From: Hyphomonadaceae bacterium
GTDB taxonomy: Bacteria > Pseudomonadota > Alphaproteobacteria > Caulobacterales > Aquidulcibacteraceae
Direction: 5' to 3'
Assembly: GCA_019636095.1 (NCBI GenBank)
Contig: JAHBYF010000008.1
Coordinates: 41,886 to 105,885 of the forward strand
DNA: 64,000 nt
Shown: positions 1-64,000 of the stretch, in pieces
Numbering within the stretch: the first letter of the stretch is position 1
Layout: the number at the start of each line of letters is the position of its first letter
The notes under the pieces: model-generated
Told to the model about the DNA's origin: nothing
Seen by the model: only the letters and a program-made list of their open reading frames with translations
The model's database searches: none
Translations under genes and position numbers: made by a program

Positions 1-1215
1 TGCCTCGAGCGCGCCCGAAACAATGCGGCCAGCGCCGCCCGCGTTTGATGCGTTGATGTTGTAAAGGCCAGAGTCCAGCGTGGTGCGAAACGCGCCACCC
101 TGATCGGCGGCGAGGCCGTTGGGGTTTAGGAATGTCGCCAGCGGGATCTGATAGAGCGCGCGAGCGCGCCCGTTCGAGAACTGCGCCGTAAGCATGCCGT
201 CGCCTTCGAGCACCAGCCCCACGAGATCCCCCGGTGGCACGCCGTCCGCTGTCACAGAGGTGACGCCGAAGCTCTTGGCGAACTGCGTCATGCCGCTGCT
301 GAGATCCAGCGCGACGTCTTGGGCCGCCGCGCCGGTCGGCGTCGCCCAGTTGATCGTGAAGTCGCTGTCGATGTCCTGTGCTGTCGACGCGGTGCCGTGC
401 GGAGCGACGCTGGCGACGGTGCCATCTGTGTTGAACGTGACAATACCAGCCGCCAACAGGCCGCCCGTGCCGGAGCCGCCAGTGATGTTGCTGTTTGGAC
501 GCGCATAGGCTTCGACGCGCCATGTGTTTGGACCCGTCTTCAAGAAGCCGAAAGCGATGGTGCGTGCAGCGCCTAAGCTGTCGTAGATTTCCAGCGAGCT
601 TTCGAAGTGCGGCGTAATCGTCCCGGTGGCCAAGTCGCCAACGTCATAGGGGCCCTGCGCATCGGCATAATCAGCCTGCGCCGAGTTCAGGTTGGCGTTG
701 AGCCCGACGTTCTGCGTGGGTTCCGCGAGACCGCCCACCCCTGAGATATTGATCGGCTCGATCGCTGACAGCGAAGTAGGCGAGGAGGTGATGCTGCCGT
801 CACTTGCCACGGGCCAACCCTGCAAGAAAAGACCCTGCGCGTTGACCATGTAGCCATCGGCGTCGATCGTGAACGAACCAGCGCGCGTGAACAGCACCGA
901 ACCGCCGTTCGAGAGTTGCTGGTTGTTTGTGGAGACGATGAAGAAGCCGTCGCCGGAGATCGCCATGTCCGTCGAAGAGCGCGATTGCTCAAGCGAACCC
1001 TGCAGCGAAATCTGCTGGCGCGTCAGCGGCAGCACGCCGCCGGCGTTGTAAGTTGTGTTCGAGTTCTGCGCATTGACCAGCGCCGAGAAATCGACGCCCG
1101 AGCGCTTGTAGCCAACGGTGTTCACGTTGGCGATGTTGTCGGAAATAACGGCAAGGGCGCTTGAATTGGCGGTGAGGCCAGAAACGCCCGCGCGCAGGGC
1201 GGTGTAAATAGACAT
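1..1215 (-). CDS. flgE: Flagellar hook protein FlgE (C-terminal end cut by the window edge)
   Basis: Absent from the ORF track because it runs off the left edge. The reverse complement of 1201-1215 reads ATG TCT ATT TAC ACC and continues MSIYTALRAGVSGLTANSSALAVISDNIANVNTVGYKR..., the canonical rod/hook N-terminal motif. The frame is open to position 1 and lies directly downstream of flgD. Confidence 0.9.
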   Translation of the reverse strand, partial: MSIYTALRAGVSGLTANSSALAVISDNIANVNTVGYKRSGVDFSALVNAQNSNTTYNAGGVLPLTRQQISLQGSLEQSRSSTDMAISGDGFFIVSTNNQQLSNGGSVLFTRAGSFTIDADGYMVNAQGLFLQGWPVASDGSITSSPTSLSAIEPINISGVGGLAEPTQNVGLNANLNSAQADYADAQGPYDVGDLATGTITPHFESSLEIYDSLGAARTIAFGFLKTGPNTWRVEAYARPNSNITGGSGTGGLLAAGIVTFNTDGTVASVAPHGTASTAQDIDSDFTINWATPTGAAAQDVALDLSSGMTQFAKSFGVTSVTADGVPPGDLVGLVLEGDGMLTAQFSNGRARALYQIPLATFLNPNGLAADQGGAFRTTLDSGLYNINASNAGGAGRIVSGALEA

Positions 1216-1330
1216 GTGTCCCAGCTCCATCGCCGCGTGCGTCCCACCGAACGCGGCTCAAGGGTTTTGTTATTGATGGAGCGCTTCTGCGCCGTTGGCA
1301 GCGCTCGCATTCGGCGAGCGCTTTCACTTG

Positions 1331-1993
1331 TCAGCCGTTCTGAAGCACTGAGCGGATTGTGCTCAAGTCACGTGTGCCAGAGGGCGTGATGACGACGGGC
1401 GTCGTACCGCTGAAGTCTACGCCCATAATGGTTTCGCGAACGCTGATTGTCGGTGTCAGCGAGGTCCCGGCGCTGTTTTTGGCGTCGATGACAATTTGAT
1501 AGACGCCATCTGCGGCAGTGGAGCCGTCGGCCTTCGTGCCATCCCACGTGAACAGGTGCTCACCGGCGCCGCGCGCCTCGGTGGTGGTCGAATAGACGGT
1601 GCGGCCCTGCATATCTTTCACCGAGATCGTCATCTCGGTCGCTGCCTCCGGCAGACGATACGCCCAATTTGCGGCGCCGCCTGCGAGATAGGTCTCGTTG
1701 GCGGAAATGATCGCGTCTTTGCCCAGATAGGAGAGGGCGGCGCCAGCGCTGGCTGCTTGGTATTGTCCTACCAGGCCTTCAAGCTGCTCGTTGGTGCGGA
1801 TCTGCTGCTCGACCTGGCTGAATTGCACCAGTTGTTGCGTGAACTGCGTCGAATCCATCGGCGCTAGAGGATCCTGGTTCTGCAATTGCGCGGTCAGCAA
1901 AACCAAGAACGTGTCGTAATTGTCTGACAGTCGCGTGCGCGAGTTCGCCGCTTCCGATGTCGTTGCTGTGACATCTATGCCTGAGACAGTCAT
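1331..1993 (-). CDS. flgD: Flagellar hook capping/assembly protein FlgD
   Basis: 220 aa. DNYDTFLVLLTAQLQNQDPLAPMDSTQFTQQLVQFSQVEQ is the FlgD signature. Lies between fliK and flgE. Confidence 0.9.
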   Translation of the reverse strand: MTVSGIDVTATTSEAANSRTRLSDNYDTFLVLLTAQLQNQDPLAPMDSTQFTQQLVQFSQVEQQIRTNEQLEGLVGQYQAASAGAALSYLGKDAIISANETYLAGGAANWAYRLPEAATEMTISVKDMQGRTVYSTTTEARGAGEHLFTWDGTKADGSTAADGVYQIVIDAKNSAGTSLTPTISVRETIMGVDFSGTTPVVITPSGTRDLSTIRSVLQNG

Positions 1994-2003
1994 TGTATAG
2001 TCC

Positions 2004-3473
2004 TCAAACCATCATATCGACACGCACGCCGCGCCACCGTTCGTAACCGATCGGTCGCGCGACAGGCGCTGCTTGCTGTTCTTGCTGTGGCGCCGAGACA
2101 GACGCTTCACCGCGAGCGCTGGAGTTGCTTTGCTCGCTGTTCTCGCCGCCCTGCGCGCCCTGGCGCAGGTCGAACGAAAGCCCGTTGTCACTCAGTTGTA
2201 ACCCAGCGGATTGCAGTTGCTGCTCTAGGTCTCGCGCATGCCGTGCGAGTTCGGTCAGAGCTTGCGGGTTATCGGCGGTGATGAGTGCCGTTACGCGGTT
2301 GTCGCGCGTCACTTCCATGCGAACGTCGACCCGGCCGAGATCGGCTGGATCCAGCCGCAACTCAAAACTCGTCGCTCCACCGGAGAAGCGCCGGATGATT
2401 TCGTGTCCAACCTGTGCTGCTAGCGGCACTGTGCGCTGGGCGCTTGCATCCGCAGCTGCGTGCTGCACATGGGTTGTGGTTTGCGCAGCGGTCGTCGTGA
2501 TCGTGTTGCTCTGCGCCGATTGCGTTGGCTCCGGCGAGCTGTCTTGCGTGAGCAGCACCGGGGCTATTGCGCTCTTCGCGCTGCCGTTGTCGCTTGCCTT
2601 TGGCGCCGTAGCCTTAACGTTGGCCGGCGCCTCGCTCTTCGCATCGCTATCGGTCGCGAGCGCTTTGGCCTCGACCTGTTGCTTCGCATCCTTGCTGGTG
2701 CGGGGTCCATTCGCTGGCTGCGTGGCGGGTTGCGGAAGGGGCGAGGTTGTGGCCGCGATCGCCTGTTGCAGCACCTCCAGTGACGCTTCACTCGCAACTG
2801 GAGCTGTCTGCGGCGGCGGAGCCGAAATTTGTGATGTCACAACAGGTGGCGGCGCTGCCGGAGTTTGCGCTGCCGGAGTTTGCGGCGCGCTGAGTTGCGC
2901 GTGCTGTTGCGGTGGTCGAACGTCGGCAGGGCGTTCGCTCTTGTCTGCGTTCGCCTCGCTCTGATCGGCGGGTTGAGCAGTTGCCCCATCTTCACCAGGC
3001 GCCTCTGCCCCACTGGGCGCGTCTAATGACGGAACTTGTGGCGCCGCAACCGGAGCCACGGTGTTCGCTTCGCCATCTTGCGGCTGAGCTTGCGCTTGCG
3101 GCTGTTGCTGTGAAGGCTGTGAAGCAACGATTTGCACAATGACTGGGGCGGTCAACGGAGGGGGTGCAGCTGGCTGCGGACCGCCAAGCAGTGCGACCTC
3201 GGAGTCAATCGTTTCGTCCTGATCCGATTGGTCCGGTGTGTCTTCGTTTGCCGCCGCCTTCGTCTGCGTGCTTGATGCTTTGTCTTTCTTTTCGTTACGT
3301 GGCGCAGGCGCAGGGCGCTCCGGCGGCGGCTCGTCCATCGCGTCGAGGTGATCGCTAAATGTCTGGCCGTTGTCGTCGGTATTCGCAACGCGAGCCGCCC
3401 GCGTCGGCGGCGGCGTGACAGCGTCGAGAACTGGCTCCGGTGCGAAATCCATAAGGTCCCCCGCCGGTCGCAC
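2004..3473 (-). CDS. fliK: Flagellar hook-length control protein FliK
   Basis: Pro/Ala/Gln-rich low-complexity centre. The C-terminal FELRLDPADLGRVDVRMEVTRDNRVTALITADNPQALTELARHARDLEQQL matches the Flg_hook domain. Start is GTG 3473 or ATG 3452 (GGGGGA 4-5 nt upstream). Confidence 0.75.
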   Translation of the reverse strand: MRPAGDLMDFAPEPVLDAVTPPPTRAARVANTDDNGQTFSDHLDAMDEPPPERPAPAPRNEKKDKASSTQTKAAANEDTPDQSDQDETIDSEVALLGGPQPAAPPPLTAPVIVQIVASQPSQQQPQAQAQPQDGEANTVAPVAAPQVPSLDAPSGAEAPGEDGATAQPADQSEANADKSERPADVRPPQQHAQLSAPQTPAAQTPAAPPPVVTSQISAPPPQTAPVASEASLEVLQQAIAATTSPLPQPATQPANGPRTSKDAKQQVEAKALATDSDAKSEAPANVKATAPKASDNGSAKSAIAPVLLTQDSSPEPTQSAQSNTITTTAAQTTTHVQHAAADASAQRTVPLAAQVGHEIIRRFSGGATSFELRLDPADLGRVDVRMEVTRDNRVTALITADNPQALTELARHARDLEQQLQSAGLQLSDNGLSFDLRQGAQGGENSEQSNSSARGEASVSAPQQEQQAAPVARPIGYERWRGVRVDMMV

Positions 3474-3501
3474 TTGTCCCGCGCCCAGCCCGCGACCCCG
3501 A

Positions 3502-3516
3502 GCAAGCCGCGGGCCA
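3502..3516 (-). promoter_or_regulatory. Sigma-54 type -24/-12 promoter for fliK-flgD-flgE
   Basis: The minus strand reads TGGCCC-GCGGC-TTGC, matching the TGGCAC-N5-TTGC spacing exactly. It lies ~30-50 nt upstream of the fliK start. Confidence 0.6.
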
Positions 3517-3522
3517 AGCCGC

Positions 3523-3562
3523 TAACTATGATAAAAGTGCTATAAAACAATATGCTAGAAGA
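3523..3562. promoter_or_regulatory. AT-rich patch, possible IHF bending site
   Basis: ctaactatgataaaagtgctataaaacaatatgctagaag is the only AT-rich stretch in a GC-rich spacer. It sits between the fliK sigma-54 promoter and the 3612-3630 palindrome. Confidence 0.3.
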
Positions 3563-3611
3563 TGGCGCTGGACCGGTTGCGCCTCGCCGGACGGCAATTT
3601 CAGCCGCCTCA

Positions 3612-3630
3612 CCAGGCAGGTTCTGCCGGG
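3612..3630. promoter_or_regulatory. ftr-like 19-bp palindrome (candidate FlbD/NtrC-type enhancer site)
   Basis: CCAGGC-AGGTTCT-GCCGGG, the same CCNGGC-N7-GCCGGG design as the two sites at 3775-3814. It lies ~100 bp upstream of the minus-strand promoter. Confidence 0.5.
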
Positions 3631-3640
3631 CGATTAACCT

Positions 3641-3655
3641 TGGCCCCGAGCTTGC
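3641..3655 (+). promoter_or_regulatory. Sigma-54 type -24/-12 promoter for flgK-flgL
   Basis: TGGCCC-CGAGC-TTGC on the plus strand with correct GG/GC spacing, ~170 nt upstream of the flgK ATG. Confidence 0.6.
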
Positions 3656-3774
3656 GTGGTGAATGCGCGACGCATTCTGCGCGAGCCCTTTGGTTCGCGT
3701 CGGAAGTAGGGGAGAAAGCGTGTTGTTTCATACGCTTAGATTCACTTCGCGCGTGTTCTGCGCGCTCTTCCGCG

Positions 3775-3814
3775 CCCGGCAGATTTCGCCGGGCGCCGGG
3801 CGCCATTTGCCGGG
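3775..3814. promoter_or_regulatory. Two tandem ftr-like 19-bp palindromes
   Basis: CCCGGC-AGATTTC-GCCGGG (3775-3793) and CCGGGC-GCCATTT-GCCGGG (3796-3814), just upstream of the flgK start codon. Confidence 0.5.
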
Positions 3815-3823
3815 GGCGCACGC

Positions 3824-5983
3824 ATGGCCGGCCTGACCAGCGTTCTTCTGTCAGGTCTCTCGGGCCTGCGTGCTGCGCAGACTGGCGTCGCCACCGTTTC
3901 GCAGAACATCGCCAACGCCAACACGCCCGGCTACGTCCGAACCGAGATGACGCTTGCGCCGCGCACGCAGATCGGTGCGGGCGCGGGCGTGGAAATCACC
4001 GGCATTAAGCGCGCTGCCGACCGCTTCCTCGCCACTGCAAGTTACATCGCCGCCGCATCAGCGGGGTCGGCTTCGGTGCGCGCCGACTTGCTGTCACGCG
4101 CTCAGGAATATTTTGGTGACCCTTCCAGTTCGTCGTCCATGTTTGGCATGGTGGATGAGTATTGGTCGGCGCTGACCGAACTCGGCGTCGATCCATCCTC
4201 AAGCTTGCGCCGCTCCGACGCTGTCAGCGCTCTGCAAGGTACCTATGACGAAATTCATCGCATCGGAGACTCACTTCAGGACCTGATTGGCGAAGCTGAC
4301 CAACGCATAGGCGACGCCGTGTCCGAGGCGCAAAATCTCATCAATCGCATCGCAGAATTGAATAACGAGATTCGACTCAACAAGCGCACGGGAACCGACA
4401 CCAGTTCAGCTGAGAACGCGCAATCGGCGCTCATAGATCAATTGTCGGAACTCATGGACGTTCGGGCGACGCCTCAGTCAGATGGTAGCGTGCACGTGCG
4501 CACGAGCGGCGGCGCGCTTCTGGTTGGCGTAACGCCTGCGAAGCTCAGCTATACGCCAAACCCCTCGCCCTATGCCACGCACGGCGTCATCACGCTGAAT
4601 GAAGACATCGGTTCGAACACCAATATTGAGTCCTTCATCACCGGCGGCACGATAAAGGGTCTGCTGCAAGCACGCGACGTCGATCTGCCGGGGCTAGCGG
4701 AAGCACTCGGCGGCTACGCCGGTGCGCTCGCAGATGCGATGAATGCGGTTCACAACGAAAACGCGTCTTCGCCGGCCGTCTCATCGATGACGGGCCGTCA
4801 GACTGGTTTGCTCAGTACTGACGCGCTCAATTTCACCGGAACGGCGATGATTGCCATCACCGATTCGGATGGCGTCCTGCGTGATCGTCTCACTATCGAC
4901 TTCGACGCTCAGACAATCACTTCTGAAGCGCCGCCGAATACTGTTTCGTTCGCTGGCGGCGGCACCATTGGCGATTTTGTGGATGCGCTGAACACAGCGC
5001 TCGGGTCTGAGACACCTTCCGGCAGCGCGTCGTTTGCCAATGGCGTCCTCTCGCTCAACCTAACGGGCCAAGGCGGCATCGTCATTCAGCAAGATAGCGC
5101 CGATCCCGCCCTTAGGGCAGGGCGCGGCTTTTCGCACTTCTTCGGGTTGAACGATCTTGTCTCGCGCCCGACGCCGCTCTTCTTTGAAAGCGGCATCAGG
5201 GGCACGGATCTGCACGGCTTCGCCGACAATGGCGTGATCCAATACCAGATTCGAGATACGCAAGGCCGTTTCATCGCTGATCGCACAATATCGATCACAG
5301 GTTCGCTCGCCGCACCCGGCGCAACGTGGAACGATCTGCTGTCGGCGCTTAACGCGCCCGGCACTGGTCTCGGCGAGTACGGCACATTCTCGCTAAACTC
5401 CGCGACAGGACAGATAACCTTCGCGCCCAACGCGGCGTTCGATGTTGAACTCGTCAACGACTCCACGCAACGCGGTGATACTGGCGTTGCGTTTTCCGCC
5501 ATCCACGGACTCGACCCCGCGGCCACCGCGGGCCGCGCCACTGAAATCGACGTCAATGCGCTCATCGCTAGCGACACGTCGCGCCTTGCAGTTGGCCGTC
5601 CAAATCTCTCGGTCAATCTCGGCGCCAAAGTCATTGAGGCCGGCGACAATCGTGGCGCCAACGCACTTGCCGCTGCGCGCGACGCGATGCGCACTTTCGG
5701 TGCTGCTGGCGTGCTCGGCGCCCAATCTGGCACGCTTGCCACCTACGCCTCGCGCCTTGGGGGCGAAGCCGGGCGCCTCGCCAGCGATGCCGAGCGTCAA
5801 TCGACCGGCGCCGCTGCAGTCGCCACCGCTGCTGCGGACCGTCGCGGCGAACAAGAGAGCGTCAGCATCGACGATGAGCTGATGAAAATGACGACCTACC
5901 AAAACGCCTACGCTGCTGCTGCGCGCGTGATCCAGGCTGCAACCGAGATGCTCGATGTGCTCATGACCATCGGCTACCGCTAA
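3824..5983 (+). CDS. flgK: Flagellar hook-associated protein 1 FlgK
   Basis: 719 aa. N-terminal LSGLRAAQTGVATVSQNIANANTPGYVR (rod/hook N motif). C-terminal DELMKMTTYQNAYAAAARVIQAATEMLDVLM is typical of FlgK. Confidence 0.9.
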   Translation: MAGLTSVLLSGLSGLRAAQTGVATVSQNIANANTPGYVRTEMTLAPRTQIGAGAGVEITGIKRAADRFLATASYIAAASAGSASVRADLLSRAQEYFGDPSSSSSMFGMVDEYWSALTELGVDPSSSLRRSDAVSALQGTYDEIHRIGDSLQDLIGEADQRIGDAVSEAQNLINRIAELNNEIRLNKRTGTDTSSAENAQSALIDQLSELMDVRATPQSDGSVHVRTSGGALLVGVTPAKLSYTPNPSPYATHGVITLNEDIGSNTNIESFITGGTIKGLLQARDVDLPGLAEALGGYAGALADAMNAVHNENASSPAVSSMTGRQTGLLSTDALNFTGTAMIAITDSDGVLRDRLTIDFDAQTITSEAPPNTVSFAGGGTIGDFVDALNTALGSETPSGSASFANGVLSLNLTGQGGIVIQQDSADPALRAGRGFSHFFGLNDLVSRPTPLFFESGIRGTDLHGFADNGVIQYQIRDTQGRFIADRTISITGSLAAPGATWNDLLSALNAPGTGLGEYGTFSLNSATGQITFAPNAAFDVELVNDSTQRGDTGVAFSAIHGLDPAATAGRATEIDVNALIASDTSRLAVGRPNLSVNLGAKVIEAGDNRGANALAAARDAMRTFGAAGVLGAQSGTLATYASRLGGEAGRLASDAERQSTGAAAVATAAADRRGEQESVSIDDELMKMTTYQNAYAAAARVIQAATEMLDVLMTIGYR

Positions 5984-5994
5984 GAGTGAAGTAG

Positions 5995-6924
5995 ATGTCT
6001 GCCAGTACGCCGCTCAACGCCCGTTTCTTCACCCGCGCTCAAGGCGATGTGCGCCGTATCACCGGCGAACTTGGAAGCCTGCAAGCGCAGATCGCTTCAG
6101 GCGCCAAAGCCAATTCATTGCAGGGTTTCGGCAGCGCGTCGAGCCGCATACTCAGCGCATCGAGCATGCGCGCGCAGACGGACTCCCGCGCTTCGGTCCT
6201 TAATCAGCTTGAAGCGCGCTTTGGCGTGCAGGGGGCGGCGCTCGGCCAGGTGTCGGACGCTACGCAGTCGCTGGCCCAAGTTATTCGCGAAGCGATCAGC
6301 GCCAACGATGGCCGTGGTATTTCCACCGAGCTCGAACTTGCCTTCAACAGCATTGTCTCGGCGTTGAATGAAACCTGGAACGGCCAGCCATTGTTCGCAG
6401 GCGAACGCCAGAATGGTTCGCCCATACAGGTGACGTCGCTCGATCAACTCGCTGTTACGGTTCAGCCGGATGAGTTGTTTGACGAGGCGGACCGTTCACA
6501 GGTTATCGATTTGGGTGATGGCGCGCCGATCAAGCTCGCGTCAAAAGCGTCCGAACTGTCCACCGATCTCTTCAACACGTTGCGACAGCTCAAGTTCATT
6601 CTCGATGGCGCAGGCGGCACGCTTGGGTCACCGATGACTGGCGCCTACACCGCGACGTTGCAAAACATCGCAGCGGACCTCGACAACCACGCCAAGGACT
6701 TCGTCACCGAAGAAGGCCGAACCGGGCAGTTGCAAAAGCGCTTCGAAGATGATCGCTTGCGCCTTGAGGCGCGCTCGGATCTCCTGAGCAAGGAGATCGG
6801 CGATCAAACCGATGCCGATCTCGCTGAGGTCTCAATCCGCCTGAACACGCTGTTGGCTCAGTACCAAGCTGCCGCCAAGACCTTCGCCGACCTCTCGCAC
6901 CTTAGCCTGTTGAACTACCTCTAG
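5995..6924 (+). CDS. flgL: Flagellar hook-associated protein 3 FlgL
   Basis: 309 aa flagellin-like protein directly after flgK. C-terminal LAEVSIRLNTLLAQYQAAAKTFADLSHLSLLNYL matches the flagellin C-terminal helix pattern. Confidence 0.85.
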   Translation: MSASTPLNARFFTRAQGDVRRITGELGSLQAQIASGAKANSLQGFGSASSRILSASSMRAQTDSRASVLNQLEARFGVQGAALGQVSDATQSLAQVIREAISANDGRGISTELELAFNSIVSALNETWNGQPLFAGERQNGSPIQVTSLDQLAVTVQPDELFDEADRSQVIDLGDGAPIKLASKASELSTDLFNTLRQLKFILDGAGGTLGSPMTGAYTATLQNIAADLDNHAKDFVTEEGRTGQLQKRFEDDRLRLEARSDLLSKEIGDQTDADLAEVSIRLNTLLAQYQAAAKTFADLSHLSLLNYL

Positions 6925-7043
6925 CACAACTTGAGCGCTTTCAGCGGTCGCCGCCGCGGTGATCGCTTGCGAAACCTAGCCACGCAGGTCATATCCCCAC
7001 CTTGAATTTCGTTCCGGACCTTGAATCCGGGAGGGGATAGAAG

Positions 7044-8198
7044 ATGACCATGCTCGACGCCGCGCCGCCAAAGGCGCGCCCTCTCAATTCACTTGGGCTA
7101 GCCAAACCGCCCAGCGAAACCCGCGTTGTCGCCGCGATGTCCGGCGGCGTGGATTCCTCCGTCGTCGCCGCGATGCTAAAGCGCCAAGGCTACGACGTCG
7201 TCGGCGTGACCTTGCAGCTCTATGACCACGGCGCCGCCGTCAACAAGCCGGGCGCCTGCTGCGCCGGCCAAGACATCCACGATGCGCGCCGCGTCGCCGA
7301 CGCCATGGGTTTTCCGCACTATGTACTCGATTACGAAAGCCGCTTCCGTCACGCCGTGATGGAAGACTTCGCCGACACCTATCTCGCGGGGGCCACACCC
7401 ATCCCGTGCGTGCGCTGCAATCAAACCGTGAAGTTCAAGGATCTAAAGCGCGTCGCCGAAGACCTCGGCGCCGATTGCCTCGCTACCGGCCATTACGTGC
7501 AACGCATCGAAGGCGAGAACGGCGCTGAACTTCACCGCGCCGCCGACGCTAGCAAGGATCAAACCTACTTTCTGTTCGCGACCACGCGCGATCAGCTCAA
7601 CTATCTGCGCTTTCCGCTCGGCGGCTTGCCGAAGAGCGAAACCCGTGCGCTCGCCAACGAGCTTGGCCTGCGCGTCGCCGAGAAGCCCGATAGCCAGGAC
7701 ATCTGCTTCGTCCCAAACGGCAAGTACCAGGCGATTGTCGAAAAGCTCCGACCAGGCGCGATTGAGCCGGGAGAGATTGTTCACGTCGATGGCCGCGTCA
7801 TGGGTGAGCACAATGGCGTTATTAATTTCACCGTCGGCCAACGCCGCGGCCTCGGCATCGCCACCGGCGAGCCGCTCTTCGTCGTGAAGCTGGACGCTGC
7901 GAAGAAGCGCGTTATCGTCGGCCCGCGCGAAGAACTCGGCGTGACGCGCATTGCACTTAAGGAAGTGAACTGGATCGGCGAGCCCGTCGCCAGCGAAGAC
8001 GAACTCGATGGCCGTGAAGTCCTCGTGCGCGTCCGCTCCACACGTCCGCCCGTTCCCGCCAAGCTCAGCATCGGCGCCGGCTGGAGCGTCTTGCTTGACG
8101 CGCCGGAAGAGGGCGTAGCCCCCGGCCAAGCCGCCGTGTTCTACGACGCACAATCCACGCGCGTCCTCGGTGGCGGCTGGATCATGAGCACGGCATGA
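7044..8198 (+). CDS. mnmA: tRNA 2-thiouridine(34) synthase MnmA
   Basis: [31 protein letters not shown] (PP-loop) and [30 protein letters not shown]; 384 aa. Confidence 0.95.
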
Positions 8199-8830
8199 TT
8201 GAATTTCGTCCAAAGGGTCCGCTGCTCCGGGCGGGCGAGGATCCACCGGGCCGATGGGTTGACGATCCCGCGCTCGGGCACCGCGTCTGGAGGGGCAAAA
8301 CTTATTGGCACACGAAGCACGGCCCTGCGACCGCACAATGGAGTCTCGGGAGCATATCATTCGTCTGGAACGTGATCCTGCCAAACGGCTCGCGCGTTGA
8401 CGCAATCTCGATGAACCCCGCAAGCCGTCTTTTCCGACGTCTCGTTGCGGATGGCTATGAATACGGTGAAGTCGAAGTAAACGCTGAGGACGCGACGTTC
8501 ACTCCCAAAGCTGTGCCGGCATTGGAAGTCAATGAAGCCGTACGCGGCCTATTTGACGCGCTCGTCAGTGAGGAGGCTTTTTTGACGGACATTCGTCAAA
8601 TCGATTTAGCCCGCGCTCTGTACTCCGTTCTCGAGAACGCCACTTTCACCCATTCCGGCAAGCGGTACGAGTTCGGCCAGCGCAGCGCTGGTCACTTCGT
8701 CGCCGCGCTTCGCAGGAATGGCGAAGTGTATTTAGACTTTGCGTGGTCGGGAAACCACGAACCTGCCGACGTCGCCAGGATTAGAGAACACTTCAAACGT
8801 CTTGGCATCACCCTGGTCGGCCCTTCATGA
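8195..8830 (+). CDS. Hypothetical protein
   Basis: 211 aa. The ATG overlaps the mnmA stop (ATGA at 8195-8198), and its stop overlaps the next start (ATGA 8827-8830). No motif recognised. Confidence 0.6.
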
Positions 8831-9585
8831 CCATCGACGAACAAGCGCGCGCACTCTTGAAAGAGGTGATGACGCCCAAGCGCCGTGCGCGCCAACGCAT
8901 CGCTGAGCCGCTGCGCGACGCGCAGCCGCACGAGATCGAAACGTCGGCGGGCAAGATCGCCGCTTGGCGCTACGGCGAAGGGCCGGCGGTGCTGCTCGTG
9001 CACGGCTGGCAGGATGACAACTCGCTTTGGAGCCCGCTCATCTCCGCGCTCGCCGAACTTGGCATTGCCAGCGTCGCCTTCGATCTCCCAGGCCATGGCT
9101 TCTCCGGCGGCGAGACCTGTTCGCCAACGGTCGCCGCGCAAGCGGTGCTGCACGTCGCAGAAAAGCTCGGGCCTATCGATGCCGTCGTCACGCACTCCTT
9201 CGGCGGCCCAGTTACCGGCTTCGCTTTGCTTAACGGTTTCGCGCCGCGCCGCATCGCGCTGATCGCGCCGCCGCGCGGGCGCAACAGACGCTGGTTCGAC
9301 TTCGCGGAGGAACGCGGCATTTCAACAGATGTCGTCCATCGCGCACGTGAAATTTACGCCGCTGAAGCCGGCCTGCAGGCCAGCTTCGATCTAGCAGAAG
9401 TCGCCAGCCCCATCGAAACGCTTGTCCTTCACTCGATGGATGACGACGCCGTCGAATGGGAGAATGGCGAAGCCATCGCCCAGCAATGGCCCAACGCCGA
9501 ACTCGTGCTCTGTGATGGCCTGGGTCACCGCATGATCGCGCAAGACCGCAGCGTGATCGAACGCATCGTCAATTTCGTCGCATAG
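8827..9585 (+). CDS. Alpha/beta hydrolase fold protein
   Basis: LLVHGWQDD (oxyanion HG), VTHSFGG (nucleophile elbow GxSxG variant) and C-terminal GLGHRM (catalytic His region). Confidence 0.8.
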   Translation: MTIDEQARALLKEVMTPKRRARQRIAEPLRDAQPHEIETSAGKIAAWRYGEGPAVLLVHGWQDDNSLWSPLISALAELGIASVAFDLPGHGFSGGETCSPTVAAQAVLHVAEKLGPIDAVVTHSFGGPVTGFALLNGFAPRRIALIAPPRGRNRRWFDFAEERGISTDVVHRAREIYAAEAGLQASFDLAEVASPIETLVLHSMDDDAVEWENGEAIAQQWPNAELVLCDGLGHRMIAQDRSVIERIVNFVA

Positions 9586-9600
9586 TCGAGAGGCAAATCC

Positions 9601-10098
9601 ATGAGCCACGATCACGCCGCCGTCGCCAAGGAGCTGGCTCAGATGAACGGCCTTGAGGCGATGCGCGCACTCATCGCTGGAAAATTTCCACCGCCTTCGA
9701 TCGCGACAACGTTGGGCTTTCAGCTTGCTGAAGTCGACGATGGCCGTGCTGTATTTTTGGGCGATCCTTCGGACCGGATCATGAACCCGCTGGGGGTTGT
9801 GCACGGCGGATGGGCATTAACGCTGATCGATAGCTGCTGCGGGTGCGCGGCGCACACAACTTTGGCGCCGGGACTCGGCTACACCACGGTCGAAACCAAA
9901 GTGAATTTCGTCCGCGCGATCGCGCCAAACATCGGCCGAGTACGCGCGGAGGGGGTTGTGATAGCGCGCGGACGCACCATCATAACAACCGAAGGCAAGC
10001 TCACGGATTCACGCGGACGCCTGTTGGCGCACGGCACATCGACGCTTATTGTGCTCCGCCCAGAACGCGCAGAGAAAGTAGGGAACGCCCAACAATGA
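9601..10098 (+). CDS. PaaI-family hotdog-fold thioesterase
   Basis: 165 aa. NPLGVVHGGWALTLIDSCCGCAAHT and GRVRAEGVVIARGRTIITTEGKL are typical of PaaI/YigI-type thioesterases. Confidence 0.8.
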   Translation: MSHDHAAVAKELAQMNGLEAMRALIAGKFPPPSIATTLGFQLAEVDDGRAVFLGDPSDRIMNPLGVVHGGWALTLIDSCCGCAAHTTLAPGLGYTTVETKVNFVRAIAPNIGRVRAEGVVIARGRTIITTEGKLTDSRGRLLAHGTSTLIVLRPERAEKVGNAQQ

Positions 10099-11258
10099 GC
10101 CAAGAAGATATCGTCATCGTCGGCATGGCCCGCACGCCCATGGGCGGTTTGCTGGGCGAGCTCGCGAACCTGAGCGCGCCCGATCTCGGCGCCGTCGCCG
10201 TGAAAGCTGCGGTGAAGGAAGCCGGTGTCAAAGGCGCCGACACGATCTTCATGGGCAACGTCTTGTCCGCAGGCCTCGGCCAAGCGCCCGCGCGCCAAGC
10301 CGCGCTGAAAGCCGGCCTCGATAACGACACGCAAGCCGTGACGCTGAACAAGATGTGCGGCTCCGGCCTGCAAGCTGTCGCGATGGCGCGTCAAGCGCTT
10401 CTCTCTGGCGAGAGCGACGTCGTCATCGCTGGCGGCATGGAGAGCATGACGCGCGCGCCGTTCCTTATGGCGAAGCATCGCAGTGGCCAAAAGTATGGCC
10501 ACGACAAGCTCTTCGACCACATGGCGCTCGATGGCCTCGAGGACGCCTACGAAGGCAAGGCGATGGGCGTCTATGCCGACCAAGCCGCCAAAGATTATCA
10601 GTTCACACGCGAAGCTCAGGATAACTACGCCCTTGAAACACTGCGCCGTGCGCAAAGCGCCACGACTGAGGGACGCTTCAAGCGCGAGATCGCGCCAATC
10701 GAACTCAAGAGCGGCAATCTCGACACCGACGAACTGCCGCGCAAAGCCCGCCCCGACAAGATTCCTTCGCTGAAGCCAGCGTTCACGCCGGATGGGACTG
10801 TCACCGCCGCCAACGCCTCCGCCATCTCCGATGGCGCCGCCGCGCTTGTGCTGATGCGTCGCGGCGACGCGGAAAAGCAGAACAAGAAAATCCTCGCCAC
10901 GATCGTTGCGCAAGCCAGTCACGCGCAGGAACCCCAGAAATTCACGTCGGCGCCGGTACCCGCGATCCAGAAGGCGCTCTCACGCGCCGGTTGGAAAACC
11001 GGCGATGTCGATCTCTGGGAGATCAACGAAGCCTTCGCCGTTGTGCCCATGATTGCGATGAAAGAACTCGGCATCAGCCACGATATCATCAACGTCAATG
11101 GCGGCGCCTGCGCCTTGGGTCACCCCATTGGCGCGAGCGGCGCGCGCGTTCTTGTTACACTGCTCGCGGCGCTCGAAACGCAAAACGCCAAACGCGGCGT
11201 CGCTTCGCTCTGCATCGGCGGCGGCGAAGGCATCGCACTCGCTGTGGAGCGCGCGTGA
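10095..11258 (+). CDS. Acetyl-CoA C-acetyltransferase (thiolase II)
   Basis: MSQEDIVIVGMARTPMGG, NKMCGSGLQAV (active-site Cys), NVNGGACALGHPIGASGARVL and CIGGGEGIA. The ATG at 10095 overlaps the PaaI stop (ATGA). The track ORF start at 9843 is an upstream artefact. Confidence 0.9.
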   Translation: MSQEDIVIVGMARTPMGGLLGELANLSAPDLGAVAVKAAVKEAGVKGADTIFMGNVLSAGLGQAPARQAALKAGLDNDTQAVTLNKMCGSGLQAVAMARQALLSGESDVVIAGGMESMTRAPFLMAKHRSGQKYGHDKLFDHMALDGLEDAYEGKAMGVYADQAAKDYQFTREAQDNYALETLRRAQSATTEGRFKREIAPIELKSGNLDTDELPRKARPDKIPSLKPAFTPDGTVTAANASAISDGAAALVLMRRGDAEKQNKKILATIVAQASHAQEPQKFTSAPVPAIQKALSRAGWKTGDVDLWEINEAFAVVPMIAMKELGISHDIINVNGGACALGHPIGASGARVLVTLLAALETQNAKRGVASLCIGGGEGIALAVERA

Positions 11259-12316
11259 ACGAAAAGATCCTGGCGCACTTCGCCGAGCAGGCGATGTATT
11301 GCGACATATTCGGTTCGCCTTTCACGGCGCAGCTGATTAGGGCCATAAGCGCGGATTACGAGCAGGGCGGCCCCATCGCCGCTTTGCTCAAGGATTGGAA
11401 CACCAACCCGCGCGCCGATGCGCTGGCGCTCCGGATCGCGGGTTACTTTCATCACGCTGTGCTTGTGGGTCGCGATCCAGAACTTGCTGCCCATTACCCC
11501 TCAAGCGTCGCCAACTGGACGATCGATGATATTTGGCCCATCGCACGGGCGATGCTCGAACGCGAGCCAAATACGGCAGCCGCCTTTATCCGCTCGGCGC
11601 CGCAAACCAACGAGACCCGCCGCTCCATTGCGCTGCTTGCTGCGTTTCTGAACTTCGCCGAGTCCTGGAAAGGCGAGATCGATATGCTTGAGATTGGCGC
11701 CAGCGCCGGCCTCAATCTCAACTGGGATCTTTACACCTACAAAACCAAGTCCTGGGCCTGGGGCGCCGAGGGACCTGTGCAGATCGATACCGATTGGAAC
11801 GGCCCGCCGCCGCCGCTCGTTGATATCAACGTCCGCTCCCGTGCTGCGTGTGATCTCAACCCGCTCGATATCAGCGATGAAGCCCAGCGCCTCCAACTCA
11901 AGTCCTATGTTTGGCCCGATCAGCCTGATCGCCTGGCGCGCTTCGATGGCGCTATCGCGCTCGCTCGCGAATCCGGCGTCCACGTTGAGCGTGCCGACGC
12001 GGCTGAATGGCTCGCGCAGAAGCTCGCGGACCGCGCCGATGATGCGGCGACGATCGTCTATCATTCGGTCTTTTTTCAATATCCGCCACGCGCCGCGCGC
12101 GAGGCCATCGTCAGCGCTATCATGGGCGCTGCCGCGAACGCCAGCGAACGCGCGCCGCTCGTCTGGGTTCGTCTTGAACCGGAAGCGATCACTGACGGCG
12201 TTGAAAACAGCCCGCGCATGGTGATCGACATCACCACCTGGCCCGGTGCTAAGCGCCGCATCATCGGTTACACGGATGGCCACGTTCGTGCTGTCTACGC
12301 GCAAGAAGGCGGGTAG
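11255..12316 (+). CDS. DUF2332 family protein
   Basis: GTG 11255 overlaps the thiolase stop. ILAHFAEQAMYCDIFGSPFTAQLI...NPRADALALRIAGYFHHAVLVG fits my recollection of the DUF2332 N-terminus. Confidence 0.65.
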   Translation: MNEKILAHFAEQAMYCDIFGSPFTAQLIRAISADYEQGGPIAALLKDWNTNPRADALALRIAGYFHHAVLVGRDPELAAHYPSSVANWTIDDIWPIARAMLEREPNTAAAFIRSAPQTNETRRSIALLAAFLNFAESWKGEIDMLEIGASAGLNLNWDLYTYKTKSWAWGAEGPVQIDTDWNGPPPPLVDINVRSRAACDLNPLDISDEAQRLQLKSYVWPDQPDRLARFDGAIALARESGVHVERADAAEWLAQKLADRADDAATIVYHSVFFQYPPRAAREAIVSAIMGAAANASERAPLVWVRLEPEAITDGVENSPRMVIDITTWPGAKRRIIGYTDGHVRAVYAQEGG

Positions 12317-12368
12317 GCGGAGCCTGGCGCCCGTGTCGCGCCGAGGTTAATCCAGCACGACGCGATGC

Positions 12369-13634
12369 TCATCGCCGCGCAGAGAAATTGAACAGCCCGT
12401 CCCACGCCGTATCGAGCCTTACGAGCGCGTCGGCAGGCGCCACGGCGGTGTAGGTCTCATTCTCACGCGTCACCAGCCCAAGCCGCTCCAATTTCGCGAG
12501 CGCATCGTGAATTTCGAAGTCGATCTCCAGAGCAAACTTCTCGCGCAGCAGCGCCTCGCAGAAATTGTCGATCTCCGTCTTCGTCAGCGGCCACGCTTCC
12601 CGGCGCAGAACGGAGTACGCGAGGAACGCTTCCTTCGCGTCTTGCTCTTCACCCGCGCCGATCAATAGATCCAGCACGCCGGAATTGTTCGCAAGGTTAC
12701 GGAAGTAGACCGTGTCCGCGAGCTGCTTCTGGTAGCGAAGGGTCTGCGCCTCGTATTTCAGCCGCTGCCGCATAATGAAGGCGACAACCGCCACCAATCC
12801 GGAAACCGCAGCCAAGGCGCGCTTCAGTTCGCTTTCTTCGATCACACCCTGCGCGCCGAAATACGCGGCGAGCACGGCGAAGACCACCGTTAGCGCGGGC
12901 CACAGATTGAGCAGCACCGGTACGCCCGCAATCACAGCGGGTCCTGCTAGCATCGCTTGGTCGCGCGGCCGCATGCTAGGTTTCGCGCCGGGGTGCAGCG
13001 TGACCATTTCGGGCCCCGCCACGTTGCGAAAATGTTTGACGAGCGCTGCGCCCTGGCGCACGCCGCGCCGCATTTTTCGCAGGGCCTTGCGGTCGGCCGG
13101 CGCTGCAGCCTCGTCTTCCGCCTTGAAGCTTACGACGACAACGACATCGCTCATGGTCAGAACGTCGATTTTTTCGCGCCGCAAGCCGAACCAACGCTGT
13201 AACTCGATGTGCTCGCTATGCGCGCCTCGAGCGAAGAATCGTACGCGCCGTATGCCGGCGATAGATGGCTTGATGGCGAGCCCAGTTATCCGTTTTGTGG
13301 CTTCGCGGGTTTGCACGGTGTCGGGATCGATTTCGACAAAATTCGCGCGCGCCAGCGCTTCACTCAATTCGCTTTCGAATGCCTCGAGCGCGGCCACACT
13401 GACGTCGCGACGCGACTCAGGCGCATCGGGGTCGAGCGGATCGTAAAGCGCTTTTAGCCGCTCGAGTTCGGCGTGCGCTTCATGATGCAACAACGCGCCC
13501 AGGAGCTTGAGCACGTCGGCCATTGCCTGTGCTTCGCTCGGCGGTGCTTCCGCGGCGATAGCTTCGGCCAACTCGGCCTTGCGCACAGCAATGTAGCCGT
13601 CCCGCCGCGGCGGTGTCGTCGTCCCCTCAGGCAT
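12369..13634 (-). CDS. Membrane protein, DUF3754/TMEM143-like (tentative)
   Basis: 421 aa with two adjacent hydrophobic helices (AGPAVIAGVPVLLNLWPALTVVFAVLAAYF; AAVSGLVAVVAFIM). Family name is from memory only. Confidence 0.5.
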   Translation of the reverse strand: MPEGTTTPPRRDGYIAVRKAELAEAIAAEAPPSEAQAMADVLKLLGALLHHEAHAELERLKALYDPLDPDAPESRRDVSVAALEAFESELSEALARANFVEIDPDTVQTREATKRITGLAIKPSIAGIRRVRFFARGAHSEHIELQRWFGLRREKIDVLTMSDVVVVVSFKAEDEAAAPADRKALRKMRRGVRQGAALVKHFRNVAGPEMVTLHPGAKPSMRPRDQAMLAGPAVIAGVPVLLNLWPALTVVFAVLAAYFGAQGVIEESELKRALAAVSGLVAVVAFIMRQRLKYEAQTLRYQKQLADTVYFRNLANNSGVLDLLIGAGEEQDAKEAFLAYSVLRREAWPLTKTEIDNFCEALLREKFALEIDFEIHDALAKLERLGLVTRENETYTAVAPADALVRLDTAWDGLFNFSARR

Positions 13635-13732
13635 GCCGGTGTGCTAGCGCAGCCACGGCCGGGAATCTATGCGGAACGGCGGTTGCGGGACGCCCGCCAA
13701 GTGATGAAGATTGGAATCATTGGGGGGTGTAG

Positions 13733-14617
13733 ATGCGGGCAAGGATCGTAGCGGCCTTTTTGACAGCGGCCTTGCTGACAATGGCGGCTCCCGTCGACGC
13801 GCAGCAACAGGCCGCGCCCGATCCATTGCTTGGCCAGTTTGGCGCGATCGTGGAAGTGGCGCCGCCGCCGCCCGAAGCCGCGCGTCTCGCGAATTTGATG
13901 AGCGCTTCGCTCGCGGCGCTTGAGCCCCAGCGCCGCCGCCACGCAGATGTCTATCTTCTTGTCGCTTCGCTCTGGGACGATCCTGTGTTTGAGCGCGAGG
14001 CCGTACAAGCCGAAGCGATCTTGAGTCAGCATCTCGGAGCGCAGGGGCGTTCCGTTATACTCAGCGCCGGCGGTCAGGGGGTGCGCCAGTATCCCGCCGC
14101 CACGCCCACAAACATTTCTGCTGCGATCGGCCACATCGCCACTGTGATGGACCCGGCGGAGGATTTGTTTGTTCTCTTCATCACATCGCACGGGGCTGCC
14201 GACGGCACCGCCGCACTTCGCGAACGCAACCGCCTCAGCGCTTCGCTGCGTCCAATCAGCCTCAGCGCCATGCTATCGCAGGCCAACATTCGCAATCGCG
14301 TGGTGATCATCTCGGCGTGCTTTTCCGGCGCGTTCATTCCGACGCTGCAAGATCAAAATACGATCGTTTTGACAGCCGCTGCCGCTGATCGAACCTCGTT
14401 TGGCTGTGAGCCGCAGCGCGATTGGACCTATTTCGGCGACGCCTATTTCAACCGCGCCTTGCGTGGCGGCGCCTCGATGCTTGAGGGATTTGAGCGCGCC
14501 AAATTGCAAATCTCGACTTGGGAAACCGAGCAGCACCTCACGCCATCGATGCCGCAGAGTTCTATCGGCGCCAACGCAGCCGCCATGTTGCAGCGCGCCG
14601 AGCGCGAAGCCCACTAG
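13733..14617 (+). CDS. Peptidase C13 (legumain-like) family protein, exported
   Basis: Signal peptide MRARIVAAFLTAALLTMAAPVDAQ. His-Gly ...FITSHGAADG and Cys ...VIISACFSGAF form the catalytic dyad pattern of clan CD/C13. Confidence 0.7.
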   Translation: MRARIVAAFLTAALLTMAAPVDAQQQAAPDPLLGQFGAIVEVAPPPPEAARLANLMSASLAALEPQRRRHADVYLLVASLWDDPVFEREAVQAEAILSQHLGAQGRSVILSAGGQGVRQYPAATPTNISAAIGHIATVMDPAEDLFVLFITSHGAADGTAALRERNRLSASLRPISLSAMLSQANIRNRVVIISACFSGAFIPTLQDQNTIVLTAAAADRTSFGCEPQRDWTYFGDAYFNRALRGGASMLEGFERAKLQISTWETEQHLTPSMPQSSIGANAAAMLQRAEREAH

Positions 14618-15105
14618 CTTTCCGGCGTCGGCGAGATCAGTTCGAGCGGCGCCGCTGTGGTTCGCTTCGCCGCGCGCATCACGATGCGCGATTGCACATC
14701 GCTTACCAGCCCGAGGCCAAGCATCTTGTCGCGCAGAAAATCGTCATAGGCGTGCATGTCCTTGGTGATAATCCGCAACATGTAATCGACAGCGCCAGTC
14801 ACAGTCGCGCAATCAACCACCTCGGGCCATTTCTCGACCGCAGCCTCGAAGCGTTCGAGATTTTCCCGCGAAGGCAGTTGCAGCTTCACTGACGCGAAGA
14901 CCTCAAAGGTCAGACCTAGCTTTTCGTAGTCGAGCAGCGTCACCTGCTTTCGGATGACCCCGGCCTTCTTCAGGCGTTCAATGCGCCGCCAAGCTGGCGA
15001 AGAAGAAAGACCGACCTGTTCGGCAATGTCGGCGATTGAGAGCCCGGCGTTGTCCTGCAGCAGCTCCAGAATGCGGGCGTCGATGGCGTCCAATGCTTCG
15101 GACAA
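14614..15105 (-). CDS. Lrp/AsnC family transcriptional regulator
   Basis: LDAIDARILELLQDNAGLSIADIAEQVGLSSSPAWRRIERLKKAGVI (HTH) plus an RAM/AsnC_trans_reg C-terminal domain. I prefer TTG 15105 (GGGAGG 5 nt upstream, 164 aa) over the track start at 15231. Confidence 0.85.
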   Translation of the reverse strand: MSEALDAIDARILELLQDNAGLSIADIAEQVGLSSSPAWRRIERLKKAGVIRKQVTLLDYEKLGLTFEVFASVKLQLPSRENLERFEAAVEKWPEVVDCATVTGAVDYMLRIITKDMHAYDDFLRDKMLGLGLVSDVQSRIVMRAAKRTTAAPLELISPTPES

Positions 15106-15286
15106 AATTGCCTCCCAAGGGCGACATTGCGGCAGGTTCTCCCATGGTTGCGCCGCATTCGACCCGCCCGCAAGTCTGGAGACGGCTCCCGGCGAAAGGA
15201 ATTTGCAAGAACTGGCGCAATCAGGCGGCAAATCCCACCGGACCGCTTGCTCCGCGCCCCAGCCGCGCGTAAACGTCCCGCCCTTC

Positions 15287-15363
15287 GGTGGCGTAGCTCA
15301 TCTGGTTAGAGCGTGGGATTCATAACCCCAAGGTAGGTGGTTCAAGTCCACCCGCCACCACCA
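15287..15363 (+). tRNA. tRNA-Met (anticodon CAU, elongator type; tRNA-Ile2/lysidine not excluded)
   Basis: Folds by hand into a cloverleaf. Acceptor GGTGGCG/CGCCACC, D arm GCTC/GAGC, anticodon loop TTCATAA, T arm GGTGG-TTCAAGT-CCACC, encoded CCA. The G1-C72 pair argues against an initiator. Confidence 0.9.
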
Positions 15364-15364
15364 A

Positions 15365-15393
15365 CCGGTCCCCTTGGCCCTGGTTGGGACCGG
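15365..15393 (+). other. Stem-loop immediately after the tRNA
   Basis: CCGGTCCC-cttggccctggtt-GGGACCGG, an 8-bp perfect stem with no T tract. Confidence 0.4.
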
Positions 15394-15512
15394 TCGCCTC
15401 GGGAAAAATCTCGCTCGTTCCGCGGCTTTGCATTTTTAATCCAAGGTAGAGAGACGGCCGTGGCGGCCCTCGACGGGCGCTGTTCTCGCCATTCTCTCTC
15501 CGGGCAATTTTG

Positions 15513-16124
15513 CTACTGTGGATTCAAACGCCAGAGAGAGGTTCGCAGGTCAACTGCTCGCCTAGCGTTTTTCTGAACTGGCCAGTGAAAGCGCGAAAAC
15601 AGCGTTCGCTGTTCAGCCCGCCGCATCGGCAAGTTTGCCTTGATGAGGCCGATGAGCGAGAGCCGCGAGGGCTGACGGCCGTCGAGGATCATCTTGATCA
15701 GATCCGGCGCCAAATACCCCAAATAGACTGGCGAGATCTCTTCCCGCTGAGCGAGCGCCTCTATCGAAACAACTTCGCCTGACGCCAGCAGATCTTGCCA
15801 TCGCCGCGCCTGAACGATCGCACGCACCAATGCGCGATCGACGCGCGGCGACGCGCTCTGATCATTGTCGAGGACCAAGCGACCGGAAGCCGGTCGCGCC
15901 AGCGCATGCTCAAACTCCAAGCGGACTAGTGTTGCGTCGCCATTTTCATCGGCTGATTGTAGCGCCAGCGCTTCGCGATCGATTTCGACGACGAGTTTCT
16001 TCGCGCCAAGTTCGGCTCGCTGAATGGCGTTGAAAACACCTTTGGGCGCGGCCGCTAGCCAATGACGATCCAAGTGCGGCGCCACCAGCTCGGCGATCGT
16101 CCTCTCAAGTTTCGGCGCCGACAC
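15513..16124 (-). pseudogene. C-terminal remnant of a serine recombinase family protein (catalytic N-terminus missing)
   Basis: RALVRAIVQARRWQDLLASGEVVSIEALAQREEISPVYLGYLAPDLIKMILDGRQP resembles the conserved C-terminal tail of large resolvase/invertase-type recombinases. No resolvase catalytic domain is present upstream. Confidence 0.6.
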
Positions 16125-16150
16125 CCGCGGTAAGCTGCTATCTTCGAAGC

Positions 16151-16348
16151 TTGTTGGTGGCAGGCTCGCTTGCCGTCATACGTTACGCGCAGAGACACGG
16201 CACGAAACGGCCTTGGTTGGTGAAGCTGCTGGAGCGAAGAACGTCAAAGATCGCCGCCGTGGCGATGGCCAACAAGATCGCGCGCATGGTCTGGGCGTTG
16301 ATGACCAGGGGCGAAAGTTACCGCGAGCCGGTTTTGCGGACCGCGTAA
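16151..16348 (+). mobile_element. IS110-family transposase C-terminal fragment
   Basis: 65 aa. KIAAVAMANKIARMVWALMTRGESYREP matches the typical IS110 C-terminal motif (ALANKLARI.W..L). No N-terminal DEDD domain. Confidence 0.55.
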
Positions 16349-16640
16349 CGAAACGCGCGTCCTCGCGGCGCGCACGAGGTTGGAAAGGGCAATTCGAGAT
16401 CATGTAAAACCGGTCGAGCCGGGGATCAGGGCGAACCCATTCATCCCAGAGCGTCTCTGAACGCGTGTTTTTGATCGGGATCTGATCCGCGGAGAGCATG
16501 AAGGCCAGCGGCGTTCGCGTCGCATCAAACAGGCCGGACACATGGGCGCACCGACCGCCGAGCATGATCAGAGATTTTCCTTGCCAGCAGGGTGCCGTCC
16601 ACACATGGGATGAAGGCGACGGTGAGTCACATCCTGAAGC

Positions 16641-17468
16641 TCAAGAATCCAGGGTCCTGTCCGGCAGCGGCATTTCTTCGGACAGCGGGGCCGCACCTGG
16701 CGGTCGACTTACAAGTCGCCGGGCCTTTGTGTCGCGCCGAAACTCTTGTGCGCGAGATAGGATGACTTCGTCGGCGAGTGTCGCGCGGCCGGCGCGTCGC
16801 AAGTGATCCATCCAAGTGGGGCTCTCGAATCGTTCGACCCACCTTGTCGGATCGTCGATGTCTTGCGCAACGCACCAGTTTCGAGCGCCGTTGCGGGTGC
16901 GTATCCGGCCTAGTTCGTGGAGCAGTTCCAGCAATCGTTCGGCTTGGTCTGCTGAGGCCTGATACTCAACCACGATCAGCAAAGGCCCGGTGTTTGCCTC
17001 GAGGCGGACGCGAGGAGGGCGAACGTCGTGGTTGCGAGGAGTCAGGTCCTCACTTGTCGTAGCAATCATAGTCCTCGGAACGAATACGCTTGCGATGAGG
17101 AATGCGCTGGCGGTCAAGCACGTAGATACGAGACCAAACCGACTGGCCAGTCCGCCGCATGCGGCGGCGCCAAGAGCCAGCGCACCCAGCGTCATTACCC
17201 GACCGACACCAACGCTTCGTCCGACAACCCACCGCGGGCTGGAGAGTTGGATGGCGCTGTTGAAGGTCGTCAGCGCCAAGACCCAGGCGAAGCCGCCGAG
17301 CGCCATGAAGACCAAAGTGACTGCAGTGATCTGACTTAGCGCTATTCCAGCGCTCGCGATCGCCGCCGCGATGGTCGCCAGCCTAATCTGCGACTCAGCT
17401 CTCGCGGTAGGTGTTTGCGAGAATGTCCGAAACTGTCGGATCGCGAAGCAGCGGTTCAAGTGGGCCAA
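16641..17468 (-). pseudogene. MFS transporter, C-terminal part only (5'-truncated)
   Basis: Only about 4 TM helices (IAAAIASAGIALSQITAVTLVFMALGGFAWVLALTTF...) plus a soluble tail. A full MFS protein needs 12 TM helices. Confidence 0.5.
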
Positions 17469-18203
17469 AGCCGCGGAGCTCGTCGATCAAGTCGTCGGTC
17501 AAACGGACTTTTTCACCCGAGTTCAGAGGCAGCCAATGCCGGGAGAATTGCTGACCGCCTAGAGGAGGCGCTGCTTCGATTGTCGGAGATGGGATTGTTG
17601 CCGAACGACCTGCTTACTGACAAAGCCAATAGTCTTCGGGCAAGCCACAAGCATTGGTTCGAGACTTGGTGCGAGGGGGAGGTCGTATTTCGTCGCCCGG
17701 CGTTCATCGAGCCGAACGCCGCGCTGTCGCGCAGGGCTTAAAAAAGCAGTGATGACTGCCGGTGAAACGCGGTTGCTGGGCGTTGTCGGGCAATCATCAC
17801 TGCGTCAGAGGTATTTGGATCGCCAAATTGCTGGTTGCTCGGTCGCAACTCAATCGTCTTCTTGGTTCAGAGGTGCGACGAGCATGAAGGCGTCGCCAGA
17901 AGCAAATAGGTCCGATGGGCAAAGGTTTTCTGCGAATTCGTCGCCTAACTTCGTTTGTTGAACTAGCAGTTCGCGTCGTTGGTTGTAACCGCATCTCAAT
18001 GTGGAAGGGTTTCGCTCTGCTGGCGCTTAGAGGTCCAAGATTCTCCGGGCGAGCGGCGGGTTGAGCACCTGGGAAAATCCTGAAATTCTTGACCGTGGTT
18101 TAGTCTGAGCCGGGGTGGACGTAACTGGCCGGCCTTCGATTTCCGCCGCCGCCGCTCGCCACGTCCTCGTGATCAAGCTACGATCAATGGCCTGGAGGCC
18201 AGA

Positions 18204-19922
18204 TTGTCAGAGACTCGCCGGCTCGCAGCGATTTTGGTGGCTGATGTAGTCGGCTATAGTCGCATGATGGGCGAAGACGAGGCTGCTACACTCCGTGCCC
18301 TGAGGTCTCTTTGGGCGGATGTCGTCGAGCCGTCGGCCGAACGAAACAAAGGACGCGTCTTCAAGTCAGTCGGTGACGGAAAGCTTATAGAGTTCTCGAG
18401 CGCGGTAGATGCAGTACGATGCGCTCTCGACATTCAAGAACGCCGGACCCTAGTTGAGCCGCCGCTTCGCATCGGCGTGCATGTTGGGGACGTCGTCATC
18501 GAGGATGGCGATCTTCTGGGTGACAGCGTCAACATTGCTGCAAGACTCCAGCAAGAAGCGCCAGCAAATGGCATTCTGGTTTCGGGCGCCGTTTACGACC
18601 AGCTTCGCGGGAAGCTCGGTATTTCCCTCAGCGATCTCGGTGAACTCAAACTCAAGAACGTCAGAACGCCGGTGCGCGCCTGGAAGTGGACAGCCGGCGG
18701 CGCGGGGTCGATGTCGGCGACGGGGGCGGACCAAAGCTCGACGCCGTCACTGGCGCTCATACCTTTCGTCAACATTGGCAATGATCCCGAGCAGGAATAC
18801 TTCGCCGACGGCTTGGTCGAAGACATGATCACGACTCTGGCTAAGCTCTCTGGTTTGACGGTGATCGCGCCGAACTCAACGTTTTTGTTCAAAGATCGCA
18901 AGGCCGACGCGCGCGAAACGGCACGCGCCTTGGGCGTTCAGTTCATCCTGGAAGGAAGCGTGCGCCGGAGCGGAGACCGCGTTCGGATTACCGTGCAATT
19001 GGTTGACGGGAAGAGCGGCGCCAGCCTTTGGGCCGAACGCTACGATCGTGCAGTGGAAGACTTGTTCGCGCTGCAGGACGAGATCACGCTGATCGTGGCG
19101 ACTGAACTTCAGGTGAAGCTCACCGAGGGTGAGCAGGCGAGGCTGCGGTATACAACAACGCAAAACGTGGAAGCCTGGACGCTTTGGGCGCAGGGTCTGG
19201 CGCACTACCGAACCGGCGTAATGACGCCGGAAGGGTCGGGTCGCGCCCGACAATTTTGGGAGCGTGCCCTCGAATGTGACCCGAACTCAAGCAACCTTCA
19301 CGGAATGCTCGCCACGCTGCGAGTGGCCGATGCGCGATTAGGCTGGTGGGGTACGCGCGAAGACGCCATAACGATCGGTATGGAGCACGCGCGCAAGGCG
19401 CTTGATCTCGATCCGAACAATGCTGACGCGCACCTTGCCGCCGGCATGCTACTTTATCTGCAACGGCGATTTGACGAAGCTGAGAACGCCGCGCGTCTCG
19501 CGCTCGAACTGGCTCCAGGCGCCGCCGACGTAGCAGCGCTTGCGGCGACTGTTCTTGCTGCGGGCGGCGCCTATGACGAGGCACTGAGTGCCATCGAAAG
19601 AGCGATGCGGCTCAGCCCTAAGCCCCCGGCCAACTATTTCGGCATTCAGGGCAACGTGCTTCGCCTAGCAGGCAAAGACATTGAAGCGACGGCGGCGTTT
19701 CAGACCTTATCGCGGCGCAACCCGGGTTTTGGACACCTTGATCTGGCGATCATTTATTACAAACAAGGACGGGCAGAAGAAGCGCGCGCGGAAGTCACCG
19801 AAGCGCTCAAGGCACGCCCCCGTCTTTCCGTGACCAGCTTCGCCATCACGCAAGTGCGTCGCAACGATGAAGCGTTAGCGGCAGATCTTGAGGCATTGAG
19901 GGCGTCTGGCCTCCCTGAGTAA
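18204..19922 (+). CDS. Class III adenylate/guanylate cyclase - TolB_N-like - TPR protein
   Basis: TTG start with GGAGG upstream. LAAILVADVVGYSRMMGEDE...FKSVGDGKLIEF...RIGVHVGDVVIEDGDLLGDSVNIAARL (cyclase domain). LALIPFVNIGNDPEQEYFADGLVEDMITTL (TolB_N-like). C-terminal TPR-like repeats. Confidence 0.8.
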   Translation: MSETRRLAAILVADVVGYSRMMGEDEAATLRALRSLWADVVEPSAERNKGRVFKSVGDGKLIEFSSAVDAVRCALDIQERRTLVEPPLRIGVHVGDVVIEDGDLLGDSVNIAARLQQEAPANGILVSGAVYDQLRGKLGISLSDLGELKLKNVRTPVRAWKWTAGGAGSMSATGADQSSTPSLALIPFVNIGNDPEQEYFADGLVEDMITTLAKLSGLTVIAPNSTFLFKDRKADARETARALGVQFILEGSVRRSGDRVRITVQLVDGKSGASLWAERYDRAVEDLFALQDEITLIVATELQVKLTEGEQARLRYTTTQNVEAWTLWAQGLAHYRTGVMTPEGSGRARQFWERALECDPNSSNLHGMLATLRVADARLGWWGTREDAITIGMEHARKALDLDPNNADAHLAAGMLLYLQRRFDEAENAARLALELAPGAADVAALAATVLAAGGAYDEALSAIERAMRLSPKPPANYFGIQGNVLRLAGKDIEATAAFQTLSRRNPGFGHLDLAIIYYKQGRAEEARAEVTEALKARPRLSVTSFAITQVRRNDEALAADLEALRASGLPE

Positions 19923-19941
19923 CTGCGGCCCACCGTCCATT

Positions 19942-20045
19942 TTCGGCGATGGCCGGCCCTAGCGGGCGCGACATCGCCAGCGGCAGGAATAGAGCGACTA
20001 GGCCGGTCGTGAATATGGCGATCAGCGCGACATTGGCCCAGTCCG
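19942..20045 (+). repeat. R repeat copy (3' half well conserved, 5' half diverged)
   Basis: 19987-20045 gaatagagcgactaggccggtcgtgaatatggcgatcagcgcgacattggcccagtcc aligns with 29527-29584 at about 75% by hand count. Confidence 0.55.
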
Positions 20046-20071
20046 GATATTGGTCCGCCGCCGCTCAGAAA

Positions 20072-20818
20072 CTATTCGAGTGGCATCGACGCGTCTCTCG
20101 CCGATCTTCGAAATTCGCCCGGCGAGACACCGACCGCAGCGCGAAAGCGTCTTGAGAAGGCGGCTTGATCGCTGTAGCCGCACGCTTGCGCGATAGCGGC
20201 TATGCTAGTGTTGGAATGCAACATCTCCATCGCGGCCACGAGCCGAATCTTTGCTAGGTAGTGGTGCGGTGACATCTTGAAGATCGACACAAAATCGCGG
20301 TGGAGTTGCGACTGCGACACGCCAGCCTTCTCGGCCAAATGGCCAACGCGCAAGGGCTCAGGATAGTTGCTCTGCATTTCAGAGACAACCTTTGCGAGCG
20401 CCGCAAAGCGCGGGTGATGTCCTAGGGGTGTATCGAGGCTGCGCGAACTCGCGGCCACGCCCACGATATGCCCATTGGGGCCATGAATGGGCCATCGCGT
20501 AAATAGGAGCCAGAGCGGAGAAGTCTTCGCGCGAATGGATAGATCCAGACGATCCTTGATTGGTTTAGCGGAACTTAACACCCGCTGATCAAGCACCTCA
20601 TATCGTAGAGCGAACTCGCGCGGGAAGAAGTCATGAGCCGTCTTGCCAATTAGTTCCTCGCGCGACGTGGCCCCACAAAGTAGGACCATGGCGTGGTTTG
20701 CACCAACGTAACGCAACGCGCGGTCCTTGATGAAAAAAGGCGCGTTCTGAATTTGATCGAAGAGGCGCTCCACCAGTGAAATGGGTAAGAGCGGAACAGC
20801 TGATGTGTCAGGGTCCAT
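20072..20818 (-). CDS. AraC-family transcriptional regulator with N-terminal PAS-like domain
   Basis: C-terminal LAEKAGVSQSQLHRDFVSIFKMSPHHYLAKIRLVAAMEMLHSNTSIAAIAQACGYSDQAAFSRRFRAAVGVSPGEFR (double HTH_AraC). Confidence 0.8.
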   Translation of the reverse strand: MDPDTSAVPLLPISLVERLFDQIQNAPFFIKDRALRYVGANHAMVLLCGATSREELIGKTAHDFFPREFALRYEVLDQRVLSSAKPIKDRLDLSIRAKTSPLWLLFTRWPIHGPNGHIVGVAASSRSLDTPLGHHPRFAALAKVVSEMQSNYPEPLRVGHLAEKAGVSQSQLHRDFVSIFKMSPHHYLAKIRLVAAMEMLHSNTSIAAIAQACGYSDQAAFSRRFRAAVGVSPGEFRRSARDASMPLE

Positions 20819-21186
20819 AGCGGCGACGCGAGCACTTCCTGTTCGGTCTTGTCAACTGGCCCCAGCGTTGGAAGCGGCAGGTTTTGAGCGCCTGACGTGA
20901 CGTTCAGAAAGCAGCGCCGTCGTCTGGGCACGAGAGGGACGAGCGCAGGCAGTCTCTTCTGCCCCGACGATGCTGTCTTGCGACAACTGCGCCGACTCAT
21001 GGAGCGCACAAATCGTCTCGCGTCATCCGTACGGATTATGCCGATTTCGGCGCGAAGGCGACTATTCAGGTCAAGAAGAACTAACTCTGCACCTATAAAT
21101 TTTGCCCGCCCGCTCGTTTCCATTGGATCGTCGCGCGTTGTTGCCCCTAACGGCGATCCAGCCACAGGTGCACGGACCGGAGGGGA

Positions 21187-22113
21187 ATGGTCATTATGAA
21201 GATTGTCTTTGCTGCACTCGCGGGCCTGACCATCTCGACAACGGCTTCTGCGCAAGACACTAGAAACGATATTGTAGTTGAAGGGCGCCGTCTGGAGGAG
21301 ACGGCGCGCGCTTTCGTTGGGGCCATCTCAGCGCCGCCGTCGCGTGAGAACCAGCTGGGGCGCTTTGATAGCGCCGTCTGTCCAGGCGTCGCTGGCATCA
21401 ACGCCCGCCAGGGACAGTTCATCGTCGACCGCATCGCACAGCGCGCTATGAGTCTGGGCCTAAGCGCGGGTGCGCCCGGTTGCCTCGCCAATGTGTTGGT
21501 GCTTTTCACCGACGAACCCGGCGAGTTGGCGCGCGCCATTGTTGAAGAGCAGCGCTATCTGATGGCAAACACTGGCATGACAGACAACCTCAACACGCGC
21601 GGCAGCGAGGCGCTCGAGGCCTTCGTCAGCGACGAGCGTCCAGTGCGGTGGTGGCACGTCGCACAAACGGTGACGGGCGACGGGCAAGTCCTGCGCGACG
21701 TGCCAGCTCGGTTGTGGAACGGCGGCAACCGGGCGCCTCATCTCTACGCGCAAGGCGTGTTCCTGAGCGGGCGAGAAGCAACGCGGAATAGTCGCACGAC
21801 GCGTCAGGATTTTCGCAACGTCGTAATCATCGTGGATGGACCTCGCGCCGCAGCGCCACGGCTCGACGCGTTGGCCGACTATCTAGCTATGGTGGCGTTG
21901 GCTCAGATCGATCCAGCCGCCGACACATCGGCCTTCACAAGTATTCTCAATCTATACGGCGAAAACGGCGAAAGGCCTTTGCGCATGACTGAGTGGGACG
22001 AGAGCTATCTTGAGGGTCTCTATGCGGCGCCGCGCCAGGCGCCCAACGTGCGGCGACAAGAGGGTCGGATTGTCCACAGTATGCGCCAAGATATCGAACG
22101 ACGCAGGCAGTGA
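21187..22113 (+). CDS. Exported hypothetical protein
   Basis: Signal peptide (MKIVFAALAGLTISTTASAQ); 308 aa with normal composition. Confidence 0.6.
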   Translation: MVIMKIVFAALAGLTISTTASAQDTRNDIVVEGRRLEETARAFVGAISAPPSRENQLGRFDSAVCPGVAGINARQGQFIVDRIAQRAMSLGLSAGAPGCLANVLVLFTDEPGELARAIVEEQRYLMANTGMTDNLNTRGSEALEAFVSDERPVRWWHVAQTVTGDGQVLRDVPARLWNGGNRAPHLYAQGVFLSGREATRNSRTTRQDFRNVVIIVDGPRAAAPRLDALADYLAMVALAQIDPAADTSAFTSILNLYGENGERPLRMTEWDESYLEGLYAAPRQAPNVRRQEGRIVHSMRQDIERRRQ

Positions 22114-22248
22114 TGCTTCCTTCGGAAGTGGGTCTGTGCGGAGATTTGTCTGCCTGTTTCAAGCCTTGCCAATCAATGCCCGGGGTTCGCTGTTGTTGTA
22201 CGAAGTCCCACCCCCGCAATGAATCGGTCGCTGATCAGCGATCCACTT

Positions 22249-23142
22249 TTAGTGTTGTTCGATATTTCGACACTTCCCACGTTCGAAGGACGACTCTGCG
22301 ACCTCGGGCGAGCCCAGACCCATCAGCCAAACAAGGGAACCAGGCGACAACAAACGCCAATATCGACCCCGATGATCCCAGCGCCCGATACAGCTTCGCA
22401 GCGGGGCGTTCTGTTCCTCTAGCGCTCTGACAATCTGGCGCGCCAGATTGCCAGCTCTCGTGAGAGAGCCGCGCCCCTCTCTTGTCCCGCCGGTTATGAC
22501 CCAACGCTGTTGTCTGGAGCTTTCGTCAACCCAAGATGTTTGGGCCCCCACTGGCGAATGCACCAGGGCGCCGCCAAAAATATCCGGGTGCCTGGACGCA
22601 AGCGCGAACGCCAAGTCGCCGCCATTCGAAAATCCACCGATAAATCTCTGTTCGCGACGATCTGAGGCGTGCTGGACTCGCTCGGCCCAAGGAATGACAT
22701 CACGCAAAAGCCATTCCTCGTGCGCTCGGAAATTATCGCTACCTCCGGGCCAACCGTAGAGATACTCCGCCACTCTATCCTGCGGATCGGGCTGAGCGTC
22801 GATCGCGACAATCATGATAGGAGAGACGGATCCCGCATCGATCGCCGGCTTTAGTTCGAGCAAAGCAACGTAGAGGCCGGTCAATCCGTCTGCCATATAG
22901 AGAACGGGCAACCGTGATTGAGATGAGGTTCGAGGCCGCCAAACCCAAACAGGGCGCACAGTGCCGTCAACCGGTCCTGGGAATTCGAACCCCACCGTCT
23001 CCGCATTGACAGGCGCTATCGCCGCTTCGAATTCGTCGTTCGCCCCACTTTGAGCCCACACGTCCGACGGTGATGAAAGCCATAGAGTCAAAAGAACAAA
23101 TGTGAGCTGCCACAGGACGTTGTTTGCTTCAATTCCGCGCAC
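22249..23142 (-). CDS. Esterase-family alpha/beta hydrolase, exported
   Basis: Signal peptide. RFIGGFSNGGDLA (GxSxG nucleophile elbow). Overall pattern of the putative esterase/enterochelin-esterase-like family. Confidence 0.65.
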   Translation of the reverse strand: MRGIEANNVLWQLTFVLLTLWLSSPSDVWAQSGANDEFEAAIAPVNAETVGFEFPGPVDGTVRPVWVWRPRTSSQSRLPVLYMADGLTGLYVALLELKPAIDAGSVSPIMIVAIDAQPDPQDRVAEYLYGWPGGSDNFRAHEEWLLRDVIPWAERVQHASDRREQRFIGGFSNGGDLAFALASRHPDIFGGALVHSPVGAQTSWVDESSRQQRWVITGGTREGRGSLTRAGNLARQIVRALEEQNAPLRSCIGRWDHRGRYWRLLSPGSLVWLMGLGSPEVAESSFERGKCRNIEQH

Positions 23143-23367
23143 GCGAGAAGACTTCCTTACGGCAATGACCTGAGCGAAATAAGCAGGCCGAAGAACCCCG
23201 GATTGAAAACATCAACGATAGGGCCGGTCGGGGGCGCCGTATTGGCGGACTCCGCAGTCAGATTGCCGATTTCAGCACAAGGCTCAGCAACAGGCTTCTT
23301 CGAGTGGCTCGGTTTCTGCTCGCCCGCACCGCTCTACCTCGTCGAGATGGGGAGGTTTTTCAGCCTG

Positions 23368-24057
23368 TTACACCTGCACCATGCTCGGTGAAACCTTCGC
23401 ACCTGCCATTGCGAGCCTTTCACCCAGTTCTTCAATCGCGAGACGAGACGCAACCGCTCCAGTGGAGTCGATTGCCTCACTGAGGAAAACCGCCGCTCTC
23501 GAATTGGGACCCAGCATCGTTTGCGTTGCATCTCGACAATTGAGCGCCCAACACATGATGTCTTGGCCGACCGCGTAGCCATAAATGCCGGGTCGCAGCG
23601 GAGGCCTGAAACCACCACCCCCACTTGGACCATCGAAGTTGTCGGATGCACGCAACGGCCGCACTCTGATTTCGCGCTTTCCGACCTTTGCAGCATCGTA
23701 GCCGCCTATGGGAGTCAAATGAGACAAAGATGCTGCGTTGTAGAGATCGACGATCCAGATGCCGGTTTGAGGCAGGCCCCCGCGTGCAGCCCGACGCAGC
23801 AGCTGCTCGATGCTTGACCGAAATTCGGACGCTTGAAGCCCCATCTTTCTGTACGCATCCCTCCAGATTGCGATGCGCCCATGCTGGGCGATTGTTGCAA
23901 TATCGACCGTCACGAGCACACGCCTTAGCCCTGCTTCGAAGGCGCCGGTCAAGGAAGCGATGTCAACACGATCCAACTCTTCTACCTCAATCCCAAAAAC
24001 CCGGATGTCTGGGAAAGTCGCGCGGACCACCGGATCAATGTGAATAGCCTTCACCAT
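23368..24057 (-). CDS. B3/B4 tRNA-binding-domain-like protein
   Basis: 229 aa. IWIVDLYNAASLSHLTPIGGYDAAKV and AVFLSEAID resemble the B3_4 domain family. Confidence 0.6.
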   Translation of the reverse strand: MVKAIHIDPVVRATFPDIRVFGIEVEELDRVDIASLTGAFEAGLRRVLVTVDIATIAQHGRIAIWRDAYRKMGLQASEFRSSIEQLLRRAARGGLPQTGIWIVDLYNAASLSHLTPIGGYDAAKVGKREIRVRPLRASDNFDGPSGGGGFRPPLRPGIYGYAVGQDIMCWALNCRDATQTMLGPNSRAAVFLSEAIDSTGAVASRLAIEELGERLAMAGAKVSPSMVQV

Positions 24058-24171
24058 CTCTAGGTTTTCCTGGAAGGCGCAACTCAGTATCAGAGCTGCG
24101 TGAGGCGCCCCCGGTTTCGCAGTCGAGCCGCCAGAGGAGTCCGGTCTGCATTGGTCGAATAGGCGAGGGGT

Positions 24172-25071
24172 CTATTCCGCTATGTAGCGCCACTCTTCGG
24201 TCGGAGTGTCGCGCGCCCAGATTGTGAAGAATGGAATCTCGGCTAGCCGCCCCGGTGGTGTCGGTCCGTTGCGGCGCAGATATCCCCACGTCGCGCCAAG
24301 GTCGCCGGTTGTCGCGACTATCACGCCCTGATCGGCCGACCAACGCAGAGGGCTTGGACCCTCCGGATGGATCGCACCAATATTTTGTGCGCCGACGACA
24401 AACTCGGAATCCCCTCCCACATTGACGGAGTCGTCTCGACCGAAGCGGACAAACGCCTCGCTCAAGCCAATTGTTTGCGCCGCGTCCGAGAAGTTCTGTT
24501 CCTGAGAAGCAAGGCTTTGTCTGTATCGAGCGATAAGCTCTGCGTCAGTAGAAACCGGCCTGTGTGGGGGTGCATAGTGGGGTAACGGGGACTGAGTTAT
24601 CGGGCCCTCGGGCCGCGGCACCAGCTTGAACAGGAGAATGCGCCACCCATCGCTTCGATGGATCCAATAGGCCACGTATTTTCCGATTACAGCTGAATGG
24701 CCGGAAACGTAGTCGATATAGCCGTAGGAGAACCCCTGTTGGCCGTCTGATGAAACGCCGACTCGCATTGGACGCCAGTCGAGCGCAGTCGGAGTCCCTT
24801 GAAGCGCTGCTGTAAGGGTGGCTCGCGCGTTGTCTGGCCCGTGGGCAAACCCAGGCACAGGAGGCGCGAACACAACAACGTCGTCGTCAAACGCAGCGAT
24901 AACGGTGTCGAGGCCACGCGTGCGGCTGCCGAGCGCCACAGCTTCGTCGGCAGCGACGAGTGCTTCAATAGGTTCGCCGAAAAAAGGCTCGATACGATCG
25001 GCCAGGGAGGTGGTGCAGCCGGTGCAAAACAATATCGCCAAAGGCAACACCCAAGTTGCTTTTCTTGTCAC
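24172..25071 (-). CDS. Lipoprotein, unknown function (NTF2/SnoaL-like by eye)
   Basis: Lipobox LAILFCTGC; 299 aa. Confidence 0.55.
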   Translation of the reverse strand: MTRKATWVLPLAILFCTGCTTSLADRIEPFFGEPIEALVAADEAVALGSRTRGLDTVIAAFDDDVVVFAPPVPGFAHGPDNARATLTAALQGTPTALDWRPMRVGVSSDGQQGFSYGYIDYVSGHSAVIGKYVAYWIHRSDGWRILLFKLVPRPEGPITQSPLPHYAPPHRPVSTDAELIARYRQSLASQEQNFSDAAQTIGLSEAFVRFGRDDSVNVGGDSEFVVGAQNIGAIHPEGPSPLRWSADQGVIVATTGDLGATWGYLRRNGPTPPGRLAEIPFFTIWARDTPTEEWRYIAE

Positions 25072-25447
25072 GAACTCTCGCTTTCAGAATCAAAGAAGAA
25101 TTCTGATCGGAGTGCGCGAATTGTCTTGTGAGATTCGGGCGGGGGCGCGCCGATTGCGGCATGAATCGGTTCATCTCGATCCAGTATGCTGGCGACGCCG
25201 GCAGGTGTAGGTGCCAGGCCGTTGCATGAAGCGGTGCGTATTTGGCACAGTGAAAACACTCCGGCCGAATTGTGCCGCTCCGCGCATCTTTATGCCGAAA
25301 TAGCGCAAGACCGGCATTTGCAACCCAATTCATATGCATCTGCGGGGTGCGAGTGACCCGTCATGCAAACGACTCTGCCACGGATTCGAACCCCCTGGAG
25401 AGTGATCTCGCACCCCGCGCATCAATTAGGTTCGAGAGGGGGATGGA

Positions 25448-28390
25448 ATGAGTTTCGGAAAAAAAGAGACCACTCGCGGTGCTGCACAACGTAAGTCCCT
25501 GTTGATTTGGCGTGATCGGCGTTTGGGTAGCGGCGGCGTGGCGTAGCACTCGTGGCAACGCCGGCGAACACACACTTGCAAGGCAAGCAAAGATAGTTAA
25601 CACGCCACGGGCACGCGCCTTGTGCGTCAAGACTTCGAAGGATCAGCCCGATCGGTCGGCGCTGAGCAGCTCGAACCGACGGCGACCGACGACGAAATCG
25701 TTGCTCAACGAACTGCCGCAGATCATTCCAGGCAACACCCGCACCTCGAACAACGCGGGTGGCTTCGACTATGCGACGGTCGACCTTCGCGGCTTAGGCC
25801 CGGGCCGTACGCTCGTTCTGGTCAACGGCGAACGCGTTCCGGTCAGCTCGACCGGCGGCGCAGTCGACCTCAACACCATCCCGGCCTCGCTGATTTCGCG
25901 CGTCGAAGTCGTGACCGGCGGCGCCTCGGCGGTGTACGGTTCTGACGCTCTTGCTGGCGTCGTGAACTTCGTTCTGAAGGACGATTACGAAGGTGGGGAA
26001 ATCACCGCCACCTACGGTGCGGAACTCGAAACCGGCAACGTCGCCGAATTCGAAATCAACGGCCTCGTTGGCGGCAACTTCGCCAACGGTCGCGGCAACA
26101 TGACGGCGTATGCGTCGTACTATAACCGCCAAGGCGTTTTCCAAAGCGAGTACGACTATTCACGCGTGTCGCAAGCGCTCTGCTATGATGGCCAGTTCGA
26201 CGCTTCCCGCGGCGGCTACCACGTCTTCCCGTGCGACGAGCGTGATGAGGCAATTGCGAACGGTGCGGGCGGCGCGTTCTTCGGCGGCGGCTCGGCCACC
26301 CCACCATGGGGCTGGATCGCCAACAACCCCGGCAACCCGTTCACCGGCTTGGCGGCTGCGGAAACGCTTGTTGGCAACACCAACTTTAACGCCGGCAACA
26401 CCGATACGAACTGCGATGCGGGTGGCGCCTACAACACTGGCAACTTGTCGTTCAACGACGCTGGTCAGCTGACGCCTCGCAACGCGGCGCAGTACTGCGG
26501 CATCCCGGATCGCTCGATCGGTTCGTCGCGTTACAACTATGCGCCGGACAATTATCTGGTCATCCCGGGCGAGCGTATCGCTCTAACCACCAGCGATATT
26601 ACGACATCATTGTGGATAATGTCGATTGAGCCTTGAAGATGAACGCCACACCAACAGCCGGACGCCCTCCAGCTGGCGCCGACGCCGATGACCGGCATCA
26701 ACGTGGTGTTGAACCCGGTGAACTCGGCGTACATCCAGGCTAATCACGCTGACCCTGAAGGTGTCCAACCTGGCGTCGTTCACGCTCAACCGCGTGACCA
26801 TTTGAAGTTGGCGCTCGTATCGGTCAATGAGCAACAACCTCTTCTTCCCGGCAAGCTTGACGGCACCTCGGCGACAACTCAGACGCGCACCGGTTTGACA
26901 CCGCTTCTGGCGGCTGCGCGTCTAACACCTGTGCGGAAAACATACTGTCTTCCAGCGGCGTCCAACAGGGCCTCGCGGGCTGCGCTGACGCCGCCGGCAA
27001 TCCGCTCTGAGCCTGGCGCGCCAGGCTGCCGCGCAAACGGCAGGCGGCTCATCCGGCACACTCGATAAGAGAGCAGCATGGCGAGTCATTCGCGTGAACA
27101 CCTTCAACGACACGATCGTCACCCAAAGAGAAAGCGAATTGCGGCGTCCGCGGCGATCGAATTGCCGGCGCTTCCAGCCGGTGATGACTGGTGCCTGGTT
27201 TCGAATAAGGATACGTTCTCGATCGCGCCAACGATAACGAGCAGCGTACGGGTAAGATCTGCGGCTTCAACGCGGTGCAGGACCGCGAGGGTCAGATCGA
27301 CGTACGAACTGTACACCGAAGCCGCACCCGCTGGCCGGATGCGCCGTTCGCCACTACCTTGGTCTTGAAGGCTTCAGCCGGTCGAACTATTCTCTCGATT
27401 GAAGACGTCGACTCTGCCAAGATCGGCGGCGAATGGGCCCCGACTGAGGTTGCTTTCCGCGATACGAATGGCGCTGGATCTGCGCGCTGAACGCAGCTCG
27501 AAGTGAAACGAGCAGCGACCAGGGCTTCTGCTCCTTTCGCTGACCTGGGCGCAGCGCCAACGCTGCCAATTGCAGCGGCGCTTGTACCGGCGGCGGTCAC
27601 TGTTAGCCTGACCGGCAGGCCAACACCAGGTTCAGACGTTCGCGTTCGGTAACCCGAACCTGGGGCCTGAATCGGCCGAGTCGTTGACCTACGGCGCGGT
27701 CTTCCAACCCGACTGGTTCCCGGTGGCGACGCCACGGTCGATTATTACCACATTGAGGTGTCTGATGTTATCGCATCGGTGGGTGCGCAGTTCTTCCTGA
27801 CGGACTGCTACCAAAACCTCACCGCCGCCAGCTGCGCACGGATCACTCGTGACGCGGCCACCGGGCAGGTGCTCTCGGTCGACACGACCCGCTCTAATCA
27901 GGCTTCGCTTGAAACCGAAGGAGTGGACATCCAGGTTGAATGGTCGGTGCCAATCGGCCCAGGCCAACTCACAATCAACGAGCTCTACTCGATCATCGAC
28001 TCGTACCAGTTCAACGGCGTCGAATTCGCCGGATCAACTAGTGCGGTGATCGGCGGTACGCGCCCGGACTACAAGTCGGTCCTCTCAGTGACGTACAATG
28101 TCGGTGACTGGACTTTGTTTGGCCGCTACACCTACGTGCCTTCCATGTATGCGGCGGGGGTTTGTGCTGCATATGCGTGGTGCGACGACTCACCGGATGC
28201 CAGCTATGTCGATCTGTCGGCGCGCTGGAACATCACCGACTCCTTCTCGCTCACGGCGAACGTCGACAACATCTTCGACGATTATCCGCCGCAAACGGCC
28301 GAAGGTACGTTCAGCCAAGCCAACACCGACCCGCAAGTCTATCGCGTGCTCGGTCGTACGTTCGCAATCTCGGGCCGTTATCGGTTCTAA
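25448..28390 (+). pseudogene. TonB-dependent receptor, heavily decayed (multiple frameshifts and stops)
   Basis: Plug motifs RGLGPGRTLVLVNGERVPV...VEVVTGGASAVYGSDALAGVVNFVLKDDYEG (25512-26636). Barrel pieces in other frames include KIGGEWAPTEVAFRD and FGNPNLGPESAESLTYGAVFQPDW. The C-terminal strand reads ...RVLGRTFAISGRYRF (27758-28390). At least 5 frame changes are needed to join them. Confidence 0.8.
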
Positions 28391-28416
28391 GAGAGCGACA
28401 AGCTTTGGAGACTAAT

Positions 28417-28449
28417 GGCGGCGGACTTCAATGTCCGCCGCCTTTTTTT
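28417..28449 (+). terminator. Rho-independent terminator
   Basis: GGCGGCGGAC-ttcaat-GTCCGCCGCC followed by TTTTTTT, 27 nt after the receptor stop codon. Confidence 0.75.
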
Positions 28450-28487
28450 GAGTCCATTTCGATCGTCCGCCCACCTTCGGTGCTTGA

Positions 28488-28924
28488 ATGTTCGAGCTCC
28501 ACCTCTGGCGAATGGTCAATGACGCCCCCAACATCATTGGGAGGCGATACACTTCCTCGAGGACGAGAAAGAGTCTTGGCGTGAGGACGCTTGGCTTGGG
28601 GCCATGCCTCAACGGCTTCGCGAGAAACTGAGCCAAGCATATGACCAGACTGGTCTTCGGTTCAAAACTCTCACGTTGCGCAGCACGTTCGGTGGTACAA
28701 TCGTAATTGCGGCATTCGCTCAAAATCATCCGATGTCCGAAGGCATCGAACGTAGATTCCTTGAGGTGGTGGCGGCTCTGGCACCAAGCAGTTATGGGGT
28801 GATCTACACCCTCAATACCGACACGGAAGTGCCACGCGGCGAGTTCAACGTGCTCGAACTTGCTAATGGCAAAGTTGTGGAATCACGCGAATTGCTCGTC
28901 CAGCCACCCGACAAATTGCCATAG
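28488..28924 (+). pseudogene. Small cytoplasmic protein split by one frameshift (possibly Imm7-like immunity protein; tentative)
   Basis: ATG 28488 gives MFELHLWRMVNDA.... The frame changes near the C5 run at 28525-28529 and continues ...HHWEAIHFLEDEKESWREDAWLGAMPQRL... into track ORF 28604-28924 (APSSYGVIYTLNTDTE). The N-terminus recalls the MFEYHGW start of Imm7 proteins (memory only). Local GC is lower. Confidence 0.4.
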
Positions 28925-28937
28925 CCGGATGTCCGCA

Positions 28938-29040
28938 ATCGGCGAGAACACGCCGTTGTTGCATGCGCTAAGCCACTGTCCGCCATGGAGCGGGTAGGTC
29001 AGTCGCGAAAATTCGGGCTATGACGCTGGCTGGCCCATTC
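28938..29040 (+). repeat. R repeat copy (full length)
   Basis: atcggcgagaacacgccgttgttgcatgcgctaagccactgtccgccatggagcgggtaggtcagtcgcgaaaattcgggctatgacgctggctggcccattc. About 72% identical to 29483-29584 over 105 hand-aligned columns. Confidence 0.85.
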
Positions 29041-29043
29041 CAG

Positions 29044-29436
29044 TCATCGAAACAGAATGGTCACTCGCACCTCATCGGCTTGTCTCGGAGACGCTACCTG
29101 TCCGACTTGAATCAGAGTGTCAGGAAACCCTTGAACGACCATGACGCGTCGGACTTCCAGCCCTTTGCCTGGGTCATAGCTGGCGATCACCGCCATCAGA
29201 ACGTTGCAGGCGCGCGCGAGGTCAAGATTGGTGGTCAAGGAGTCGAGCGCGCTCGCGTCCAAATTCGTGCTCCCATGCTCAAAGTGAACGAGAAACTCCT
29301 GCGTCGCGCAGGGTGGTGGCCAAGGCGGCTCGACGATGGGCGGCGGAGCCGAGTCCTGTCTGAATGCAACGTTATCGAGCGCGCACCCGGCTAGGAGCAG
29401 AGCCAAGAGAACAGAGAATTGGGCGGTGAACGTCAT
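29044..29436 (-). CDS. Small lipoprotein, unknown function
   Basis: MTFTAQFSVLLALLLAGC lipobox from ATG 29436. The track start at 29493 lies inside the R copy. Confidence 0.6.
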   Translation of the reverse strand: MTFTAQFSVLLALLLAGCALDNVAFRQDSAPPPIVEPPWPPPCATQEFLVHFEHGSTNLDASALDSLTTNLDLARACNVLMAVIASYDPGKGLEVRRVMVVQGFPDTLIQVGQVASPRQADEVRVTILFR

Positions 29437-29482
29437 AGGAGTTCGACTGTATTCAAGGTCGCGATGATTGCGAGTGGCGTTT

Positions 29483-29584
29483 ATCGGCCACAACGCGCCA
29501 TTGCTGCGCGGCTAAGCCACTGACTAGAATGGAGCGAGTAGGCCGGTCGCTGAAATTCGCGCTATAGCCTAGCTTGGCCCATTC
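29483..29584 (+). repeat. R repeat copy (full length)
   Basis: atcggccacaacgcgccattgctgcgcggctaagccactgactagaatggagcgagtaggccggtcgctgaaattcgcgctatagcctagcttggcccattc. Confidence 0.85.
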
Positions 29585-29755
29585 GTGCCCGACGCCCTGA
29601 TCGCGGGAGAGACTTGAGACAGCCAAGCTCAAGCAATTCCTGTTTGCCGACGGCCCCGGCGCTCGCTGCCCTGGCTGGCCACGACTTCGCTCTGGTGTGG
29701 CTTAGGGTAGGTCCCCGGAACCCGAGAAATTATCGGCTCGCCGCGCCGCGAATCC

Positions 29756-30670
29756 TTATTGATAGCCATCCCGCCGCCAGATTTCGGCCAATCGTTCCGA
29801 ACCCATCAGGATTTCGGGATTATCCTTGCGGAGGGCGATGCGCCAACCATCGAACGCCTCGTAATTCTCGTCAACGTGGTTGGGCTCACCGTACCTTGAA
29901 ATCAACGCCGCGCGCAGACGATTGATATCTGATGGACCAAACAGAACCCACATTTGCTCAAGCTGACCGTCGCCAAATACGAACTCGAGTTTTCGGGGAT
30001 AACCTCCGATCTCGACGCCGTAGCAATCGAGTTGCTGCTGTATGGTGGGGGTCGTATCGAGCCAGATGTCCTCAATGGTTTGAATCTGCATGAGGTCGCA
30101 GACTCCCTCAAGGCTGGCCTCGATGTTCGACAACGCCGCGCCGAAAATGATCTGCGCCGGCATTGTGAAGGGATCGCTGGGCGCGACTGGGTGGTCATCG
30201 GTCCAGGCCGGATTTACCCAGGACAGCGCAATTGAAGCGAGCGCCGGAGTCGCCACTATCCAGGCTTGCCTGGTCCTTCGGTTGAGTAGAATTTGTTGCG
30301 GCATGAAGACTTCGTATTCAGCAATTGTAGTTGCTGGCGCAGTATCTGGCGCTATGGCAGAGGGCTCGCCATGGGTCTCGATCATGATCAGGGACTCATC
30401 TGCAAAAGTGAAAACGGCATCGCCGCCACTGCGTCCGTTGGCCAGCGTGAGGTTCCGACAGCGTAGGTGTACCTCGCTGTTCGAAGCGAACGGAAAGCGC
30501 GTATTTAAGACCGCAATACGCGTAACCGTGCCACACGCAGCGTCGACAAGAGGTCGAGCGGCAACCTCGCTCAGACCGAGCTCAATGCCCCTGATTGGGG
30601 TCGATTGTGCGAAGGCCGCGCTCGGCAGAGCGAGGGCGCCGAAAGCAGCAGCCAGCAGAAAATTGCGCAT
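29756..30670 (-). CDS. Exported hypothetical protein
   Basis: Signal peptide MRNFLLAAAFGALALPSAAFAQ; 304 aa. Confidence 0.65.
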   Translation of the reverse strand: MRNFLLAAAFGALALPSAAFAQSTPIRGIELGLSEVAARPLVDAACGTVTRIAVLNTRFPFASNSEVHLRCRNLTLANGRSGGDAVFTFADESLIMIETHGEPSAIAPDTAPATTIAEYEVFMPQQILLNRRTRQAWIVATPALASIALSWVNPAWTDDHPVAPSDPFTMPAQIIFGAALSNIEASLEGVCDLMQIQTIEDIWLDTTPTIQQQLDCYGVEIGGYPRKLEFVFGDGQLEQMWVLFGPSDINRLRAALISRYGEPNHVDENYEAFDGWRIALRKDNPEILMGSERLAEIWRRDGYQ

Positions 30671-30845
30671 CGGAAATCCCCAAGAGATTGTTTCTGCGAT
30701 TGGGATGCGATCGCGCCGCAGTTTGGATGCATGCGCAGCAATGACGCATTACGACGCCTTTGCGACGAAGCGTGGGGCCGATCTCACACGGCGACGTCCG
30801 GCGAACGTCTGTCATTCCTGCAGGTAGGGCGCGGCCGGCAGCTTT

Positions 30846-30898
30846 GGAGGGTGTAGGTCGGTCGCCGGATTTGTCGCGATGGCCTACGCTGGCCCATT
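30846..30898 (+). repeat. R repeat copy (3' half; 5' half weak)
   Basis: ggagggtgtaggtcggtcgccggatttgtcgcgatggcctacgctggcccatt aligns with the ggagcgggtaggtcagtcgc...ctggcccatt part of 28938-29040. Confidence 0.65.
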
Positions 30899-30964
30899 GA
30901 GACACTTTGAATCGGCATTATTGTGGCACCACAACGCGATCTTCGCTCGGGCTGACAACTGCCA

Positions 30965-31520
30965 ATGTCAAATTCGGACTGTCCTGTCCCCAGGGTTGTG
31001 GCGGAACATCTAAGAAGTTGTAATTTCGCGCCGCCGTTCCGCTCGATCAAAGACGACGACATCGGGCCGCTTTGGCTGATCCAATTGGGCGACGATGTTC
31101 AATCGAGCGGGTCTAACTGGCGCGAGAACCATCTACCAAACTTGGTTGAATGGGCGGGAGTCGTGCGCAGCCCAGGTTCGCCAGACTGCCTGCTCACGAT
31201 TGCATGCGAGGACAGTGAGTACTCAGCGTCGTTGGGCAGCCGCTATCTGCCCCACGCACACTTGGAGCTGGCCCTCAACAGCGACGTACGGCGCAAGTTG
31301 AAAGAGATTATGGCCGCTTGGCCCGAGCTCTGGCGCGCGGCCTACGATGCGTTCGTCAACCCTGCCGCCGCCCTCGTCAGTGAAGGCACTCTCCGACTTC
31401 CGAGTGGAAAATTTGCATGTCGATGGCGAAGACGGAACCATACTGATCATCGGCCAAGTAGCGGGGCATCGACTGGAGTGGGAGATATCAAAAGGCCTTG
31501 CACTCGAATTCCGGGAGTGA
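30965..31520 (+). pseudogene. Hypothetical protein with a probable frameshift near 31400
   Basis: Track ORF 30965-31531 ends in an implausible Arg/His-rich tail. From about 31405 another frame reads ENLHVDGEDGTILIIGQVAGHRLEWEISKGLALEFRE and stops at 31518-31520. Lower-GC patch. Confidence 0.4.
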
Positions 31521-31530
31521 TGGTGTCTTA

Positions 31531-31615
31531 GACACGAGCCGTTTTGCACGCTGAACCAAGGACGACCGGGATGGCGTTTCAGTCGGGCGCGCAGAGACGC
31601 CAGCGTTGGTGTGCT
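31531..31615 (+). repeat. Degenerate R repeat copy (tentative)
   Basis: gacacgagccgttttgcacgctgaaccaaggacgaccgggatgg...cagcgttggtgtgc aligns by eye, with indels, to gacaacacgccattgctgca.gcgctaagcca.ctgaccgcaatgg...tagcttggccc. Confidence 0.4.
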
Positions 31616-31653
31616 GACGCGTCCCGACAGCGTACCTCTCTGCGGTCGCCTGG

Positions 31654-32685
31654 CTAACCGCCGCCCAAGGCGCTGAGCACGACATCGCTGCGGCCAAGCG
31701 TATAGAGTTCAGCTGTGCGGAGTTTGGCTTGGTAGGGATCATTCATTCCCCAGGCCGCAGCTAGACGCTCAGCATCCGAGTAGGTGTGACCCGTATCAGT
31801 CCACTCGCATGTGTGTCCGGCGTTTCGCGCGTGCTGGAGGATCGCGGGCACATTCTGTCCGAGTCCGTTGAGGATCTTCCAGCCGACAGTCGCCTTAGCT
31901 TCTCCGATGCCCTGGCCCCAAAACGCCCCGAGTAACTTTGCGTCGCAGTAGACATATCCGGATTGGAAGTATGTCGCGAACTCGTCGCCTGGAACTTGAA
32001 CATCTCGCCGTGTCGAAGTCGGTAGGTTGGTGTTGGTCACCTGCGTATCGATCGCGGTCACGTCGTTGATCGGCGGCGTTGTCGTTGTCTCGCCGTCAGC
32101 CGGCGTAATAGATGGTGGGGTCAGAAATCCCGATTGCCAGGCATAGTAGCCGCCCGCTCCAAGCGCGGCGACGGCGGCGACCCCAAGCAATGGCCCCGCC
32201 AACTGACGTCCGCCGCTCCTCACCTCGCGCGAAGCGGCGGGCGGAGGCGGTGCATGAGAGGGTGTTGTCAGAGGTCTTGGCGCACCGCCGGGTGCGCGGC
32301 CGACGAAATGCTGCACCGCTGACAGCACTCCTTCCCATTCGGAGTCGCTCGTGTCGCCGCTCCATCCGACGAGTCGTGCGGCCTCAATCTGTCGGAAGCC
32401 GTAGGGTATTTCGACGTCGTCGATCAGTAGAGGCAGCAGGACATTGCGCTTCTTGCCCTCGTCGGCCTCGTCAAGCACCCATTGTGCATTTGCCGACAGC
32501 GTCGACCACACAACGATGACGCACTTGGCCGACTGAAGCGCCGCGCCGATGACTTCGCGATACGTGCGTCCAGGTGGAATGCGATGGTCCCACCACACAT
32601 CATAGCCCGCATTTGCGAGCGCCCGTGCGATCGGCTCAACGCGACGGACATCCTCCTTCTTGTAGCTGATGAATACGTCCGTCAT
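31654..32685 (-). CDS. TIR-domain protein with one TM helix and a C-terminal extracytoplasmic domain
   Basis: MTDVFISYKKEDVRRVEPIARALANAGYDVWWDHRIPPGRTY...CVIVVWSTLSANAQWVLDEADEG (TIR_2-like, conserved Glu present). Pro-rich linker. TM helix LAGPLLGVAAVAALGAGGYYAW. About 150-aa C-terminal domain of unknown fold. GGGAGG lies 5 nt before the ATG. Confidence 0.8.
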   Translation of the reverse strand: MTDVFISYKKEDVRRVEPIARALANAGYDVWWDHRIPPGRTYREVIGAALQSAKCVIVVWSTLSANAQWVLDEADEGKKRNVLLPLLIDDVEIPYGFRQIEAARLVGWSGDTSDSEWEGVLSAVQHFVGRAPGGAPRPLTTPSHAPPPPAASREVRSGGRQLAGPLLGVAAVAALGAGGYYAWQSGFLTPPSITPADGETTTTPPINDVTAIDTQVTNTNLPTSTRRDVQVPGDEFATYFQSGYVYCDAKLLGAFWGQGIGEAKATVGWKILNGLGQNVPAILQHARNAGHTCEWTDTGHTYSDAERLAAAWGMNDPYQAKLRTAELYTLGRSDVVLSALGGG

Positions 32686-32773
32686 CGGTCCCTCCCGCAG
32701 ACGAGCGTATTAGCACCTACACGCTAACTCAACGCCTATTGGTCGAGCTGCAGGTTGTAACAACCGCTATGCT

Positions 32774-33823
32774 TCACGATGTGGCGCGTAGCGCGGCGAG
32801 CAGATCTGACAACGAGTCGCATTCAGCGAGCTGACGCGCCTGGGGCCCAGCGCAGGCGCCCAATAGGGCCTCGAACAAGGCGGCCGCTTCGATGATCGGC
32901 GCGGCCGTGAGATGCGTCGGCAGGATACGCACCTCGAACGTGTGCTTGGTCTGCGTACCGAGCGCCACGTTGAGCAGATTGTAGTCGCAGAACTTGCTGA
33001 GCCCGACCTTTCTCAGCGCTGCTTGTGCATCTCGCCAGCGCAATGCGCGAAACTGTTGGCTCTTGGTGAGCTGCGGCAGTGCCTCGGGCCACGATCCGAG
33101 CCTCACGCAATTGGGATTGGCGCCGAACATCGCCTTTAGCGCATCGCCGTGCCGCCACAGCACGTCCACCAGAGTCGCGATTGTCGAAGCGGACTGCAGC
33201 GCTGTCGCGTCGAAGTGAAGATGCGTCGCGCCTTCGATTGGAGCCGCAAATCCGAGCGCGCGCGCGTCCGTTAGTAGCTCCTCCAAAACCTTTGCGTGGT
33301 CGCGCTCAATTGGTGCGGTGACAGTCTCGCACGGCCGCTCGCGCTCGCCAGGCAATGGCGCCGCGATCGCGACAGAGCGATCCTCGTCATCGCGGACGCG
33401 AACCATTCCGGCGTTGGTTTGTGGCGTTGTTGCAAAGAGCGCCGCTAGCGGATTGAGCACCGTTTCCAGCGGTGCGGCTGGGTCGCAGTGCTGGCAAACC
33501 AAACGGAGAATGCGTGCATCGTCGGCGACGATCCGGTACCACCCATCTGCGGGGCTTGCTTCGCGATCGAGATCACGTTGGAGCGTGAGGTCATCGACGA
33601 ACGACGCAACAGGCTTGTCTCCCTCGCTAACTTGGAAGCCAAGGGTAAGGTTCTCGAAGATTGGAACGTTGGACGCTTTGCTGGGCTCCGCTTGCTGATG
33701 GAAGCGGCGGTGAACCTTTCCGCCGATGCGTTGCGCCACGCGCGCGGCGAGATCAGCGCGGCTGACCCCACGGGGCGCAACAAGCTCGACCTCGAACCCG
33801 ATCTTCCAGGTAAGCACCCGCAT
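32774..33823 (-). CDS. Amidoligase-family (glutamine-synthetase-like) enzyme, putative
   Basis: From ATG 33823 (AGGAG upstream). MRVLTWKIGFEVELVAPRG, WYRIVADDARI, CETVTAPIE and IEGATHLHFD fit the GxExEf / W.v..D.S / E.vSP / G.HvH pattern I recall for Amidoligase_2. The track start at 34129 is an upstream artefact. Confidence 0.6.
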   Translation of the reverse strand: MRVLTWKIGFEVELVAPRGVSRADLAARVAQRIGGKVHRRFHQQAEPSKASNVPIFENLTLGFQVSEGDKPVASFVDDLTLQRDLDREASPADGWYRIVADDARILRLVCQHCDPAAPLETVLNPLAALFATTPQTNAGMVRVRDDEDRSVAIAAPLPGERERPCETVTAPIERDHAKVLEELLTDARALGFAAPIEGATHLHFDATALQSASTIATLVDVLWRHGDALKAMFGANPNCVRLGSWPEALPQLTKSQQFRALRWRDAQAALRKVGLSKFCDYNLLNVALGTQTKHTFEVRILPTHLTAAPIIEAAALFEALLGACAGPQARQLAECDSLSDLLAALRATS

Positions 33824-33856
33824 CTCCGCTCTCCTGGCCCAACACTTCAGCAGACA

Positions 33857-33988
33857 TGCAATGGTGCGGCTCGCGAGCCAAGGCCGAATGAGTGACGCGC
33901 TGATATCGGGGCTAGTCGGAGGAGGAAGGTCACCCTCGCGAAGTGGATTGCGGGAACGCCGCTCGCACCACTGCGCCCAAGCTGGCCC
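33857..33988 (+). repeat. Degenerate, expanded R repeat copy (tentative)
   Basis: gcaatggtgcggctcgcgagccaaggccgaatgagtgacg aligns with gccattgctgcgcggctaagccactgactagaatggagcgag. aggtcaccctcgcgaagtggattgcggg aligns with aggtcagtcgcgaaaattcgggc. The copy ends in aagctggccc. Confidence 0.45.
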
Positions 33989-34180
33989 GCTAGCTCTTCG
34001 CGGCCCCGTTAGGGAGCGCTTCGAAGTCTGCCGATGCTGCGCCCCAGTCATCGTCTGGTCACTATTCGACGCACTGGCGGCTTTCACTGGCGTCGTGACG
34101 ACAGGGCTGCTCAGCGGATTGTGTCTCAACGGTTGCGGGGCGAGTGTCGCCTTGTTAGCGTTTTGGAAGGGGAGATCGAC

Positions 34181-35941
34181 ATGATCAGTAAGCTGGCCGC
34201 TCGGCTTGGCGCCATCGGCGCGATTGCCGCGTTAGCGCTAATTCCTTCCAGTATGGCGCAAACGCCAACTTGCACGGGCGAAGCGCTCTCCGTCCACTTC
34301 GGCGAGATGTGCCTGGTGCATAACGATCTGCCACCGATCACCGAGGAAGATTACGGTGTAGTGCGTCTGCGCTTCCGCCCACCGGAGGACCTCAACGATG
34401 TAATTCCGTTGAGGGCCATTCGTGGCTCTTGGTTGGAGCGTCTGGGGCAGCGCGTCGGCGATCAACAAGTGAACTCTGCAGTCGTGCTGCTTGAAGTGCG
34501 CGCGAGCGGTCCAGGTCTGCAGCAAGTGGTTGGGCAGGACGGCGCCAATATGGGTGTGCCGTTAGCGCTGGTTCCGCTCGCCGTCTACAGTTTCGAAAAC
34601 CGAAACGGCGTCAAGTTCAACTCAGTACAAGACTTCGCGGATCGCGTGGTCGGTCCCCGCGTGCTGATTCGCCAGGATCAGACCATTCGCGTTCGCGTAA
34701 AGGTGGCGTTCAGTCACGAGAATCCTGCATCACTCGTTTCCTCTCTGCGCCCGTTCGTGGAGGCAGCGGCCGGCTTCGGAGGGAGTGGTTGGGCCGTGAG
34801 CGCAGTGAGGAACGATGGGCTCATGCAAAGCCTCAACAGCATCGAAGGCATGCTTCGTTCTGTCAACGACGTGAACGGCGAAAGCACTTCATGGGTCGAT
34901 CTGAATTATGAGCGTGGTGCTAACCAGCTTAACTACGCGCTTTCGTTCGACGTGCGGCAAGGGCGCAGGAGCGTCGAGCCGCGGCAGTTAGGAAATATCA
35001 TGCTCACGCTTGAGCGGCGTCCCTCGCTTTTTACGACCGAATCGCTGCCCGGTGAAGGCCGCGGTCGCGCCAATCCCGATTACGGCACGCGCGGAATGTG
35101 GGACGATGTTGCAAGCGGTCGAATATGGAGTGCGATGATTGCGCCTGACGTCAGTGCCGAGCGGTACGTCAATCAGGAACCGCTGGTGGGCGCCGTGTTG
35201 CGGCGCTTCCAAAGCGCCTCGACGACATTGCCGGACTTCGAGGAATCTTGCCGGCAGCTGCGTCAAGTGCTGGGCAATTTCAGCTTGTCGGCGGCAGATC
35301 GCGAAGCGATTTTGTGGGCGGCTTATGTGCGCGGCGGCACCCGTCAAGCCCATGAGTTCCGGCGCTCGGAATGCATCAGCAATTCGAGCAGACGCTGGCA
35401 GATGACTGATTTGCGCCTGCCCGCCGCTGGCGACCCGCCACCGCGGCTCCCCACAGAGCAGGAGGTGGACGAGTGGCTGGTGGTTCTCGCTGCCCCGGCG
35501 CTACTTCATCAAAATCCAGTCGAGAGAACCATTATGCTGAACAACTTGTTTAGGCAGATGATCGTTCTCAACGCGGCGCCAGGAACTTTGTTCGATGAAC
35601 CGATGGTCAACGCTGAAATTGATCGCAGCGTTTTGATCGCTACGCTGAAACCAATGCGAAACGTTGGTTGCCGCTTCAGATTGGGATCTGGCGCTCAGCG
35701 CGAAATGCCTCGCTTCAGTGTGTTGGCGCGCATGCCCGATGACAACAAGTTGGTGGTACTGACGATTGATTACGGTGGACGTGCGAGTGGCGCGTCTCGC
35801 GTGGAGGTCCAAGGTCTTGGCATCGCCGAGCCGAGCGATGCCGACTGGGCCGCATTGGAGGCCACGCCCGGCCTGCCGTCCCGTTGTCATCGCGCAAATA
35901 TTGAGTATGCGCCTTCCAATCCGCCCAACGCGAACCAATGA
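34181..35941 (+). CDS. Exported hypothetical protein (586 aa)
   Basis: ATG 34181 after GGGGAG; signal peptide MISKLAARLGAIGAIAALALIPSSMAQ. Confidence 0.65.
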   Translation: MISKLAARLGAIGAIAALALIPSSMAQTPTCTGEALSVHFGEMCLVHNDLPPITEEDYGVVRLRFRPPEDLNDVIPLRAIRGSWLERLGQRVGDQQVNSAVVLLEVRASGPGLQQVVGQDGANMGVPLALVPLAVYSFENRNGVKFNSVQDFADRVVGPRVLIRQDQTIRVRVKVAFSHENPASLVSSLRPFVEAAAGFGGSGWAVSAVRNDGLMQSLNSIEGMLRSVNDVNGESTSWVDLNYERGANQLNYALSFDVRQGRRSVEPRQLGNIMLTLERRPSLFTTESLPGEGRGRANPDYGTRGMWDDVASGRIWSAMIAPDVSAERYVNQEPLVGAVLRRFQSASTTLPDFEESCRQLRQVLGNFSLSAADREAILWAAYVRGGTRQAHEFRRSECISNSSRRWQMTDLRLPAAGDPPPRLPTEQEVDEWLVVLAAPALLHQNPVERTIMLNNLFRQMIVLNAAPGTLFDEPMVNAEIDRSVLIATLKPMRNVGCRFRLGSGAQREMPRFSVLARMPDDNKLVVLTIDYGGRASGASRVEVQGLGIAEPSDADWAALEATPGLPSRCHRANIEYAPSNPPNANQ

Positions 35942-35962
35942 GCCACCGCCTGTGAAGCGTTG

Positions 35963-36090
35963 TCGACGAGAACGCCTGCGCGATAGCAAAGGCTGAGTTG
36001 GATCAATGTGCTCGGAGCGTGAATGCGCGAGCGAGGTTCTGAAGGATCAATCAAGGTCGAGACCACGGTGGAAATTCGCGCCTGAGTAAG
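35963..36090 (+). repeat. Degenerate, expanded R repeat copy (tentative)
   Basis: tcgacgagaac matches tcggcgagaac of the 28938 copy at 10/11. ggaaattcgcgc matches tgaaattcgcgc of the 29483 copy at 11/12. Both lie in the right order. Confidence 0.4.
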
Positions 36091-36100
36091 ATCTTGTTGG

Positions 36101-36529
36101 TTGGAGAGTGTAGTGAAGCATAAGCTGTTCTTGTTGGGCGCGGTTCTTGCCCTCGTGGCGTGCAGCGCCTCGACGCCGCATGAGCTGGCGGGGCGGTGGA
36201 ATGTGCAGCAGATTGCCGGCGCCCCCTTGGGCGAGGATGTCGACATTTGGATCGAATTCGATGGGACCAGCGAGGCGGTGCATGGGTTCACCGGCTGCAA
36301 CGATTTCACAACGACTGCGTCCGTCTTCGGAACAAACGTCGCTTTTGGGCAGCCGGAGGAGGCCGCCGACGCGTGCGCAACCCTGGCCGCTGAGGTCGAT
36401 GAAGCGCGTTTCCTGCATGTATTGCCAGCTGTGCAGCGCTATGTACGCCACGGCCAGTCACTAGAACTGCTGCAGGCGGTGCAAGGTAGCGAGGCATTGA
36501 TCCGGTTGCGCCGAGACGAGCCAAACTAG
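36101..36529 (+). CDS. META-domain (HslJ-like) lipoprotein
   Basis: LFLLGAVLALVACSAS lipobox. WNVQQIAGAPL...VHGFTGCNDFTTTASVFG...FLHVLPAVQRYVRHGQSLELL is the META domain pattern. Confidence 0.75.
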   Translation: MESVVKHKLFLLGAVLALVACSASTPHELAGRWNVQQIAGAPLGEDVDIWIEFDGTSEAVHGFTGCNDFTTTASVFGTNVAFGQPEEAADACATLAAEVDEARFLHVLPAVQRYVRHGQSLELLQAVQGSEALIRLRRDEPN

Positions 36530-36600
36530 ATGGAGCGACCGTGGAGCAGGAACTAATAGTCGCTGAAGAGTTTGCGGCATCTCGGGTCCAGGCAGCCTAA
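36494..36600 (+). repeat. R repeat copy overlapping the 3' end of the META gene
   Basis: gccaaactagatggagcga aligns with gccactgactagaatggagcga, and tagtcgctgaagagtttgcggc aligns with ggtcgctgaaattcgcgc. It contains exact 9-mers atggagcga and gtcgctgaa. Confidence 0.5.
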
Positions 36601-36629
36601 GGCGTCTCAGACGAGTATCAGCTCCAGGA

Positions 36630-37532
36630 GTGAGCGTGAAAGATCCATACGACATCCTCGGAGTTTCGCGCTCAGCGTCGGCCGATGACATTCGTAAGGC
36701 CTACAGGAAGTCGGCCAAACAATCGCATCCAGACCTCAATCCGGGCGATAAGGATGCGGAGAGCCGTTTCAAAGAGGCCTCAGCCGCCTACGATCTATTA
36801 TCGGATTCTGAAAAGAGAAGGCGCTTTGACGCCGGAGAGATCGACGCGCAAGGCGCTGAACGACAGCGCGAACACTATTATCGCGACTTTGCGGGCGGCG
36901 CGAACGCCGATCCACGCTATTACACGGCGTCAGGGTTCGCGGATTTCGGCGATGCTGACGATGTCCTCGCAGAATTGTTTGCGCGCGCCGGACGGCGTCG
37001 ACGGGGCGGCGATCTGCATTTTCGCCTGCGTGTGAATTTCCTTGATGCTGTGAACGGAGGCAAGGAGCGTGTCACTCTGCCGGATGGGCGAACGGTGGAC
37101 ATTACAATCCCGCCCGGCGCCGAAGAAGGACAAGTTCTGCGGCTCAGCGGCCAAGGAGAGGCAGCTCCTCAACAAGGGGAGGCGGGCGATGCGCTGATTG
37201 AATTGTCAGTTGCAGCTCATCCGCTGTTCGAGCGCCGTGGCCATGACATCGTGCTCGAGTTGCCGATCACGCTGACGGAGGCGGTTGCTGGCGCAAAGGT
37301 CAAGACCCCGACTATTCACGGCGCGGTAATGCTCGCTGTGCCCAAGAACTCGAGTAGTGGCGCAGTGCTGCGTCTCAGGGGCAAAGGCGTTCGCCGGAGC
37401 GATGGCAGTTTCGGCGACCAACTCGTCAAGCTCAAACTGGTTTTGCCACCGACACCTGATGCCGAACTCGAAGCCTTTGCCAACAGCTGGAGCGGCAGGG
37501 CCGACTATCAACCGCGCAAGGATTGGCCATGA
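36630..37532 (+). CDS. cbpA: DnaJ-class co-chaperone, CbpA-like
   Basis: [36 protein letters not shown] (J domain with HPD) plus DnaJ C-terminal substrate-binding repeats. No Zn-finger region, as in CbpA. Confidence 0.85.
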
Positions 37533-37798
37533 CACTCGCAATCAGCGAATTTCTCGCTCGCGCCGAACTCGACGAAGCGACGCTTGAGGTCTGGGTCGCT
37601 GAAGGGTGGCTCATTCCTGATCAAGGTTCCGGCGCCTTTGGTGAAGGTGATCTCGCGCGCGCGCGTCTCATCAATGATTTGATGAAGGACCTTGGTGTAA
37701 ACGCCGAAGGCGTCGACATTATTCTTCACCTTGTTGATCAGATCCACAGCTTGCGCGGCGCACTGCATGCTGCGTCACGTGCGCATGAGGGTGAGTAG
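37523..37798 (+). CDS. cbpM: Chaperone modulator CbpM (MerR-like)
   Basis: 91 aa overlapping the cbpA stop. [26 protein letters not shown]...[30 protein letters not shown]. Confidence 0.7.
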
Positions 37799-37901
37799 AG
37801 CCCGTGTTGGCGGGCGCCGCTCGCAGGTAGTCGAGCCGCCGTGCGCGGGTTGGCCGAAGTAGAAGCGGCGGACGCTGCGCCTGGGCTAGGAGGAGACGTA
37901 A

Positions 37902-38438
37902 GTGACGCTGACATTGAGGAGCCTCGGCGGCGCTGGAACTGTCACTGGGTCAAAACACTTGGTCGAGACGAGCGGTACACGCGTCCTCGTGGATTGTGGT
38001 TTGTTTCAGGGCTTGAAACACCTGCGCGAGCGCAACTGGCCCCCGCTGGCCGTGACACCTCAATCAATAGATGGCGTTGTCCTCACGCACGCGCATCTCG
38101 ATCACAGCGGCTACCTTCCAAAATTGGTGCATGATGGGTTTCGAGGCGTCGCCCATTGTACTGCGGCAACCATGGCTCTGTGTGACGTCCTGCTGAAGGA
38201 TAGCGCGCACATCGGTGAGAATGACGCCGAATACGCCAATCGGAAGGGGTTCTCAAAACACACGCCCGCTTTGCCGCTCTATACCGTGCGAGACGCCGAG
38301 CGCGCCATAGGGCGCCTGAGACCACGGCCTTTTCATACCGAGTTCGAGGTTGGCGCTGATGTTGGTCTTACGTTGGCCCATTTGCGACGTTCGCCCCGCT
38401 CCTGCTGCTTGGTATCTGAGGAGCGAAAACTTGTTTAG
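37902..38438 (+). pseudogene. MBL-fold/beta-CASP hydrolase, 3'-truncated after residue 160
   Basis: LRSLGGAGTVTGSKHLVETSGTRVLVDCGLFQG...VVLTHAHLDHSGYLPKL is the N-terminal third of a ~450-aa beta-CASP protein. Homology ends at ...GLTLAH (codon CAT 38379-38381), where AGHILG is expected. It is followed by 18 unrelated codons. Confidence 0.7.
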
Positions 38439-38448
38439 CGGTCAGGTT

Positions 38449-38958
38449 TCACTGTCCCCTACAGTTGGCGTCTGCTGCGATGACCCCGCCGTCGGCTCTG
38501 CAGGTGGCCGGCGTGCTCCACCAATCGCGGCGACCGCGGGCGCAACAAACACGGTCGAGCTGCGTGTTCTCTTGGGCCGGTTGGCAGGATGCCATATTGG
38601 CGACTTGGCCCTGATTGCGCCGACATTGGCGCAAGGTCTCTATCGTATGCGCCCCGTTCGACAGGCAACACACGTTCTCACCGGTCCCTAGTGGCGCGGG
38701 ACGCGCCGGCGGGCTCTCGTAGCCAGGCGACGACACTCGGCGCCCCTCGCACACCGCTGCGGATACGATGCGCCCGCCTTCGCTGCGGCACGTGCCCGCG
38801 TTTAGCCACCAGTCGACGCCGTTCTTGCTGCAGCAAGCAACGCTGTTGGCGGAGCCGCCGTAGTCATCGTTTTGTGCACCCGCGGGTTCGGCGCGCAAGA
38901 TTGCGGCAGCGGCAATCGTCACGCAGATTACGGCAAGTCCGGCAATGGCGGCGCGCAT
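38449..38958 (-). CDS. Exported Cys-rich protein with three internal repeats
   Basis: Signal peptide. The three units are CCSKNGVDWWLNAGTCRSEGGRIVSAAVC, CCLSNGAHTIETLRQCRRNQGQVANMASC and CCARGRRDWWSTPATCRADGGVIAADANC. Confidence 0.6.
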   Translation of the reverse strand: MRAAIAGLAVICVTIAAAAILRAEPAGAQNDDYGGSANSVACCSKNGVDWWLNAGTCRSEGGRIVSAAVCEGRRVSSPGYESPPARPAPLGTGENVCCLSNGAHTIETLRQCRRNQGQVANMASCQPAQENTQLDRVCCARGRRDWWSTPATCRADGGVIAADANCRGQ

Positions 38959-39065
38959 CAGCTATGTCCTCGGCAAGTTCATGTCGAAACGGAAGCTGAG
39001 GGCGCGCCAGCTTAAAGCGCAACAAAATGAGCCTGATGGAGTGCTGATGAAAGCCTGATGGCTGA

Positions 39066-41003
39066 TCAGTGAGCCGAGATTTGCGCCGCGACGGCCCGGC
39101 AGTCGTATGGCCAAGAGGGATCTGCACAGAAATCCGGCCACAACCCGCGCTCGCGCCAGAACGCCAGCAGTCCGAGTTCAGATGCAAGCATCATAAAGCG
39201 GGGATCGCGGCGCATCGGCTCAAGCGGGGCCAGGAACAGAAAGAAGTGTTCTTGGAACGGACCGGGGTGTGCGCCAGCATATTCGAACGCCCTATCGAAT
39301 GCCCGATCCACATCTCCAAGCGCCGACAAAATGACAATGGATTGTTGGGCGGGGATGATTCCTTGGTTCTCTGCGTCAATCACAGCCCTGACCGCCAGCG
39401 CCGCTGGCTCCCGGCCCTGACGCGCGCGCATGTAATGGCGCCAAAGGTCTCGAGATTCGGGTGCGGAAGGGAACGCCACGTTGCTTAGCATGAAGTCGAA
39501 CGCGCGTTGGCGGCGTTCCGCATCACCGAAGAACATGGCCGAGTAGAAGTAGTTCAGACGTCCGCCTTGGTAGTCAGGCCAAAGACGCATCGATTCATCC
39601 GCAAGCGCGAGCGCTTCGTCTTTATCGCCCGCCGCCGCGAGTATTGCTATGGTGTGGGTCGCGAAACGTCGAGACAGCGGGTCGAGCCAACGCGAGCGAC
39701 GTGCAAACCGTGCTGCTTCGCTGGTCTGCCCAATCGCCAGCATGTGATACGCGAGTGCGAGATGCAGATCCCCGTTATCAGGGTCAAGGGCCATGGCGCG
39801 GTCGAGCAGATCTTTCTGCGCGCGCCAATCCGCTTCCAGCAATGAAAGCGCCATGTACGCTTGACCATTGCGGCGATCTAGTCGGAGCGCGAGTCGTGCA
39901 GCTTGCTCCGCCTCTGCACGCAATCTCGGCGCCTGTTCGGATGGTGCAAAGAACGCTTGATTTGCGTTGCCTAGCGCCAAGAGTGACCAAGCTTGGGAAA
40001 AATTTGGCTGAAGCTCCGTTGCGCGGAGCGCAAGCGTCCTGAGCGGCTCCCAATCTCCCGGATTGAAACGCTGCGCCTCGCAAGCCCGCAGGAATGCGCC
40101 CAAAGCTTCAGCGCTGCTCCTCGCGTCATGGCGCAAGCCTATGGCGGCGCACTTCAGGACGTCAGCAAGACGCGCCGCTGTTTGGTCTATGAGATTCGTT
40201 TCGTCAGGCGTGGCCCGATCAAAGACAAGTGACCAGAGAACAGCGCCGGACTGCGGATGCTGTATGCGAGCGCTAATTCGTGTGGTGTCGCCTTGGCGTT
40301 GTACGAGGCCGTCGACAATTAGAGCGACATGGTCTTCCGCCGCCCGGTGCTCGCCGTGATCGCCGCGGTAGAGGGCCGCGCGCGCCGGCGATAGGGCCAC
40401 CATTTCTTGACCGCCAAGGATGCCCGCCACTCTATCCGCGAGTGTGGCCGAAAACGGCGAGAGGGAGTTATCACCCGCAGTGTCGAACGGCAGGGCGGCG
40501 ATTAGAAAGCTTTGGTTGCGCGGTGTCAGCAGCGCCAGTCCCGCCGCTCCCGCGAGGATCAACGCCAACGCCGCGGCTAGAACTGCAAACGAGCGTTGCC
40601 GCCAAATCGGCCTTCCGCCGGCGCCGCTCGCTTCCCCCGCGACCTCTGGTGCAAGCAGCCGATAGCCGAGCTTCGGTACGGTCTCGACCTCGAAGGCGCG
40701 CGGCTCGCTTAGGCTGGCGATCTTTCGAACCTGAGCGACGGCGCGATGGATGGCGCTATCGCTGACCACGACTCCGGCCCAGCACGATGCTGTGAGATCG
40801 TCCCGGCTGACGATACGTCCACGCTGGCGCCACAAGGCGACCAGCACCTGCATAATCCGAGGCTCAATGTGCTTGGACTCGCCGCCAACTGCGACGTCAC
40901 AAGATGATGGCCGGATCGACAAGGACCCGATCGTGAAGTCAGGCTCGCGTGAAAGCTCGACGGGCGCCATTTCTGGCGGCTGACCAGCGGGCGACGCCGA
41001 CAT
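39066..41003 (-). CDS. Winged-helix (OmpR/CadC-type) DNA-binding - TM - TolB_N-like - TPR regulator
   Basis: IEPRIMQVLVALWRQRGRIVSRDDLTASCWAGVVVSDSAIHRAVAQVRKI (trans_reg_C). TM helix FAVLAALALILAGAAGLALL. FLIAALPFDTAGDN... (TolB_N-like). TPR-like C-terminus. Confidence 0.8.
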   Translation of the reverse strand: MSASPAGQPPEMAPVELSREPDFTIGSLSIRPSSCDVAVGGESKHIEPRIMQVLVALWRQRGRIVSRDDLTASCWAGVVVSDSAIHRAVAQVRKIASLSEPRAFEVETVPKLGYRLLAPEVAGEASGAGGRPIWRQRSFAVLAAALALILAGAAGLALLTPRNQSFLIAALPFDTAGDNSLSPFSATLADRVAGILGGQEMVALSPARAALYRGDHGEHRAAEDHVALIVDGLVQRQGDTTRISARIQHPQSGAVLWSLVFDRATPDETNLIDQTAARLADVLKCAAIGLRHDARSSAEALGAFLRACEAQRFNPGDWEPLRTLALRATELQPNFSQAWSLLALGNANQAFFAPSEQAPRLRAEAEQAARLALRLDRRNGQAYMALSLLEADWRAQKDLLDRAMALDPDNGDLHLALAYHMLAIGQTSEAARFARRSRWLDPLSRRFATHTIAILAAAGDKDEALALADESMRLWPDYQGGRLNYFYSAMFFGDAERRQRAFDFMLSNVAFPSAPESRDLWRHYMRARQGREPAALAVRAVIDAENQGIIPAQQSIVILSALGDVDRAFDRAFEYAGAHPGPFQEHFFLFLAPLEPMRRDPRFMMLASELGLLAFWRERGLWPDFCADPSWPYDCRAVAAQISAH

Positions 41004-41106
41004 CTTTTTTCCTTTTTGAACAACCCACTCAGCTTTCCATCAGCAATTCATCAGACCTCGATTGTTGTCAACTTGGCCCGTTTTCACGCGTGCTTGCTCG
41101 CCGACA

Positions 41107-42141
41107 ATGGCCAGTGGAGGTTTTTCGTTGAAATTTCTGTTGATTGCACTCGGGGCTGCGCTGTCTGCGTTCTCCGGACAAGCGTCTGCGCAGGATTATC
41201 AAAGCCCGACGATTGGCGGGCCGGGCGGCGAACCTTTCACCATGCGCTGCGCACAAGGTGATTTTCTCGTTGGCCTTCGCGCCCGTTCGGGAGATTGGGT
41301 CGATGCGATCGCGCCTCTGTGCGCACGCTGGGACGAGAGGCGGCAGAGGTTTTTGGCGCCGGGCATTGGTCCCGTGCGGGGCGGAAACGGCGGCGGACTC
41401 GTTGAAATTCGTTGCAATGAGATCTCGGCCCTGAAATCGTTGGTGGTTGAGCACGCGCCCAATCGCTACCGCAACGTGGCGCTGATCGTGCCGGCCTGTG
41501 CGTCTGGACGTGACCCTACGCGCACAACCGGTCGCCTCGGGGCGGCTCAGTTCGGCACCTCGATCGCGGATCGACGTGATCGCGAAGCTGAACCCGGCAT
41601 TGGGTCGACGACGAGCACCTTCTACGATGCGGACCGGATGCCGCACTGCAATGGAAGCGACCTTGCGGTCGGCATTTTTGGCGGGGCCGGGAACTATGTC
41701 GATCGGATTGGTCTGATCTGCGCTCCACCACCTCGCACTACCGCAGCGGCGACACGTCGTTTGCCGCCACCTTCTGATCTCGCGAACATGGGTCGCGGCG
41801 CAACACCCGCTCCATCTCGCCGGCGGGCCGAGGTCAGCGCCACCCCTGGCATTGCACCGGGAGAGCCAAACGGGCGGGATTGCCGCACCGGTTTTGTTTG
41901 GCGCGAAGCGCGCCCGGGCGATGTCGTATGCGTGACGCCAGAATCCCGCACGTTGGTTCGGCACGAGAATGCTTCCGCAACAGCACGCGTAAGTCCAGGC
42001 GGCGCCTACGGTCCACATACGTGCATCGCGGGGTTTGTGTGGCGCGAGGCCTTCGACGGAGACGTCGTCTGCGTCACGCCTGAACGACGCAGCCAAGTGC
42101 GCGAAGAAAACGCCACCGCCGTGACACGCGTTGCAGGATAG
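41107..42141 (+). CDS. Exported protein: jacalin-like lectin region plus two C-terminal CxxGFVWREA modules
   Basis: Signal peptide from ATG 41107. GGPGGEPF...LVGLRARSGDWVDAIAPLC and VGIFGGAGNYVDRIGLIC (jacalin-like GGxGG / G..vd.i pattern). Then CRTGFVWREARPGDVVCVTPESR...CIAGFVWREAFDGDVVCVTPERR. Confidence 0.6.
   Translation: MASGGFSLKFLLIALGAALSAFSGQASAQDYQSPTIGGPGGEPFTMRCAQGDFLVGLRARSGDWVDAIAPLCARWDERRQRFLAPGIGPVRGGNGGGLVEIRCNEISALKSLVVEHAPNRYRNVALIVPACASGRDPTRTTGRLGAAQFGTSIADRRDREAEPGIGSTTSTFYDADRMPHCNGSDLAVGIFGGAGNYVDRIGLICAPPPRTTAAATRRLPPPSDLANMGRGATPAPSRRRAEVSATPGIAPGEPNGRDCRTGFVWREARPGDVVCVTPESRTLVRHENASATARVSPGGAYGPHTCIAGFVWREAFDGDVVCVTPERRSQVREENATAVTRVAG
41881..42130 (+). repeat. 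Duplicated coding module, copy 1 (pairs with 43319-43568)
   Basis: The first ~68 nt differ at only about 5 positions from 43319-43386; the rest is about 70-75% identical by eye. Confidence 0.7.
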
Positions 42142-42298
42142 CCTGCTGCTCCAAATCCATCGACGAGACCGTTCCATGCAGTCAAAGAAGTGTTTCTCGG
42201 ACTCCGCCTGCAATCGTGAGGCGAGGTTTGCAAACGCCCAAACGCGCGCAGCGTTCACACATTGGGGATTGAGGTTAGCGGCAGACATTGCTCCGCGA

Positions 42299-43576
42299 AT
42301 GCGGATCGTGACTATCGCGCTTGCGCTGTTGTCCTGCATCTCAATTGCGCCACGCGCGGAGGCGCGGCCTGGTACACCGAGGAATCTGATCGTGAGTGAC
42401 TGCAGCGGCGATTCCTCAATCGGGAGGGGGCCGCGCTTCTCTGGGCCGCCAATCCTCTGTCTCGACTTTGAGAACACGGCGCCCGAGAGCGTCCGCTTCG
42501 AATTCATGGCATTTGCGAACGGCGCCGTTATCCCCGTCACAACCTTCGACGCGTTTTGTCGCAATCGCAATGCGGGCGCGTGCACGGCAAGCGGCGCATT
42601 CGTTGCCTGGGGATATTCGCATTATACAGAACGAGACTCGTCAAACCCTGTCTGGGAGCGCGAGGCGATCTATCTCGTCGGCGCTGACTTCGACACGCAA
42701 TATTGCTTCATGGTACGCACGCGAGATGAGAGCGACACCGTTTCGTTGTTGTGGTCCAATCGCGCGTGTCTAGTCACGCGCGGACGACCGCTGCCGCCAA
42801 CGGAGCCTTCGATTAGCGTTCGAACCTCGCAGCGCGGGGACCGCGTCATGGTCTCATGGGGAGGCGGGGGCCGCGAGGTGGGAAATTATGAACTTGAGGC
42901 CCGAACATCGCGTCCCATAGAGTTTGCATTGATTCCAGAAAATGTGCGCCGGGCGAACGAGTTTCATCGATTGGGCGCCGATTCATTCACGCTTGACGTG
43001 CCGTGGGCGGTCGCGCTCGACATGCATGATGAGGCGTATCTTTATCGCGTTTGCGCGGTTAACGTCGCCGGCAGAAGTTGCTCGGCGTGGGTGTCCAGTC
43101 TCGGCGACGCGCCTCCCCGCAGCGTCACGCAGGCTGCTGTGCGTGAGGTCCAGTCAAATGTTGCGAACGCCGTACCGCCTCCGCTCAGTGCGGAATCACA
43201 ATCGCATCCGCTTGGCGCACGAAGGGAAGCGGACGGTCCTTCTCGGCCATCGCGCGCTAGCGCCGAAGCGACTGCTGATGTGACGGTGTCTTCGCGGGCT
43301 GGGGATCAATCACCACGATGCCGCACTGGCTTTGTTTGGCGCGAAGCGCGCCCGGACGATGTCGTATGTGTGACGCCCGAATCCCGTGCGCAGGTGCGGC
43401 AGGAGAACGCGACCGCTGGGTCTCGCGTTAGCCCCGGCGGGCCCTATGGGCCGAACACATGCGTGTCAGGATTTGTTTGGCGTGAGGCGTTCGACGGGGA
43501 TGTTGTTTGCGTTACGCCGGCGCGGCGAAACAACGTACGCGACGAAAACCGAACCGCCGCATCTCGGACGAACTAA
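42299..43576 (+). CDS. Exported protein: Ig/FN3-like region plus two C-terminal CxxGFVWREA modules
   Basis: Signal peptide MRIVTIALALLSCISIAPRAEA from ATG 42299. C-terminal CRTGFVWREARPDDVVCVTPESR...CVSGFVWREAFDGDVVCVTPARR is paralogous to the preceding gene. Confidence 0.6.
   Translation: MRIVTIALALLSCISIAPRAEARPGTPRNLIVSDCSGDSSIGRGPRFSGPPILCLDFENTAPESVRFEFMAFANGAVIPVTTFDAFCRNRNAGACTASGAFVAWGYSHYTERDSSNPVWEREAIYLVGADFDTQYCFMVRTRDESDTVSLLWSNRACLVTRGRPLPPTEPSISVRTSQRGDRVMVSWGGGGREVGNYELEARTSRPIEFALIPENVRRANEFHRLGADSFTLDVPWAVALDMHDEAYLYRVCAVNVAGRSCSAWVSSLGDAPPRSVTQAAVREVQSNVANAVPPPLSAESQSHPLGARREADGPSRPSRASAEATADVTVSSRAGDQSPRCRTGFVWREARPDDVVCVTPESRAQVRQENATAGSRVSPGGPYGPNTCVSGFVWREAFDGDVVCVTPARRNNVRDENRTAASRTN
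43319..43568 (+). repeat. Duplicated coding module, copy 2
   Basis: See 41881-42130. Confidence 0.7.
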
Positions 43577-43697
43577 GCGAGCGAAGCTGAGATAGTTAGG
43601 GGCTTACAGGAGTCCAATTTCGGGCGATCGTGAGCGGTTCACGCGGGGAGGAGGCGAGAGGCTGGATTTGATCGAGTGAGCCATTGACCTTGGCGGC

Positions 43698-44171
43698 TCA
43701 AAGAAGTGCGGGACGCGCCAGCATCAGCCAAACGATCCCAAGCACGCTGAAGAAGGCGGGGAAGCCGCACAAGAACCATGCCCGGAACAATTGGTAGTAG
43801 CGTGCGGGCAGCACTTCATTTCTTGCGACCGCTGATCGGGCGAGGTCGCGCATACGATGTTGCATCCACAAGACCGGCAACCAAAACGCTCCAGTGAGCA
43901 CATAGAGCCCCAGAGATAGCGCGATCCAACCTTCGGTGAGCGACCAGCCGGTCGCCTGAGCAAGTAGGGCGCCCGTAACCGGCTGGATCACGACGGCGCT
44001 CGCCGTGAACAGCCAGTCGGCAATCACCACCACGCCTGCTGTGTGCGCAATGATGCGCGGGTCCTTTGAGCGATGCGCCATCACCATGAAGAAGGCGATG
44101 CCGGCGCCGGTGCCAAGCAACACTGCGGCGCCAATGACGTGAAGCCAGCGAAGGAAAAGCGCGTACTCCAT
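43698..44171 (-). CDS. DUF2269-family integral membrane protein
   Basis: From ATG 44171, which overlaps the upstream stop (ATGA). MEYALFLRWLHVIGAAVLLGTGAGIAFFMVMAH; 4 TM helices. Confidence 0.65.
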   Translation of the reverse strand: MEYALFLRWLHVIGAAVLLGTGAGIAFFMVMAHRSKDPRIIAHTAGVVVIADWLFTASAVVIQPVTGALLAQATGWSLTEGWIALSLGLYVLTGAFWLPVLWMQHRMRDLARSAVARNEVLPARYYQLFRAWFLCGFPAFFSVLGIVWLMLARPALL

Positions 44172-45466
44172 CAGCGCTCCTCGATCAGCGCGGCTACCGC
44201 GAACGCCAGTGCAATGGCTGGGAGTATTTTCACGTACGGGCCCAATGGATCGGACCAAAGCGTAGGATTGGTCCAGGTTCCAAGTGCGATGTAGCCCAAC
44301 GAGACGATGATGGCGCTTGAGGCCGCCCGCCGAGCTGTCTTGCGAAAGCAGAGACCGACCCCGATGGCGATATCTAGAAGTGCGCCACCGATCACGAGCA
44401 TCATCGCTTGGTCCTCAAGTACGGTGCCACGCAGAACTGCCGCGGCTGCAGTCGCTTGGACCAGCGCAATCGCGCCGGAGGCCATCCAAAAGGTCGCCAA
44501 TGACAGGATGAGGAGCGGAAAGGTGAGTTGCGCTCGGGCGAATACACGTTCCTGCAAAGTCGCCGGCAGCGCGTTTAGCGACTCCGCTAGCGTCTTCAAC
44601 GGACGCCCGAGCGCCTGCTGGCCTTGATCTGGATCACCTAACACGTTTCCCGCGAGCACCTTGAGCGCGGTCGTTCGCAATGGGGATCGCCATCCGAGCC
44701 AGCCCGCTACATCGGCGCAAGATCCCAGCAGCGCGCCGAGCAATAGCGGTGTCGAAAAGATGAAATGAGCCGGGGCGAAGCCCAGCCAACTCCGAAAGGC
44801 CGAGATAGTTTCTGCCAAGGTGTGCGTCCTACGCTCCACCAAATCCACCTCACGGCGTACAAGACGGTCGGTTGTGATAGCAATGGCCACCGCATCGGCG
44901 ACATCTGAGACGGCGACGCTCTGAAGCCGCGCGTCGGGAAGCATCAGTGGTTGAACTGCAGGAAAGGCGGCGAGCATGCGCAATAAGGCGGTGCCGCCAT
45001 AAGCGTCAGCGCTGATCACGAGGCCAGGTTTCAGGATCGTCCACTCAAGTGAGCTCGCGCGCAGCGCGGCGTCCGCTTTGCCCTTCGTGCGCATGAACGC
45101 GGTGCTTGCGTCTGGCGTGGCGCCCGGCGCGGAAATCTGTACGTAGCGGCGCACGCCGGCATTTACGCATGCATTGACGAGCGCCACGATGGCTTCGTGT
45201 TGGGATGCCTCCAACCGGTCGATTGCGCCATCTTGCAGAGCGCCCGATGCGTTTACGACCGCGTCCACGCCACGTAGGTAAGGTGTCCAACGCTCAGGCT
45301 TAGTTAGGGTGGCGAGATCAGCGCCAACCCAATCGATGTTTGGGGCAAGCCGCTTGCCCTTAGCGTAAGAGCGGCCAAAGCCGACCACGGTCAGTCCGTC
45401 GGCCCGAAGCCGCCGTACAACGTCGGACCCGATCAGGCCATATGCGCCGAGGACTAGTACACGCAT
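44171..45466 (-). CDS. NAD(P)-binding (SDR/NmrA-like) domain fused to a DoxX-like membrane domain
   Basis: From ATG 45466. MRVLVLGAYGLIGSDVVRRL (Rossmann GxxGxxG). Hydrophobic C-terminal half with several TM helices. The track start at 45562 runs into the R copy. Confidence 0.7.
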   Translation of the reverse strand: MRVLVLGAYGLIGSDVVRRLRADGLTVVGFGRSYAKGKRLAPNIDWVGADLATLTKPERWTPYLRGVDAVVNASGALQDGAIDRLEASQHEAIVALVNACVNAGVRRYVQISAPGATPDASTAFMRTKGKADAALRASSLEWTILKPGLVISADAYGGTALLRMLAAFPAVQPLMLPDARLQSVAVSDVADAVAIAITTDRLVRREVDLVERRTHTLAETISAFRSWLGFAPAHFIFSTPLLLGALLGSCADVAGWLGWRSPLRTTALKVLAGNVLGDPDQGQQALGRPLKTLAESLNALPATLQERVFARAQLTFPLLILSLATFWMASGAIALVQATAAAAVLRGTVLEDQAMMLVIGGALLDIAIGVGLCFRKTARRAASSAIIVSLGYIALGTWTNPTLWSDPLGPYVKILPAIALAFAVAALIEER

Positions 45467-45519
45467 CGTCCCAGCTAAGGGGCTTTGGCCATCGAAGCAA
45501 AGCGACGCAATGACCGACT

Positions 45520-45618
45520 TCGGCGACAACACGCCATTGCTGCACGGCGCTAAGCCACTCACCGCAATCGATAGAGTAGGTCAGTCGCCCAAATCGTCGC
45601 GACGTGCTACGATGGCCC
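45520..45618 (+). repeat. R repeat copy (subfamily B)
   Basis: tcggcgacaacacgccattgctgcacggcgctaagccactcaccgcaatcgatagagtaggtcagtcgcccaaatcgtcgcgacgtgctacgatggccc. Confidence 0.85.
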
Positions 45619-45682
45619 TGAAAAGCCTTACATCGTCTCCGCACGACTTGTGTATCCATGCACTCTGCCGCTCACTGCATCC

Positions 45683-46198
45683 ATGAAATTTGTCCGCTCA
45701 CTCATTCTGCTTTGCTTAGCCCTGGTAGGTGGTCTGACGCTGAGCGCGCGTGCCGATCAGAACCTGACGGAACGCGTTCGCCCTCCCGCGCTGACGATGC
45801 CTGATGACTGCACATGGGAAACTGCGCGCGCTCTCTCGGTTGAGGAAATCTCACGAGACTACCTTGCTTTGTATGGCCAATGTGTGCGGACGCGCGGCAT
45901 ATCAGATGGAAATTCAATTGGACCGGACGAAGCCACGTTTCGCCGAGTGGATTGGGCTGAACTCGGCGTGATGTTTCAGAACGAGCCGTTGCCACCGGGA
46001 AGGTTCACAGACGCCGAGTTCCTCGGCGTGGTTGGTGCGTGCGAGTACGTTTGTCCGCCGATTGAAGAGCAGATCGTCCGTCATTCCGATGGCTCTGCGA
46101 CCATAAGGATATGCATGGCCACAGGCGTTTGCCATTGGTTTGGAGAATATCCGTATCTGTTGGCTAGGGATTTTCGCACCTTTACTCCGCACCCGTGA
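45683..46198 (+). CDS. Exported hypothetical protein (171 aa)
   Basis: Signal peptide MKFVRSLILLCLALVGGLTLSARA from ATG 45683; several Cys residues. Confidence 0.6.
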   Translation: MKFVRSLILLCLALVGGLTLSARADQNLTERVRPPALTMPDDCTWETARALSVEEISRDYLALYGQCVRTRGISDGNSIGPDEATFRRVDWAELGVMFQNEPLPPGRFTDAEFLGVVGACEYVCPPIEEQIVRHSDGSATIRICMATGVCHWFGEYPYLLARDFRTFTPHP

Positions 46199-46223
46199 AA
46201 CGCCAGCGCCTCTGCGTCCATAA

Positions 46224-46321
46224 ACGACGGCAACACGACGTTGCTGCATGCGCTAAGCGATTGACCGCAACCGATAGAGTAGGTCGCTCACTCGCGGAGT
46301 GCGCCTATCCGGCAACGGCCC
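46224..46321 (+). repeat. R repeat copy (subfamily B)
   Basis: acgacggcaacacgacgttgctgcatgcgctaagcgattgaccgcaaccgatagagtaggtcgc.... About 85% identical to 45520-45618 over the first ~75 nt by hand count. Ends in ...ccggcaacggccc. Confidence 0.85.
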
Positions 46322-46365
46322 GCGATATGATGCTTCTGAGTCCGAACTACTCATTGAGAACGGGC

Positions 46366-47082
46366 TCAGTTCGCGCTTGAGAGGCGTGTGTATTCTTCTT
46401 CTATCCGCTCGGCGTAACCGCCTGCTGCGGCGCCGGGGCCGTTGTAAGCGCGTGCGAAGCTTGCCCAGTCCTTGCGCTGAAGGTCGTCGACTAAGCCGCG
46501 GTTTCGAATCCATCGTAGCCAAGCCGCGAGTTGATGTTGCGGCGAGCGCGCTAGATCAGAAACGAAAGCTTGTACGGTGGGGTAGCCAGCAGCCTCGTAT
46601 TGAAAGCCGACCATTTGAAACGCGCCCCAGCTTGTCGAAGCGAGGGCTTCATCGGGCGCAAGAGCGTATGCCTCCGCGAGTTGGCTCCATCTATCGTCTT
46701 GCCTGCTTGGGTATGGCCGCTCGCCGTAGCGCGAGTAGGAGATCGTCGGATGGGAGGCGTTGAACCTTCCACCCGTTCTGCGGGCAAAGATGTGTGGTTC
46801 AAACAAGATGAGCGGGCGGCCATTTTCGTCGTAGCCCGTCCCTCTGGCGCTTTCCGCCATCGCAACCGCTTGGAGCGCCGCCGGCTCTATTTGCGACGCT
46901 GCTGCGGGTTCAACGAAGTCTTCGTTCGTCAGTGGCGTAACCGATGCCGCTCTTAGGCTTGCGAGGAAATCCGGCGATTGACCTGCTGCGGTAACGGGAG
47001 TTTGCGCCCATGTTGGCAAGACGAGCAATACGCCAAGGGTCGTTCCGAGCGCCACGAGCGATCGTCGAGTGAAACGGGGCAA
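46366..47082 (-). CDS. Exported N-acetylmuramidase-like protein (DUF3380 family)
   Basis: I start it at TTG 47082 (AGGAG 5 nt upstream), giving the signal peptide MPRFTRRSLVALGTTLGVLLVLPTWAQ. ILFEPHIFARRTGG...TSWGAFQMVGFQYEAAGY...ASFARAYNGPG matches the DUF3380 endolysin-like muramidase pattern. Confidence 0.7.
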   Translation of the reverse strand: MPRFTRRSLVALGTTLGVLLVLPTWAQTPVTAAGQSPDFLASLRAASVTPLTNEDFVEPAAASQIEPAALQAVAMAESARGTGYDENGRPLILFEPHIFARRTGGRFNASHPTISYSRYGERPYPSRQDDRWSQLAEAYALAPDEALASTSWGAFQMVGFQYEAAGYPTVQAFVSDLARSPQHQLAAWLRWIRNRGLVDDLQRKDWASFARAYNGPGAAAGGYAERIEEEYTRLSSAN

Positions 47083-47297
47083 AGTGGTCTCCTGCGGAGT
47101 TTTCGCTGCACTTGCGACCTTAGCTGATGGCCTTGAGACTTCAAAGCGTCGCGAGCGACACCGGAGGTTGGTTGAGCGGTTGTCGAGGGCGCGGCGCAAA
47201 GGCCTTTCCCGATGGACAGAAAGCGACTGGCGAGAATATCTTGGCGTCGGTTTCGCAAGAGGCGAACCTGCATGTTCGTGAGCGGGCCGAGGTCGAC

Positions 47298-50200
47298 ATG
47301 GTGAAAAGTGGACGTCGCGCGCGTTCTTTGCGCTGGCACCTGCTCGCGGGAGCACTCTTTTGTTCGCCGGCGTTGGCGTTGGTCGCGCATGCCGAGACCG
47401 GGTCAAGCACGCGGGTGGACGCCGCCGCCGAAGTGGCGACCGTCGTATTTCAGGCGTCGGCTACCCAGTTGGCGGCGCAACGATTGGCGGACGACAATCT
47501 TCGCCGTGCAAACCTAGAAATCGAGCGCTTACGCGCGCAGGGCGAGGCGGCGCGCATTGAATTGGCGTCTGCCGAAGAGAGGTTTGTCGCCGAATTATCG
47601 GTGCGAGATGAAGCGTACCGTCAAGAAATTGCTGTCTATCGCGGCGCCGTCGAAGACATCGCGTCGACACCAGAGGGTGTTCGAGCGCTCGCGCGCTACA
47701 ACGCCGGAGACGTTGATGGCGCGCTGTCGATTGTAGATCGTTTGGCAGACGCTCGAGCTCGAGCGCGACGTGCGGGCGCCGACCTTGCTGAGGCTGTCGA
47801 CCGGCGAAACATAGCGCGTTTGGCGCTGGATGCGTTGCGCAGGGGGCAGGGCGAGACGCGCAACGTGATTGCGCGCTACGAAGACGTCGTGCGTCTCGAT
47901 CCCAGCAACGCTGATGACTGGCTTGAATTGGCGCGGCTTGATCGCGATGCTCATAGACTGGCCGAGGCCTCTGGCGCCGTAGAGAGCGGTCTGCGCGTGG
48001 CGGAATCGGATCGCGCACGCGGACTGTTGGCCATCGAGCGCGGTCTAATTGCGGGCGACCGCGGTGACACCGCGGGGAGTCGAGCGGCTTTCAGTGATGC
48101 GAGAACAGCTTTGGCTGCGCGCGCCGAGCGCGAACGTACCGACGTTGTTGCGCAGCGAGATTACGTGGAGTCGCTTTATCGTTCCGCAGATGTCGCCTCC
48201 GATGAGCTAGAAGCGGGGACGCTGCGGGCGGAGGCGCTAGAACGCGCGCGCGCATTGGTCGCCGAAAATCCAGGGGATATCGCCGCCCGGCTTGCGCTCC
48301 TGTCAGTTTTTGATTCGCTCGCGGGCGATGCTGCGGCGCGGGAAGACTACCGCACTGCTCTTGCCACGCTGGGTGAGCAGAGCGATGCGCTAGAACGCCT
48401 TTCCGAAGCGGGATTGGACGCAGACGGCGGCATCGCGTTGCGCCGAGCACGTGCTCGGATGGCAATCGCGATCGCTGGAGTTTTCTCTAGGCTAAGGCTT
48501 AGTGACGACGAACTCGACGCTCGACTCTCTGCGATGCAGATATATAGCGCGATATCGCGTGCAGATCCAACAAGTGCGCTGGCGCGCGAAGACCTTGCCA
48601 ATGCGCAGATCGACTATGGTGCGGCTGCGCTCGGAAACAACATCACGTTTCAGAGCGACGACGGTGGCGATGCCATAGACGGGGGGGATCTTGTCGAAGG
48701 CGGTCTGCAAACTTTGCGCGAATTGGCGCTCGCCGAACCCGATAACCACCTTGTTCAGATTCAACTAGCGTCGCGCCTATTGAACGCTGCGCGTGTGATG
48801 TTTGCAGAAGAACGTTACCGCGCGCGTGGCGATGAACTTCTTAACGAAGCGGTGACCCTGGGGGGAAGATTGGACGCGGGGGGCGCCGGCGTTGAGGAGA
48901 TTGGGCCCTTGCTGACGTTTGGTCTGCTGGCTCGAGCAGCCCCATTCGAGCGCGTGCAGGACTGGCCGAACGCGATTGCCGCGTATGACGAGGCAATCAG
49001 GCAACAACAAAGGGTTCTTGCCGCTCGGAACCGCGACGACACAGAAGACTTCAATTTTCTCGAAGTAGCCCTGCTAGGCAAGGCTGAGGCGCAACACGCT
49101 TCCGGAGACGCGCGGGCAAGCCGCGCGACCTTTGCAGCGGCAGTTATGGCGGTTCGCGAAGCACAACGTCACGCCAGAAGCAATCCGGCCGAGCAGGCGC
49201 TCGTCGCGAACATGTACAAGGGCTTGGGCCTACACCTCTTAAGGGTGGGAGAGGCGGAAAACGCCCAAGACATGTTCGAGCGTGGCTTCGCCATCCAGGC
49301 GCGATTGGCGTCGGCCGACCGCGAGGTTGGCGTGTTCACCGACGATTTCCGCGACGATCTTTTGGATGTGGGCGAACGCCTCGGGGCAGTTGCCGGCGAC
49401 GATGTGCGAGCCCGTTATGTCGAACAAGCGGTAGATCTCTACCGCGAAGCTGTTCGACAGCAACCTGATGAGGTGGGGCAGTGGGAGCGTCTTGAGGAGA
49501 CGCTTGAGCGGGGAGCGCGTATCTACGCAAACGGCGCGGATGAGGCGCATGCTCTGCGGCTCTACAGGGAACGCGCTGCTGCATTGGAGCGCGTCAACGC
49601 GCTTGGACGATCGCGCGCGGTGTCTTTGGTGTTTGCCTATTTCGACGTGGCTGACAGCGAAGCTGACGAGTCGGCTGCATCGCACGCGTTAGACCACGCT
49701 GTCGATTTGGCGCGGTCTGTGTTTCAAAATGATCCGTCACAACAAGTATTGTTGGTGACAGCGCTTGGACATCGCGCGGACTGGAAGGAGAGGCACGGCG
49801 CCTTCGAAGTTGCACTTGCGGATGTGGATGATGGCGTAACCAACGCGCGAGAGGCTGCCACGGCTCATCGGGACGTACGCTTTGCGGCCTCCAATCTCAT
49901 CCGACTTGCCTTGATTGGCGCCAAAGCGGCGGAGGGCCTCGCGGATTCCACACGTGCGTGGGGTTATTTGGAGCAAGCGACGGCGGCTTCACGACAATTT
50001 TCCGCCGAGTTTGCTCAAGATCAGGAAATGCAGCGACTCGCTGCACGCGCGCTTGCGATGGAAGCGGATCGCGCTGAGGCGCAGGGACGTAGAGCAGCTT
50101 TGATGTCGCTTGAAGGCGACATTCTAGCGGTCGATCGCCGATTGGCGGCATTGCAACCCGGCGATAGCGACGCCCAACTTCAAATGGCGCAATCCGCAGC

Positions 50201-51629
50201 TCGTTTTGCCTCATGCCAAGGACAAGGCTGCGCTCCGATGGAGATGAGGCTGCAAGCGCTCGCGGACGCGAGAGCAGCGTTAGACTCGGTGCGTGAAAAT
50301 GAAGACGTCCGCACAGATGTGATCGGACGTGTCGTTGGGGCGTTCTTGTTGGAGGCGCAAATTCACCACGGTCTTGGTGACGACCAAGCGGCGAGAGCGG
50401 CTTACCAGCAAGCACAGGTGTGGTTGACGACTGCGGTTGCGGCGCACACGGATGATGCTGCAGTTCAAGTGGAATGCGTACGAGGCGTTGATTACATCGC
50501 GCAGTCAATGAGCGCAAATCTGAGCCAAGCCGAAGGCTTCGCGGTATACACGACGTTGATCCATTCGCGGCAAAACGCGGTTCGGAGCGCGCCTGGAAAT
50601 GCAGCTGGAGCCGTCGGTTTGCTGAACGCCTCCGAGGTCTGGGCCGGTGCGCTTGCGCGCGTCAATCGCGAGGGTGATGCGATTGACGCGCTCCGCGATG
50701 GACTCGCTCAGGCCATGCCAGTTGTTGTTGTTAATCCTGACAACGAGATGCTTGTTGGTCACGTCGTGATAGCGCAGACGCAGTTGGCAAACCTATTGAA
50801 GGAGACTGGAGCGGTCGAGGAGGCCGAACGTGCGGCGCGTAGCGCGCTTGACGCGGCGCGCGCCTTTTCTGGGCGTGCCCCGGAAGAAGCGCGTCACACG
50901 GCCATGGTGGCGCGTGCGTCCTACTGGGTATCGAACACCGGTCTTGCGGTCGTCTCTCATGACGATGGTGTTGCCGGTTTGATTCAACTGCGTCAGTTGC
51001 ATCAGGCACTAGTCCCCGGCAGCAATGTCAGCGATGTGAACGCGATGTTGATGTTTGAGCTGCAGAATCGTGCCCCAACGCGGCGCGCGGCCCACGACTA
51101 TCGCGGCGCAGTCGATGACCTCTCCCTGTTGAAGGAGATATATGTAGCAACGAATGAGTCGGGCGATCGTATTGAAAGCGCTTATGCCCGGGCAGTGATC
51201 GATACTGAGCTTGCGCTTAATCTGAATGACCTTGAGGATTACGCCCACGGTGAGGCTTCGGCGGCCAGTGCGGTCGAGGGACTCACACATGTCGTAGAGA
51301 CCGTCGGCTCACGCGACAACCAACGGGCCCTGGCGCGCGCGTTGATCGCGCATGCGGATGCACTCATACTATTGGGTCGCAGCCAAGATGCTGGCCCAGA
51401 GCTTGATCGCGCCTTGAGCTTATTTCTGGCATTGGCAGCGCCACCCGACGGCGAGGCGGAAGATCGCACTGGGCGCGGGTTGGCTTATTTCCGGTTCGCT
51501 GCGATTGGTCGCGCGCCTGCGGCGTGGGCGCCGCCTCCGCCGGAGGTACATCGATATCTGAGCGCCACCGACCTACGCATGTTGGCTTTGGCCGCCGCGG
51601 CGAATGTGGCGGCGCCCGCGCAACACTGA
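47298..51629 (+). CDS. Giant exported all-alpha repeat protein (TPR/Sel1-like by eye), 1444 aa
   Basis: ATG 47298. Signal peptide MVKSGRRARSLRWHLLAGALFCSPALALVAHAE. Ala/Leu/Arg/Glu/Asp-rich helical repeats throughout. The track start at 47127 overlaps the divergent gene. Confidence 0.7.
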   Translation: MVKSGRRARSLRWHLLAGALFCSPALALVAHAETGSSTRVDAAAEVATVVFQASATQLAAQRLADDNLRRANLEIERLRAQGEAARIELASAEERFVAELSVRDEAYRQEIAVYRGAVEDIASTPEGVRALARYNAGDVDGALSIVDRLADARARARRAGADLAEAVDRRNIARLALDALRRGQGETRNVIARYEDVVRLDPSNADDWLELARLDRDAHRLAEASGAVESGLRVAESDRARGLLAIERGLIAGDRGDTAGSRAAFSDARTALAARAERERTDVVAQRDYVESLYRSADVASDELEAGTLRAEALERARALVAENPGDIAARLALLSVFDSLAGDAAAREDYRTALATLGEQSDALERLSEAGLDADGGIALRRARARMAIAIAGVFSRLRLSDDELDARLSAMQIYSAISRADPTSALAREDLANAQIDYGAAALGNNITFQSDDGGDAIDGGDLVEGGLQTLRELALAEPDNHLVQIQLASRLLNAARVMFAEERYRARGDELLNEAVTLGGRLDAGGAGVEEIGPLLTFGLLARAAPFERVQDWPNAIAAYDEAIRQQQRVLAARNRDDTEDFNFLEVALLGKAEAQHASGDARASRATFAAAVMAVREAQRHARSNPAEQALVANMYKGLGLHLLRVGEAENAQDMFERGFAIQARLASADREVGVFTDDFRDDLLDVGERLGAVAGDDVRARYVEQAVDLYREAVRQQPDEVGQWERLEETLERGARIYANGADEAHALRLYRERAAALERVNALGRSRAVSLVFAYFDVADSEADESAASHALDHAVDLARSVFQNDPSQQVLLVTALGHRADWKERHGAFEVALADVDDGVTNAREAATAHRDVRFAASNLIRLALIGAKAAEGLADSTRAWGYLEQATAASRQFSAEFAQDQEMQRLAARALAMEADRAEAQGRRAALMSLEGDILAVDRRLAALQPGDSDAQLQMAQSAARFASCQGQGCAPMEMRLQALADARAALDSVRENEDVRTDVIGRVVGAFLLEAQIHHGLGDDQAARAAYQQAQVWLTTAVAAHTDDAAVQVECVRGVDYIAQSMSANLSQAEGFAVYTTLIHSRQNAVRSAPGNAAGAVGLLNASEVWAGALARVNREGDAIDALRDGLAQAMPVVVVNPDNEMLVGHVVIAQTQLANLLKETGAVEEAERAARSALDAARAFSGRAPEEARHTAMVARASYWVSNTGLAVVSHDDGVAGLIQLRQLHQALVPGSNVSDVNAMLMFELQNRAPTRRAAHDYRGAVDDLSLLKEIYVATNESGDRIESAYARAVIDTELALNLNDLEDYAHGEASAASAVEGLTHVVETVGSRDNQRALARALIAHADALILLGRSQDAGPELDRALSLFLALAAPPDGEAEDRTGRGLAYFRFAAIGRAPAAWAPPPPEVHRYLSATDLRMLALAAAANVAAPAQH

Positions 51630-51649
51630 AAGACTGGAGGGCGCGGACC

Positions 51650-52687
51650 ATGGCTGAGATATTCATATCTTATAAGCGCGAAGACGAGACGCGCGTCGGC
51701 AAGCTCGTCACTGCTTTACAGCAGGCTGGTCAGTCGCTCTGGTGGGATCGTGGCTTGCCTGGCTCGGAAAGCTGGCGCGAAAACATCCAGCGCGAGCTTG
51801 ATGGGGCCAAAGTTGTTATTGTTTGCTGGACGCGCGCGAGCGTAGGTTCAGCTGGTGATTTTGTGCGCGATGAAGCTGGACGCGCAAAAGAGCGCGGCAT
51901 TCTCATCCCTGTTCTTCTAGAGCCGGTTCGCCCGCCACTGGGGTTTGGCGAATTGCAGGCGATTGACCTCAGCCATTGGCGGGGCTCGCTGCGCGATCCG
52001 TTTTTTGGCGATCTATTGGCTGTTATCGAGTCCAAACGTACCGGCGCTCCAGCGCCCAGCCCGAAGGGGCCGATGCGTCGCCTCATGCGTCGTCTCACAA
52101 TTGGTTCTATCGCCAGCGCGCTCGCGGCAGGGATATTCGGCTTTTCAATGAACGTACTGCGCATACAGGACCAGGCGTGCACCCTGAGCATAGGGCAGCC
52201 TGGTCTTTCTGACGTTTGTGGCGCTCTCGGTTTGGGCGGACGCCCATCGCGAGAAGCGCGCCTCGCCTGGGAGGCTCTGCCGCCAAACGATTGCCAAGCG
52301 CTGCGTGGTTTCCGCGAGCGCTTTGAAACAAGTCCACTGCGTGCACTCGCTGACAGCCGCTTAGCCAGCCGACGCATCGTTTCTGCCGAGCAATGGATTG
52401 AGAGCGATCGCCAAGATCCGGTGCTATTCGAACCGGCGAGCGGCGCGCCGCTACCTAGTCAGTCCGCAGCGCAAGCCGCGGCGATAACGCGTGCCCAACT
52501 TAGCGCTGAGCGTCTGTGCCGGGCGTTCGGCGCGAGCAGTATTTTTCGCTATCGAGGCGCGCGCCCAGTTGCGGAAACTTGGCGATGTGAGCGGAGCGAG
52601 GCGGGATATAGTTGCGGATTCGAGGGCCGAGCCGACTGCGATCTTCAAGAAAGGCGCGTGAGCGAGTCCGAAGTCTGCGGAAACTAG
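51650..52687 (+). CDS. TIR-domain protein with one TM helix and a Cys-rich extracytoplasmic C-terminal domain
   Basis: ATG 51650 with GGAGG upstream, 20 nt after the giant gene stop. MAEIFISYKREDETRVGKLVTALQQAGQSLWWDRGLPGSESW...VVIVCWTRASVGSAGDFVRDEAGRA (TIR_2-like). TM helix LTIGSIASALAAGIFGFSMNVL. The C-terminal ~170 aa contain 8 Cys. Confidence 0.8.
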   Translation: MAEIFISYKREDETRVGKLVTALQQAGQSLWWDRGLPGSESWRENIQRELDGAKVVIVCWTRASVGSAGDFVRDEAGRAKERGILIPVLLEPVRPPLGFGELQAIDLSHWRGSLRDPFFGDLLAVIESKRTGAPAPSPKGPMRRLMRRLTIGSIASALAAGIFGFSMNVLRIQDQACTLSIGQPGLSDVCGALGLGGRPSREARLAWEALPPNDCQALRGFRERFETSPLRALADSRLASRRIVSAEQWIESDRQDPVLFEPASGAPLPSQSAAQAAAITRAQLSAERLCRAFGASSIFRYRGARPVAETWRCERSEAGYSCGFEGRADCDLQERRVSESEVCGN

Positions 52688-52689
52688 AT

Positions 52690-52780
52690 GTTGTCTCTCT
52701 CGCTCGTCAGCGACTCGCTTCCAGGACCGCCCGGCGCCTGGACGACTAGGCCGTCGCGTGCGCACCCGGCAACGCCCCCC
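52690..52780 (+). repeat. Degenerate R repeat copy (tentative)
   Basis: gacgactaggccgtcgc aligns with gagcgactaggccggtcg of the 19942 copy. cccggcaacgcccc aligns with tccggcaacggccc of the 46224 copy. Confidence 0.4.
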
Positions 52781-52976
52781 AGGCCGACCCGACGACGCCG
52801 GTTCGGTGAGCCGCAAGGCATGTCAAAGTCTGCAGCTTGGTCTCTGCTGCCATGCGCGCGACCGTCTCGAACGCCCTTGGCGCGGTCGTTCGTAAGAATG
52901 TGTAGGGATCGGGCCTAATGCTGACATTCCACTGTTCATTCAAAGGCCATTAGCCGTGCGGCGACAAAGGCGACGG

Positions 52977-53207
52977 TCAGTTCAATTCGAATACCCGCTG
53001 CGCGTTGCGGCCCAGGAAGTCGGCGCGTGCATCAGCGCTCAAGTCTAGTGCGTCCAAACCTTGAAGTGCTTTGGCTGGCGTGATCATCGGGTAAACAATA
53101 TTTCTTTCGACTGAGTCATTCATGAAGATCAAGTCACCGACCGCAACGTAGTGCTGGAGCGTCAGCGAAGAGCGGGCCAAGATGGGGGCTGAGCAGACGG
53201 GAGGCAT
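52977..53207 (-). pseudogene. Amidohydrolase-2-like C-terminal stub
   Basis: 76 aa. ...DLIFMNDSVERNIVYPMITPAKALQGLDALDLSADARADFLGRNAQRVFELN resembles only the last ~60 residues of ACMSD-type amidohydrolases. The body of the gene would overlap the SLC13 gene. Confidence 0.45.
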
Positions 53208-53210
53208 CGG

Positions 53211-55034
53211 TTGTATCTGCCTTCGCTACATGCCTTCGGCGCGATCTTACTCGCCGTTGTCGCATTCTGGTATTTTGCGCGCTCGAAGCTGCGTATCGAG
53301 ATACTGTCGCTTGTCCTGATCGCAGCGGTTGCGCTGCTGCTTTATGTCTTTCCGATTGAAGGTGAGGCGGCGGCTTCCGGCCTTGAAATCGCGTTCGGAG
53401 GTTTCGGTCACCAGGCGCTGATTGCGATCTGTTGTTTGATGATCTTGGGTCGCGGCCTTGTGACAACCGGCGCCTTGGAGCCAACTGCTCGGGCGCTCAC
53501 GCAGCTTTGGCGTTTTAGCCGCGTGATGGGGTTGCTCTTCACGCTCGTTCTTGCGGGGCTCATGAGCATGGTCGTGAATGACACGCCCGTGTTGGTTCTG
53601 GTGCTGCCGCTGCTCTTGAACTTGGGTCTGCGCGTCGGTGCGCCTCCGTCGCAGACTTTGATGCCGGTCAATTGCGCCATCCTCATTGGCGGCATGGCGA
53701 CCACAATTGGCACGTCTACAAATCTGCTCGTGGTTTCTATTGCCGCGGATATGGGGATGCCGCGCCTTGGCGTCTTCGCATTCACTGACATCGCGCTCCT
53801 GGCGGCGCTCGTTGCCTTGCCATACCTTTGGCTGATCATGCCGCGGCTGCTGCCCGCCACAGTGACGGACACAGCACACGACGAACGTCTGTTCCAAGCC
53901 GCCGTTCATGTCTCCGCTGAATCGATCGTTGCGTACGGCCCTGATCTTTCCGCTTACAGAGAGGTTCTGCAGAAGCATCACGTTGAGTTGGTCGCGGCAG
54001 TTGGGCCGCTGGGAGAGGCCAGGGGCGATACGCGCTCGTTGATCGCCGGCGATATCTTGCGCGTGAGGGGCGCGCCCGAACATCTGCGGGAGGCCAGCGA
54101 AGCGCTCAAGGCGAGCCTGGCGAATCCCGCTGTCGTGCAACATCTTCGGGCTTTCGTTTGGGAGCGCAACGCAGATCTTGTCATCGCCGAACTCGCCATC
54201 GGCGCCGAATCCGCTCTGATCGATCAGAGCATACGCACGGCGCAGATCGGGGATCGCTATGGCGTCGTTGTGATCGGCTTCTACCGCTCGGGTCACGTGT
54301 TTCGGGATGACACCCGGCTCCTGCGCGATGAGCCCTTTTCAGTCGGGGACATTCTCTTGGTGCAAGGCCCGCAAGACCGTTTGCGGCGACTGCAGATCGC
54401 TGAAGGCGCGTTGGTCTTAGAAGGCGCGGCGGAAATGCCGCGCACGACAAAGGCTCCCCTGGCGCTCGCCATTTTCGCCGGCGTTGTGACGGTCGCCGCA
54501 TTGCAAATTGTTCCAATAGCCATTGCAGCTCTCGGCGGCGCCATCGCCATGCTGGCGACCGGCTGCGTTCGCTTCGACAAGATTGGACGTGCGTTGAGCG
54601 GGGAGGTCATTGTCCTCGTCGCAGCGAGCATCGCGCTCGGTCGGGCACTCTTGGAAACTGGTGCAGCGGCTTGGCTTGGAACGCTGCTTGCGTTTGTCCT
54701 TCAGGCGTTCCCTCTGCCCGTCATGGTAGGCGCGATGATGGCTTTTGCCGCGCTGCTGACCAATTTCTCGTCCAACACGGCCGCCGCCGCAGTCGGGACG
54801 CCGATCGCGGTTTCTCTCGCGCAGCAGGTGGGAGCGCCAGCGGAGCCGATGGTGCTTGCGGTGCTGTTCGGCTGCAATCTGTGTTTTGCAACGCCGATCG
54901 CCTACCAGACCAATATCCTCATCATGAGCGCGGGAGGCTATGAATTTCGCGATTATGTCCGCGCCGGAACGCCGCTCGTCTTATTGATGATTGTAACGCT
55001 CTCGGCGCTGTTGGTTTGGAAATATGCTCTCTAA
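53211..55034 (+). CDS. SLC13/DASS-family permease with central TrkA_C (RCK_C) domains
   Basis: 607 aa; TTG start after GGGAGG. Multiple TM helices flank two soluble segments (GDILRVRGAPEHLREA; VGDILLVQGPQDRLRRL). Confidence 0.85.
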   Translation: MYLPSLHAFGAILLAVVAFWYFARSKLRIEILSLVLIAAVALLLYVFPIEGEAAASGLEIAFGGFGHQALIAICCLMILGRGLVTTGALEPTARALTQLWRFSRVMGLLFTLVLAGLMSMVVNDTPVLVLVLPLLLNLGLRVGAPPSQTLMPVNCAILIGGMATTIGTSTNLLVVSIAADMGMPRLGVFAFTDIALLAALVALPYLWLIMPRLLPATVTDTAHDERLFQAAVHVSAESIVAYGPDLSAYREVLQKHHVELVAAVGPLGEARGDTRSLIAGDILRVRGAPEHLREASEALKASLANPAVVQHLRAFVWERNADLVIAELAIGAESALIDQSIRTAQIGDRYGVVVIGFYRSGHVFRDDTRLLRDEPFSVGDILLVQGPQDRLRRLQIAEGALVLEGAAEMPRTTKAPLALAIFAGVVTVAALQIVPIAIAALGGAIAMLATGCVRFDKIGRALSGEVIVLVAASIALGRALLETGAAAWLGTLLAFVLQAFPLPVMVGAMMAFAALLTNFSSNTAAAAVGTPIAVSLAQQVGAPAEPMVLAVLFGCNLCFATPIAYQTNILIMSAGGYEFRDYVRAGTPLVLLMIVTLSALLVWKYAL

Positions 55035-55239
55035 GGGAGACCTGCTCCCCGATGTTTCCTCCGTTGGCCGGCCCGAGCAGGTGTCGACCCGGAAAAACGC
55101 CAAGTTACGGGATCTTATGCCGATCGGTCAGGCCATTGATCCAACAGGACTGCTATCACCACCACTATTCTCATGGCTGTTTCCCATCGGCAGAGGCAGG
55201 TCTAACTGCTAACACTACACAGCTTGCAGTGAGGGTGAG

Positions 55240-55890
55240 GTGCTCAAACTTTACGACTACTGGCGCTCTTCAGCCGCCTATCGGGTTCGGATCGGCTTGG
55301 CGCTTAAGGGCGTCGAGTATGAGAGCGTGCCGGTCAATATCATGCCGGGCGTCGATGAGCAGATGCGCGAGCCATACCGCTCCAAAAATCCGCAAATGCG
55401 TGTGCCGGCGCTGGAGACGGATAGGGGGCTCATCACCCAATCGATGTCGATTTTAGTGTGGCTCGATCAAACCTATCCCGAGCCACGTTTGATGCCCGCC
55501 GATCCGTGGCTCGGCGCGCAGATACGTTCGTTCGCACTGACGATCGCGACGGACGTCCATCCGCTCAACAACACCAGCGTCCTGACGCGCATCAAGCTTG
55601 AGTTCGGCGCCAACGACGATCACGTCGGCGAATGGTATCGGCACTGGATCAAGCTCGGCTTCAACGCGCTCGAACATCAGGCGCAGCAGCGCGCTGAGAC
55701 CAAATACTGTTTTGGCGACGAACCTACGCTTGCCGATGTCTGCCTTGTGCCGCAAATGGCCAATGCGCGGCGCTTCAAGACCGATCTCACGCCGTTTCCG
55801 CATTTGCTTGCCTGGGATGAAGGTGCCCGCAATCATCCGGCCTTCATCAAAGCGGCCCCAGAAAATCAGAAGGACGCAGCGAAACAATGA
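55240..55890 (+). CDS. maiA: Maleylacetoacetate isomerase (GST zeta class)
   Basis: LKLYDYWRSSAAYRVRIGLALKGVEYESVPVNI...NPQMRVPAL...ITQSMSILVWLD is the zeta-class GST signature. Confidence 0.85.
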   Translation: MLKLYDYWRSSAAYRVRIGLALKGVEYESVPVNIMPGVDEQMREPYRSKNPQMRVPALETDRGLITQSMSILVWLDQTYPEPRLMPADPWLGAQIRSFALTIATDVHPLNNTSVLTRIKLEFGANDDHVGEWYRHWIKLGFNALEHQAQQRAETKYCFGDEPTLADVCLVPQMANARRFKTDLTPFPHLLAWDEGARNHPAFIKAAPENQKDAAKQ

Positions 55891-56891
55891 AACTTGCCTC
55901 CCTGCGTCACGGCCGTGACGGTCGCCTCGTGGTCGTTTCTGACGACCTTGCCTGGTGCGCCTACGAACCAGGCGTATCGACAATGCAAGCCGCGCTGGAT
56001 GACTGGACGCACGCCGAGCCAAAGCTCCGCGCTCTCAGCAAAGGCGTCAACGCAGGCACGGTGTTGCGTGAGCGCTTTCACGAACGCGAAGCAGCATCGC
56101 CATTGCCGCGAGCGTTTCAGTGGGCGGATGGCTCGGCCTATGTGAACCACGTCGCGCTCGTGCGACAGGCGCGCGGTGCAAAGATGCCCGAGAGCTTCTG
56201 GACTGATCCGCTCATGTATCAGGGCGGTAGCGACGCTTTTCTCGGCCCGCGTGATCCCATCCCGCTCAAGGACGAGGCCTGGGGCTGCGATTTTGAAGCG
56301 GAAGTGGCGGTTGTAGTCGATGATTGTGAAGCGGGGATCGGCGCGGACGAAGCGCGTAAACGCATTCGCCTCGTCATGTTAGTCAATGATGTAAGCCTGC
56401 GGAATCTCATTCCTGCTGAGTTGGAGAAGGGGTTCGGCTTCTTCCAATCCAAGCCGTCGTCGGCGTTTTCGCCGGTTGCTGTGACGCCTGACGCGCTTGG
56501 CAGCGCTTGGAAGGACGGCAAGCTGAATTTGCCGATGCATGTCAGTTTGAACGGAAAATTCTTTGGCGCCGCCAACGCGGGCGAGGATATGACCTTCGAC
56601 TTCGGCCAACTTATTGCGCACGCGGCTAAGACGCGTGAGCTTGCTGCAGGGACGATTGTCGGCTCTGGCACTGTCTCCAATCGTGGCGCCGACGGTGGCC
56701 CGGGCAAGCCGATCAACGAAGGTGGCCTGGGTTATTCCTGCATCGCCGAACAGCGTATGATCGAGACGATCCAGTCCGGCAAGCCGTCAACGCCGTTCCT
56801 CAAGCACGGCGACCGCGTCGAGATTGAGATGTTCGACGCAAAGAAGCACTCGATCTTCGGGCGGATCGATCAACAGGTGGTCAAGGCGTAG
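55887..56891 (+). CDS. Fumarylacetoacetate hydrolase (FAH) family protein
   Basis: 334 aa; the ATG overlaps the maiA stop. WGCDFEAEVAVVV...MLVNDVSLRNL...GTIVGSGTVSN are FAH-fold motifs. Confidence 0.8.
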   Translation: MKLASLRHGRDGRLVVVSDDLAWCAYEPGVSTMQAALDDWTHAEPKLRALSKGVNAGTVLRERFHEREAASPLPRAFQWADGSAYVNHVALVRQARGAKMPESFWTDPLMYQGGSDAFLGPRDPIPLKDEAWGCDFEAEVAVVVDDCEAGIGADEARKRIRLVMLVNDVSLRNLIPAELEKGFGFFQSKPSSAFSPVAVTPDALGSAWKDGKLNLPMHVSLNGKFFGAANAGEDMTFDFGQLIAHAAKTRELAAGTIVGSGTVSNRGADGGPGKPINEGGLGYSCIAEQRMIETIQSGKPSTPFLKHGDRVEIEMFDAKKHSIFGRIDQQVVKA

Positions 56892-58353
56892 TGGCCAGGA
56901 ATGCCTCCGGAAAATCGCGGCGTATGCGCTCCATCTGCGTGCGCCGCGCAATCAGTGATTGATTGCCCGAAAGCGCGCTCGGCATCGGTAGTGAGTACGC
57001 CACGTCATAGAACATGAACGCGCTCGACCATTCGTAATTGGCGCCGTAGCGATCGCCGACGTCGGTCCAATAAGCCGGGTTGTAAGGATAGGCGAGCAGC
57101 GCGCGGTTTTGCAACGCTGCGATATCGAGTGGCAAATGCGCTGCGGTCGCTTGCGCGCGTTCGGCGTCGTTGAAACGCAAAGCGGCGAGTGCGAACGCTG
57201 CGCCAAGCGCCGGATGATCGCGCAGAGGCGAAGATTGAGCGCGTGTCATCGCCGCGATGGCAGCGGCGTTGTTGTGGCTCTGCTCCGCCATGCCAACTTC
57301 CAGAATCGCCATCGGCGCTGGATCGCGGATGGAGCGCAGTCTCTGGGCAATCTCACATATCGCGTATCGCGGACCGCTATTGCACTGAAGCTCGGGAAAC
57401 ATGTTGAACGATGGCGCCATCAGCATGGCTGCTGCTGCTTCGCCTTCGCGACGCGAGATATCTCGCAGGTGCGCGTCCCAGCTCTGCAGCGTCGGCGCGC
57501 CGCCCTGCGCACGCCCTGCGACCGCGTCAACGCCGATCTGCCCTGTGCCAGGCACGAGCTGATTGAGCGCGTCGGCGCTTACGTTGCGAAGATTTTCGAC
57601 CAGCGGATAGGGCGTCGATACGTTTTCGATGGCGATCAACCGCCACGCGCGTTGCGCGGGTTGCGCAGCGCCGGAGCGAAACGAAGTGCTGAGTTGCGCC
57701 GGGGCGTGGTCGGTCTCGCGCACGCGGTGATGCAAAGCGGGGTGCGTTCCCATCTCTGCGTACATCGCTGGCCAAAATGCACGCGGCGGCGCAGCGCCTT
57801 CGCCCATCGTGAAGCCGCCCATCTCGCGATCGTCGCATGTAAACGTGAACACGCCGCGCTGTTCGCGGAAGGACGTCGCGCCAGCCCGCGCGCCTGGGAC
57901 GACAACCGAGAGTTCGGTCTCCGCGTCGCAGGCATCAGGGAGTTGGTTGGCCTGCACCCCGGCGCTCTGCGCGATCTGCGTAAGGTACGCGCGGTTCTGC
58001 CGCTCCATGATTCTGAACGTCAGGTTGCCCATCGCGTTCTGACCTCGGAAGCTATCGGCGTCGATCGTGAATACGCGATTGAGCTGGAAGTCATAAAGCG
58101 TGGTGCGATCACCCTCGCGCACGAGCGCCCAATCATCAGCAACGTCGAATGTGATTTCGCCGACTACGGGCTGGCCGCCGTGTTCCGTGATGGTTGCTTC
58201 GTAACGCACGCGATAGCGTGCTTCGTCGAGCGCGCCGCGCGCGCTGCGATAGGTTGCGGCATCGGAGAATGGATTGCCAAAGAACGCCTGTGCAGCCGCG
58301 GGCAACGGCGTCAGCGCAAACAACATGGCCGCGAAAAGCGCATTGAACTTCAT
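56881..58353 (-). CDS. Exported hypothetical protein (490 aa)
   Basis: Signal peptide MKFNALFAAMLFALTPLPAAAQA. The opposite-strand ORF 57109-58380 is Arg-rich shadow. Confidence 0.6.
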   Translation of the reverse strand: MKFNALFAAMLFALTPLPAAAQAFFGNPFSDAATYRSARGALDEARYRVRYEATITEHGGQPVVGEITFDVADDWALVREGDRTTLYDFQLNRVFTIDADSFRGQNAMGNLTFRIMERQNRAYLTQIAQSAGVQANQLPDACDAETELSVVVPGARAGATSFREQRGVFTFTCDDREMGGFTMGEGAAPPRAFWPAMYAEMGTHPALHHRVRETDHAPAQLSTSFRSGAAQPAQRAWRLIAIENVSTPYPLVENLRNVSADALNQLVPGTGQIGVDAVAGRAQGGAPTLQSWDAHLRDISRREGEAAAAMLMAPSFNMFPELQCNSGPRYAICEIAQRLRSIRDPAPMAILEVGMAEQSHNNAAAIAAMTRAQSSPLRDHPALGAAFALAALRFNDAERAQATAAHLPLDIAALQNRALLAYPYNPAYWTDVGDRYGANYEWSSAFMFYDVAYSLPMPSALSGNQSLIARRTQMERIRRDFPEAFLATTP

Positions 58354-58411
58354 CTGCCTCTCCCTAATCGGGGAGACTAGTCGCGATTACCGTCTGCGCC
58401 AAGGCGCAGTG

Positions 58412-59947
58412 TCAGGCGCTCGCCTTCGCATAAGAGTCACGCAACTCACGCTTCAAAATCTTGCCGATATGGCTGCGCGGGAGTTCGTCGATGAGGCGGA
58501 CATCGCTGATCCGCTGTGTTTTTCCGACGCGTTCGTTTGCGAATGCGCGCAGCGTTTCTGCATCTGCGCCGCGCGAGACGATGAACGCGACCGGCGTCTC
58601 GCCCCAATCTGCGCTCGGCACACCGACGACCGCGACATCCACCACATCGGGGTGTTGGCGCAGAACCGCTTCGAGGTCGCTCGGGTAGATGTTGAAACCG
58701 CCGGAGATGATCATGTCCTTCTTGCGGTCCATGAGCTCGACGAAGCCATCGGCATCGAAGCGCCCCACATCGCCGGTACGAATAAACGCTAGACCTTCGG
58801 GTGAAATCCAAGTCGCGGCGTCGGTCTGCTCTTTGCGGTTGTGATAACCGCTCATCACAAGCTCGGAGCGACCCACCAACTCGCCTATCTCGCCGCGCAG
58901 CAGCTCGCGGCCATCTTCATCGATGACGCGGATGTCGTGCCCAGGCGCGGGCTGGCCAACGGTGTGCAGCTTGTCCGGATAGACGTGCGCGATCAGCACG
59001 CACGTGCCGCCGCCTTCGGTCATGCCGAAATATTCGACGAGGCCACCAGGCCAACGCTTCAGCACATCTGCTTTCAGCGCGGCGGAGAAGGGCGCCGACG
59101 TGCAGAACTTCATCACGAAGCTGGAGAGATCGTAAGAGTCGAAATCTTCGCGCGCCATTAGGCGTGAGTACTGCACGGGCACGAGCATCGTGTGCGTTAC
59201 GCGATGCTTCTGCGCCAGCTGAAGATACTGCGCAGCGTCGAACTTCTTCATCAGCACAGCGGTGCCGCCGAGGCCCATGGTTGGAAAGAAGCTCACCAGA
59301 GTTGTGTTGGAATAGAGCGGCGTCGACAGCAGCGTCACCGCACCTGGTCCATAACCCATCGCCACCGCACGCGCGACGTGCCCAAAGCGCATGCCGAAGC
59401 TCTGGACAATGCCCTTCGGCGTTCCCGTCGTGCCGGACGAATAGATGATGTTGAACGGCATATCCTCGGTGATCGCCACCGGCGCTGGCTTCGTGCCCGC
59501 GGGCGCGATGAACTGATCGTGCGGCGCGCCGGGCGCGCCCTCGTCCAAGCCGACGAGCTTTGCTTTCACCCGGCCTAGTTTGTCTCCGAGTTCGGCCGCG
59601 ACCGCGCGATCAACAAAGAAAACTTTCGCGCCACAGTCGGCGATCATTTCGACGATACTATCCGCGGTCGAAGAGGGCGCGATCGGTGCGACCGCGACGC
59701 CAGCCCGCAGCGCGCCAAGAAACGCGGATACATATTCGATCGACGTTCCCGCGCAGATCGCAACGCTCTCGCGCGGCTTCACGCCCTCGCGCTGTAGCGC
59801 CGCCGCGACGCGATCCATCACCTTGTCGAGATCGTTATAAGAGAGTTGACGCTCGTCTTGTACGAGCGCGATCTTGTCCGGCGAGGTTGCGGCGAATGTG
59901 CGGATCATGTCCGGCAGCGGCGTGAACGTTTCGGTGCTCAGGCTCAA
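58412..59947 (-). CDS. AMP-dependent acyl-CoA synthetase/ligase
   Basis: IIYSSGTTGTPKGIV (AMP-binding motif), GMTEGGG, GDVGRFDADGFVELMDRKKDMIISGGFNIYP. Confidence 0.85.
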   Translation of the reverse strand: MSLSTETFTPLPDMIRTFAATSPDKIALVQDERQLSYNDLDKVMDRVAAALQREGVKPRESVAICAGTSIEYVSAFLGALRAGVAVAPIAPSSTADSIVEMIADCGAKVFFVDRAVAAELGDKLGRVKAKLVGLDEGAPGAPHDQFIAPAGTKPAPVAITEDMPFNIIYSSGTTGTPKGIVQSFGMRFGHVARAVAMGYGPGAVTLLSTPLYSNTTLVSFFPTMGLGGTAVLMKKFDAAQYLQLAQKHRVTHTMLVPVQYSRLMAREDFDSYDLSSFVMKFCTSAPFSAALKADVLKRWPGGLVEYFGMTEGGGTCVLIAHVYPDKLHTVGQPAPGHDIRVIDEDGRELLRGEIGELVGRSELVMSGYHNRKEQTDAATWISPEGLAFIRTGDVGRFDADGFVELMDRKKDMIISGGFNIYPSDLEAVLRQHPDVVDVAVVGVPSADWGETPVAFIVSRGADAETLRAFANERVGKTQRISDVRLIDELPRSHIGKILKRELRDSYAKASA

Positions 59948-60294
59948 ATCTCCCGTCGCGGCGCGGCCGTTTCTGGATCGCCCGTGTTCGGCGTGCCCCT
60001 CGGCTCGATCAGCAGCACGTGCGTCTCTTCTTCAGCAAACGGCGCGTGCTCGACGCCTTGCGGCACAACAAAAACTTCGCCCGGCCCAACGCGAACATCG
60101 CCTTCACGCAGCCGCATAATCATCTCGCCTTTGAGAACAAGGAAGAAGTCATCGGTGTCCGCGTGCGAGTGCCAAGGAAATTGACCTTGGAATTTCACCA
60201 CCATCAGGTCATGCCCGTTGAACGCGCCCACGACGCGCGGCTGCCAATGGCCTTCGAATTGTGAGAGCTTGTCGGCGAGGTTGATCTTGCTCAT
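59944..60294 (-). CDS. Cupin-domain protein
   Basis: From ATG 60294 (overlaps the upstream stop). PWHSHADTDDFFLVLKGEMIMRL...VVPQGVEHAP are the cupin motifs. Confidence 0.75.
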   Translation of the reverse strand: MSKINLADKLSQFEGHWQPRVVGAFNGHDLMVVKFQGQFPWHSHADTDDFFLVLKGEMIMRLREGDVRVGPGEVFVVPQGVEHAPFAEEETHVLLIEPRGTPNTGDPETAAPRREI

Positions 60295-60944
60295 GCGTGA
60301 GCGAAGATATCCGTCTCTTCCCAGCCTGCAAGGTCCAGCGCCGCCCGCGTCGGCAGGAAGTCGAAGCACGATTGTGCAATCTCGGTGCGACCCTCACGCG
60401 CCAGCATGGCATCGAGACGCTCCTTCAGCGCATGCAGGTGCAGCACATCCGAGGCAGCGTAAGCGAGCTGCGCGTCCGAAAGCTCCGGCGCGCCCCAATC
60501 GCTCGATTGTTGATCCTTGGAAATGTCACGGCCGAGCACTTCCTTGGTAAGATCTTTGAGGCCGTGACGATCCGTGTAGGTGCGCACCAGCTTCGAGGCG
60601 ATCTTGGTGCAATAGAGCGGCGTCGTGATGATTGAGAGGTCGCGCATGAACATGGCGATGTCGAAGCGCGCGAAGTGGAAGAGTTTAAGGCGCTGCGGAT
60701 CGGTCAGCACCCGCTTCAGGTTCGGCGCGTCGTAGGTCGCGCGATCAAGTTGGACGAGGTGCGCTTCTGAGCCGCCATCCGAAATCTGCACGAGGCATAG
60801 TGGATCGCGGATGAGCGAGAGGCCCATCGTCTCGCTATCGACCGCAACCGGGCCATTGAAGCTGACGCTATCGGGCAGATCGCCCTTGTGCAGATAGACC
60901 GCGACGTTCTTGCCATCGACGGTCAGAGAGAGTTTCCGTGTCAT
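60291..60944 (-). CDS. RNase D-like 3'-5' exonuclease (short form)
   Basis: VAVDSETMGL (ExoI), ...LFHFARFDIAM (ExoII), ...YAASDVLHLHAL (ExoIII, DEDDy). Confidence 0.8.
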   Translation of the reverse strand: MTRKLSLTVDGKNVAVYLHKGDLPDSVSFNGPVAVDSETMGLSLIRDPLCLVQISDGGSEAHLVQLDRATYDAPNLKRVLTDPQRLKLFHFARFDIAMFMRDLSIITTPLYCTKIASKLVRTYTDRHGLKDLTKEVLGRDISKDQQSSDWGAPELSDAQLAYAASDVLHLHALKERLDAMLAREGRTEIAQSCFDFLPTRAALDLAGWEETDIFAHA

Positions 60945-60989
60945 GGAGCGCGGACTTAGTGCAATTCCGTTGGCGGCGCCAGTGCGGCG

Positions 60990-62966
60990 CTACCGCCGCA
61001 GCACAAGTCCAACGCGAAGGCTGCGAGGCGGACCGAAGCTTTCGATCCCGTTGCCGCTCTCGGCTGTCTCGATCGCGGTATCCAGCGCGTTGTCCAAAGC
61101 CGCATAGACTGAGACACCTGCCCGCAGGCGCTGCTCGGCGCGCAAATCCAGCACCGCCGCCGCACCGAGCTCACGTGAGTTGAGATCATCCTCGAACCGG
61201 TCGCTCTCATAGACTAATGCCGCCGAGAGGGTGGTTGCGTCGAGCGCCCGCCAATCGGCGCCGGCGCTGACGCTCCAGACCGGTGATTGAGCCGGGCGAA
61301 AACCGACAAGCGGTCCTCCATCGAATTCGGCATGGGTGTAGTTCAGCGCCGCGCGCCAACTAACGCGTGCGTTCCAATCACCGTGAGCTTCCGCTTCGAG
61401 GCCAGCCGCTTCAATCGCGCCGGCATTCTGCCGCTGCCGGTAGGCGCCGCCAGTAGGTACGAACACGCCGGGGGGAAACGTACCGGGACCTGCGCCAAGC
61501 GTTACATTGACGATCGCGTCTTCCAGCCGCGTTAGAAATACGCCGGCGTCCCAGGACCAGGTCGTGTAGTCGCCGCCGGCGCCGAGATCGGCGCCTATGA
61601 GTCGCTCCGGCGCCAATGCAGCGTTTGCCTCGGTAACGTCATTGCCAACACGGAAGGGGCGGTGGAGTTCGTTCAGTGTCGGTGGCCGGAAGCCCGCATA
61701 GGCTGCGCTGCGCAGGTAAAGTTCACCGAAGCCGCGGCGTAGGCCGAGTCGCGCCGTCGGCGCGATTGTCTCGGTATCCGCTGGCGCGACCTCCAATATC
61801 GGCGCGCCAGTCGCCATCAAGCGCTCAATGCGGTGGCCATCCCACGCGCGATACTGATCCACACGCGCGCCGCCAGTGAAGAGCCAATCACCAAACTCGC
61901 GCCAGCCTTCTGCATACGCGCCGGCTGTCAGTGTCCGCCCGCCTGCGACGCGGTTGCGCATGAACTGGCCGCCACTGAACGCGAACCGCTCCCGCGTCTC
62001 ACCATCAGCGGTACGCAGATCGGCGCCGACTTCAAGGCCGTGGTCTTCGCCCGTCCATCGCAGGGCGGCGTTGCCACCCCAGCCGAACGCCGGTGTAGCG
62101 TATTGTTCGTTGGCTGGCGTTGTCGCGCTCCGATCCGGCGCCGTCGCGACCGATGTGTTGAGGAGGTCGGACGCCATCGCCCATGCCTGCACGCGCCACG
62201 CAACGTCGCCGGACGGCGCCGCGAGCGTGAGGCTCAGGCTCGATCCGTTTGAGCGCGATTCAGCGCCGACCAGTCCTGCGCCGCGGCTCTCAGAATAGCC
62301 GCCAAGCCGTGCCGAAAGCACATGCTCGCCGGCGCGCCATTCAAGTCGGCTGACGCCAGCGGCAGAATTGGACCAAATCTCGGTATCCGCTGCGCCGCGT
62401 CCGGCGCGCACCGGGATCCAGCCATCGTCCTGTTGCGCGTTCGCTGCCAGCATGAAGGACCAAGCGTCGTCGCGGGCTTCGCCGATCCCGGCGGCGCGAA
62501 CCTGTCCGCGTTCGCCGCCTTCGAGCGAAAGCACTGCGCCTTGCCCACGCCGTTCATCCAGCTGCACTGTTCCCGTCAGCGCGCCTGCGCCATACGGACC
62601 CGCGCCAGCGCCGCGCAGCACCGTCGCGCTCGCCACCGTCTCCGGCGGAACAGCCCCCCAAATAACCCAGCCGCCAAACGGATCGTTCAGTGGCTGGCCG
62701 TCCAGTGTCACCAACGCCCGCCCTGCGCCGGAGGGCGCCGAGGCGCGAATAGAGAGGCCTTGAATTGTTGGATTGGCGGCGGCGCTATCGTTTCGGCGAA
62801 ACGTCGAAACACCCGGCGCTGAACGCAGCGCTTCGTCGAGCCGCGTCGCCGTCTCGATCGCCGCCGGGTCGATCTCGTAAGCGGAGTAGGCGCCTTCACC
62901 CGCGGCCTCGGGCAAGCGCGGCGCGACGATGACAATGTCTTCGTTCGCAACCGCTTGCTCTGTCAC
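60990..62966 (-). CDS. TonB-dependent receptor lacking a recognisable signal peptide
   Basis: The plug starts immediately (EDIVIVAPRL...TLDGQPLNDPFGGWVIWG...VLRGAGAGPYGAGALTG), followed by a long beta-barrel region. GTG start at 62966 after GGGGAG. Confidence 0.8.
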   Translation of the reverse strand: MTEQAVANEDIVIVAPRLPEAAGEGAYSAYEIDPAAIETATRLDEALRSAPGVSTFRRNDSAAANPTIQGLSIRASAPSGAGRALVTLDGQPLNDPFGGWVIWGAVPPETVASATVLRGAGAGPYGAGALTGTVQLDERRGQGAVLSLEGGERGQVRAAGIGEARDDAWSFMLAANAQQDDGWIPVRAGRGAADTEIWSNSAAGVSRLEWRAGEHVLSARLGGYSESRGAGLVGAESRSNGSSLSLTLAAPSGDVAWRVQAWAMASDLLNTSVATAPDRSATTPANEQYATPAFGWGGNAALRWTGEDHGLEVGADLRTADGETRERFAFSGGQFMRNRVAGGRTLTAGAYAEGWREFGDWLFTGGARVDQYRAWDGHRIERLMATGAPILEVAPADTETIAPTARLGLRRGFGELYLRSAAYAGFRPPTLNELHRPFRVGNDVTEANAALAPERLIGADLGAGGDYTTWSWDAGVFLTRLEDAIVNVTLGAGPGTFPPGVFVPTGGAYRQRQNAGAIEAAGLEAEAHGDWNARVSWRAALNYTHAEFDGGPLVGFRPAQSPVWSVSAGADWRALDATTLSAALVYESDRFEDDLNSRELGAAAVLDLRAEQRLRAGVSVYAALDNALDTAIETAESGNGIESFGPPRSLRVGLVLRR

Positions 62967-62975
62967 GCGCTCCCC

Positions 62976-64000
62976 CTAAGGCTGCGGGCCGTCCAGGGCT
63001 TCATAGGTCACAATGGTAAACCGGTTGCGCTCACTCTCGCGCATCCGCTGCGCAATGACCTCGTGGAGGTCTGGCCGCCACGTTGTCCAGCGCGTGACAA
63101 ATGCGTTCGCGGCGTCACGATCACCGGCGCGCTGAATCGCCAGAACCTCGCGAAGCAAGCTCGTGACTGCTTCGGGATAACGCCGATAATCGATTCGCAG
63201 GCGCCCGTTTTCTAAGCGCAGAGTACCGTGCTCCAGATACCAGTTCCATTGAATGAGCTGCATCGTCTGGTACGGCTGCTCCCGACGTGGCCGGTTTTTT
63301 TGCAAAACGCGGCGAATACCGGAGGCATAGATCCCTCGAAGCTGCGCTTCTGTAAGGCGCCCGCGCTGTTGAAGGATGCGCGCCGAGGTTAGCGACACGA
63401 GGTCAGCCTTCATCTCTTCCAGCAGGTCTGCGGTGTCCTCCAATGCTGAATCGAGGTCGCGTCCGTCAGCGGTTTGGTCGACGCCGAGATAGTGACCAAT
63501 TTCATGCCATAGCGTGCGATAGAAACCGCCCTCGGCCGTCAGATCATTCGCCTGGCTCTGGACGACGGCCGCCGCAAACGCGCGCTGCGTCTCCGCAAAC
63601 AGCTCCTCATTCAAAAGAATGCTGCCGCGCATCAAGATCGTCCGGCCGTATTGGCGCGCGAGATACGCCTCGTTTGGCAGGATCGATGCCGTATTCGTCC
63701 CGCGCGCCTGACCAAAATCGGCGATAATGTTGTAAACCCCAACCGGAATGTTCGTCCGCACTTCGCGGTGGTGATCGTAGGGTAGCGCGTTTTCGACGCG
63801 CTGGATGTCTCCCAGTGCTTCTTGCAACTCTTCGCTCCGCGCGCGGTCTCGCACCAATAGCGAAAGTGAGAAGAATGTCTTCACGCCGTAGAGCGCGTCA
63901 TCGTAAGTCTCATACGAACCAATCTGCGCGTTCAAATTGCCGGTGAAATTGCCTGTCACCCAGGCGGCGTCGCCGCCTTCATAATCGTCGGCCAGCAAAT
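62976..64000 (-). CDS. DPP3/M49-like zinc metallopeptidase (N-terminus beyond the window)
   Basis: WHEIGHYLGV (HExxH) and LLEEMKADL (EExxA[DE] second metal-ligand motif, as in M49). The frame is open to the right edge. Confidence 0.6.
   Translation of the reverse strand, partial: LLADDYEGGDAAWVTGNFTGNLNAQIGSYETYDDALYGVKTFFSLSLLVRDRARSEELQEALGDIQRVENALPYDHHREVRTNIPVGVYNIIADFGQARGTNTASILPNEAYLARQYGRTILMRGSILLNEELFAETQRAFAAAVVQSQANDLTAEGGFYRTLWHEIGHYLGVDQTADGRDLDSALEDTADLLEEMKADLVSLTSARILQQRGRLTEAQLRGIYASGIRRVLQKNRPRREQPYQTMQLIQWNWYLEHGTLRLENGRLRIDYRRYPEAVTSLLREVLAIQRAGDRDAANAFVTRWTTWRPDLHEVIAQRMRESERNRFTIVTYEALDGPQP

Follow-up and report, generated by a model that had tools for sequence, protein, structure and literature searches.

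The internal resolution site of Tn4430 (the TnpI system) and the cer and psi sites of the Xer system place the core crossover at one end of a site of ∼116–250 bp, the remainder of which holds extra recombinase or accessory-protein motifs that impose directionality; these sites are single-copy and resolve dimers or cointegrates. The dRS3/RS mosaic elements of Neisseria are intergenic units of 50–150 bp in which flanking short inverted repeats act as recombination hot spots.

The res sites of Tn3/γδ, ∼114–120 bp in length, comprise three dimer-binding pairs of inverted half-sites, with strands crossing over in the middle of site I, which lies at one end, and need to be direct repeats in order to function (PMC2602789; bioRxiv 10.1101/2021.12.07.471667). 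In the rAID-1 arrays of Bacteroidales, co-directional small genes, including polymorphic-toxin immunity families, alternate with repetitive intergenic sequences, which Ross et al. (2019, bioRxiv 10.1101/471110) called ‘reminiscent of integrons’; the defining marks of rAID-1 are low GC and, at the 5′ end, a gene for an XerD-like recombinase (bioRxiv 10.1101/471110). Integrons, In0 elements and CALINs have been reported absent from 243 of the 243 alphaproteobacterial genomes examined (PMC4889954).

A strand-uniform repeat family

The window (the whole 64-kb stretch of DNA analysed here) contains seven copies of a repeat, R, within 19.9–46.3 kb, all of them placed on the plus strand by nhmmer (Table 1). 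A preliminary description of this DNA had listed four full copies, a constant plus orientation and core blocks free of R; nhmmer recovered the four (E 1e-12 to 2e-28) with that orientation, and returned no copies in 1–15 kb or 53–64 kb. Two supposed 3′ halves at ∼19987 and ∼30846 proved to be full-length divergent copies. Eleven more degenerate candidates had also been proposed, of which only 43586–43630 corresponds to R (the partial copy in Table 1), while the other ten gave no match at E ≤ 50. The proposal that R cuts the accessory region into modules of one to three genes rested on those ten, and R therefore marks about eight boundaries rather than all of 15.4–52.8 kb.

A lone 3′ sub-site at 38.4 kb, additional to the seven copies, had escaped the preliminary description. 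This solitary site III lies at the 3′ end of a truncated ORF of the metallo-beta-lactamase fold, the Pfam match of which covers positions 10–90 only of the 196-position Lactamase_B profile; we counted its place beside a truncated gene in favour of recombination at R.

Table 1. Copies of R, its sub-sites and the intervening gene modules in the window
Feature	Position	Strand	Evidence and details
R, divergent yet full length (sites I–III)	19931..20054	+	nhmmer 19934-20046, E 2e-16; sub-site models: I 19931-19962, II 19976-20009, III 20028-20053; stop of + ORF 18204-19922 lies ~10 nt before
Imm7 immunity-family gene	28604..28924	+	Pfam PF15585, E 5.5e-9; stop 28922-28924, next R begins 3 nt later
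R, canonical	28927..29048	+	nhmmer E 2e-28 and alignments; 5′ box 28927-28936, site I spacer TCGGCGA 28939-28945, TGGCCC 29031-29036, 3′ box 29040-29048
Short cassette between two R copies	29052..29471	+	+ ORF ending at 29394; no Pfam family
R, canonical	29472..29592	+	nhmmer E 2e-23 and alignments; site I spacer TCGGCCA 29484-29490, TGGCCC 29575-29580
R, divergent subfamily (GGCAGCTTTGGAG type), full length	30786..30909	+	nhmmer 30789-30899, E 1e-16; 76% identity to R adjoining the SDR gene in L028
Solitary site III (GATGTTGGTCTTACG-TTGGCCC-ATT-TGCGACGTT)	38355..38393	+	site III model E 0.0015
R, partial and decayed (sites I–II only)	43612..43685	+	nhmmer E 2.5e-4; directly after DUF2269 stop (43698); L028 likewise carries a partial R, at orthologous 5163-5239
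DUF2269 + SDR/DoxX two-gene module	43698..45490	-	Pfam; R on both sides, module inverted relative to R
R, canonical	45509..45631	+	nhmmer E 8e-23; 5′ box 45509-45517, TCGGCGA 45520-45526, TGGCCC 45613-45618
Single-gene cassette, 182 aa	45650..46198	+	no Pfam family; R on both sides
R, 5′ two-thirds canonical, 3′ third degenerate	46211..46330	+	nhmmer 46215-46290, E 1e-12; alignment; site I spacer ACGACGG 46224-46230

The R family extends across the lineage, Caulobacterales relatives included: 98 copies are spread over 28 sources (Terricaulis, Hyphomonadaceae and Caulobacteraceae MAGs and metagenomes), all related R-bearing sequences being MAG or metagenome contigs. Within each of the 28 sources every copy lies on one strand, an outcome with a chance probability of ∼2^-44 (sum(n−1) = 44 at E < 1e-5), and one further locus, L031, adds nine co-oriented copies. 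Of 19 loci, 16 have positive GC skew on the R strand (p = 0.004), so that a strand bias linked to replication could be part of the reason for the uniform orientation. Spacing within the window is sparse (seven copies in 26 kb, with no dense array), which we counted against an integron-like reading; elsewhere arrays reach 10 copies per 8 kb.

Cassettes between copies of R

The cassettes are mostly single-gene, mostly co-oriented and mostly ORFan, and their ORFs are tightly packed between R copies (loci L016 and L005 are clear examples). The ORF strand agrees with that of R in 36 gaps and opposes it in 19; at a coverage of at least 70% the counts are 33 and 15 (p = 0.002). ORF stops cluster at the next 5′ box of R, and co-oriented ORFs have R upstream at ∼36 nt. 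Imm7, SUKH-1, GNAT, SDR, hydroxylase and TIR genes are among the contents.

Modules orthologous to the DUF2269 + SDR/DoxX pair occur in L028, L029 and L030. The 182-residue cassette has a counterpart, 80% identical, in L031, an array that is unrelated in other respects; there its homolog (P0121, 82% amino acid identity) lies between two R copies, and the R-core types behind the two counterparts differ. The tight packing, along with same-strand arrays in many related genomes and the breaks between genomes described below, supports the earlier suggestion that site-specific events at R gave rise to a cassette-like array.

Anatomy of R

The true length of R is ∼121 bp, including a box at each end. 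Its elements run in the order 5′ box AAYGWCCGC (half-site I-L), spacer TCGGCGA, half-site I-R, site II (ACTGACC-N15-GGCCAGT), half-site III-L, spacer TGGCCC and half-site III-R, which is the 3′ box GCGGWCRTT, and together they make up three dyad-symmetric sites (I, II and III) of 26, 25 and 26 bp. The six half-sites share the pattern S-A-M-Y-G-N-C-S, in which G-N-C is near-invariant (0.8–1.0 per position); their mean pairwise match is 5.6/11, versus 2.91 ± 0.43 for random placement (0 of 2000 placements as high). Conservation along R is highest in TCGGCGA, the dyad centre of site I, and in TGGCCC, that of site III. The box motif, with a background frequency of 0.5%, is present at −12 (+) in 36 of 52 R copies, at +35 (+) in 31 and at +101 (−) in 23.

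Similarity between copies had been thought to end at TGGCCCATT, but the conserved 3′ box comes after that motif and the 5′ box precedes the element as then drawn. Terminal inverted repeats had likewise been denied, wrongly at the consensus level, where the position frequency matrices of the two boxes are exact inverse complements. This combination of boxes and dyads is the main clue to the mechanism of R. Three dyads could equally be the operators of a regulator, a point that we counted against reading R as a recombination site.

R has no stable fold on either strand (fold z-scores ∼−1.3 to +0.4), and in that sense the reported lack of an internal hairpin stands, but three internal dyads are present. 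RNAalifold, run on both strands, detected hardly any structure and no compensatory changes, Rfam returned zero matches even at E ≤ 1, and R contains no sigma-70-type promoter or terminator signal, no RYYYAAC/GTTRRRY cores and no target-site duplications. The earlier view that R is not an attC, REP or MITE is borne out. A structured RNA (an sRNA, leader or 3′ UTR element) repeated beside accessory genes would suit an intergenic element of fixed strand that is often co-oriented with neighbouring ORFs and conserved across genera; against the blank Rfam and folding results and the missing transcription signals, and with breakpoints at dyad centres (below) left unexplained, we consider this reading very improbable.

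Homology breakpoints between genomes

Module presence/absence and synteny breaks, which the preliminary description had proposed comparing with R, fall exactly in its conserved blocks. The breakpoints are few, about six at site I and two at site III (left boundaries A5 and A6), and the latter are placed only to ∼10 nt, which we counted against reading R as a recombination site. Between L006 and L015, identity at copy R_b is 98% in the flank, 100% in the 5′ box and the spacer, 85% in the core and 43% downstream, and at copy R_a it is 57% in the flank, 45% in the 5′ box and 100% in both spacer and core. The downstream R of the L005 duplicate gives 97% (flank), 100% (5′ box), 100% (spacer) and 66% (core), and that of the L015/L026 pair 98%, 91%, 100% and 55%. 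Homology of the window to L028 spans 43640–45526, its last base being the end of TCGGCGA; homology to L029 and L030 stops at 45516, at the 5′ box. The co-inherited unit consists of 3′ box, ORF and 5′ box, and the R core goes with neither neighbour.

Alternatively, the core of R, which runs for ∼100 bp from TCGGCGA through TGGCCC, might be a small non-autonomous mobile element targeting the palindrome AAYGWCCGC / GCGGWCRTT, perhaps via single-stranded DNA, so that its strand would follow replication direction. This would account for boxes that go with flanking DNA rather than with the core, for the 5′ box upstream of the SDR gene (kept in four genomes, the core in only two), and for core subfamilies that are spread independently of cassettes; the lack of target-site duplications and the GC skew also fit. 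However, no empty palindromic target was found, the SDR-upstream sites of L029 and L030 have the 5′ box without a 3′ box, and on the far side of R the compared genomes have unrelated DNA, unlike the outcome of a simple insertion. Subterminal hairpins and a stable fold are lacking, no IS200/IS605-type transposase was detected, and dense arrays would require clustered targets. We regard a mobile core as unlikely.

Similarly doubtful is the view of R as one of the intergenic mosaic repeats (such as NIME/dRS3, BIME or RIME), or as three clustered operators bound by a dimeric DNA-binding regulator or nucleoid protein, with modules reshuffled solely by ordinary homologous recombination between copies. 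Three dyads with a common half-site, primary sequence conserved without structure, the position ∼36 nt upstream of co-oriented ORFs and the failure to see a dedicated recombinase all point that way, yet the breakpoints occupy two blocks of 6–7 bp rather than spreading over ∼120 bp, R cores across a break are 55–85% identical and hence a poor RecA substrate, strict same-strand arrays are not known among mosaic repeats, and R carries no sigma-70-type promoter.

A candidate recombination site

Searches with recombinase probe sequences, and with Pfam on a subset of ORFs, found no recombinase gene in the window; across the ∼240 kb of 34 related loci they recovered nothing beyond one linked to IS91 (L011) and a fragmentary integrase (L031). 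The enzyme acting on R is therefore hypothetical. The sole IntI-like match is part of an IS91 element and scores 181, below the TIGR02249 cut-off of 265. This absence of IntI bears on whether the arrays could be CALINs, remnants of ordinary integrons, whose attC sites have diverged, as same-orientation repeats of ∼120 bp between mostly ORFan, co-oriented single-gene cassettes might suggest, together with terminal boxes ending in AAY and RTT that recall AAC and GTT. Since R also lacks a hairpin on both strands and the RYYYAAC/GTTRRRY cores, has a central region conserved in sequence rather than palindromic, and breaks mainly at its 5′ rather than its 3′ end, we give this explanation hardly any credence.

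We favour, with moderate confidence, the reading of R as a ∼121-bp res-like duplex recombination site that comprises three dimer-type sites and delimits integron-like cassettes in a group of Caulobacterales. The enzyme would be a dimeric site-specific recombinase with its gene at another place in the genome; acting in trans, it would bind the six related half-sites and exchange strands inside the site I and site III spacers. Site II would be accessory and, with the asymmetric layout, would set polarity. Each cassette would carry a site III half on its left and a site I half on its right, and because the two spacers differ in sequence, cassettes could be deleted, inserted or swapped between arrays via I × I and III × III events, or alternatively by a double exchange of the kind seen in recombinase-mediated cassette exchange. 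Throughout, cassettes would keep their orientation, and the R core would stay behind.

Comparison with known systems

Like integron arrays and CALINs, the R arrays have direct repeats (∼60–140 bp in those systems) in one orientation, short and mostly single-gene ORFan cassettes, and a cassette found in different arrays; attC and R both have terminal boxes complementary only at the consensus level, and CALINs too can occur without a neighbouring integrase. Unlike attC, R has neither the hairpin fold nor the canonical cores, and its central ∼85 bp are conserved in sequence and built of dyads. It also differs from integrons in having two breakpoint places (the site I and III spacers), a core that travels with neither cassette, and no IntI. 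The host is an alphaproteobacterium. Given its resemblance to a three-part, protein-binding recombination site, R may belong to an integron-like system of gene shuffling within a class from which integrons have been reported absent.

The rAID-1 arrays share with R the repetitive intergenic sequences between small genes, and Imm7 and SUKH-1 are among the R cassettes. In contrast, R arrays have no XerD-like gene at the 5′ end, are not low in GC and are not from Bacteroidales, and their content is broader, with GNAT, SDR, hydroxylase and TIR genes. To our knowledge, the Tn4430 and cer/psi sites do not serve as boundaries of cassette arrays, unlike R, and we know of no strand-uniform arrays of Neisseria NIMEs between gene cassettes.

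R resembles res in its length, its three dimer-type sites, its direct repetition, the terminal position of site I with an apparent crossover at the dyad centre, and a linker of ∼21–22 bp between sites I and II. Whereas res occurs once per transposon or plasmid, adjoins a resolvase gene and supports deletion only, R forms its dense arrays with no resolvase nearby. The sites of R are near-equal in length, those of res being 28, 34 and 25 bp, and in R site III is an apparent crossover point as well.

Anatomy of R

A conservation profile built from 56 unique full-length copies with their flanks gave R, the same-strand intergenic repeat of the window, a length of ∼121 bp, longer than first reported. 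In this profile conservation reaches its maxima at TCGGCGA near the 5′ end and at TGGCCC near the 3′ end. The boxes outside those blocks (5′ AAYGWCCGC and 3′ GCGGWCRTT) are exact inverse complements at the consensus level, Y/R degeneracy included, and a third copy of the box lies in direct orientation 47 bp downstream of the first. Six putative half-sites, taken in a common orientation around six near-invariant G-N-C triplets (in listed order GAATGTCCGCT, CAACGGCGTGT, CACTGACCGCA, GACTGGCCTAC, CGATGACGTAC and CAACGTCCGCA), show a mean pairwise match of 5.6 of 11 positions, versus 2.91 ± 0.43 for random placements within R; none of 2000 such placements equalled the observed value.

R thereby divides into three dyad-symmetric sites (I, II and III) of ∼26, 25 and 26 bp; 46.5 and 44.5 bp separate their centres, and a linker of ∼21 bp lies between sites I and II. 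The dyad centre of site I is TCGGCGA and that of site III is TGGCCC; we refer to these as the spacers, to the outermost half-sites (I-L and III-R) as the 5′ and 3′ boxes, and to the stretch comprising I-R, II and III-L as the core. Read from sequence, this layout is that of a putative multi-dimer recombination site.

Copies in the window and in related loci

The four full copies of the preliminary description, and their mutual similarity, were recovered by a repeat finder and by hand-seeded alignment, and an nhmmer scan with a profile of those four (filters off) gave exactly six matches in the window, 6/6 on the + strand. The two sequences originally described as 3′ halves proved to be full-length members of a divergent subfamily, and ten of eleven proposed degenerate candidates had no match even at E ≤ 50. 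The profile search agreed with the earlier statement that R is absent from 1–15 kb and 53–64 kb. After the profile had been enlarged with relatives and iterated to convergence, the window total stood at seven copies (Table). R had been proposed to partition the accessory region into modules; R itself is real and non-random, but its boundaries number ∼8 and the whole 37 kb is not partitioned.

Coordinates of R copies and of other features in the window and in related loci (L004 to L034)
Feature	Source	Position	Strand	Remark
R copy	window	19934–20046	+	
R copy	window	28929–29044	+	
R copy	window	29474–29586	+	
R copy	window	30789–30899	+	
R copy, partial	window	43612–43685	+	
R copy	window	45509–45622	+	
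R copy	window	46215–46290	+	3′ third degenerate
Solitary 3′ sub-site (site III)	window	38355–38393		at a truncated gene's 3′ end; found with separate sub-site models
Two R copies	L019	733–941	−	∼30 nt apart, no cassette between; model positions 1–110, then 50–117
tRNA-Met gene	window	15287–15363		flush with the accessory region's left edge
MFS_3, C-terminal half	window	16641–17468		
TonB-dependent receptor, Plug and barrel pieces	window	25512–26636 and 27758–28390		split, pieces ∼1.1 kb apart
Imm7 immunity protein	window	28604–28924	+	
TIR-domain protein	window	31654–32685	−	
Putative amidoligase	window	32774–34129	−	
Metallo-beta-lactamase-fold N-terminal piece	window	37902–38438		runs into the solitary site III
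Tandem paralogous ORFs	window	41062–42141 and 42131–43576	+	no Pfam family
3′ ends of the tandem ORFs	window	41881–42121 vs 43319–43559		241-nt stretch, 76% identity
1500-aa ORF	window	47127–51629	+	just past the last R; no Pfam family, sub-threshold TPR match
TIR-domain protein	window	51524–52687	+	
GmrSD-type restriction endonuclease	L004	1096–2754		adjoins the array's upstream end
AAA_5 ATPase with DUF5682	L010	2401–5819		adjoins the array's upstream end
IS91-family Y2 transposase paired with 295-aa tyrosine recombinase	L011	1821–3900		
3′ end of tRNA-Met	L028	1–28		identical to the tRNA 3′ end
Distant homolog (57% aa) of window cassette 45650–46198	L034	574–1229		beside a PIN/FitA-like toxin-antitoxin pair

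A pattern of 21 fixed bases occurs at 11 loci in the genome collection, all of them from Terricaulis, Hyphomonadaceae, Caulobacteraceae or unclassified alphaproteobacterial MAGs, and a second pattern occurs on 16 metagenome contigs; all relatives come from MAG or metagenome contigs. Viral contigs searched for R contained none, nor did 21 kb of Ca. Viadribacter (CP013244), and we found no description of R in the literature. Over 28 sources the HMM gave a total of 98 copies (at most 10 per 8 kb), with a uniform strand within every source (28/28); the sum of (n−1) over sources is 44 at E < 1e-5, which corresponds to a chance probability of ∼2^−44. A further nine copies, again co-oriented, were found in L031. 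The R pair in L019, which encloses no cassette, may have arisen when a cassette was lost.

Of the 19 loci no shorter than 2 kb, 16 show a positive GC skew on R's strand (mean +0.033, p = 0.004), and the orientation of R tracks the leading strand or else the local coding strand. This correlation would suit a rival explanation that treats the R core as a small mobile element inserting into a palindromic target, as would the fact that the boxes belong to the flanks; a search for empty palindromic target sites found none, however, and synteny is lost across every R.

R lacks a fold, an open frame and target-site duplications

Single R copies, folded as DNA and as RNA on either strand, gave z-scores from −0.85 to +0.39. 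Consensus folds computed from 26 and from 56 copies (RNAalifold, RNA or DNA parameters) gave ∼0 kcal/mol and essentially no structure, with no compensatory changes, and pairing between 5′ and 3′ arms was no better within a copy than between copies (permutation test, p = 0.57). Rfam 15 matched only tRNA-Met in the window and nothing at E ≤ 1 in a dense R array. A coding repeat was rejected by a hand check in which all six frames were closed; the stops TAA and TAG are invariant in 4/4 full copies, and TAG in 6/6. Neither a sigma-70-type promoter nor an intrinsic terminator was found in R, nor were target-site duplications found around it.

These results together (no fold, arm pairing or Rfam match, closed frames, no promoter or terminator, no duplications) exclude an attC, a palindrome of REP/ERIC type, a classical MITE and a structured RNA. 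The initial judgement that R is not an attC, REP or MITE thus stands, on the missing hairpin, the missing duplications and a strand uniformity of 100%. REP/BIME, ERIC and RIME-type palindromes were rejected for want of a stable stem-loop in R; a MITE was rejected also in that R's inverted-repeat boxes belong to the flanks. Despite that exclusion, two such readings are still listed among the rivals: a structured RNA, against which stand the absence of a fold, of covariation and of an Rfam match, and a divergent attC, four of whose five defining features were tested and not found in R.

A near-invariant GCTAAGCC occupies R consensus positions 85–92 (for example window 28967–28974). It resembles the Caulobacter sigma-73 −10 consensus, GCTANAWC, with an upstream spacing that fits a TTG-type −35 poorly. 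Comparison of R by eye with sigma-54, ECF and Caulobacter sigma-73 promoter motifs gave the wrong spacings, and these candidates were set aside.

Cassettes between R copies

The sequence between neighbouring copies of R tends to hold one gene read in the direction of the repeat. Of 55 gaps of 150–1500 bp, 36 have their longest ORF on R's strand and 19 on the opposite one; when the ORF must cover 70% or more of its gap, the counts are 33 and 15 (Wilcoxon p = 0.002). The median distance from R to the ORF start is 36 nt, and the stop codons cluster no more than a few bases from the following 5′ box. In L005, all ten gaps carry a + ORF of 100–200 aa that stops at the next R. In L016, genes for a fatty-acid hydroxylase, a GNAT protein, an ORFan and then a metallo-beta-lactamase-fold protein are each parted by R and co-oriented with it.

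For most cassettes no Pfam family was matched; the exceptions include Imm7 and SUKH-1 immunity, TIR, GNAT, SDR, thioesterase and adhesin-like proteins. No exact protein match was on record for the cassette and Imm7 ORFs that were looked up. Window cassette 45650–46198 has a homolog (82% protein identity) between two R copies in L031, an array with nothing else in common with the window, and the R cores upstream of the two belong to different subfamilies. No R was detected on the 2-kb L034 contig, which carries a more distant homolog.

Homology breaks in the spacers of R

Several pairs from an all-against-all comparison of loci with R masked proved informative; the breakpoints themselves are few. 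Loci L006 and L015 have 1538 bp in common (98.9% identity), extending from one R to the next. At the left R their 5′ boxes are unlike and the match starts exactly at TCGGCGAG; at the right R every base agrees through the 5′ box and CGGCGAC, after which identity drops to 85% (family level), with nothing in common past the element. L005 carries one cassette in duplicate. The two copies are preceded by quite different R cores and are identical from GCGGACGTT as far as TCGGCGACG of the next R. The cassette common to L015 and L026 (96%) ends directly after TCGGCGA and is followed by cores of unrelated types; at its left end the rare CCCGAC box is kept, and the break therefore lies in or before the TGGCCC spacer.

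For the SDR gene adjoining the R copy at 45509, orthologs were taken from three other genomes. The sequence ...CAAAGCGgCGCAaTGtCCG, which is the 5′ box, is conserved in 4/4 genomes; an R core follows it only in the window and L028, and the downstream DNA differs in all four. The last base of nucleotide homology between the window and L028 is window position 45526, the end of TCGGCGA, and homology to L029 and L030 stops at 45516, the end of the box. Five or six breakpoints fall at TCGGCGA, the dyad centre of site I.

Taken together, these sequence comparisons show that a unit of 3′ box, ORF and 5′ box is inherited as one piece, and that the core (I-R, II and III-L) is inherited with neither neighbour and switches in the two spacers. 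The preliminary description had asked whether module boundaries in related genomes would coincide with R; the homology breaks do so, within its spacers.

We favour the explanation that R would be a res-like site-specific recombination site bounding cassettes in integron-like arrays, with two crossovers whose spacers differ. This explanation would account for the strand uniformity, the extreme conservation of both spacers and the sequence common to the half-sites; it would also account for inheritance from box to box and for a site III standing alone beside a truncated gene. Against a further rival, in which R is a mosaic repeat or an operator cluster and homologous recombination does the reshuffling, stands the concentration of breakpoints in two 6–7-bp blocks between cores that are just 55–85% identical.

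More tentatively, as a possibility rather than an expectation, the arrays may form a previously undescribed Caulobacterales system for cassette capture and exchange, parallel to integrons in function and distinct in mechanism. Its 121-bp non-folding, three-dyad duplex site would place unlike crossovers (I and III) on either side of every cassette; double site-specific exchange would thereby swap cassettes between arrays, catalysed by a recombinase whose gene lies elsewhere in the genome. With the site defined to single base pairs, the hypothesis can be tested directly.

Search for a recombinase

No recombinase was found in the window, either with Pfam on 40 ORFs or by tblastn with hand-entered probe sequences of IntI1, XerC, Cre, gamma-delta resolvase, Hin and IS200 TnpA; gamma-delta TnpR and Hin gave nothing real, and the Resolvase domain was absent from the ORFs run against Pfam. 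The sole full recombinase in related loci is the accessory gene of the IS91 element in L011, 2 kb from a lone R. Its best-scoring model is TIGR02249 (integron integrase), with a score of 181 against a cut-off of 265 and a best stretch that covers only profile positions 4–180 of 315. As an IS91 accessory tyrosine recombinase below the IntI cut-off, it was rejected as the enzyme of R. An integrase in L031 was likewise discarded, being a C-terminal fragment only, beyond the array end and with no counterpart elsewhere. Weak recombinase-like tblastn matches beside R in L023, L016 and L006 were spurious (a membrane protein or the antisense of a real gene), and no recombinase lies at the upstream end of the L010 array or of the L004 array. 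If R is a recombination site, its enzyme would act in trans, by analogy with integron CALINs.

Surroundings of the arrays

The accessory region includes genes of conflict or defence type (two for TIR-domain proteins, one for a putative amidoligase and one for Imm7), and several of its other genes are fragmentary (Table). Among the R arrays, those of L009, L029 and L031 likewise contain TIR homologs. Given the genes that adjoin the upstream ends of the L010 and L004 arrays (Table), R arrays may lie in defence-rich neighbourhoods. Relative to the tRNA, the SDR module of L028 and the R copies that belong to it run in the opposite direction to those of the window. The 3′ end of tRNA-Met was considered as an island att scar and rejected, the 28-mer having no second copy in the window.

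Comparison with known systems

Integrons are the textbook platform for the capture and shuffling of single genes. Cury et al. found integrons, In0 and CALIN in 0/243 alphaproteobacterial genomes, which they called "extremely puzzling" (PMC4889954). If the more tentative reading of a separate system is true, it would give a partial answer to why Alphaproteobacteria lack integrons. A cassette array of Caulobacterales with another type of site would mean that this architecture evolved more than once. A new recombination site, probably with a new recombinase specificity, would join the toolbox, and two heterospecific crossover points per repeat would amount to natural recombinase-mediated cassette exchange. 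A mostly ORFan cassette pool, including immunity (Imm7, SUKH-1), TIR and GNAT genes, would be opened for study.

R arrays resemble integron attC/CALIN arrays in the same orientation of the repeat, the short cassettes between copies and the presence of common cassettes in different arrays. Unlike attC, R has no imperfect hairpin (paired R and L boxes with extrahelical bases) and no RYYYAAC (R″) or GTTRRRY (R′), only the AAY/RTT triplets of its boxes being reminiscent of them. Whereas an attC cassette is bounded at the repeat's 3′ end and the repeat moves with the upstream gene, R breaks at TCGGCGA, at its 5′ end, and copies of one cassette are followed by different R cores. In contrast to a complete integron, no IntI with the extra ∼35-residue domain lies beside an R array, and the window has no tyrosine recombinase.

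The Tn3 res site spans 114 bp and has three resolvase-dimer sites, a central crossover in site I and a 22-bp I–II linker (PMC2602789; bioRxiv 10.1101/2021.12.07.471667). R is similar in its three putative dimer-binding sites of inverted half-sites, in its ∼114–120-bp class and in its breakpoints at the centre of site I. It differs in that res has an adjoining cognate resolvase and one site per element, whereas R occurs in arrays and none was found adjoining. The nearest described non-integron analogue, rAID-1 of Bacteroidales (Ross et al. 2019, bioRxiv 10.1101/471110), has a XerD-like recombinase gene at its 5′ end, low GC and co-directional genes; here there is neither a XerD-like gene nor low GC (57–63% throughout the window). 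We class R arrays as cassette arrays with a new type of site, and see a substantial chance that they constitute a separate system.

Follow-up and report, generated by a model that had tools for sequence, protein, structure and literature searches.

The 64,000-nucleotide window analysed here, from a Hyphomonadaceae bacterium, carries on its minus strand an amidoligase gene followed after 88 nt by a gene for a TIR-domain protein. Sequence comparison of loci across genomes showed that this pairing arose secondarily, by fusion of a domain to an older system, which links the amidoligase with an exported repeat protein bearing a domain that we call C-dom, and that in several phyla the C-dom family is the only neighbour conserved beside this amidoligase subfamily. 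The best explanation of the data as a whole, to which we assign a probability of about 0.7, is an older amidoligase/C-dom system in which the product of the enzyme is tied to C-dom and to which TIR was fused secondarily. The focus shifts from an apparent amidoligase and TIR defence pair to a much broader and tighter link, that of an Amidoligase_2 subfamily with a helical-repeat protein that is exported.

We sampled 80 amidoligase loci from Alphaproteobacteria, Cyanobacteria, Gammaproteobacteria and delta-type, spirochaete and Acidobacteria lineages. C-dom adjoined the amidoligase at 72 of the 80 by tblastn and at 73 by a repeat-unit HMM; it lay downstream on the same strand in 36 cases, upstream on the same strand in 31 and divergently in six, all within about 1.2 kb. 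Clustering of the neighbours at these loci revealed no third conserved gene near the amidoligase, C-dom being the only one. The reverse look-up found a PF12224 gene 22-54 nt away for five of six C-dom proteins, several amid housekeeping genes, with one exception. Besides the window, TIR was found near the amidoligase at only three of the 80 loci (L001, L003 and L026), 76 of the 80 being without it, and in one of 150 C-dom family representatives. Since the C-dom pairing is broad and TIR is restricted to four loci, the conserved system consists of the amidoligase and the exported repeat protein, and it is apparently new to description, as C-dom falls in none of the families of Pfam or NCBIfam and is without a fold neighbour in PDB or BFVD. 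Other recurring neighbours reflect lineage-specific synteny, e.g., a protein of about 261 aa upstream in Erythrobacteraceae.

The amidoligase gene (32774..33823, minus strand) encodes a cytoplasmic protein of 349 aa without a signal peptide. Its family, which the earlier note had proposed from the letters, was borne out by a search with the Pfam profile PF12224, which aligned residues 5-318 to 2-242 of its 245 positions with E=2.4e-14 and 54.3 bits (cutoff 22), and a 100% identical database protein carries the annotation 'amidoligase family protein [Hyphomonadaceae bacterium]'. PF12224 was present in 120 of 120 homologues among the matches listed. Judged from the 61 invariant columns in an alignment of 63 homologues, the window enzyme is intact. 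Among the residues that do not vary in the 63 sequences, and that the window protein also has, are E11, E13, H201, H203, D205, E297 and R299; going by family knowledge, E11/E13, H201/H203/D205 and E297/R299 would be the catalytic residues of a carboxylate-amine ligase. The AF2 model reached a pLDDT of 95.9. Its Foldseek search against PDB returned nothing at E<0.01, the best glutamine-synthetase (GS) match being 4bax_A (E=0.11, TM 0.25), and the family profile gave no match among PDB sequences; the glutamine-synthetase/GCL-like fold is assigned from the Pfam/Iyer 2009 family definition. Neither PHROG nor PADLOC contained a match. The subfamily was found in 0 of 50,697 phages and, among 72,556 plasmid records, in one partial match; several of its loci sit amid housekeeping genes.

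C-dom occupies residues 235-341 of the TIR protein (31663..31983, minus strand), as supported by tblastn and HMM matches, alignments and an AF2 model. It is an all-helical domain of about 105 aa composed of two repeat units of about 50 aa with the signature Y-x-Y-C-D-A-x6-W ... A-K-x3-G. A Cys pair is conserved in the alignments, and Asp and Lys are invariant or nearly so in every unit, residues that may be purely structural. The model is compact, with seven helices and a pLDDT of 94.2; Foldseek found no fold neighbour for it in PDB or BFVD, and the sequence belonged to no family in Pfam, NCBIfam or PHROG. A word-indexed search with C-dom alone gave one protein, and an exhaustive HMMER search and a query with an alignment were needed to uncover the family, which comprises at least 521 clusters at 50% identity; the description of the C-terminal domain as unique in the earlier note does not stand. 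Pfam LPD26 (PF18842) matched only a Ponticaulis-type six-unit protein (E=2e-7); a scan of 150 C-dom representatives gave one match, a scan of 40 modules likewise one (E=0.12), and the window C-dom none, so that this lead did not reproduce among members. In other genomes C-dom proteins have one to six repeat units, almost always behind a signal peptide: a crude hydrophobic-stretch test flagged 110 of 151 representatives, signal-peptide-like N-termini are visible in the translations, and one member gave a faint TAT-signal match. Nearly everywhere outside the TIR-bearing loci, the partner of the amidoligase is predicted to be a small exported protein headed by a signal peptide of Sec/Tat type.

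Only in the window, L001, L003 and L026 is the signal peptide replaced by a TIR-linker-TM cassette. The window protein (343 aa; 31654..32685, minus strand) begins with a TIR domain (residues 1-130; 32296..32685, minus strand) supported by TIR_2, PDB alignments and codon comparison. TIR_2 (PF13676) matched residues 4-108 with E=3.5e-20 and 73.1 bits (cutoff 28), confirming the TIR protein that had been proposed 88 nt downstream on the same strand. In the PDB alignments, W68 and E72 (nt 32470-32472) fall on the W...E motif that PdTIR (3h16) and AbTir (7uwg, 8g83) share, which is kept in all cassette homologues; the Glu aligned with E72 is the catalytic E208 of AbTir. The domain differs from that of L001 by 33 synonymous and 3 non-synonymous codons, and TIR is 80-84% identical between loci, whereas the amidoligases of those loci are only 56-61% identical. 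The codon differences indicate that the TIR domain is under strong purifying selection; together with W68/E72 and the identity across loci, they predict that it is likely functional. A cytoplasmic Pro-rich linker (residues 131-161; 32203..32295, minus strand; APGGAPRPLTTPSHAPPPPAASREVRSGGRQ) leads to a predicted signal-anchor TM helix (residues 162-183; 32137..32202, minus strand) and a Thr/Pro-rich, predicted periplasmic spacer (residues 184-234; 31984..32136, minus strand) that precedes C-dom. The hydropathy-based TM prediction is borderline, with a KD19 of 1.55 in the window and 1.58-1.88 in L001, L003 and L026; Arg residues flank the segment on its N-terminal side, and it is conserved throughout the cassette, including in a further locus, L085.

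L085 carries the same cassette (TIR 83% identical, same linker and TM) on another ectodomain, which is rich in Cys, and no amidoligase lies near it. L001 has a second TIR-TM gene 0.5 kb away, and the 893-aa protein of L001 joins the cassette to yet another ectodomain. The second TIR protein of the window (51650-52687, plus strand) has a TIR domain 37-38% identical, a TM at residues 149-167 and an unrelated C-terminus; the common plan of N-terminal TIR, Pro-rich linker and predicted TM had been recognized correctly. Across the paralogues, TIR is constant and the ectodomain variable. In an NJ tree, the four TIR loci share one amidoligase clade with the non-TIR loci L002 and L058, a grouping that does not decide between one and several origins of the fusion. 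TIR was added recently, in a few marine genomes of Hyphomonadaceae type. Since the cassette is rare and also occurs on an unrelated ectodomain without an amidoligase, the pairing of amidoligase and TIR reads as a secondary fusion. As to the co-occurrence that the earlier note proposed to count, the adjacency recurs in L001, L003 and L026, and TIR accompanies the amidoligase at only three of 80 loci. The profile search supports the amidoligase and the adjacency recurs in these three other genomes, so that neither outcome named in the earlier note as refuting its reading was obtained. A literature search found no paper on an amidoligase paired with TIR, in agreement with the earlier remark that none was known.

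Upstream of the amidoligase lies a leader (33824..33885, minus strand) with a Shine-Dalgarno AGGAGA and a stretch, CTTGGCTCGC..GCATGTC, partly conserved with L001 in the junction comparison; it is a candidate promoter only, because a sigma-70 consensus scan of the locus gave no promoter match. The 88-nt intergenic spacer (32686..32773, minus strand) holds a GGGAGG Shine-Dalgarno 6 nt 5' of the ATG of the TIR gene, and a terminator scan found no terminator-like site on its minus strand. An Rfam scan of the locus returned no useful match; a single sub-threshold match to the COG2908 RNA within the amidoligase CDS was put down to chance. The only DNA that the window shares with L001 is a block of 2.18 kb at 87.5% identity, with unrelated flanks, and inspection of the block junctions in the two sequences revealed no inverted repeats or target-site duplications. 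The genomic context of the pair differs between the window and L001. Candidate copies of a repeat, R, had been proposed to border the pair at 31531-31615 and 33857-33988; an nhmmer profile built from four clear R copies found neither at E<=10, and their pairwise local scores were no better than those of shuffled sequence (z 0.3-2.9; true copies among themselves gave z=24), which ruled them out as borders.

A mobile unit, as the earlier note had it, fits poorly with borders that lack repeats, a single partial match in 72,556 plasmid records and none in 50,697 phages. It is very improbable that the pair forms a dedicated, R-bounded mobile defence module in which ligase and TIR NADase share a product that may be NAD-derived or amidated. 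The adjacency conserved in four genomes, the 2.18-kb block as the only DNA common to the window and L001, the retained catalytic-type Glu and the second TIR-TM gene 0.5 kb off at L001 would all suit such a module, yet 76 of 80 amidoligase loci lack TIR while 73 have C-dom, the TIR cassette also occurs without an amidoligase, the borders show neither R copies nor inverted repeats nor target-site duplications, phages have no member of the subfamily and plasmids next to none, and PADLOC gave generic TIR matches only and none for the ligase. We reject the dedicated module because of the frequency of C-dom (73/80) against that of TIR (3/80), the cassette of L085 without an amidoligase, the false R borders and the scarcity on plasmids and phages. 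Rather unlikely, too, is a TIR independent of the amidoligase, the cassette having merely replaced the signal peptide as an anchor and TIR using other partners or acting as a scaffold and not as an NADase. The portability of the cassette, seen in the other ectodomains of L085, the 51650-52687 protein and the 893-aa protein of L001, is in line with this, as is PdTIR (3h16) as best PDB relative, to which, to our knowledge, no defence role has been assigned; very strong purifying selection on TIR within the fusion and retention of the fusion in at least four diverged genomes argue against it.

Under the preferred reading of an older amidoligase/C-dom system, the amidoligase would form an ATP-dependent amide bond in the cytoplasm, and gene adjacency alone suggests a functional link between its product and the C-dom protein that is exported. 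The ligase might either modify the C-dom precursor ahead of export or supply C-dom with a ligand, be it an envelope component or a metabolite. As the ligase is cytoplasmic and its partner Sec-exported, any direct modification would have to come before export. By analogy with PafA, which acts on Pup and lysine, and with RimK, which acts on S6, such protein tagging, e.g., an isopeptide or amide on the invariant Asp or Lys before Sec/Tat export, is a tentative possibility. It would agree with a strict two-gene module lacking a transporter, peptidase or further biosynthetic gene, with one to six units as in multi-core substrates, with an Asp and Lys (nearly) invariant per unit, with start and stop codons that overlap or lie 22-54 nt apart, suggesting co-translation, and with the faint Tat signal of one member; against this, the C-dom model is compact and confidently folded (pLDDT 94), unlike a disordered tag, the conserved residues are compatible with a structural repeat signature, and six loci are divergently oriented. 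We also entertain, with similar reserve, that the ligase acts by amidation or ligation on a metabolite or on an envelope precursor, for instance of peptidoglycan or polysaccharide, and that the exported repeat protein binds or senses the product in the periplasm. Enzyme and partner occupy different compartments, and all hosts of the amidoligase loci come from Gram-negative (diderm) phyla, both of which fit. Cell-surface modification roles have been proposed for phage amidoligases by comparative genomics (Iyer et al. 2009, as cited in PMC11318856), which points the same way. However, the neighbourhood has no conserved gene for an exporter or a precursor pathway, and C-dom is unlike known peptidoglycan- or ligand-binding folds.

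In the TIR-fused form of the amidoligase/C-dom system, C-dom would be the periplasmic ectodomain of an N-in/C-out receptor, whose state would control TIR self-association and NAD+ cleavage in the cytoplasm, in the manner of a Toll-like receptor whose domains stand in the opposite order. The most far-reaching version, a so far undescribed cross-phylum envelope system in which covalent maturation by a cytoplasmic GS-type ligase yields the exported repeat protein, with its new fold, and the Hyphomonadaceae-type variant relays a periplasmic cue to a TIR NADase as a Toll-like receptor, we consider distinctly unlikely; if true, the TIR-linker-TM cassette would be a modular output put on different ectodomains. 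The amidoligase/C-dom pair offers a clean two-gene system in which to learn the role of this class of orphan ATP-dependent ligases. The TIR-fused variants, in which a single lineage attaches the same TIR-linker-TM cassette to different periplasmic domains, provide a natural experiment on whether extracytoplasmic signals can drive bacterial TIR enzymes.

Canonical neighbours of Amidoligase_2 genes are GAT-like thiol peptidases and AIG2/GGCT cyclotransferases, with phages or conjugative elements as a frequent setting; neither family was present among the clustered neighbours at 80 loci or the Pfam-labelled genes at five further loci, and the partner of the window subfamily is instead an exported repeat protein without a described family. 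The window enzyme scores above the gathering threshold over nearly the whole Amidoligase_2 profile (Iyer, Abhiman, Burroughs & Aravind 2009, Mol Biosyst 5:1636), and the strand-borne motifs of acidic, His and Arg residues (E11/E13, H201/H203, E297/R299) are invariant in the family, including in the window enzyme. No match of this enzyme to PafA or RimK was found by sequence or structure, and where their partners are a disordered tag and a ribosomal protein, that of the window enzyme is a folded domain that is exported. PafA, the GS-fold Pup ligase, and the ATP-grasp RimK are carboxylate-amine ligases acting on proteins. Thoeris ThsB, TIR-SAVED CBASS, short-pAgo TIR-APAZ and retron-TIR showed generic similarity (PADLOC E=1e-9 to 1e-2), with matches confined to the TIR domain and NCBIfam scores far under cutoffs; these anti-phage systems have neither an amidoligase nor a TM-anchored ectodomain. 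No ThsA, SAVED, pAgo or reverse transcriptase partner was found among the genes examined, and the neighbouring ORFs scanned had no PADLOC match. Assignment to Thoeris was rejected on ThsB scores below cutoffs (ThsB E=0.01; ThsB_TIR 17.9 bits, cutoff 21.2) and the lack of a ThsA partner; ThcB4 of type III Thoeris reached 23 bits (cutoff 220). Like AbTir and PdTIR (7uwg/8g83, 3h16), with which it aligns weakly over residues 3-75 (E=6e-5 to 3e-3), the window TIR conserves the W...E motif, and its Glu in a W-x3-E context makes it a candidate NADase; unlike them, it stands N-terminal to a Pro-rich linker, a TM and a periplasmic domain. With Toll-like receptors the window protein shares a one-pass layout of extracytoplasmic domain and cytoplasmic TIR, but their order (ectodomain-TM-TIR) is inverted here and the ectodomain is a helical repeat and not an LRR, an analogy in which homology is limited to TIR.

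Profile searching identified the ORF at 32774-33823 on the minus strand (349 aa from its ATG), a suspected amidoligase, as a member of the Pfam family Amidoligase_2 (PF12224; E=2.4e-14, 54.3 bits against a cutoff of 22, nearly the whole profile covered). An 88-nt spacer, evident from the ORF coordinates, separates it from the TIR gene on the same strand (31654-32685, minus), whose ATG is preceded by GGGAGG; our scan of the minus strand found no terminator-like site between the two genes. The 343-aa TIR protein is made up of a TIR domain (residues 1-130; TIR_2 match at residues 4-108, E=3.5e-20), a Pro-rich linker (131-161), a hydrophobic segment with Arg residues on its N-terminal side (162-183; KD19 hydropathy of 1.55, and 1.58-1.88 in orthologues), a Thr/Pro-rich spacer and a C-terminal domain of ~105 aa (residues ~235-341), here termed C-dom. 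The source genome is a Hyphomonadaceae MAG, and an identical amidoligase in NCBI carries the same organism annotation. A sub-threshold COG2908 RNA candidate (Rfam; 22.7 bits, gathering threshold 58.7, E=0.02) at 33033-33078 on the minus strand falls within the amidoligase coding sequence and was taken as a chance match.

We compared 80 genomic loci encoding amidoligase relatives (48-87% identity) from Alphaproteobacteria, Cyanobacteria, Beggiatoa, Thiolinea, Methylobacter, delta-type bacteria and spirochaetes. The pairing with TIR recurs, but in tblastn with the TIR protein just three loci, L001, L003 and L026, have a TIR domain next to the enzyme, whereas C-dom is the widespread neighbor: at 72 of the 80 loci, an ORF adjoining the amidoligase matches residues ~235-341 (tblastn), and an HMM of its ~52-aa repeat unit (consensus AFFDSGYTYCDAKLLAALWGQSVYEAKLKIGRKITNGNSANVDQALASARAS) detects it in 73, mostly as 2 or 4 units (range 1 to 6) and never more than ~1.2 kb from the amidoligase where both are present. 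On the amidoligase's own strand, C-dom lies downstream in 36 cases and upstream in 31; in the other 6 it is divergent. Clustering of all flanking ORFs in the 80 loci yielded no further conserved neighbor. Reciprocally, five of six C-dom genes looked up in public assemblies have a PF12224 gene 22-54 nt away, one such pair lying between ffh and glycosyltransferase genes of an acidobacterium; the sole exception, protein P0318 (L088, 2501-3046), has no amidoligase within 2.5 kb. At another locus (L090, 2501-5439), an ECF sigma factor gene and one more ORF come after the C-dom and amidoligase genes, with stop and start codons overlapping; in that lineage, this may tie regulation to envelope stress.

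C-dom, which had been thought unique, belongs to a family of at least 521 clusters at 50% identity (exhaustive HMMER search), all of whose members are named hypothetical and only one of whose top 150 carries a TIR domain. The partner proteins have predicted N-terminal signal peptides of the typical kind, with a faint Tat-signal match in one. No Pfam or NCBIfam family covers the C-dom members, apart from an LPD26 (large polyvalent-protein-associated domain 26) match above the gathering threshold (E=2e-7) confined to the six-unit Ponticaulis-type protein (L079/L080), which may reflect distant relationship or chance. The domain comprises two half-repeats with a nearly invariant Y-x-Y-C-D-A, W, A-K, G and a Cys pair; its confident AlphaFold model (pLDDT 94.2) contains seven helices, and Foldseek found no fold neighbor in PDB or BFVD. 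The amidoligase is also confidently modeled (pLDDT 95.9), and in an alignment of 63 homologues 61 columns are invariant, E11/E13, H201/H203/D205 and E297/R299 among them. Neither Foldseek nor profile searches linked it significantly to solved GS-like structures, so its fold assignment rests on the Pfam family definition.

The TIR domain aligns with PdTIR and AbTir, with W68 and E72 matching the W...E motif of both, and the Glu at the E72 position is presumably catalytic, corresponding to AbTir E208. Between the window and L001, the TIR region differs at 33 synonymous and 3 non-synonymous codons, and the amidoligase at 93 and 43, respectively; in L003 and L026 the TIR is 80-84% identical to that of the window and the amidoligases only 56-61%. 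In a metagenome scan, the same TIR-linker-TM cassette (TIR 83% identical, with the common transmembrane end GGGY[YF]AW) appeared in L085 (1386-2726), with no amidoligase nearby and joined to a Cys-rich ectodomain unlike C-dom, with repeated C..GYVWR motifs. In a neighbor-joining tree built from amidoligases, the four loci with a TIR share one clade with the non-TIR loci L002 and L058, which makes the TIR fusion a derived, lineage-restricted one. Some 0.5 kb upstream of its amidoligase module, L001, a related MAG, additionally encodes an 893-aa protein (2758-5439) whose N-terminal TIR shares 46% identity with that of the window; this protein, which also has hydrophobic segments and an extended C-terminal part, points to lineage-specific expansion of TIR-TM proteins. 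The window's other TIR protein (51650-52687) has an equal layout; its TIR is 37-38% identical and its C-terminus unrelated. It directly follows a 1500-aa ORF with only a weak TPR match (47127-51629), and the two may form another operon around the TIR-TM architecture.

The proposal that the pair is one mobile unit delimited by R copies at 31531-31615 and 33857-33988 did not hold. A profile built from true repeat copies matches neither site. Compared pairwise with one another and with true copies, the two sites score as shuffled sequence does, so the unit is not bounded by R copies. The true family, on the plus strand, has ~115-nt copies at 28930-29044, 29476-29588, 45511-45625 and 46216-46294, a partial copy at 30841-30898 and a weak one at 19981-20045. 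The first two flank a small minus-strand ORF (29044-29493) whose N-terminus carries a lipobox-like LLLAGC; no Rfam family matched within 28000-37000, and REP/MITE-like elements or a small RNA are candidate readings. Elsewhere in the window, a TonB-dependent receptor is seemingly split, with Plug domain and C-terminal barrel in separate ORFs ~1.1 kb apart (25512-26636 and 27758-28390), and may be a pseudogene or frameshift; a 241-nt direct repeat (41881-42121 and 43319-43559, 76% identity) lies within adjacent ORFs (41062-42141 and 42131-43576) that are probably tandem paralogues. The sole stretch shared with L001 is 31646-33824 (87.5% over 2,179 nt), with unrelated flanks, no inverted repeats or duplications seen at the junctions, and a weaker resemblance over ~50 nt upstream, possibly a promoter. 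Searches for the amidoligase subfamily returned no phage homologues, one partial plasmid match and no PHROG or PADLOC match. The module occurs in differing contexts across genomes, yet is not recognizable mobile-element cargo.

Altogether, the analysis shows a conserved pair of amidoligase and exported repeat protein, with the TIR-TM fusion secondary and found in few genomes; the original observation was largely real and its interpretation right in part. The amide-bond chemistry of the ligase would be functionally tied to the exported C-dom protein, which it might modify ahead of export or for which it might make a ligand. In the fused form, a periplasmic C-dom could govern a cytoplasmic TIR NADase. 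Our literature search found no publication on the amidoligase/C-dom pair or, in line with the earlier note, on amidoligase-TIR pairing. What is new is an undescribed partner domain and a portable TIR-TM cassette rather than a dedicated amidoligase-TIR defence module.

Follow-up and report, generated by a model that had tools for sequence, protein, structure and literature searches.

An undescribed gene pair, widespread in bacteria, encodes a membrane TIR protein and a secreted partner with helical repeats

In a 64,000-nt stretch of Hyphomonadaceae DNA (the window; Table 1), the gene of a membrane-bound TIR protein adjoins that of a secreted protein with helical repeats. Genes of these two kinds constitute a pair that is widespread in bacteria and undescribed. 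On balance, the functional unit is probably a two-gene mobile receptor in which periplasmic sensing drives a cytoplasmic TIR NADase, and a defence role is plausible. The layout recalls an animal Toll-like receptor divided into two proteins. The first-pass annotation of this DNA had called the gene content undescribed and free of ThsA, SIR2, STING and cyclase partners. Indeed, the pair was found in no literature or library searched, and the conserved unit contains none of these partners.

Table 1. Features of the gene pair and its surroundings (window coordinates)
Feature	Position	Strand	Basis
tRNA-Met(CAT)	15287-15363		tRNA call
Strain-specific region, 37.4 kb, right after tRNA-Met(CAT)	15367-52732	.	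Comparison with L092
R intergenic repeat copy abutting the left cassette end	46216-46285	.	Repeat families D2/D3
Cassette of 6.46 kb (muramidase, partner and TIR genes)	46282-52737	.	Recurrence as a block elsewhere
Exported N-acetylmuramidase, PF11860 (formerly DUF3380)	46366-47082	-	Pfam; start and signal reading
Divergent intergenic region between muramidase and two-gene operon, 215 nt	47083-47297	.	ORF coordinates
Large partner ORF, 1443 aa	47298-51629	+	ORF; hydrophobic N-terminus
Partner signal peptide, aa 1-32, MVKSGRRARSLRWHLLAGALFCSPALALVAHA (cleaved before E)	47298-47393	+	Hydrophobic segment; AxA motif
Conserved partner N-domain, aa ~39-260 (~220 aa)	47412-48077	+	Homologue alignment
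Long degenerate TPR-like helical region, aa 261-1443 and stop codon	48078-51629	+	hhalign; weak Pfam TPR
TIR-TM-8-Cys gene, 345 aa	51650-52687	+	ORF; PF13676
Cytoplasmic TIR domain (predicted), aa 1-135	51650-52054	+	PF13676, AF2, Foldseek
Single TM helix, aa 149-170, LTIGSIASALAAGIFGFSMNVL	52094-52159	+	Kyte-Doolittle scan
Periplasmic 8-Cys ectodomain (predicted), aa 171-345 and stop codon	52160-52687	+	Invariant Cys, AF2

The TIR gene starts exactly 20 nt past the stop codon of the large ORF, in agreement with the two-gene operon annotated earlier. Its product matched PF13676 (Pfam; E 1.7e-20), and the AF2 model of its TIR domain (pLDDT around 90) matched SPARTA TIR-APAZ, AbTir, PdTIR, SARM1 and MyD88 in Foldseek, the best PDB matches being the NADase TIRs of SPARTA, AbTir and SARM1. 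The glutamate of the FVRDEAG motif, already described as conserved (Glu75, codon 51872-51874), was invariant in 33 homologues. It is the putative catalytic Glu, an equivalence drawn from conservation and from where the residue lies, at the alpha-C helix following beta-strand C, and not from a residue-level structural alignment. PADLOC and NCBIfam returned weak matches only, to the TIR part alone.

The TIR protein has no N-terminal signal peptide, and its single TM helix precedes all eight cysteines, as had been noticed. The 15 residues preceding the helix include five K/R, and one K/R and one D/E (net 0) follow it. This charge bias, the invariant cysteines on the far side and the exported partners predict the topology proposed initially, namely a bitopic inner-membrane protein with an N-terminal TIR domain in the cytoplasm and the Cys domain in the periplasm. 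The periplasmic placement is also supported by one protein that bears M23 and OmpA domains with the same ectodomain at its C-terminus. The eight cysteines (177, 190, 215, 290, 313, 322, 330 and 343) were invariant in 33-40 sequences. The ectodomain model (AF2; pLDDT 91.9) consists of five short helices followed by a beta-sheet with a long helix and a long beta-hairpin, and had no structural match in the PDB or BFVD. The ectodomain family comprises 342 clusters at 50% identity; in other proteins CHAT (a caspase-like protease) or EAD1 replaces the TIR domain, and P0201 is a membrane-anchored ectodomain-only version lacking TIR.

The large ORF is real and signal-peptide-bearing, as annotated, with a hydrophobic segment at aa 14-32 and the cleavage motif AHA followed by E; its homologues start with comparable signal peptides. 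The N-domain (ASATQ...EIAVYRGAVEDIASTPEG...ARYNAGD...VIARYEDV..LDP..DW.EL) is the part that identifies its family. The proposed helical-repeat nature of the protein was upheld by homology: hhalign aligned residues 29-766 at 100% probability with the partner family, in which 48-aa TPR-like units are clear (2-20 regular units in relatives). It was not upheld in the protein's own sequence, where Pfam TPR matches were weak and under the cut-offs, and BLAST detected essentially no internal repeats (a single marginal match, E 0.005). The region from aa 261 to 1443 gave zero tblastn matches to other loci at 1e-5. The TPR-like array varies in sequence and length, spanning 333–1300 aa elsewhere. The window's partner is atypical in its 1443 aa and degenerate repeats.

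The survey of pairing took in 56 loci, spread over at least seven phyla, that have a full-length TIR-TM-Cys8 gene. A partner N-domain homologue (37-53% identity) directly adjoined the gene in 42 of them (35 upstream and 7 downstream), 24 of which had a 4-nt stop/start overlap between the two genes; translational coupling to the partner gene is usual for the TIR gene. This conserved adjacency substantiates the large exported protein as the partner of the TIR protein. Among the 14 loci without a partner homologue, nine had less than 1.3 kb of contig sequence upstream, and in four others the partner's place was taken by a divergent gene for an exported coiled-coil/TPR protein. Moreover, divergence of the ectodomain was correlated with that of the partner N-domain (Mantel r 0.54; value reached in 0 of 2000 permutations).

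Homologues at about 50% identity were found in Acidobacteriota, Nitrospira, Gemmatimonadota, Verrucomicrobiota, Rhodothermales and Alpha-, Beta- and Gammaproteobacteria, and some genomes or contigs carried multiple copies; a single viral contig of 2.9 million contained the TIR-TM-Cys8 gene. Integrases, toxin-antitoxin pairs, AbiE and CBASS genes lay within 10 kb in L001, L003, L005/6 and L087. Only about two known defence genes (AbiEii and Cas1) occurred among the 120 nearest ORFs of about 50 loci, and a clear defence-island signal is therefore lacking. Extra TPR proteins were the sole recurrent theme among these neighbours, and no third recurrent gene was seen.

In the two-gene receptor model, the exported protein would dock through its conserved N-domain on the Cys-rich ectodomain; we infer this binding from adjacency and correlated divergence only. 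A periplasmic ligand, most likely either a component of an invader that is crossing the envelope or an effect of that crossing, would bind or displace the variable TPR array. Receptor clustering would then draw the cytoplasmic TIR domains together, and the oligomerised TIRs could build a composite NADase site, the arrangement known from SARM1, AbTir and SPARTA. The resulting NAD+ depletion would stop growth in an abortive-infection-like response. Because a conserved separate effector gene is lacking, the TIR domain itself is likely the effector. The alternative CHAT/EAD1 fusions, variable TPR array, patchy spread and multiple copies suggest the signature of a conflict system.

The pair lies in a discrete cassette that another assembly (L088) carries in a different genomic setting; there, exactly 46282-52737 is matched at 98.6% identity, and the flanks are unrelated. 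In the window, the cassette forms the last 6.4 kb of the strain-specific region, and the right ends of the two coincide. In a 99%-identical MAG contig (L092), from which the pair is absent, 44 unrelated bases separate window position 15366 from 52733. In a third assembly, from a nearly identical strain, the large gene is split by an inversion. The module had been described as flanked by R repeats. The left copy is genuine and belongs to a five-copy family (other copies at 28931, 29511, 30826 and 45549). The supposed right copy (~52690-52780) gave a best local alignment to any R copy that scored no better than shuffled sequence, and it failed to align with the five real copies; the flanking repeat pair is thus unsupported.

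The muramidase matched PF11860 over model positions 1-174 of 175 (Pfam; E 1.5e-48). Its likely start is the TTG at 47082, with GGAG ahead of it, and its N-terminus (MPRFTRRSLVALGTTLGVLLVLPTWAQ) is Tat/Sec-like, which agrees with the exported, divergently oriented muramidase first annotated. Phage endolysins share 35-38% identity with it. The divergent spacer contains one promoter-like site (47213-47242), which does not exceed chance. In 86 loci of other lineages, examined over ±10 kb around the TIR gene, there was no muramidase homologue, and the muramidase gene stands beside the pair solely in this lineage (assemblies 98-99% identical). Co-location in other genomes, by which the three-gene module was to stand or fall, thus holds for the pair and fails for the triad: the unit that is conserved has two genes instead of three. 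Within the local 6.5-kb cassette the muramidase is a passenger confined to this lineage, outside the conserved module. A three-gene envelope-sensing system with a functional muramidase, for example one making or reporting a peptidoglycan signal relayed to the TIR NADase, would fit the single 6.46-kb block kept intact elsewhere, the divergent arrangement across 215 nt and the one joint occurrence of the Cys8 domain with M23 and OmpA. However, the 0/86 count largely refutes it, neighbours show no recurrent third gene, and the muramidase co-occurrences come from near-identical strains and so are not independent observations; we regard this reading as very improbable.

Two further readings keep the pair as the unit. 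The pair may be a non-immune envelope or environmental receptor for a physiological periplasmic cue (cell-wall state, a metabolite or redox), its TIR being a regulated output that makes a nucleotide signal or tunes NAD+ levels, used like the winged-helix or cyclase outputs on similar sensors. A sister family with the same TIR subtype (L064-L086) combines TIR, TM helix and periplasmic TPR region in a single polypeptide, and its TPR sensor is homologous to that of the Trans_reg_C-TM-TPR protein encoded at 39066-41003 of the window (27% identity over 464 aa, E 1e-20), a winged-helix (ToxR/CadC-like) regulator, which suggests that ordinary signalling outputs can replace TIR. A cyclase-TPR protein is encoded within the same region. 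Both observations favour the non-immune receptor, as do the mostly ordinary nearest neighbours without defence enrichment, the ectodomain fused once to peptidoglycan-related M23 and OmpA, and the muramidase beside the pair in this lineage. Nevertheless, the patchy cross-phylum spread at about 50% identity, strain-level presence/absence and paralogues are unusual for core signalling, the CHAT and EAD1 domains alternatively found N-terminal to the ectodomain are typical of death/conflict systems, and nothing conserved is present that could read a TIR-made signal downstream; overall, we consider a non-immune role rather unlikely. We assign a low probability to a guard or addiction pair, in which the partner would hold the receptor monomeric and silent until its loss, titration or export failure frees TIR toxicity, stabilising its mobile DNA like a toxin-antitoxin module. 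Such a pair would account for the tight translational coupling with the partner mostly first, the location on variable or mobile DNA, and the PIN/PSK toxin-antitoxin pair inserted between the partner and TIR genes in L005 and lying just upstream of the TIR gene, with the partner downstream, in L006. L087/L089, however, combine a split partner gene with an intact, 99%-identical TIR gene, which would be lethal if the partner were a pure antitoxin, unless the fragments function; ectodomain-only versions such as P0201 also argue against it.

Zorya ZorAB, the anti-sigma factor DdvA controlling CBASS/CRISPR, and the HXS periplasmic system are precedents for immunity at the envelope or periplasm; the pair has no homology to them, and its components and outputs differ. 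Thoeris (a ThsB TIR signal generator with a ThsA-type effector; types I-XI) shares a TIR_2-type domain with the pair, and the window's TIRs, including a second one, gave weak matches to ThsB_TIR and ThcB4-type models. Unlike Thoeris, the pair has a different architecture and no conserved effector gene to read a signal, and its TIR protein scored 14 bits with the NCBIfam Thoeris model against a cut-off of 220. TIR and TPR also occur together, as gene pairs or fusions, in the cytoplasmic systems TIR-II of E. coli (PMC11350192) and BcTir/BcTpr of B. cereus (bioRxiv 10.1101/2023.05.26.542521), both experimentally shown to provide phage defence. In BcTir/Tpr, the NADase activity resides in the N-terminus of the TPR protein (bioRxiv 10.1101/2023.05.26.542521). 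Compared by description, neither paper mentions a TPR signal peptide or a TIR with a periplasmic ectodomain. Compared with SPARTA (TIR-APAZ/short pAgo), AbTir and SARM1, NADase effectors activated by oligomerisation, the pair's TIR has its invariant Glu at the expected position; those proteins are cytoplasmic and triggered by nucleic acids or NMN, whereas the pair's TIR is predicted to be membrane-anchored with a periplasmic input module.

Toll-like receptors and Toll likewise have a repeat-protein sensor outside, a single-pass helix and a TIR inside that is thought to act by induced proximity. In the pair, however, the solenoid is TPR-like instead of LRR and is a separate secreted protein, the receptor ectodomain is a small 8-Cys domain without a PDB match, the order is reversed (TIR N-terminal, ectodomain C-terminal), and the output is probably NAD+ hydrolysis and not adaptor recruitment. 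Common descent of the whole receptor is not implied. As in Toll-like receptors, the sister family has the whole arrangement in one chain.

The partner and TIR genes are inherited together, and the unit that they form is both real and broader than the first-pass annotation had recognized, although it consists of two genes and not three. Full-length relatives of the TIR protein (TIR domain, transmembrane helix and a C-terminal ectodomain with eight cysteines, TIR-TM-Cys8) number in the hundreds, with 50–63% identity over 100% of the length. Among 86 related loci taken from genomes and metagenomes and searched with ±10 kb flanks, 56 carry a full TIR-TM-Cys8 gene, and in 42 of these 56 a homolog of the N-domain of the large exported partner (residues ~39–260) lies directly adjacent on the same strand (upstream in 35, downstream in 7). 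Stop and start codons overlap by 4 nt in 24 loci. The 14 partnerless loci include nine whose contigs extend less than 1.3 kb upstream and four (L030, L043, L046 and L047) from a divergent subfamily, in which an exported coiled-coil/TPR gene occupies the partner's position. Among the 120 nearest ORFs, no further gene recurred except additional TPR proteins. Moreover, the pairwise divergence of the ectodomain correlated with that of the partner N-domain (r = 0.54, reached by 0 of 2000 permutations), which is consistent with joint inheritance and perhaps with physical contact. The pair in the window is likewise adjacent and on the same strand, with the partner N-domain present and a gap of exactly 20 nt, as first described. 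The pair also occurs in a cultured strain, Nitrosospira briensis Nsp8 (L013).

Some loci showed additional copies or insertions. Two TIR-TM-Cys8 copies each were found in CAVPBP010000006.1 (L055, L062), JANNQT01 (L023, L053) and DATJRL01 (L036, L045), and in one two-copy MAG a single contig carries both, ~20 kb from each other. In L005 (9310–9989) and L006 (387–1066), a PSK_trans_fac/PIN toxin-antitoxin pair is located between the partner and TIR genes, and a second partner-like TPR gene (332 aa) overlaps the 3' end of the TIR gene.

Features of the window discussed in the text (window positions)
Feature	Position	Strand	Remarks
tRNA-Met(CAT)	15287–15363		37.4-kb region begins right after
Strain-specific region	15367–52732		37.4 kb
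Guanylate-cyclase + TPR gene	18204–19922	+
R repeats	28931–29040, 29511–29584, 30826–30899, 45549–45622, 46216–46285		intergenic, ~70–110 nt
Second TIR-TM gene	31654–32685	-	343 aa
Amidoligase_2 gene	32774–34129	-
Winged-helix/TM/TPR regulator gene	39066–41003	-	645 aa
Adjacent ORFs	41062–42141, 42131–43576
Direct repeat	41881–42121, 43319–43559		241 nt, 76% identity
Cassette	46282–52737		muramidase, partner and TIR genes
Muramidase gene	46366–47082	-	PF11860 (formerly DUF3380) profile match
Partner gene	47298–51629	+	1443 aa, preferred start ATG 47298
TIR gene	51650–52687	+	345 aa, MBX3431297.1

The TIR domain has a bona fide TIR fold, and its putative catalytic glutamate is conserved. PF13676 (TIR_2) matched aa 4–110 at 74.1 bits (cut-off 28; E = 1.7e-20), and in the AlphaFold2 model of the protein (pLDDT 85.7) strands and helices alternate over aa 4–131 with a pLDDT around 90. 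In the PDB, this domain gave 43 hits at E ≤ 1e-3, the target TM scores reaching 0.79; the best 50 listed matches are all TIR domains, and the solved TIRs matched include SPARTA TIR-APAZ, AbTir, PdTIR, SARM1 and MyD88. Glu75, in the motif FVRDEAG, is invariant among 33 homologs and sits in helix 67–81, past strand 55–60 of the model. It probably corresponds to the catalytic Glu that follows beta-strand C, at the alpha-C helix, in NAD+-cleaving TIRs; the sequence alignment with AbTir spans aa 3–56 only and ends short of this residue.

A single hydrophobic helix (aa 149–170) is followed by eight cysteines, all invariant in 33–40 sequences, and the 15 residues on either side of the helix contain five Lys/Arg before it and one after. 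As an N-terminal signal peptide is lacking, a cytoplasmic TIR domain and a periplasmic Cys-rich domain are predicted, the topology that the first-pass annotation had proposed. Modelled alone, the ectodomain (aa 171–345) reached a pLDDT of 91.9 with AlphaFold2, and neither the PDB (best E 0.18, TM ≤ 0.2) nor BFVD yielded a significant structural match to it.

GenBank starts the partner at 47127, giving 1500 aa (MBX3431296.1), and its homologs align from the ATG listed in the table, from which a signal peptide ending in AHA/E is read. The large signal-peptide-bearing ORF was therefore borne out, at one residue less than the 1444 aa claimed. Its relatives are 333–1300 aa long and consist of a signal peptide, the conserved N-domain (ASATQ...EIAVFR.AV.DIASTPEG..ALARYNAGD...VIARYEEV.RLDP..DW.EL) and 2–20 regular 48-aa TPR-like units, and the Pfam domains TPR_12, TPR_10 and TPR_2 are present among them. 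The window partner is the longest seen in the family, and its array is degenerate: Pfam TPR models reached at best 15–17 bits, below their cut-offs of 24–27, an HMM of the 48-aa unit built from the relatives did not match, and self-BLAST found essentially no internal repeats apart from one marginal match (E 0.005), so regular repeats were rejected for this protein. On the other hand, hhalign aligned the partner-family profile with residues 29–766 at 100% probability (E 3e-44), and this profile–profile homology supports a TPR-like window partner. The helical-repeat character first attributed to it thus holds by homology and not by its own repeats.

The muramidase gene is equally real. PF11860 matched it at 165.9 bits (cut-off 22.3; E = 1.5e-48) over model positions 1–174 of 175, and phage endolysins are 35–38% identical to it. 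The likeliest start is TTG 47082, preceded by GGAG, from which the N-terminus reads MPRFTRRSLVALGTTLGVLLVLPTWAQ, a Tat/Sec-type signal. All three ORFs of the proposed module are therefore present; nevertheless, tblastn found a muramidase homolog in 0 of the 86 related loci (±10 kb flanks), and it was rejected as a component of the system. Since 42 of 56 loci pair the partner with the TIR gene, none of the 86 has the muramidase and no other genes but extra TPR proteins recur, the conserved unit comprises two genes, and a three-gene version including the muramidase is very improbable.

In the window, which derives from a Hyphomonadaceae MAG, the three genes lie in a strain-specific region. A 99%-identical MAG contig (L092, GCA_041398265.1) joins window position 15366 directly to 52733, which makes the intervening 37.4 kb strain-specific; this region ends 45 nt past the TIR stop codon. 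It contains both TIR genes, all five R repeats, the cyclase-TPR gene, several regulators, and truncated MFS and TonB-receptor pieces. Like a tRNA-linked island, it begins immediately behind the 3' terminus of a tRNA gene, that of tRNA-Met. An island with integrase and flanking direct repeats was not recovered: a scan of the ten ORFs from 15.5 to 26.6 kb, and of part of the remaining region, turned up no integrase domain, and no significant att-type direct repeats were found between the region ends. In L088, exactly the cassette is shared at 98.6% identity between unrelated flanks, indicating that the three genes move as a local 6.46-kb block. R copies had been placed at both flanks of these genes. 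The left one is real, belonging to a five-copy intergenic family (61–76% identity to the reference copy, all within the strain-specific region) and abutting the left end of the cassette, whereas the right one (~52690–52780) is at chance level, since its local alignments to the five copies were no better than those of shuffles and MAFFT left it unaligned. R is not a known RNA, as an Rfam search of the whole window matched the tRNA only.

In a third assembly (L087/L089, compared with L088), from a 99.8%-identical strain, an inversion divides the partner gene, leaving ORFs of 733 and 827 aa. The 9-bp CAACAACAA is present at each junction in inverted orientation (window 49002–49010), and one breakpoint abuts a tyrosine-integrase gene. 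An artefact of short-read assembly could account for this inversion. A TIR-WD40 gene was found on the same contig as the split partner. At other loci, integrases, toxin-antitoxin pairs, AbiE and CBASS genes occur within 10 kb, and viral contigs contributed one IMG/VR locus only. No clear enrichment of defence genes was found in the four nearest ORFs of ~50 loci, a weak test given naive ORF calls in GC-rich DNA.

Among the models and papers searched, no described system has this content. Pfam, NCBIfam and PADLOC hold no model for the partner N-domain or the ectodomain; PADLOC left the partner and the muramidase unmatched and gave the TIR protein just weak SAVED_TIR-type matches in the TIR region. 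A full-text search of open-access papers and preprints returned no bacterial TIR-TM protein with an exported or periplasmic TPR partner, in agreement with the first-pass annotation. Thoeris combines a ThsB-type TIR with a signal-binding effector gene (SIR2/SLOG, Macro-TM or others) in one operon; here, in contrast, the only conserved neighbor is an exported TPR protein, the NCBIfam ThcB4 match scored 14.2 bits against a cut-off of 220, and a survey of Thoeris types does not list the architecture. Membership in CBASS or Pycsar was also rejected, as no CD-NTase or pyrimidine cyclase gene accompanies the pair and no cyclase recurs among the neighbors of related loci. The reported absence of ThsA/SIR2-type effectors and of cyclase or CD-NTase partners was thereby upheld. 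TIR and TPR proteins have been shown experimentally to work as systems in E. coli TIR-II (PMC11350192) and BcTir/Tpr (bioRxiv 2023.05.26.542521), neither of which is described with an exported TPR protein or a periplasmic ectodomain on the TIR protein. Toll-like receptors place an N-terminal LRR ectodomain, a TM helix and the TIR domain in one polypeptide. The pair departs from this strict architecture in its order (TIR-TM-ectodomain), in its 8-Cys ectodomain, which has no PDB match, and in its solenoid, a separate TPR-like protein.

The ectodomain is also found behind other domains. The family comprises at least 342 clusters at 50% identity, mostly TIR-TM-Cys8. Among the others, P0228 and P0266 carry CHAT (a caspase-like protease) ahead of the TM helix, P0143 carries EAD1 ahead of the TM helix and Cys8, and P0201 has nothing but a short tail there, while in P0204 (1768 aa) Cys8 follows M23 peptidase and OmpA domains; the CHAT-Cys8 and EAD1-Cys8 contigs are too short to show whether a partner is present. 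Interchangeable effector or adaptor heads, including TIR, CHAT and EAD domains, are typical of bacterial conflict systems (PMC8195603). In P0143 (a metagenomic protein, locus L091), a single sequence on a 4-kb contig, a segment resembling the partner N-domain (hhalign 94%, E 1e-7) lies between EAD1 and the TM helix, so that a coiled coil like the partner's would sit on what is presumed to be the cytoplasmic face.

Additionally, a sister family (L064–L086; ~630 aa) unites in a single chain a TIR of the same subtype (50–58% identity), a TM helix and a TPR region in the periplasm. The periplasmic part of this family shows homology to that of the winged-helix/TM/TPR regulator encoded in the window (27% over 464 aa, E 1e-20), suggesting that related sensors can bear either a TIR or an ordinary DNA-binding output. 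The family is frequent among Alphaproteobacteria, including Sphingomicrobium and Phenylobacterium; its periplasmic part, as for example in L068:10001–11896, consists of a ~130-aa domain (IAVLPFxNLSGD...) and TPR repeats.

Judged from sequence, the pair is a variant of TIR-based systems, a putative split, TLR-like transmembrane receptor, predicted to combine an exported partner with a receptor whose TIR domain is inside and whose Cys8 domain is outside. The partner N-domain would dock onto the ectodomain, the variable TPR array would read a periplasmic cue, and clustered receptors would assemble the TIR NADase site, so that NAD+ would be depleted. We consider this account as a whole, with a role in conflict or defence, somewhat probable; such a role is favored by the exchange of TIR for CHAT or EAD1, the variability of the sensor array, the patchy distribution across phyla, the occurrence of paralogues and the presence in some strains but not in others. 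The main rival, ordinary envelope signalling with the TIR as output, draws on the sensor common to the sister TIR family and a transcription regulator and on the missing defence-island signal; it appears unlikely. A guard or addiction variant of the pair is less likely still and, like the three-gene version, ranks below envelope signalling. Beyond the defence account itself, a tentative and rather doubtful reading is that of a widespread TLR-like pattern-recognition receptor of bacteria, in which a rapidly diversifying secreted TPR solenoid would survey the periplasm and, by way of a disulfide-rich ectodomain and a single TM helix, activate a cytoplasmic TIR NADase, which a caspase-like CHAT or an EAD adaptor might replace in variants. 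It would amount to an immune system that spots invaders before they enter the cytoplasm.

To our knowledge, nearly all characterized bacterial TIR systems sense cytoplasmic events. A conserved, self-contained pair would link a repeat-protein sensor in the periplasm to a TIR domain in the cytoplasm and, if it is a defence system, would place TIR immunity at the envelope and parallel, in bacteria, the Toll-like receptor scheme of a sensor outside and a TIR inside. Two domains, the 8-Cys ectodomain and the partner N-domain, would be newly defined. The family occurs commonly in bacteria of soil and water, among them Acidobacteriota, Nitrospira and nitrifiers, and with two genes the system is small enough for direct testing.

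Several other genes in the strain-specific region deserve mention. The second TIR-TM gene encodes a TIR domain (TIR_2, E 3.5e-20) 37% identical to the first, with the Glu motif WVLDEAD, a Pro-rich linker, one TM helix and a different C-terminal domain of ~150 aa with 2 Cys; this genome therefore encodes at least two TIR-TM-ectodomain proteins. The Amidoligase_2 gene lies 89 nt upstream of it on the same strand. Both copies of the 241-nt direct repeat fall inside the two adjacent ORFs, which look like tandem paralogues, and one of these ORFs gave a faint Jacalin-like match.
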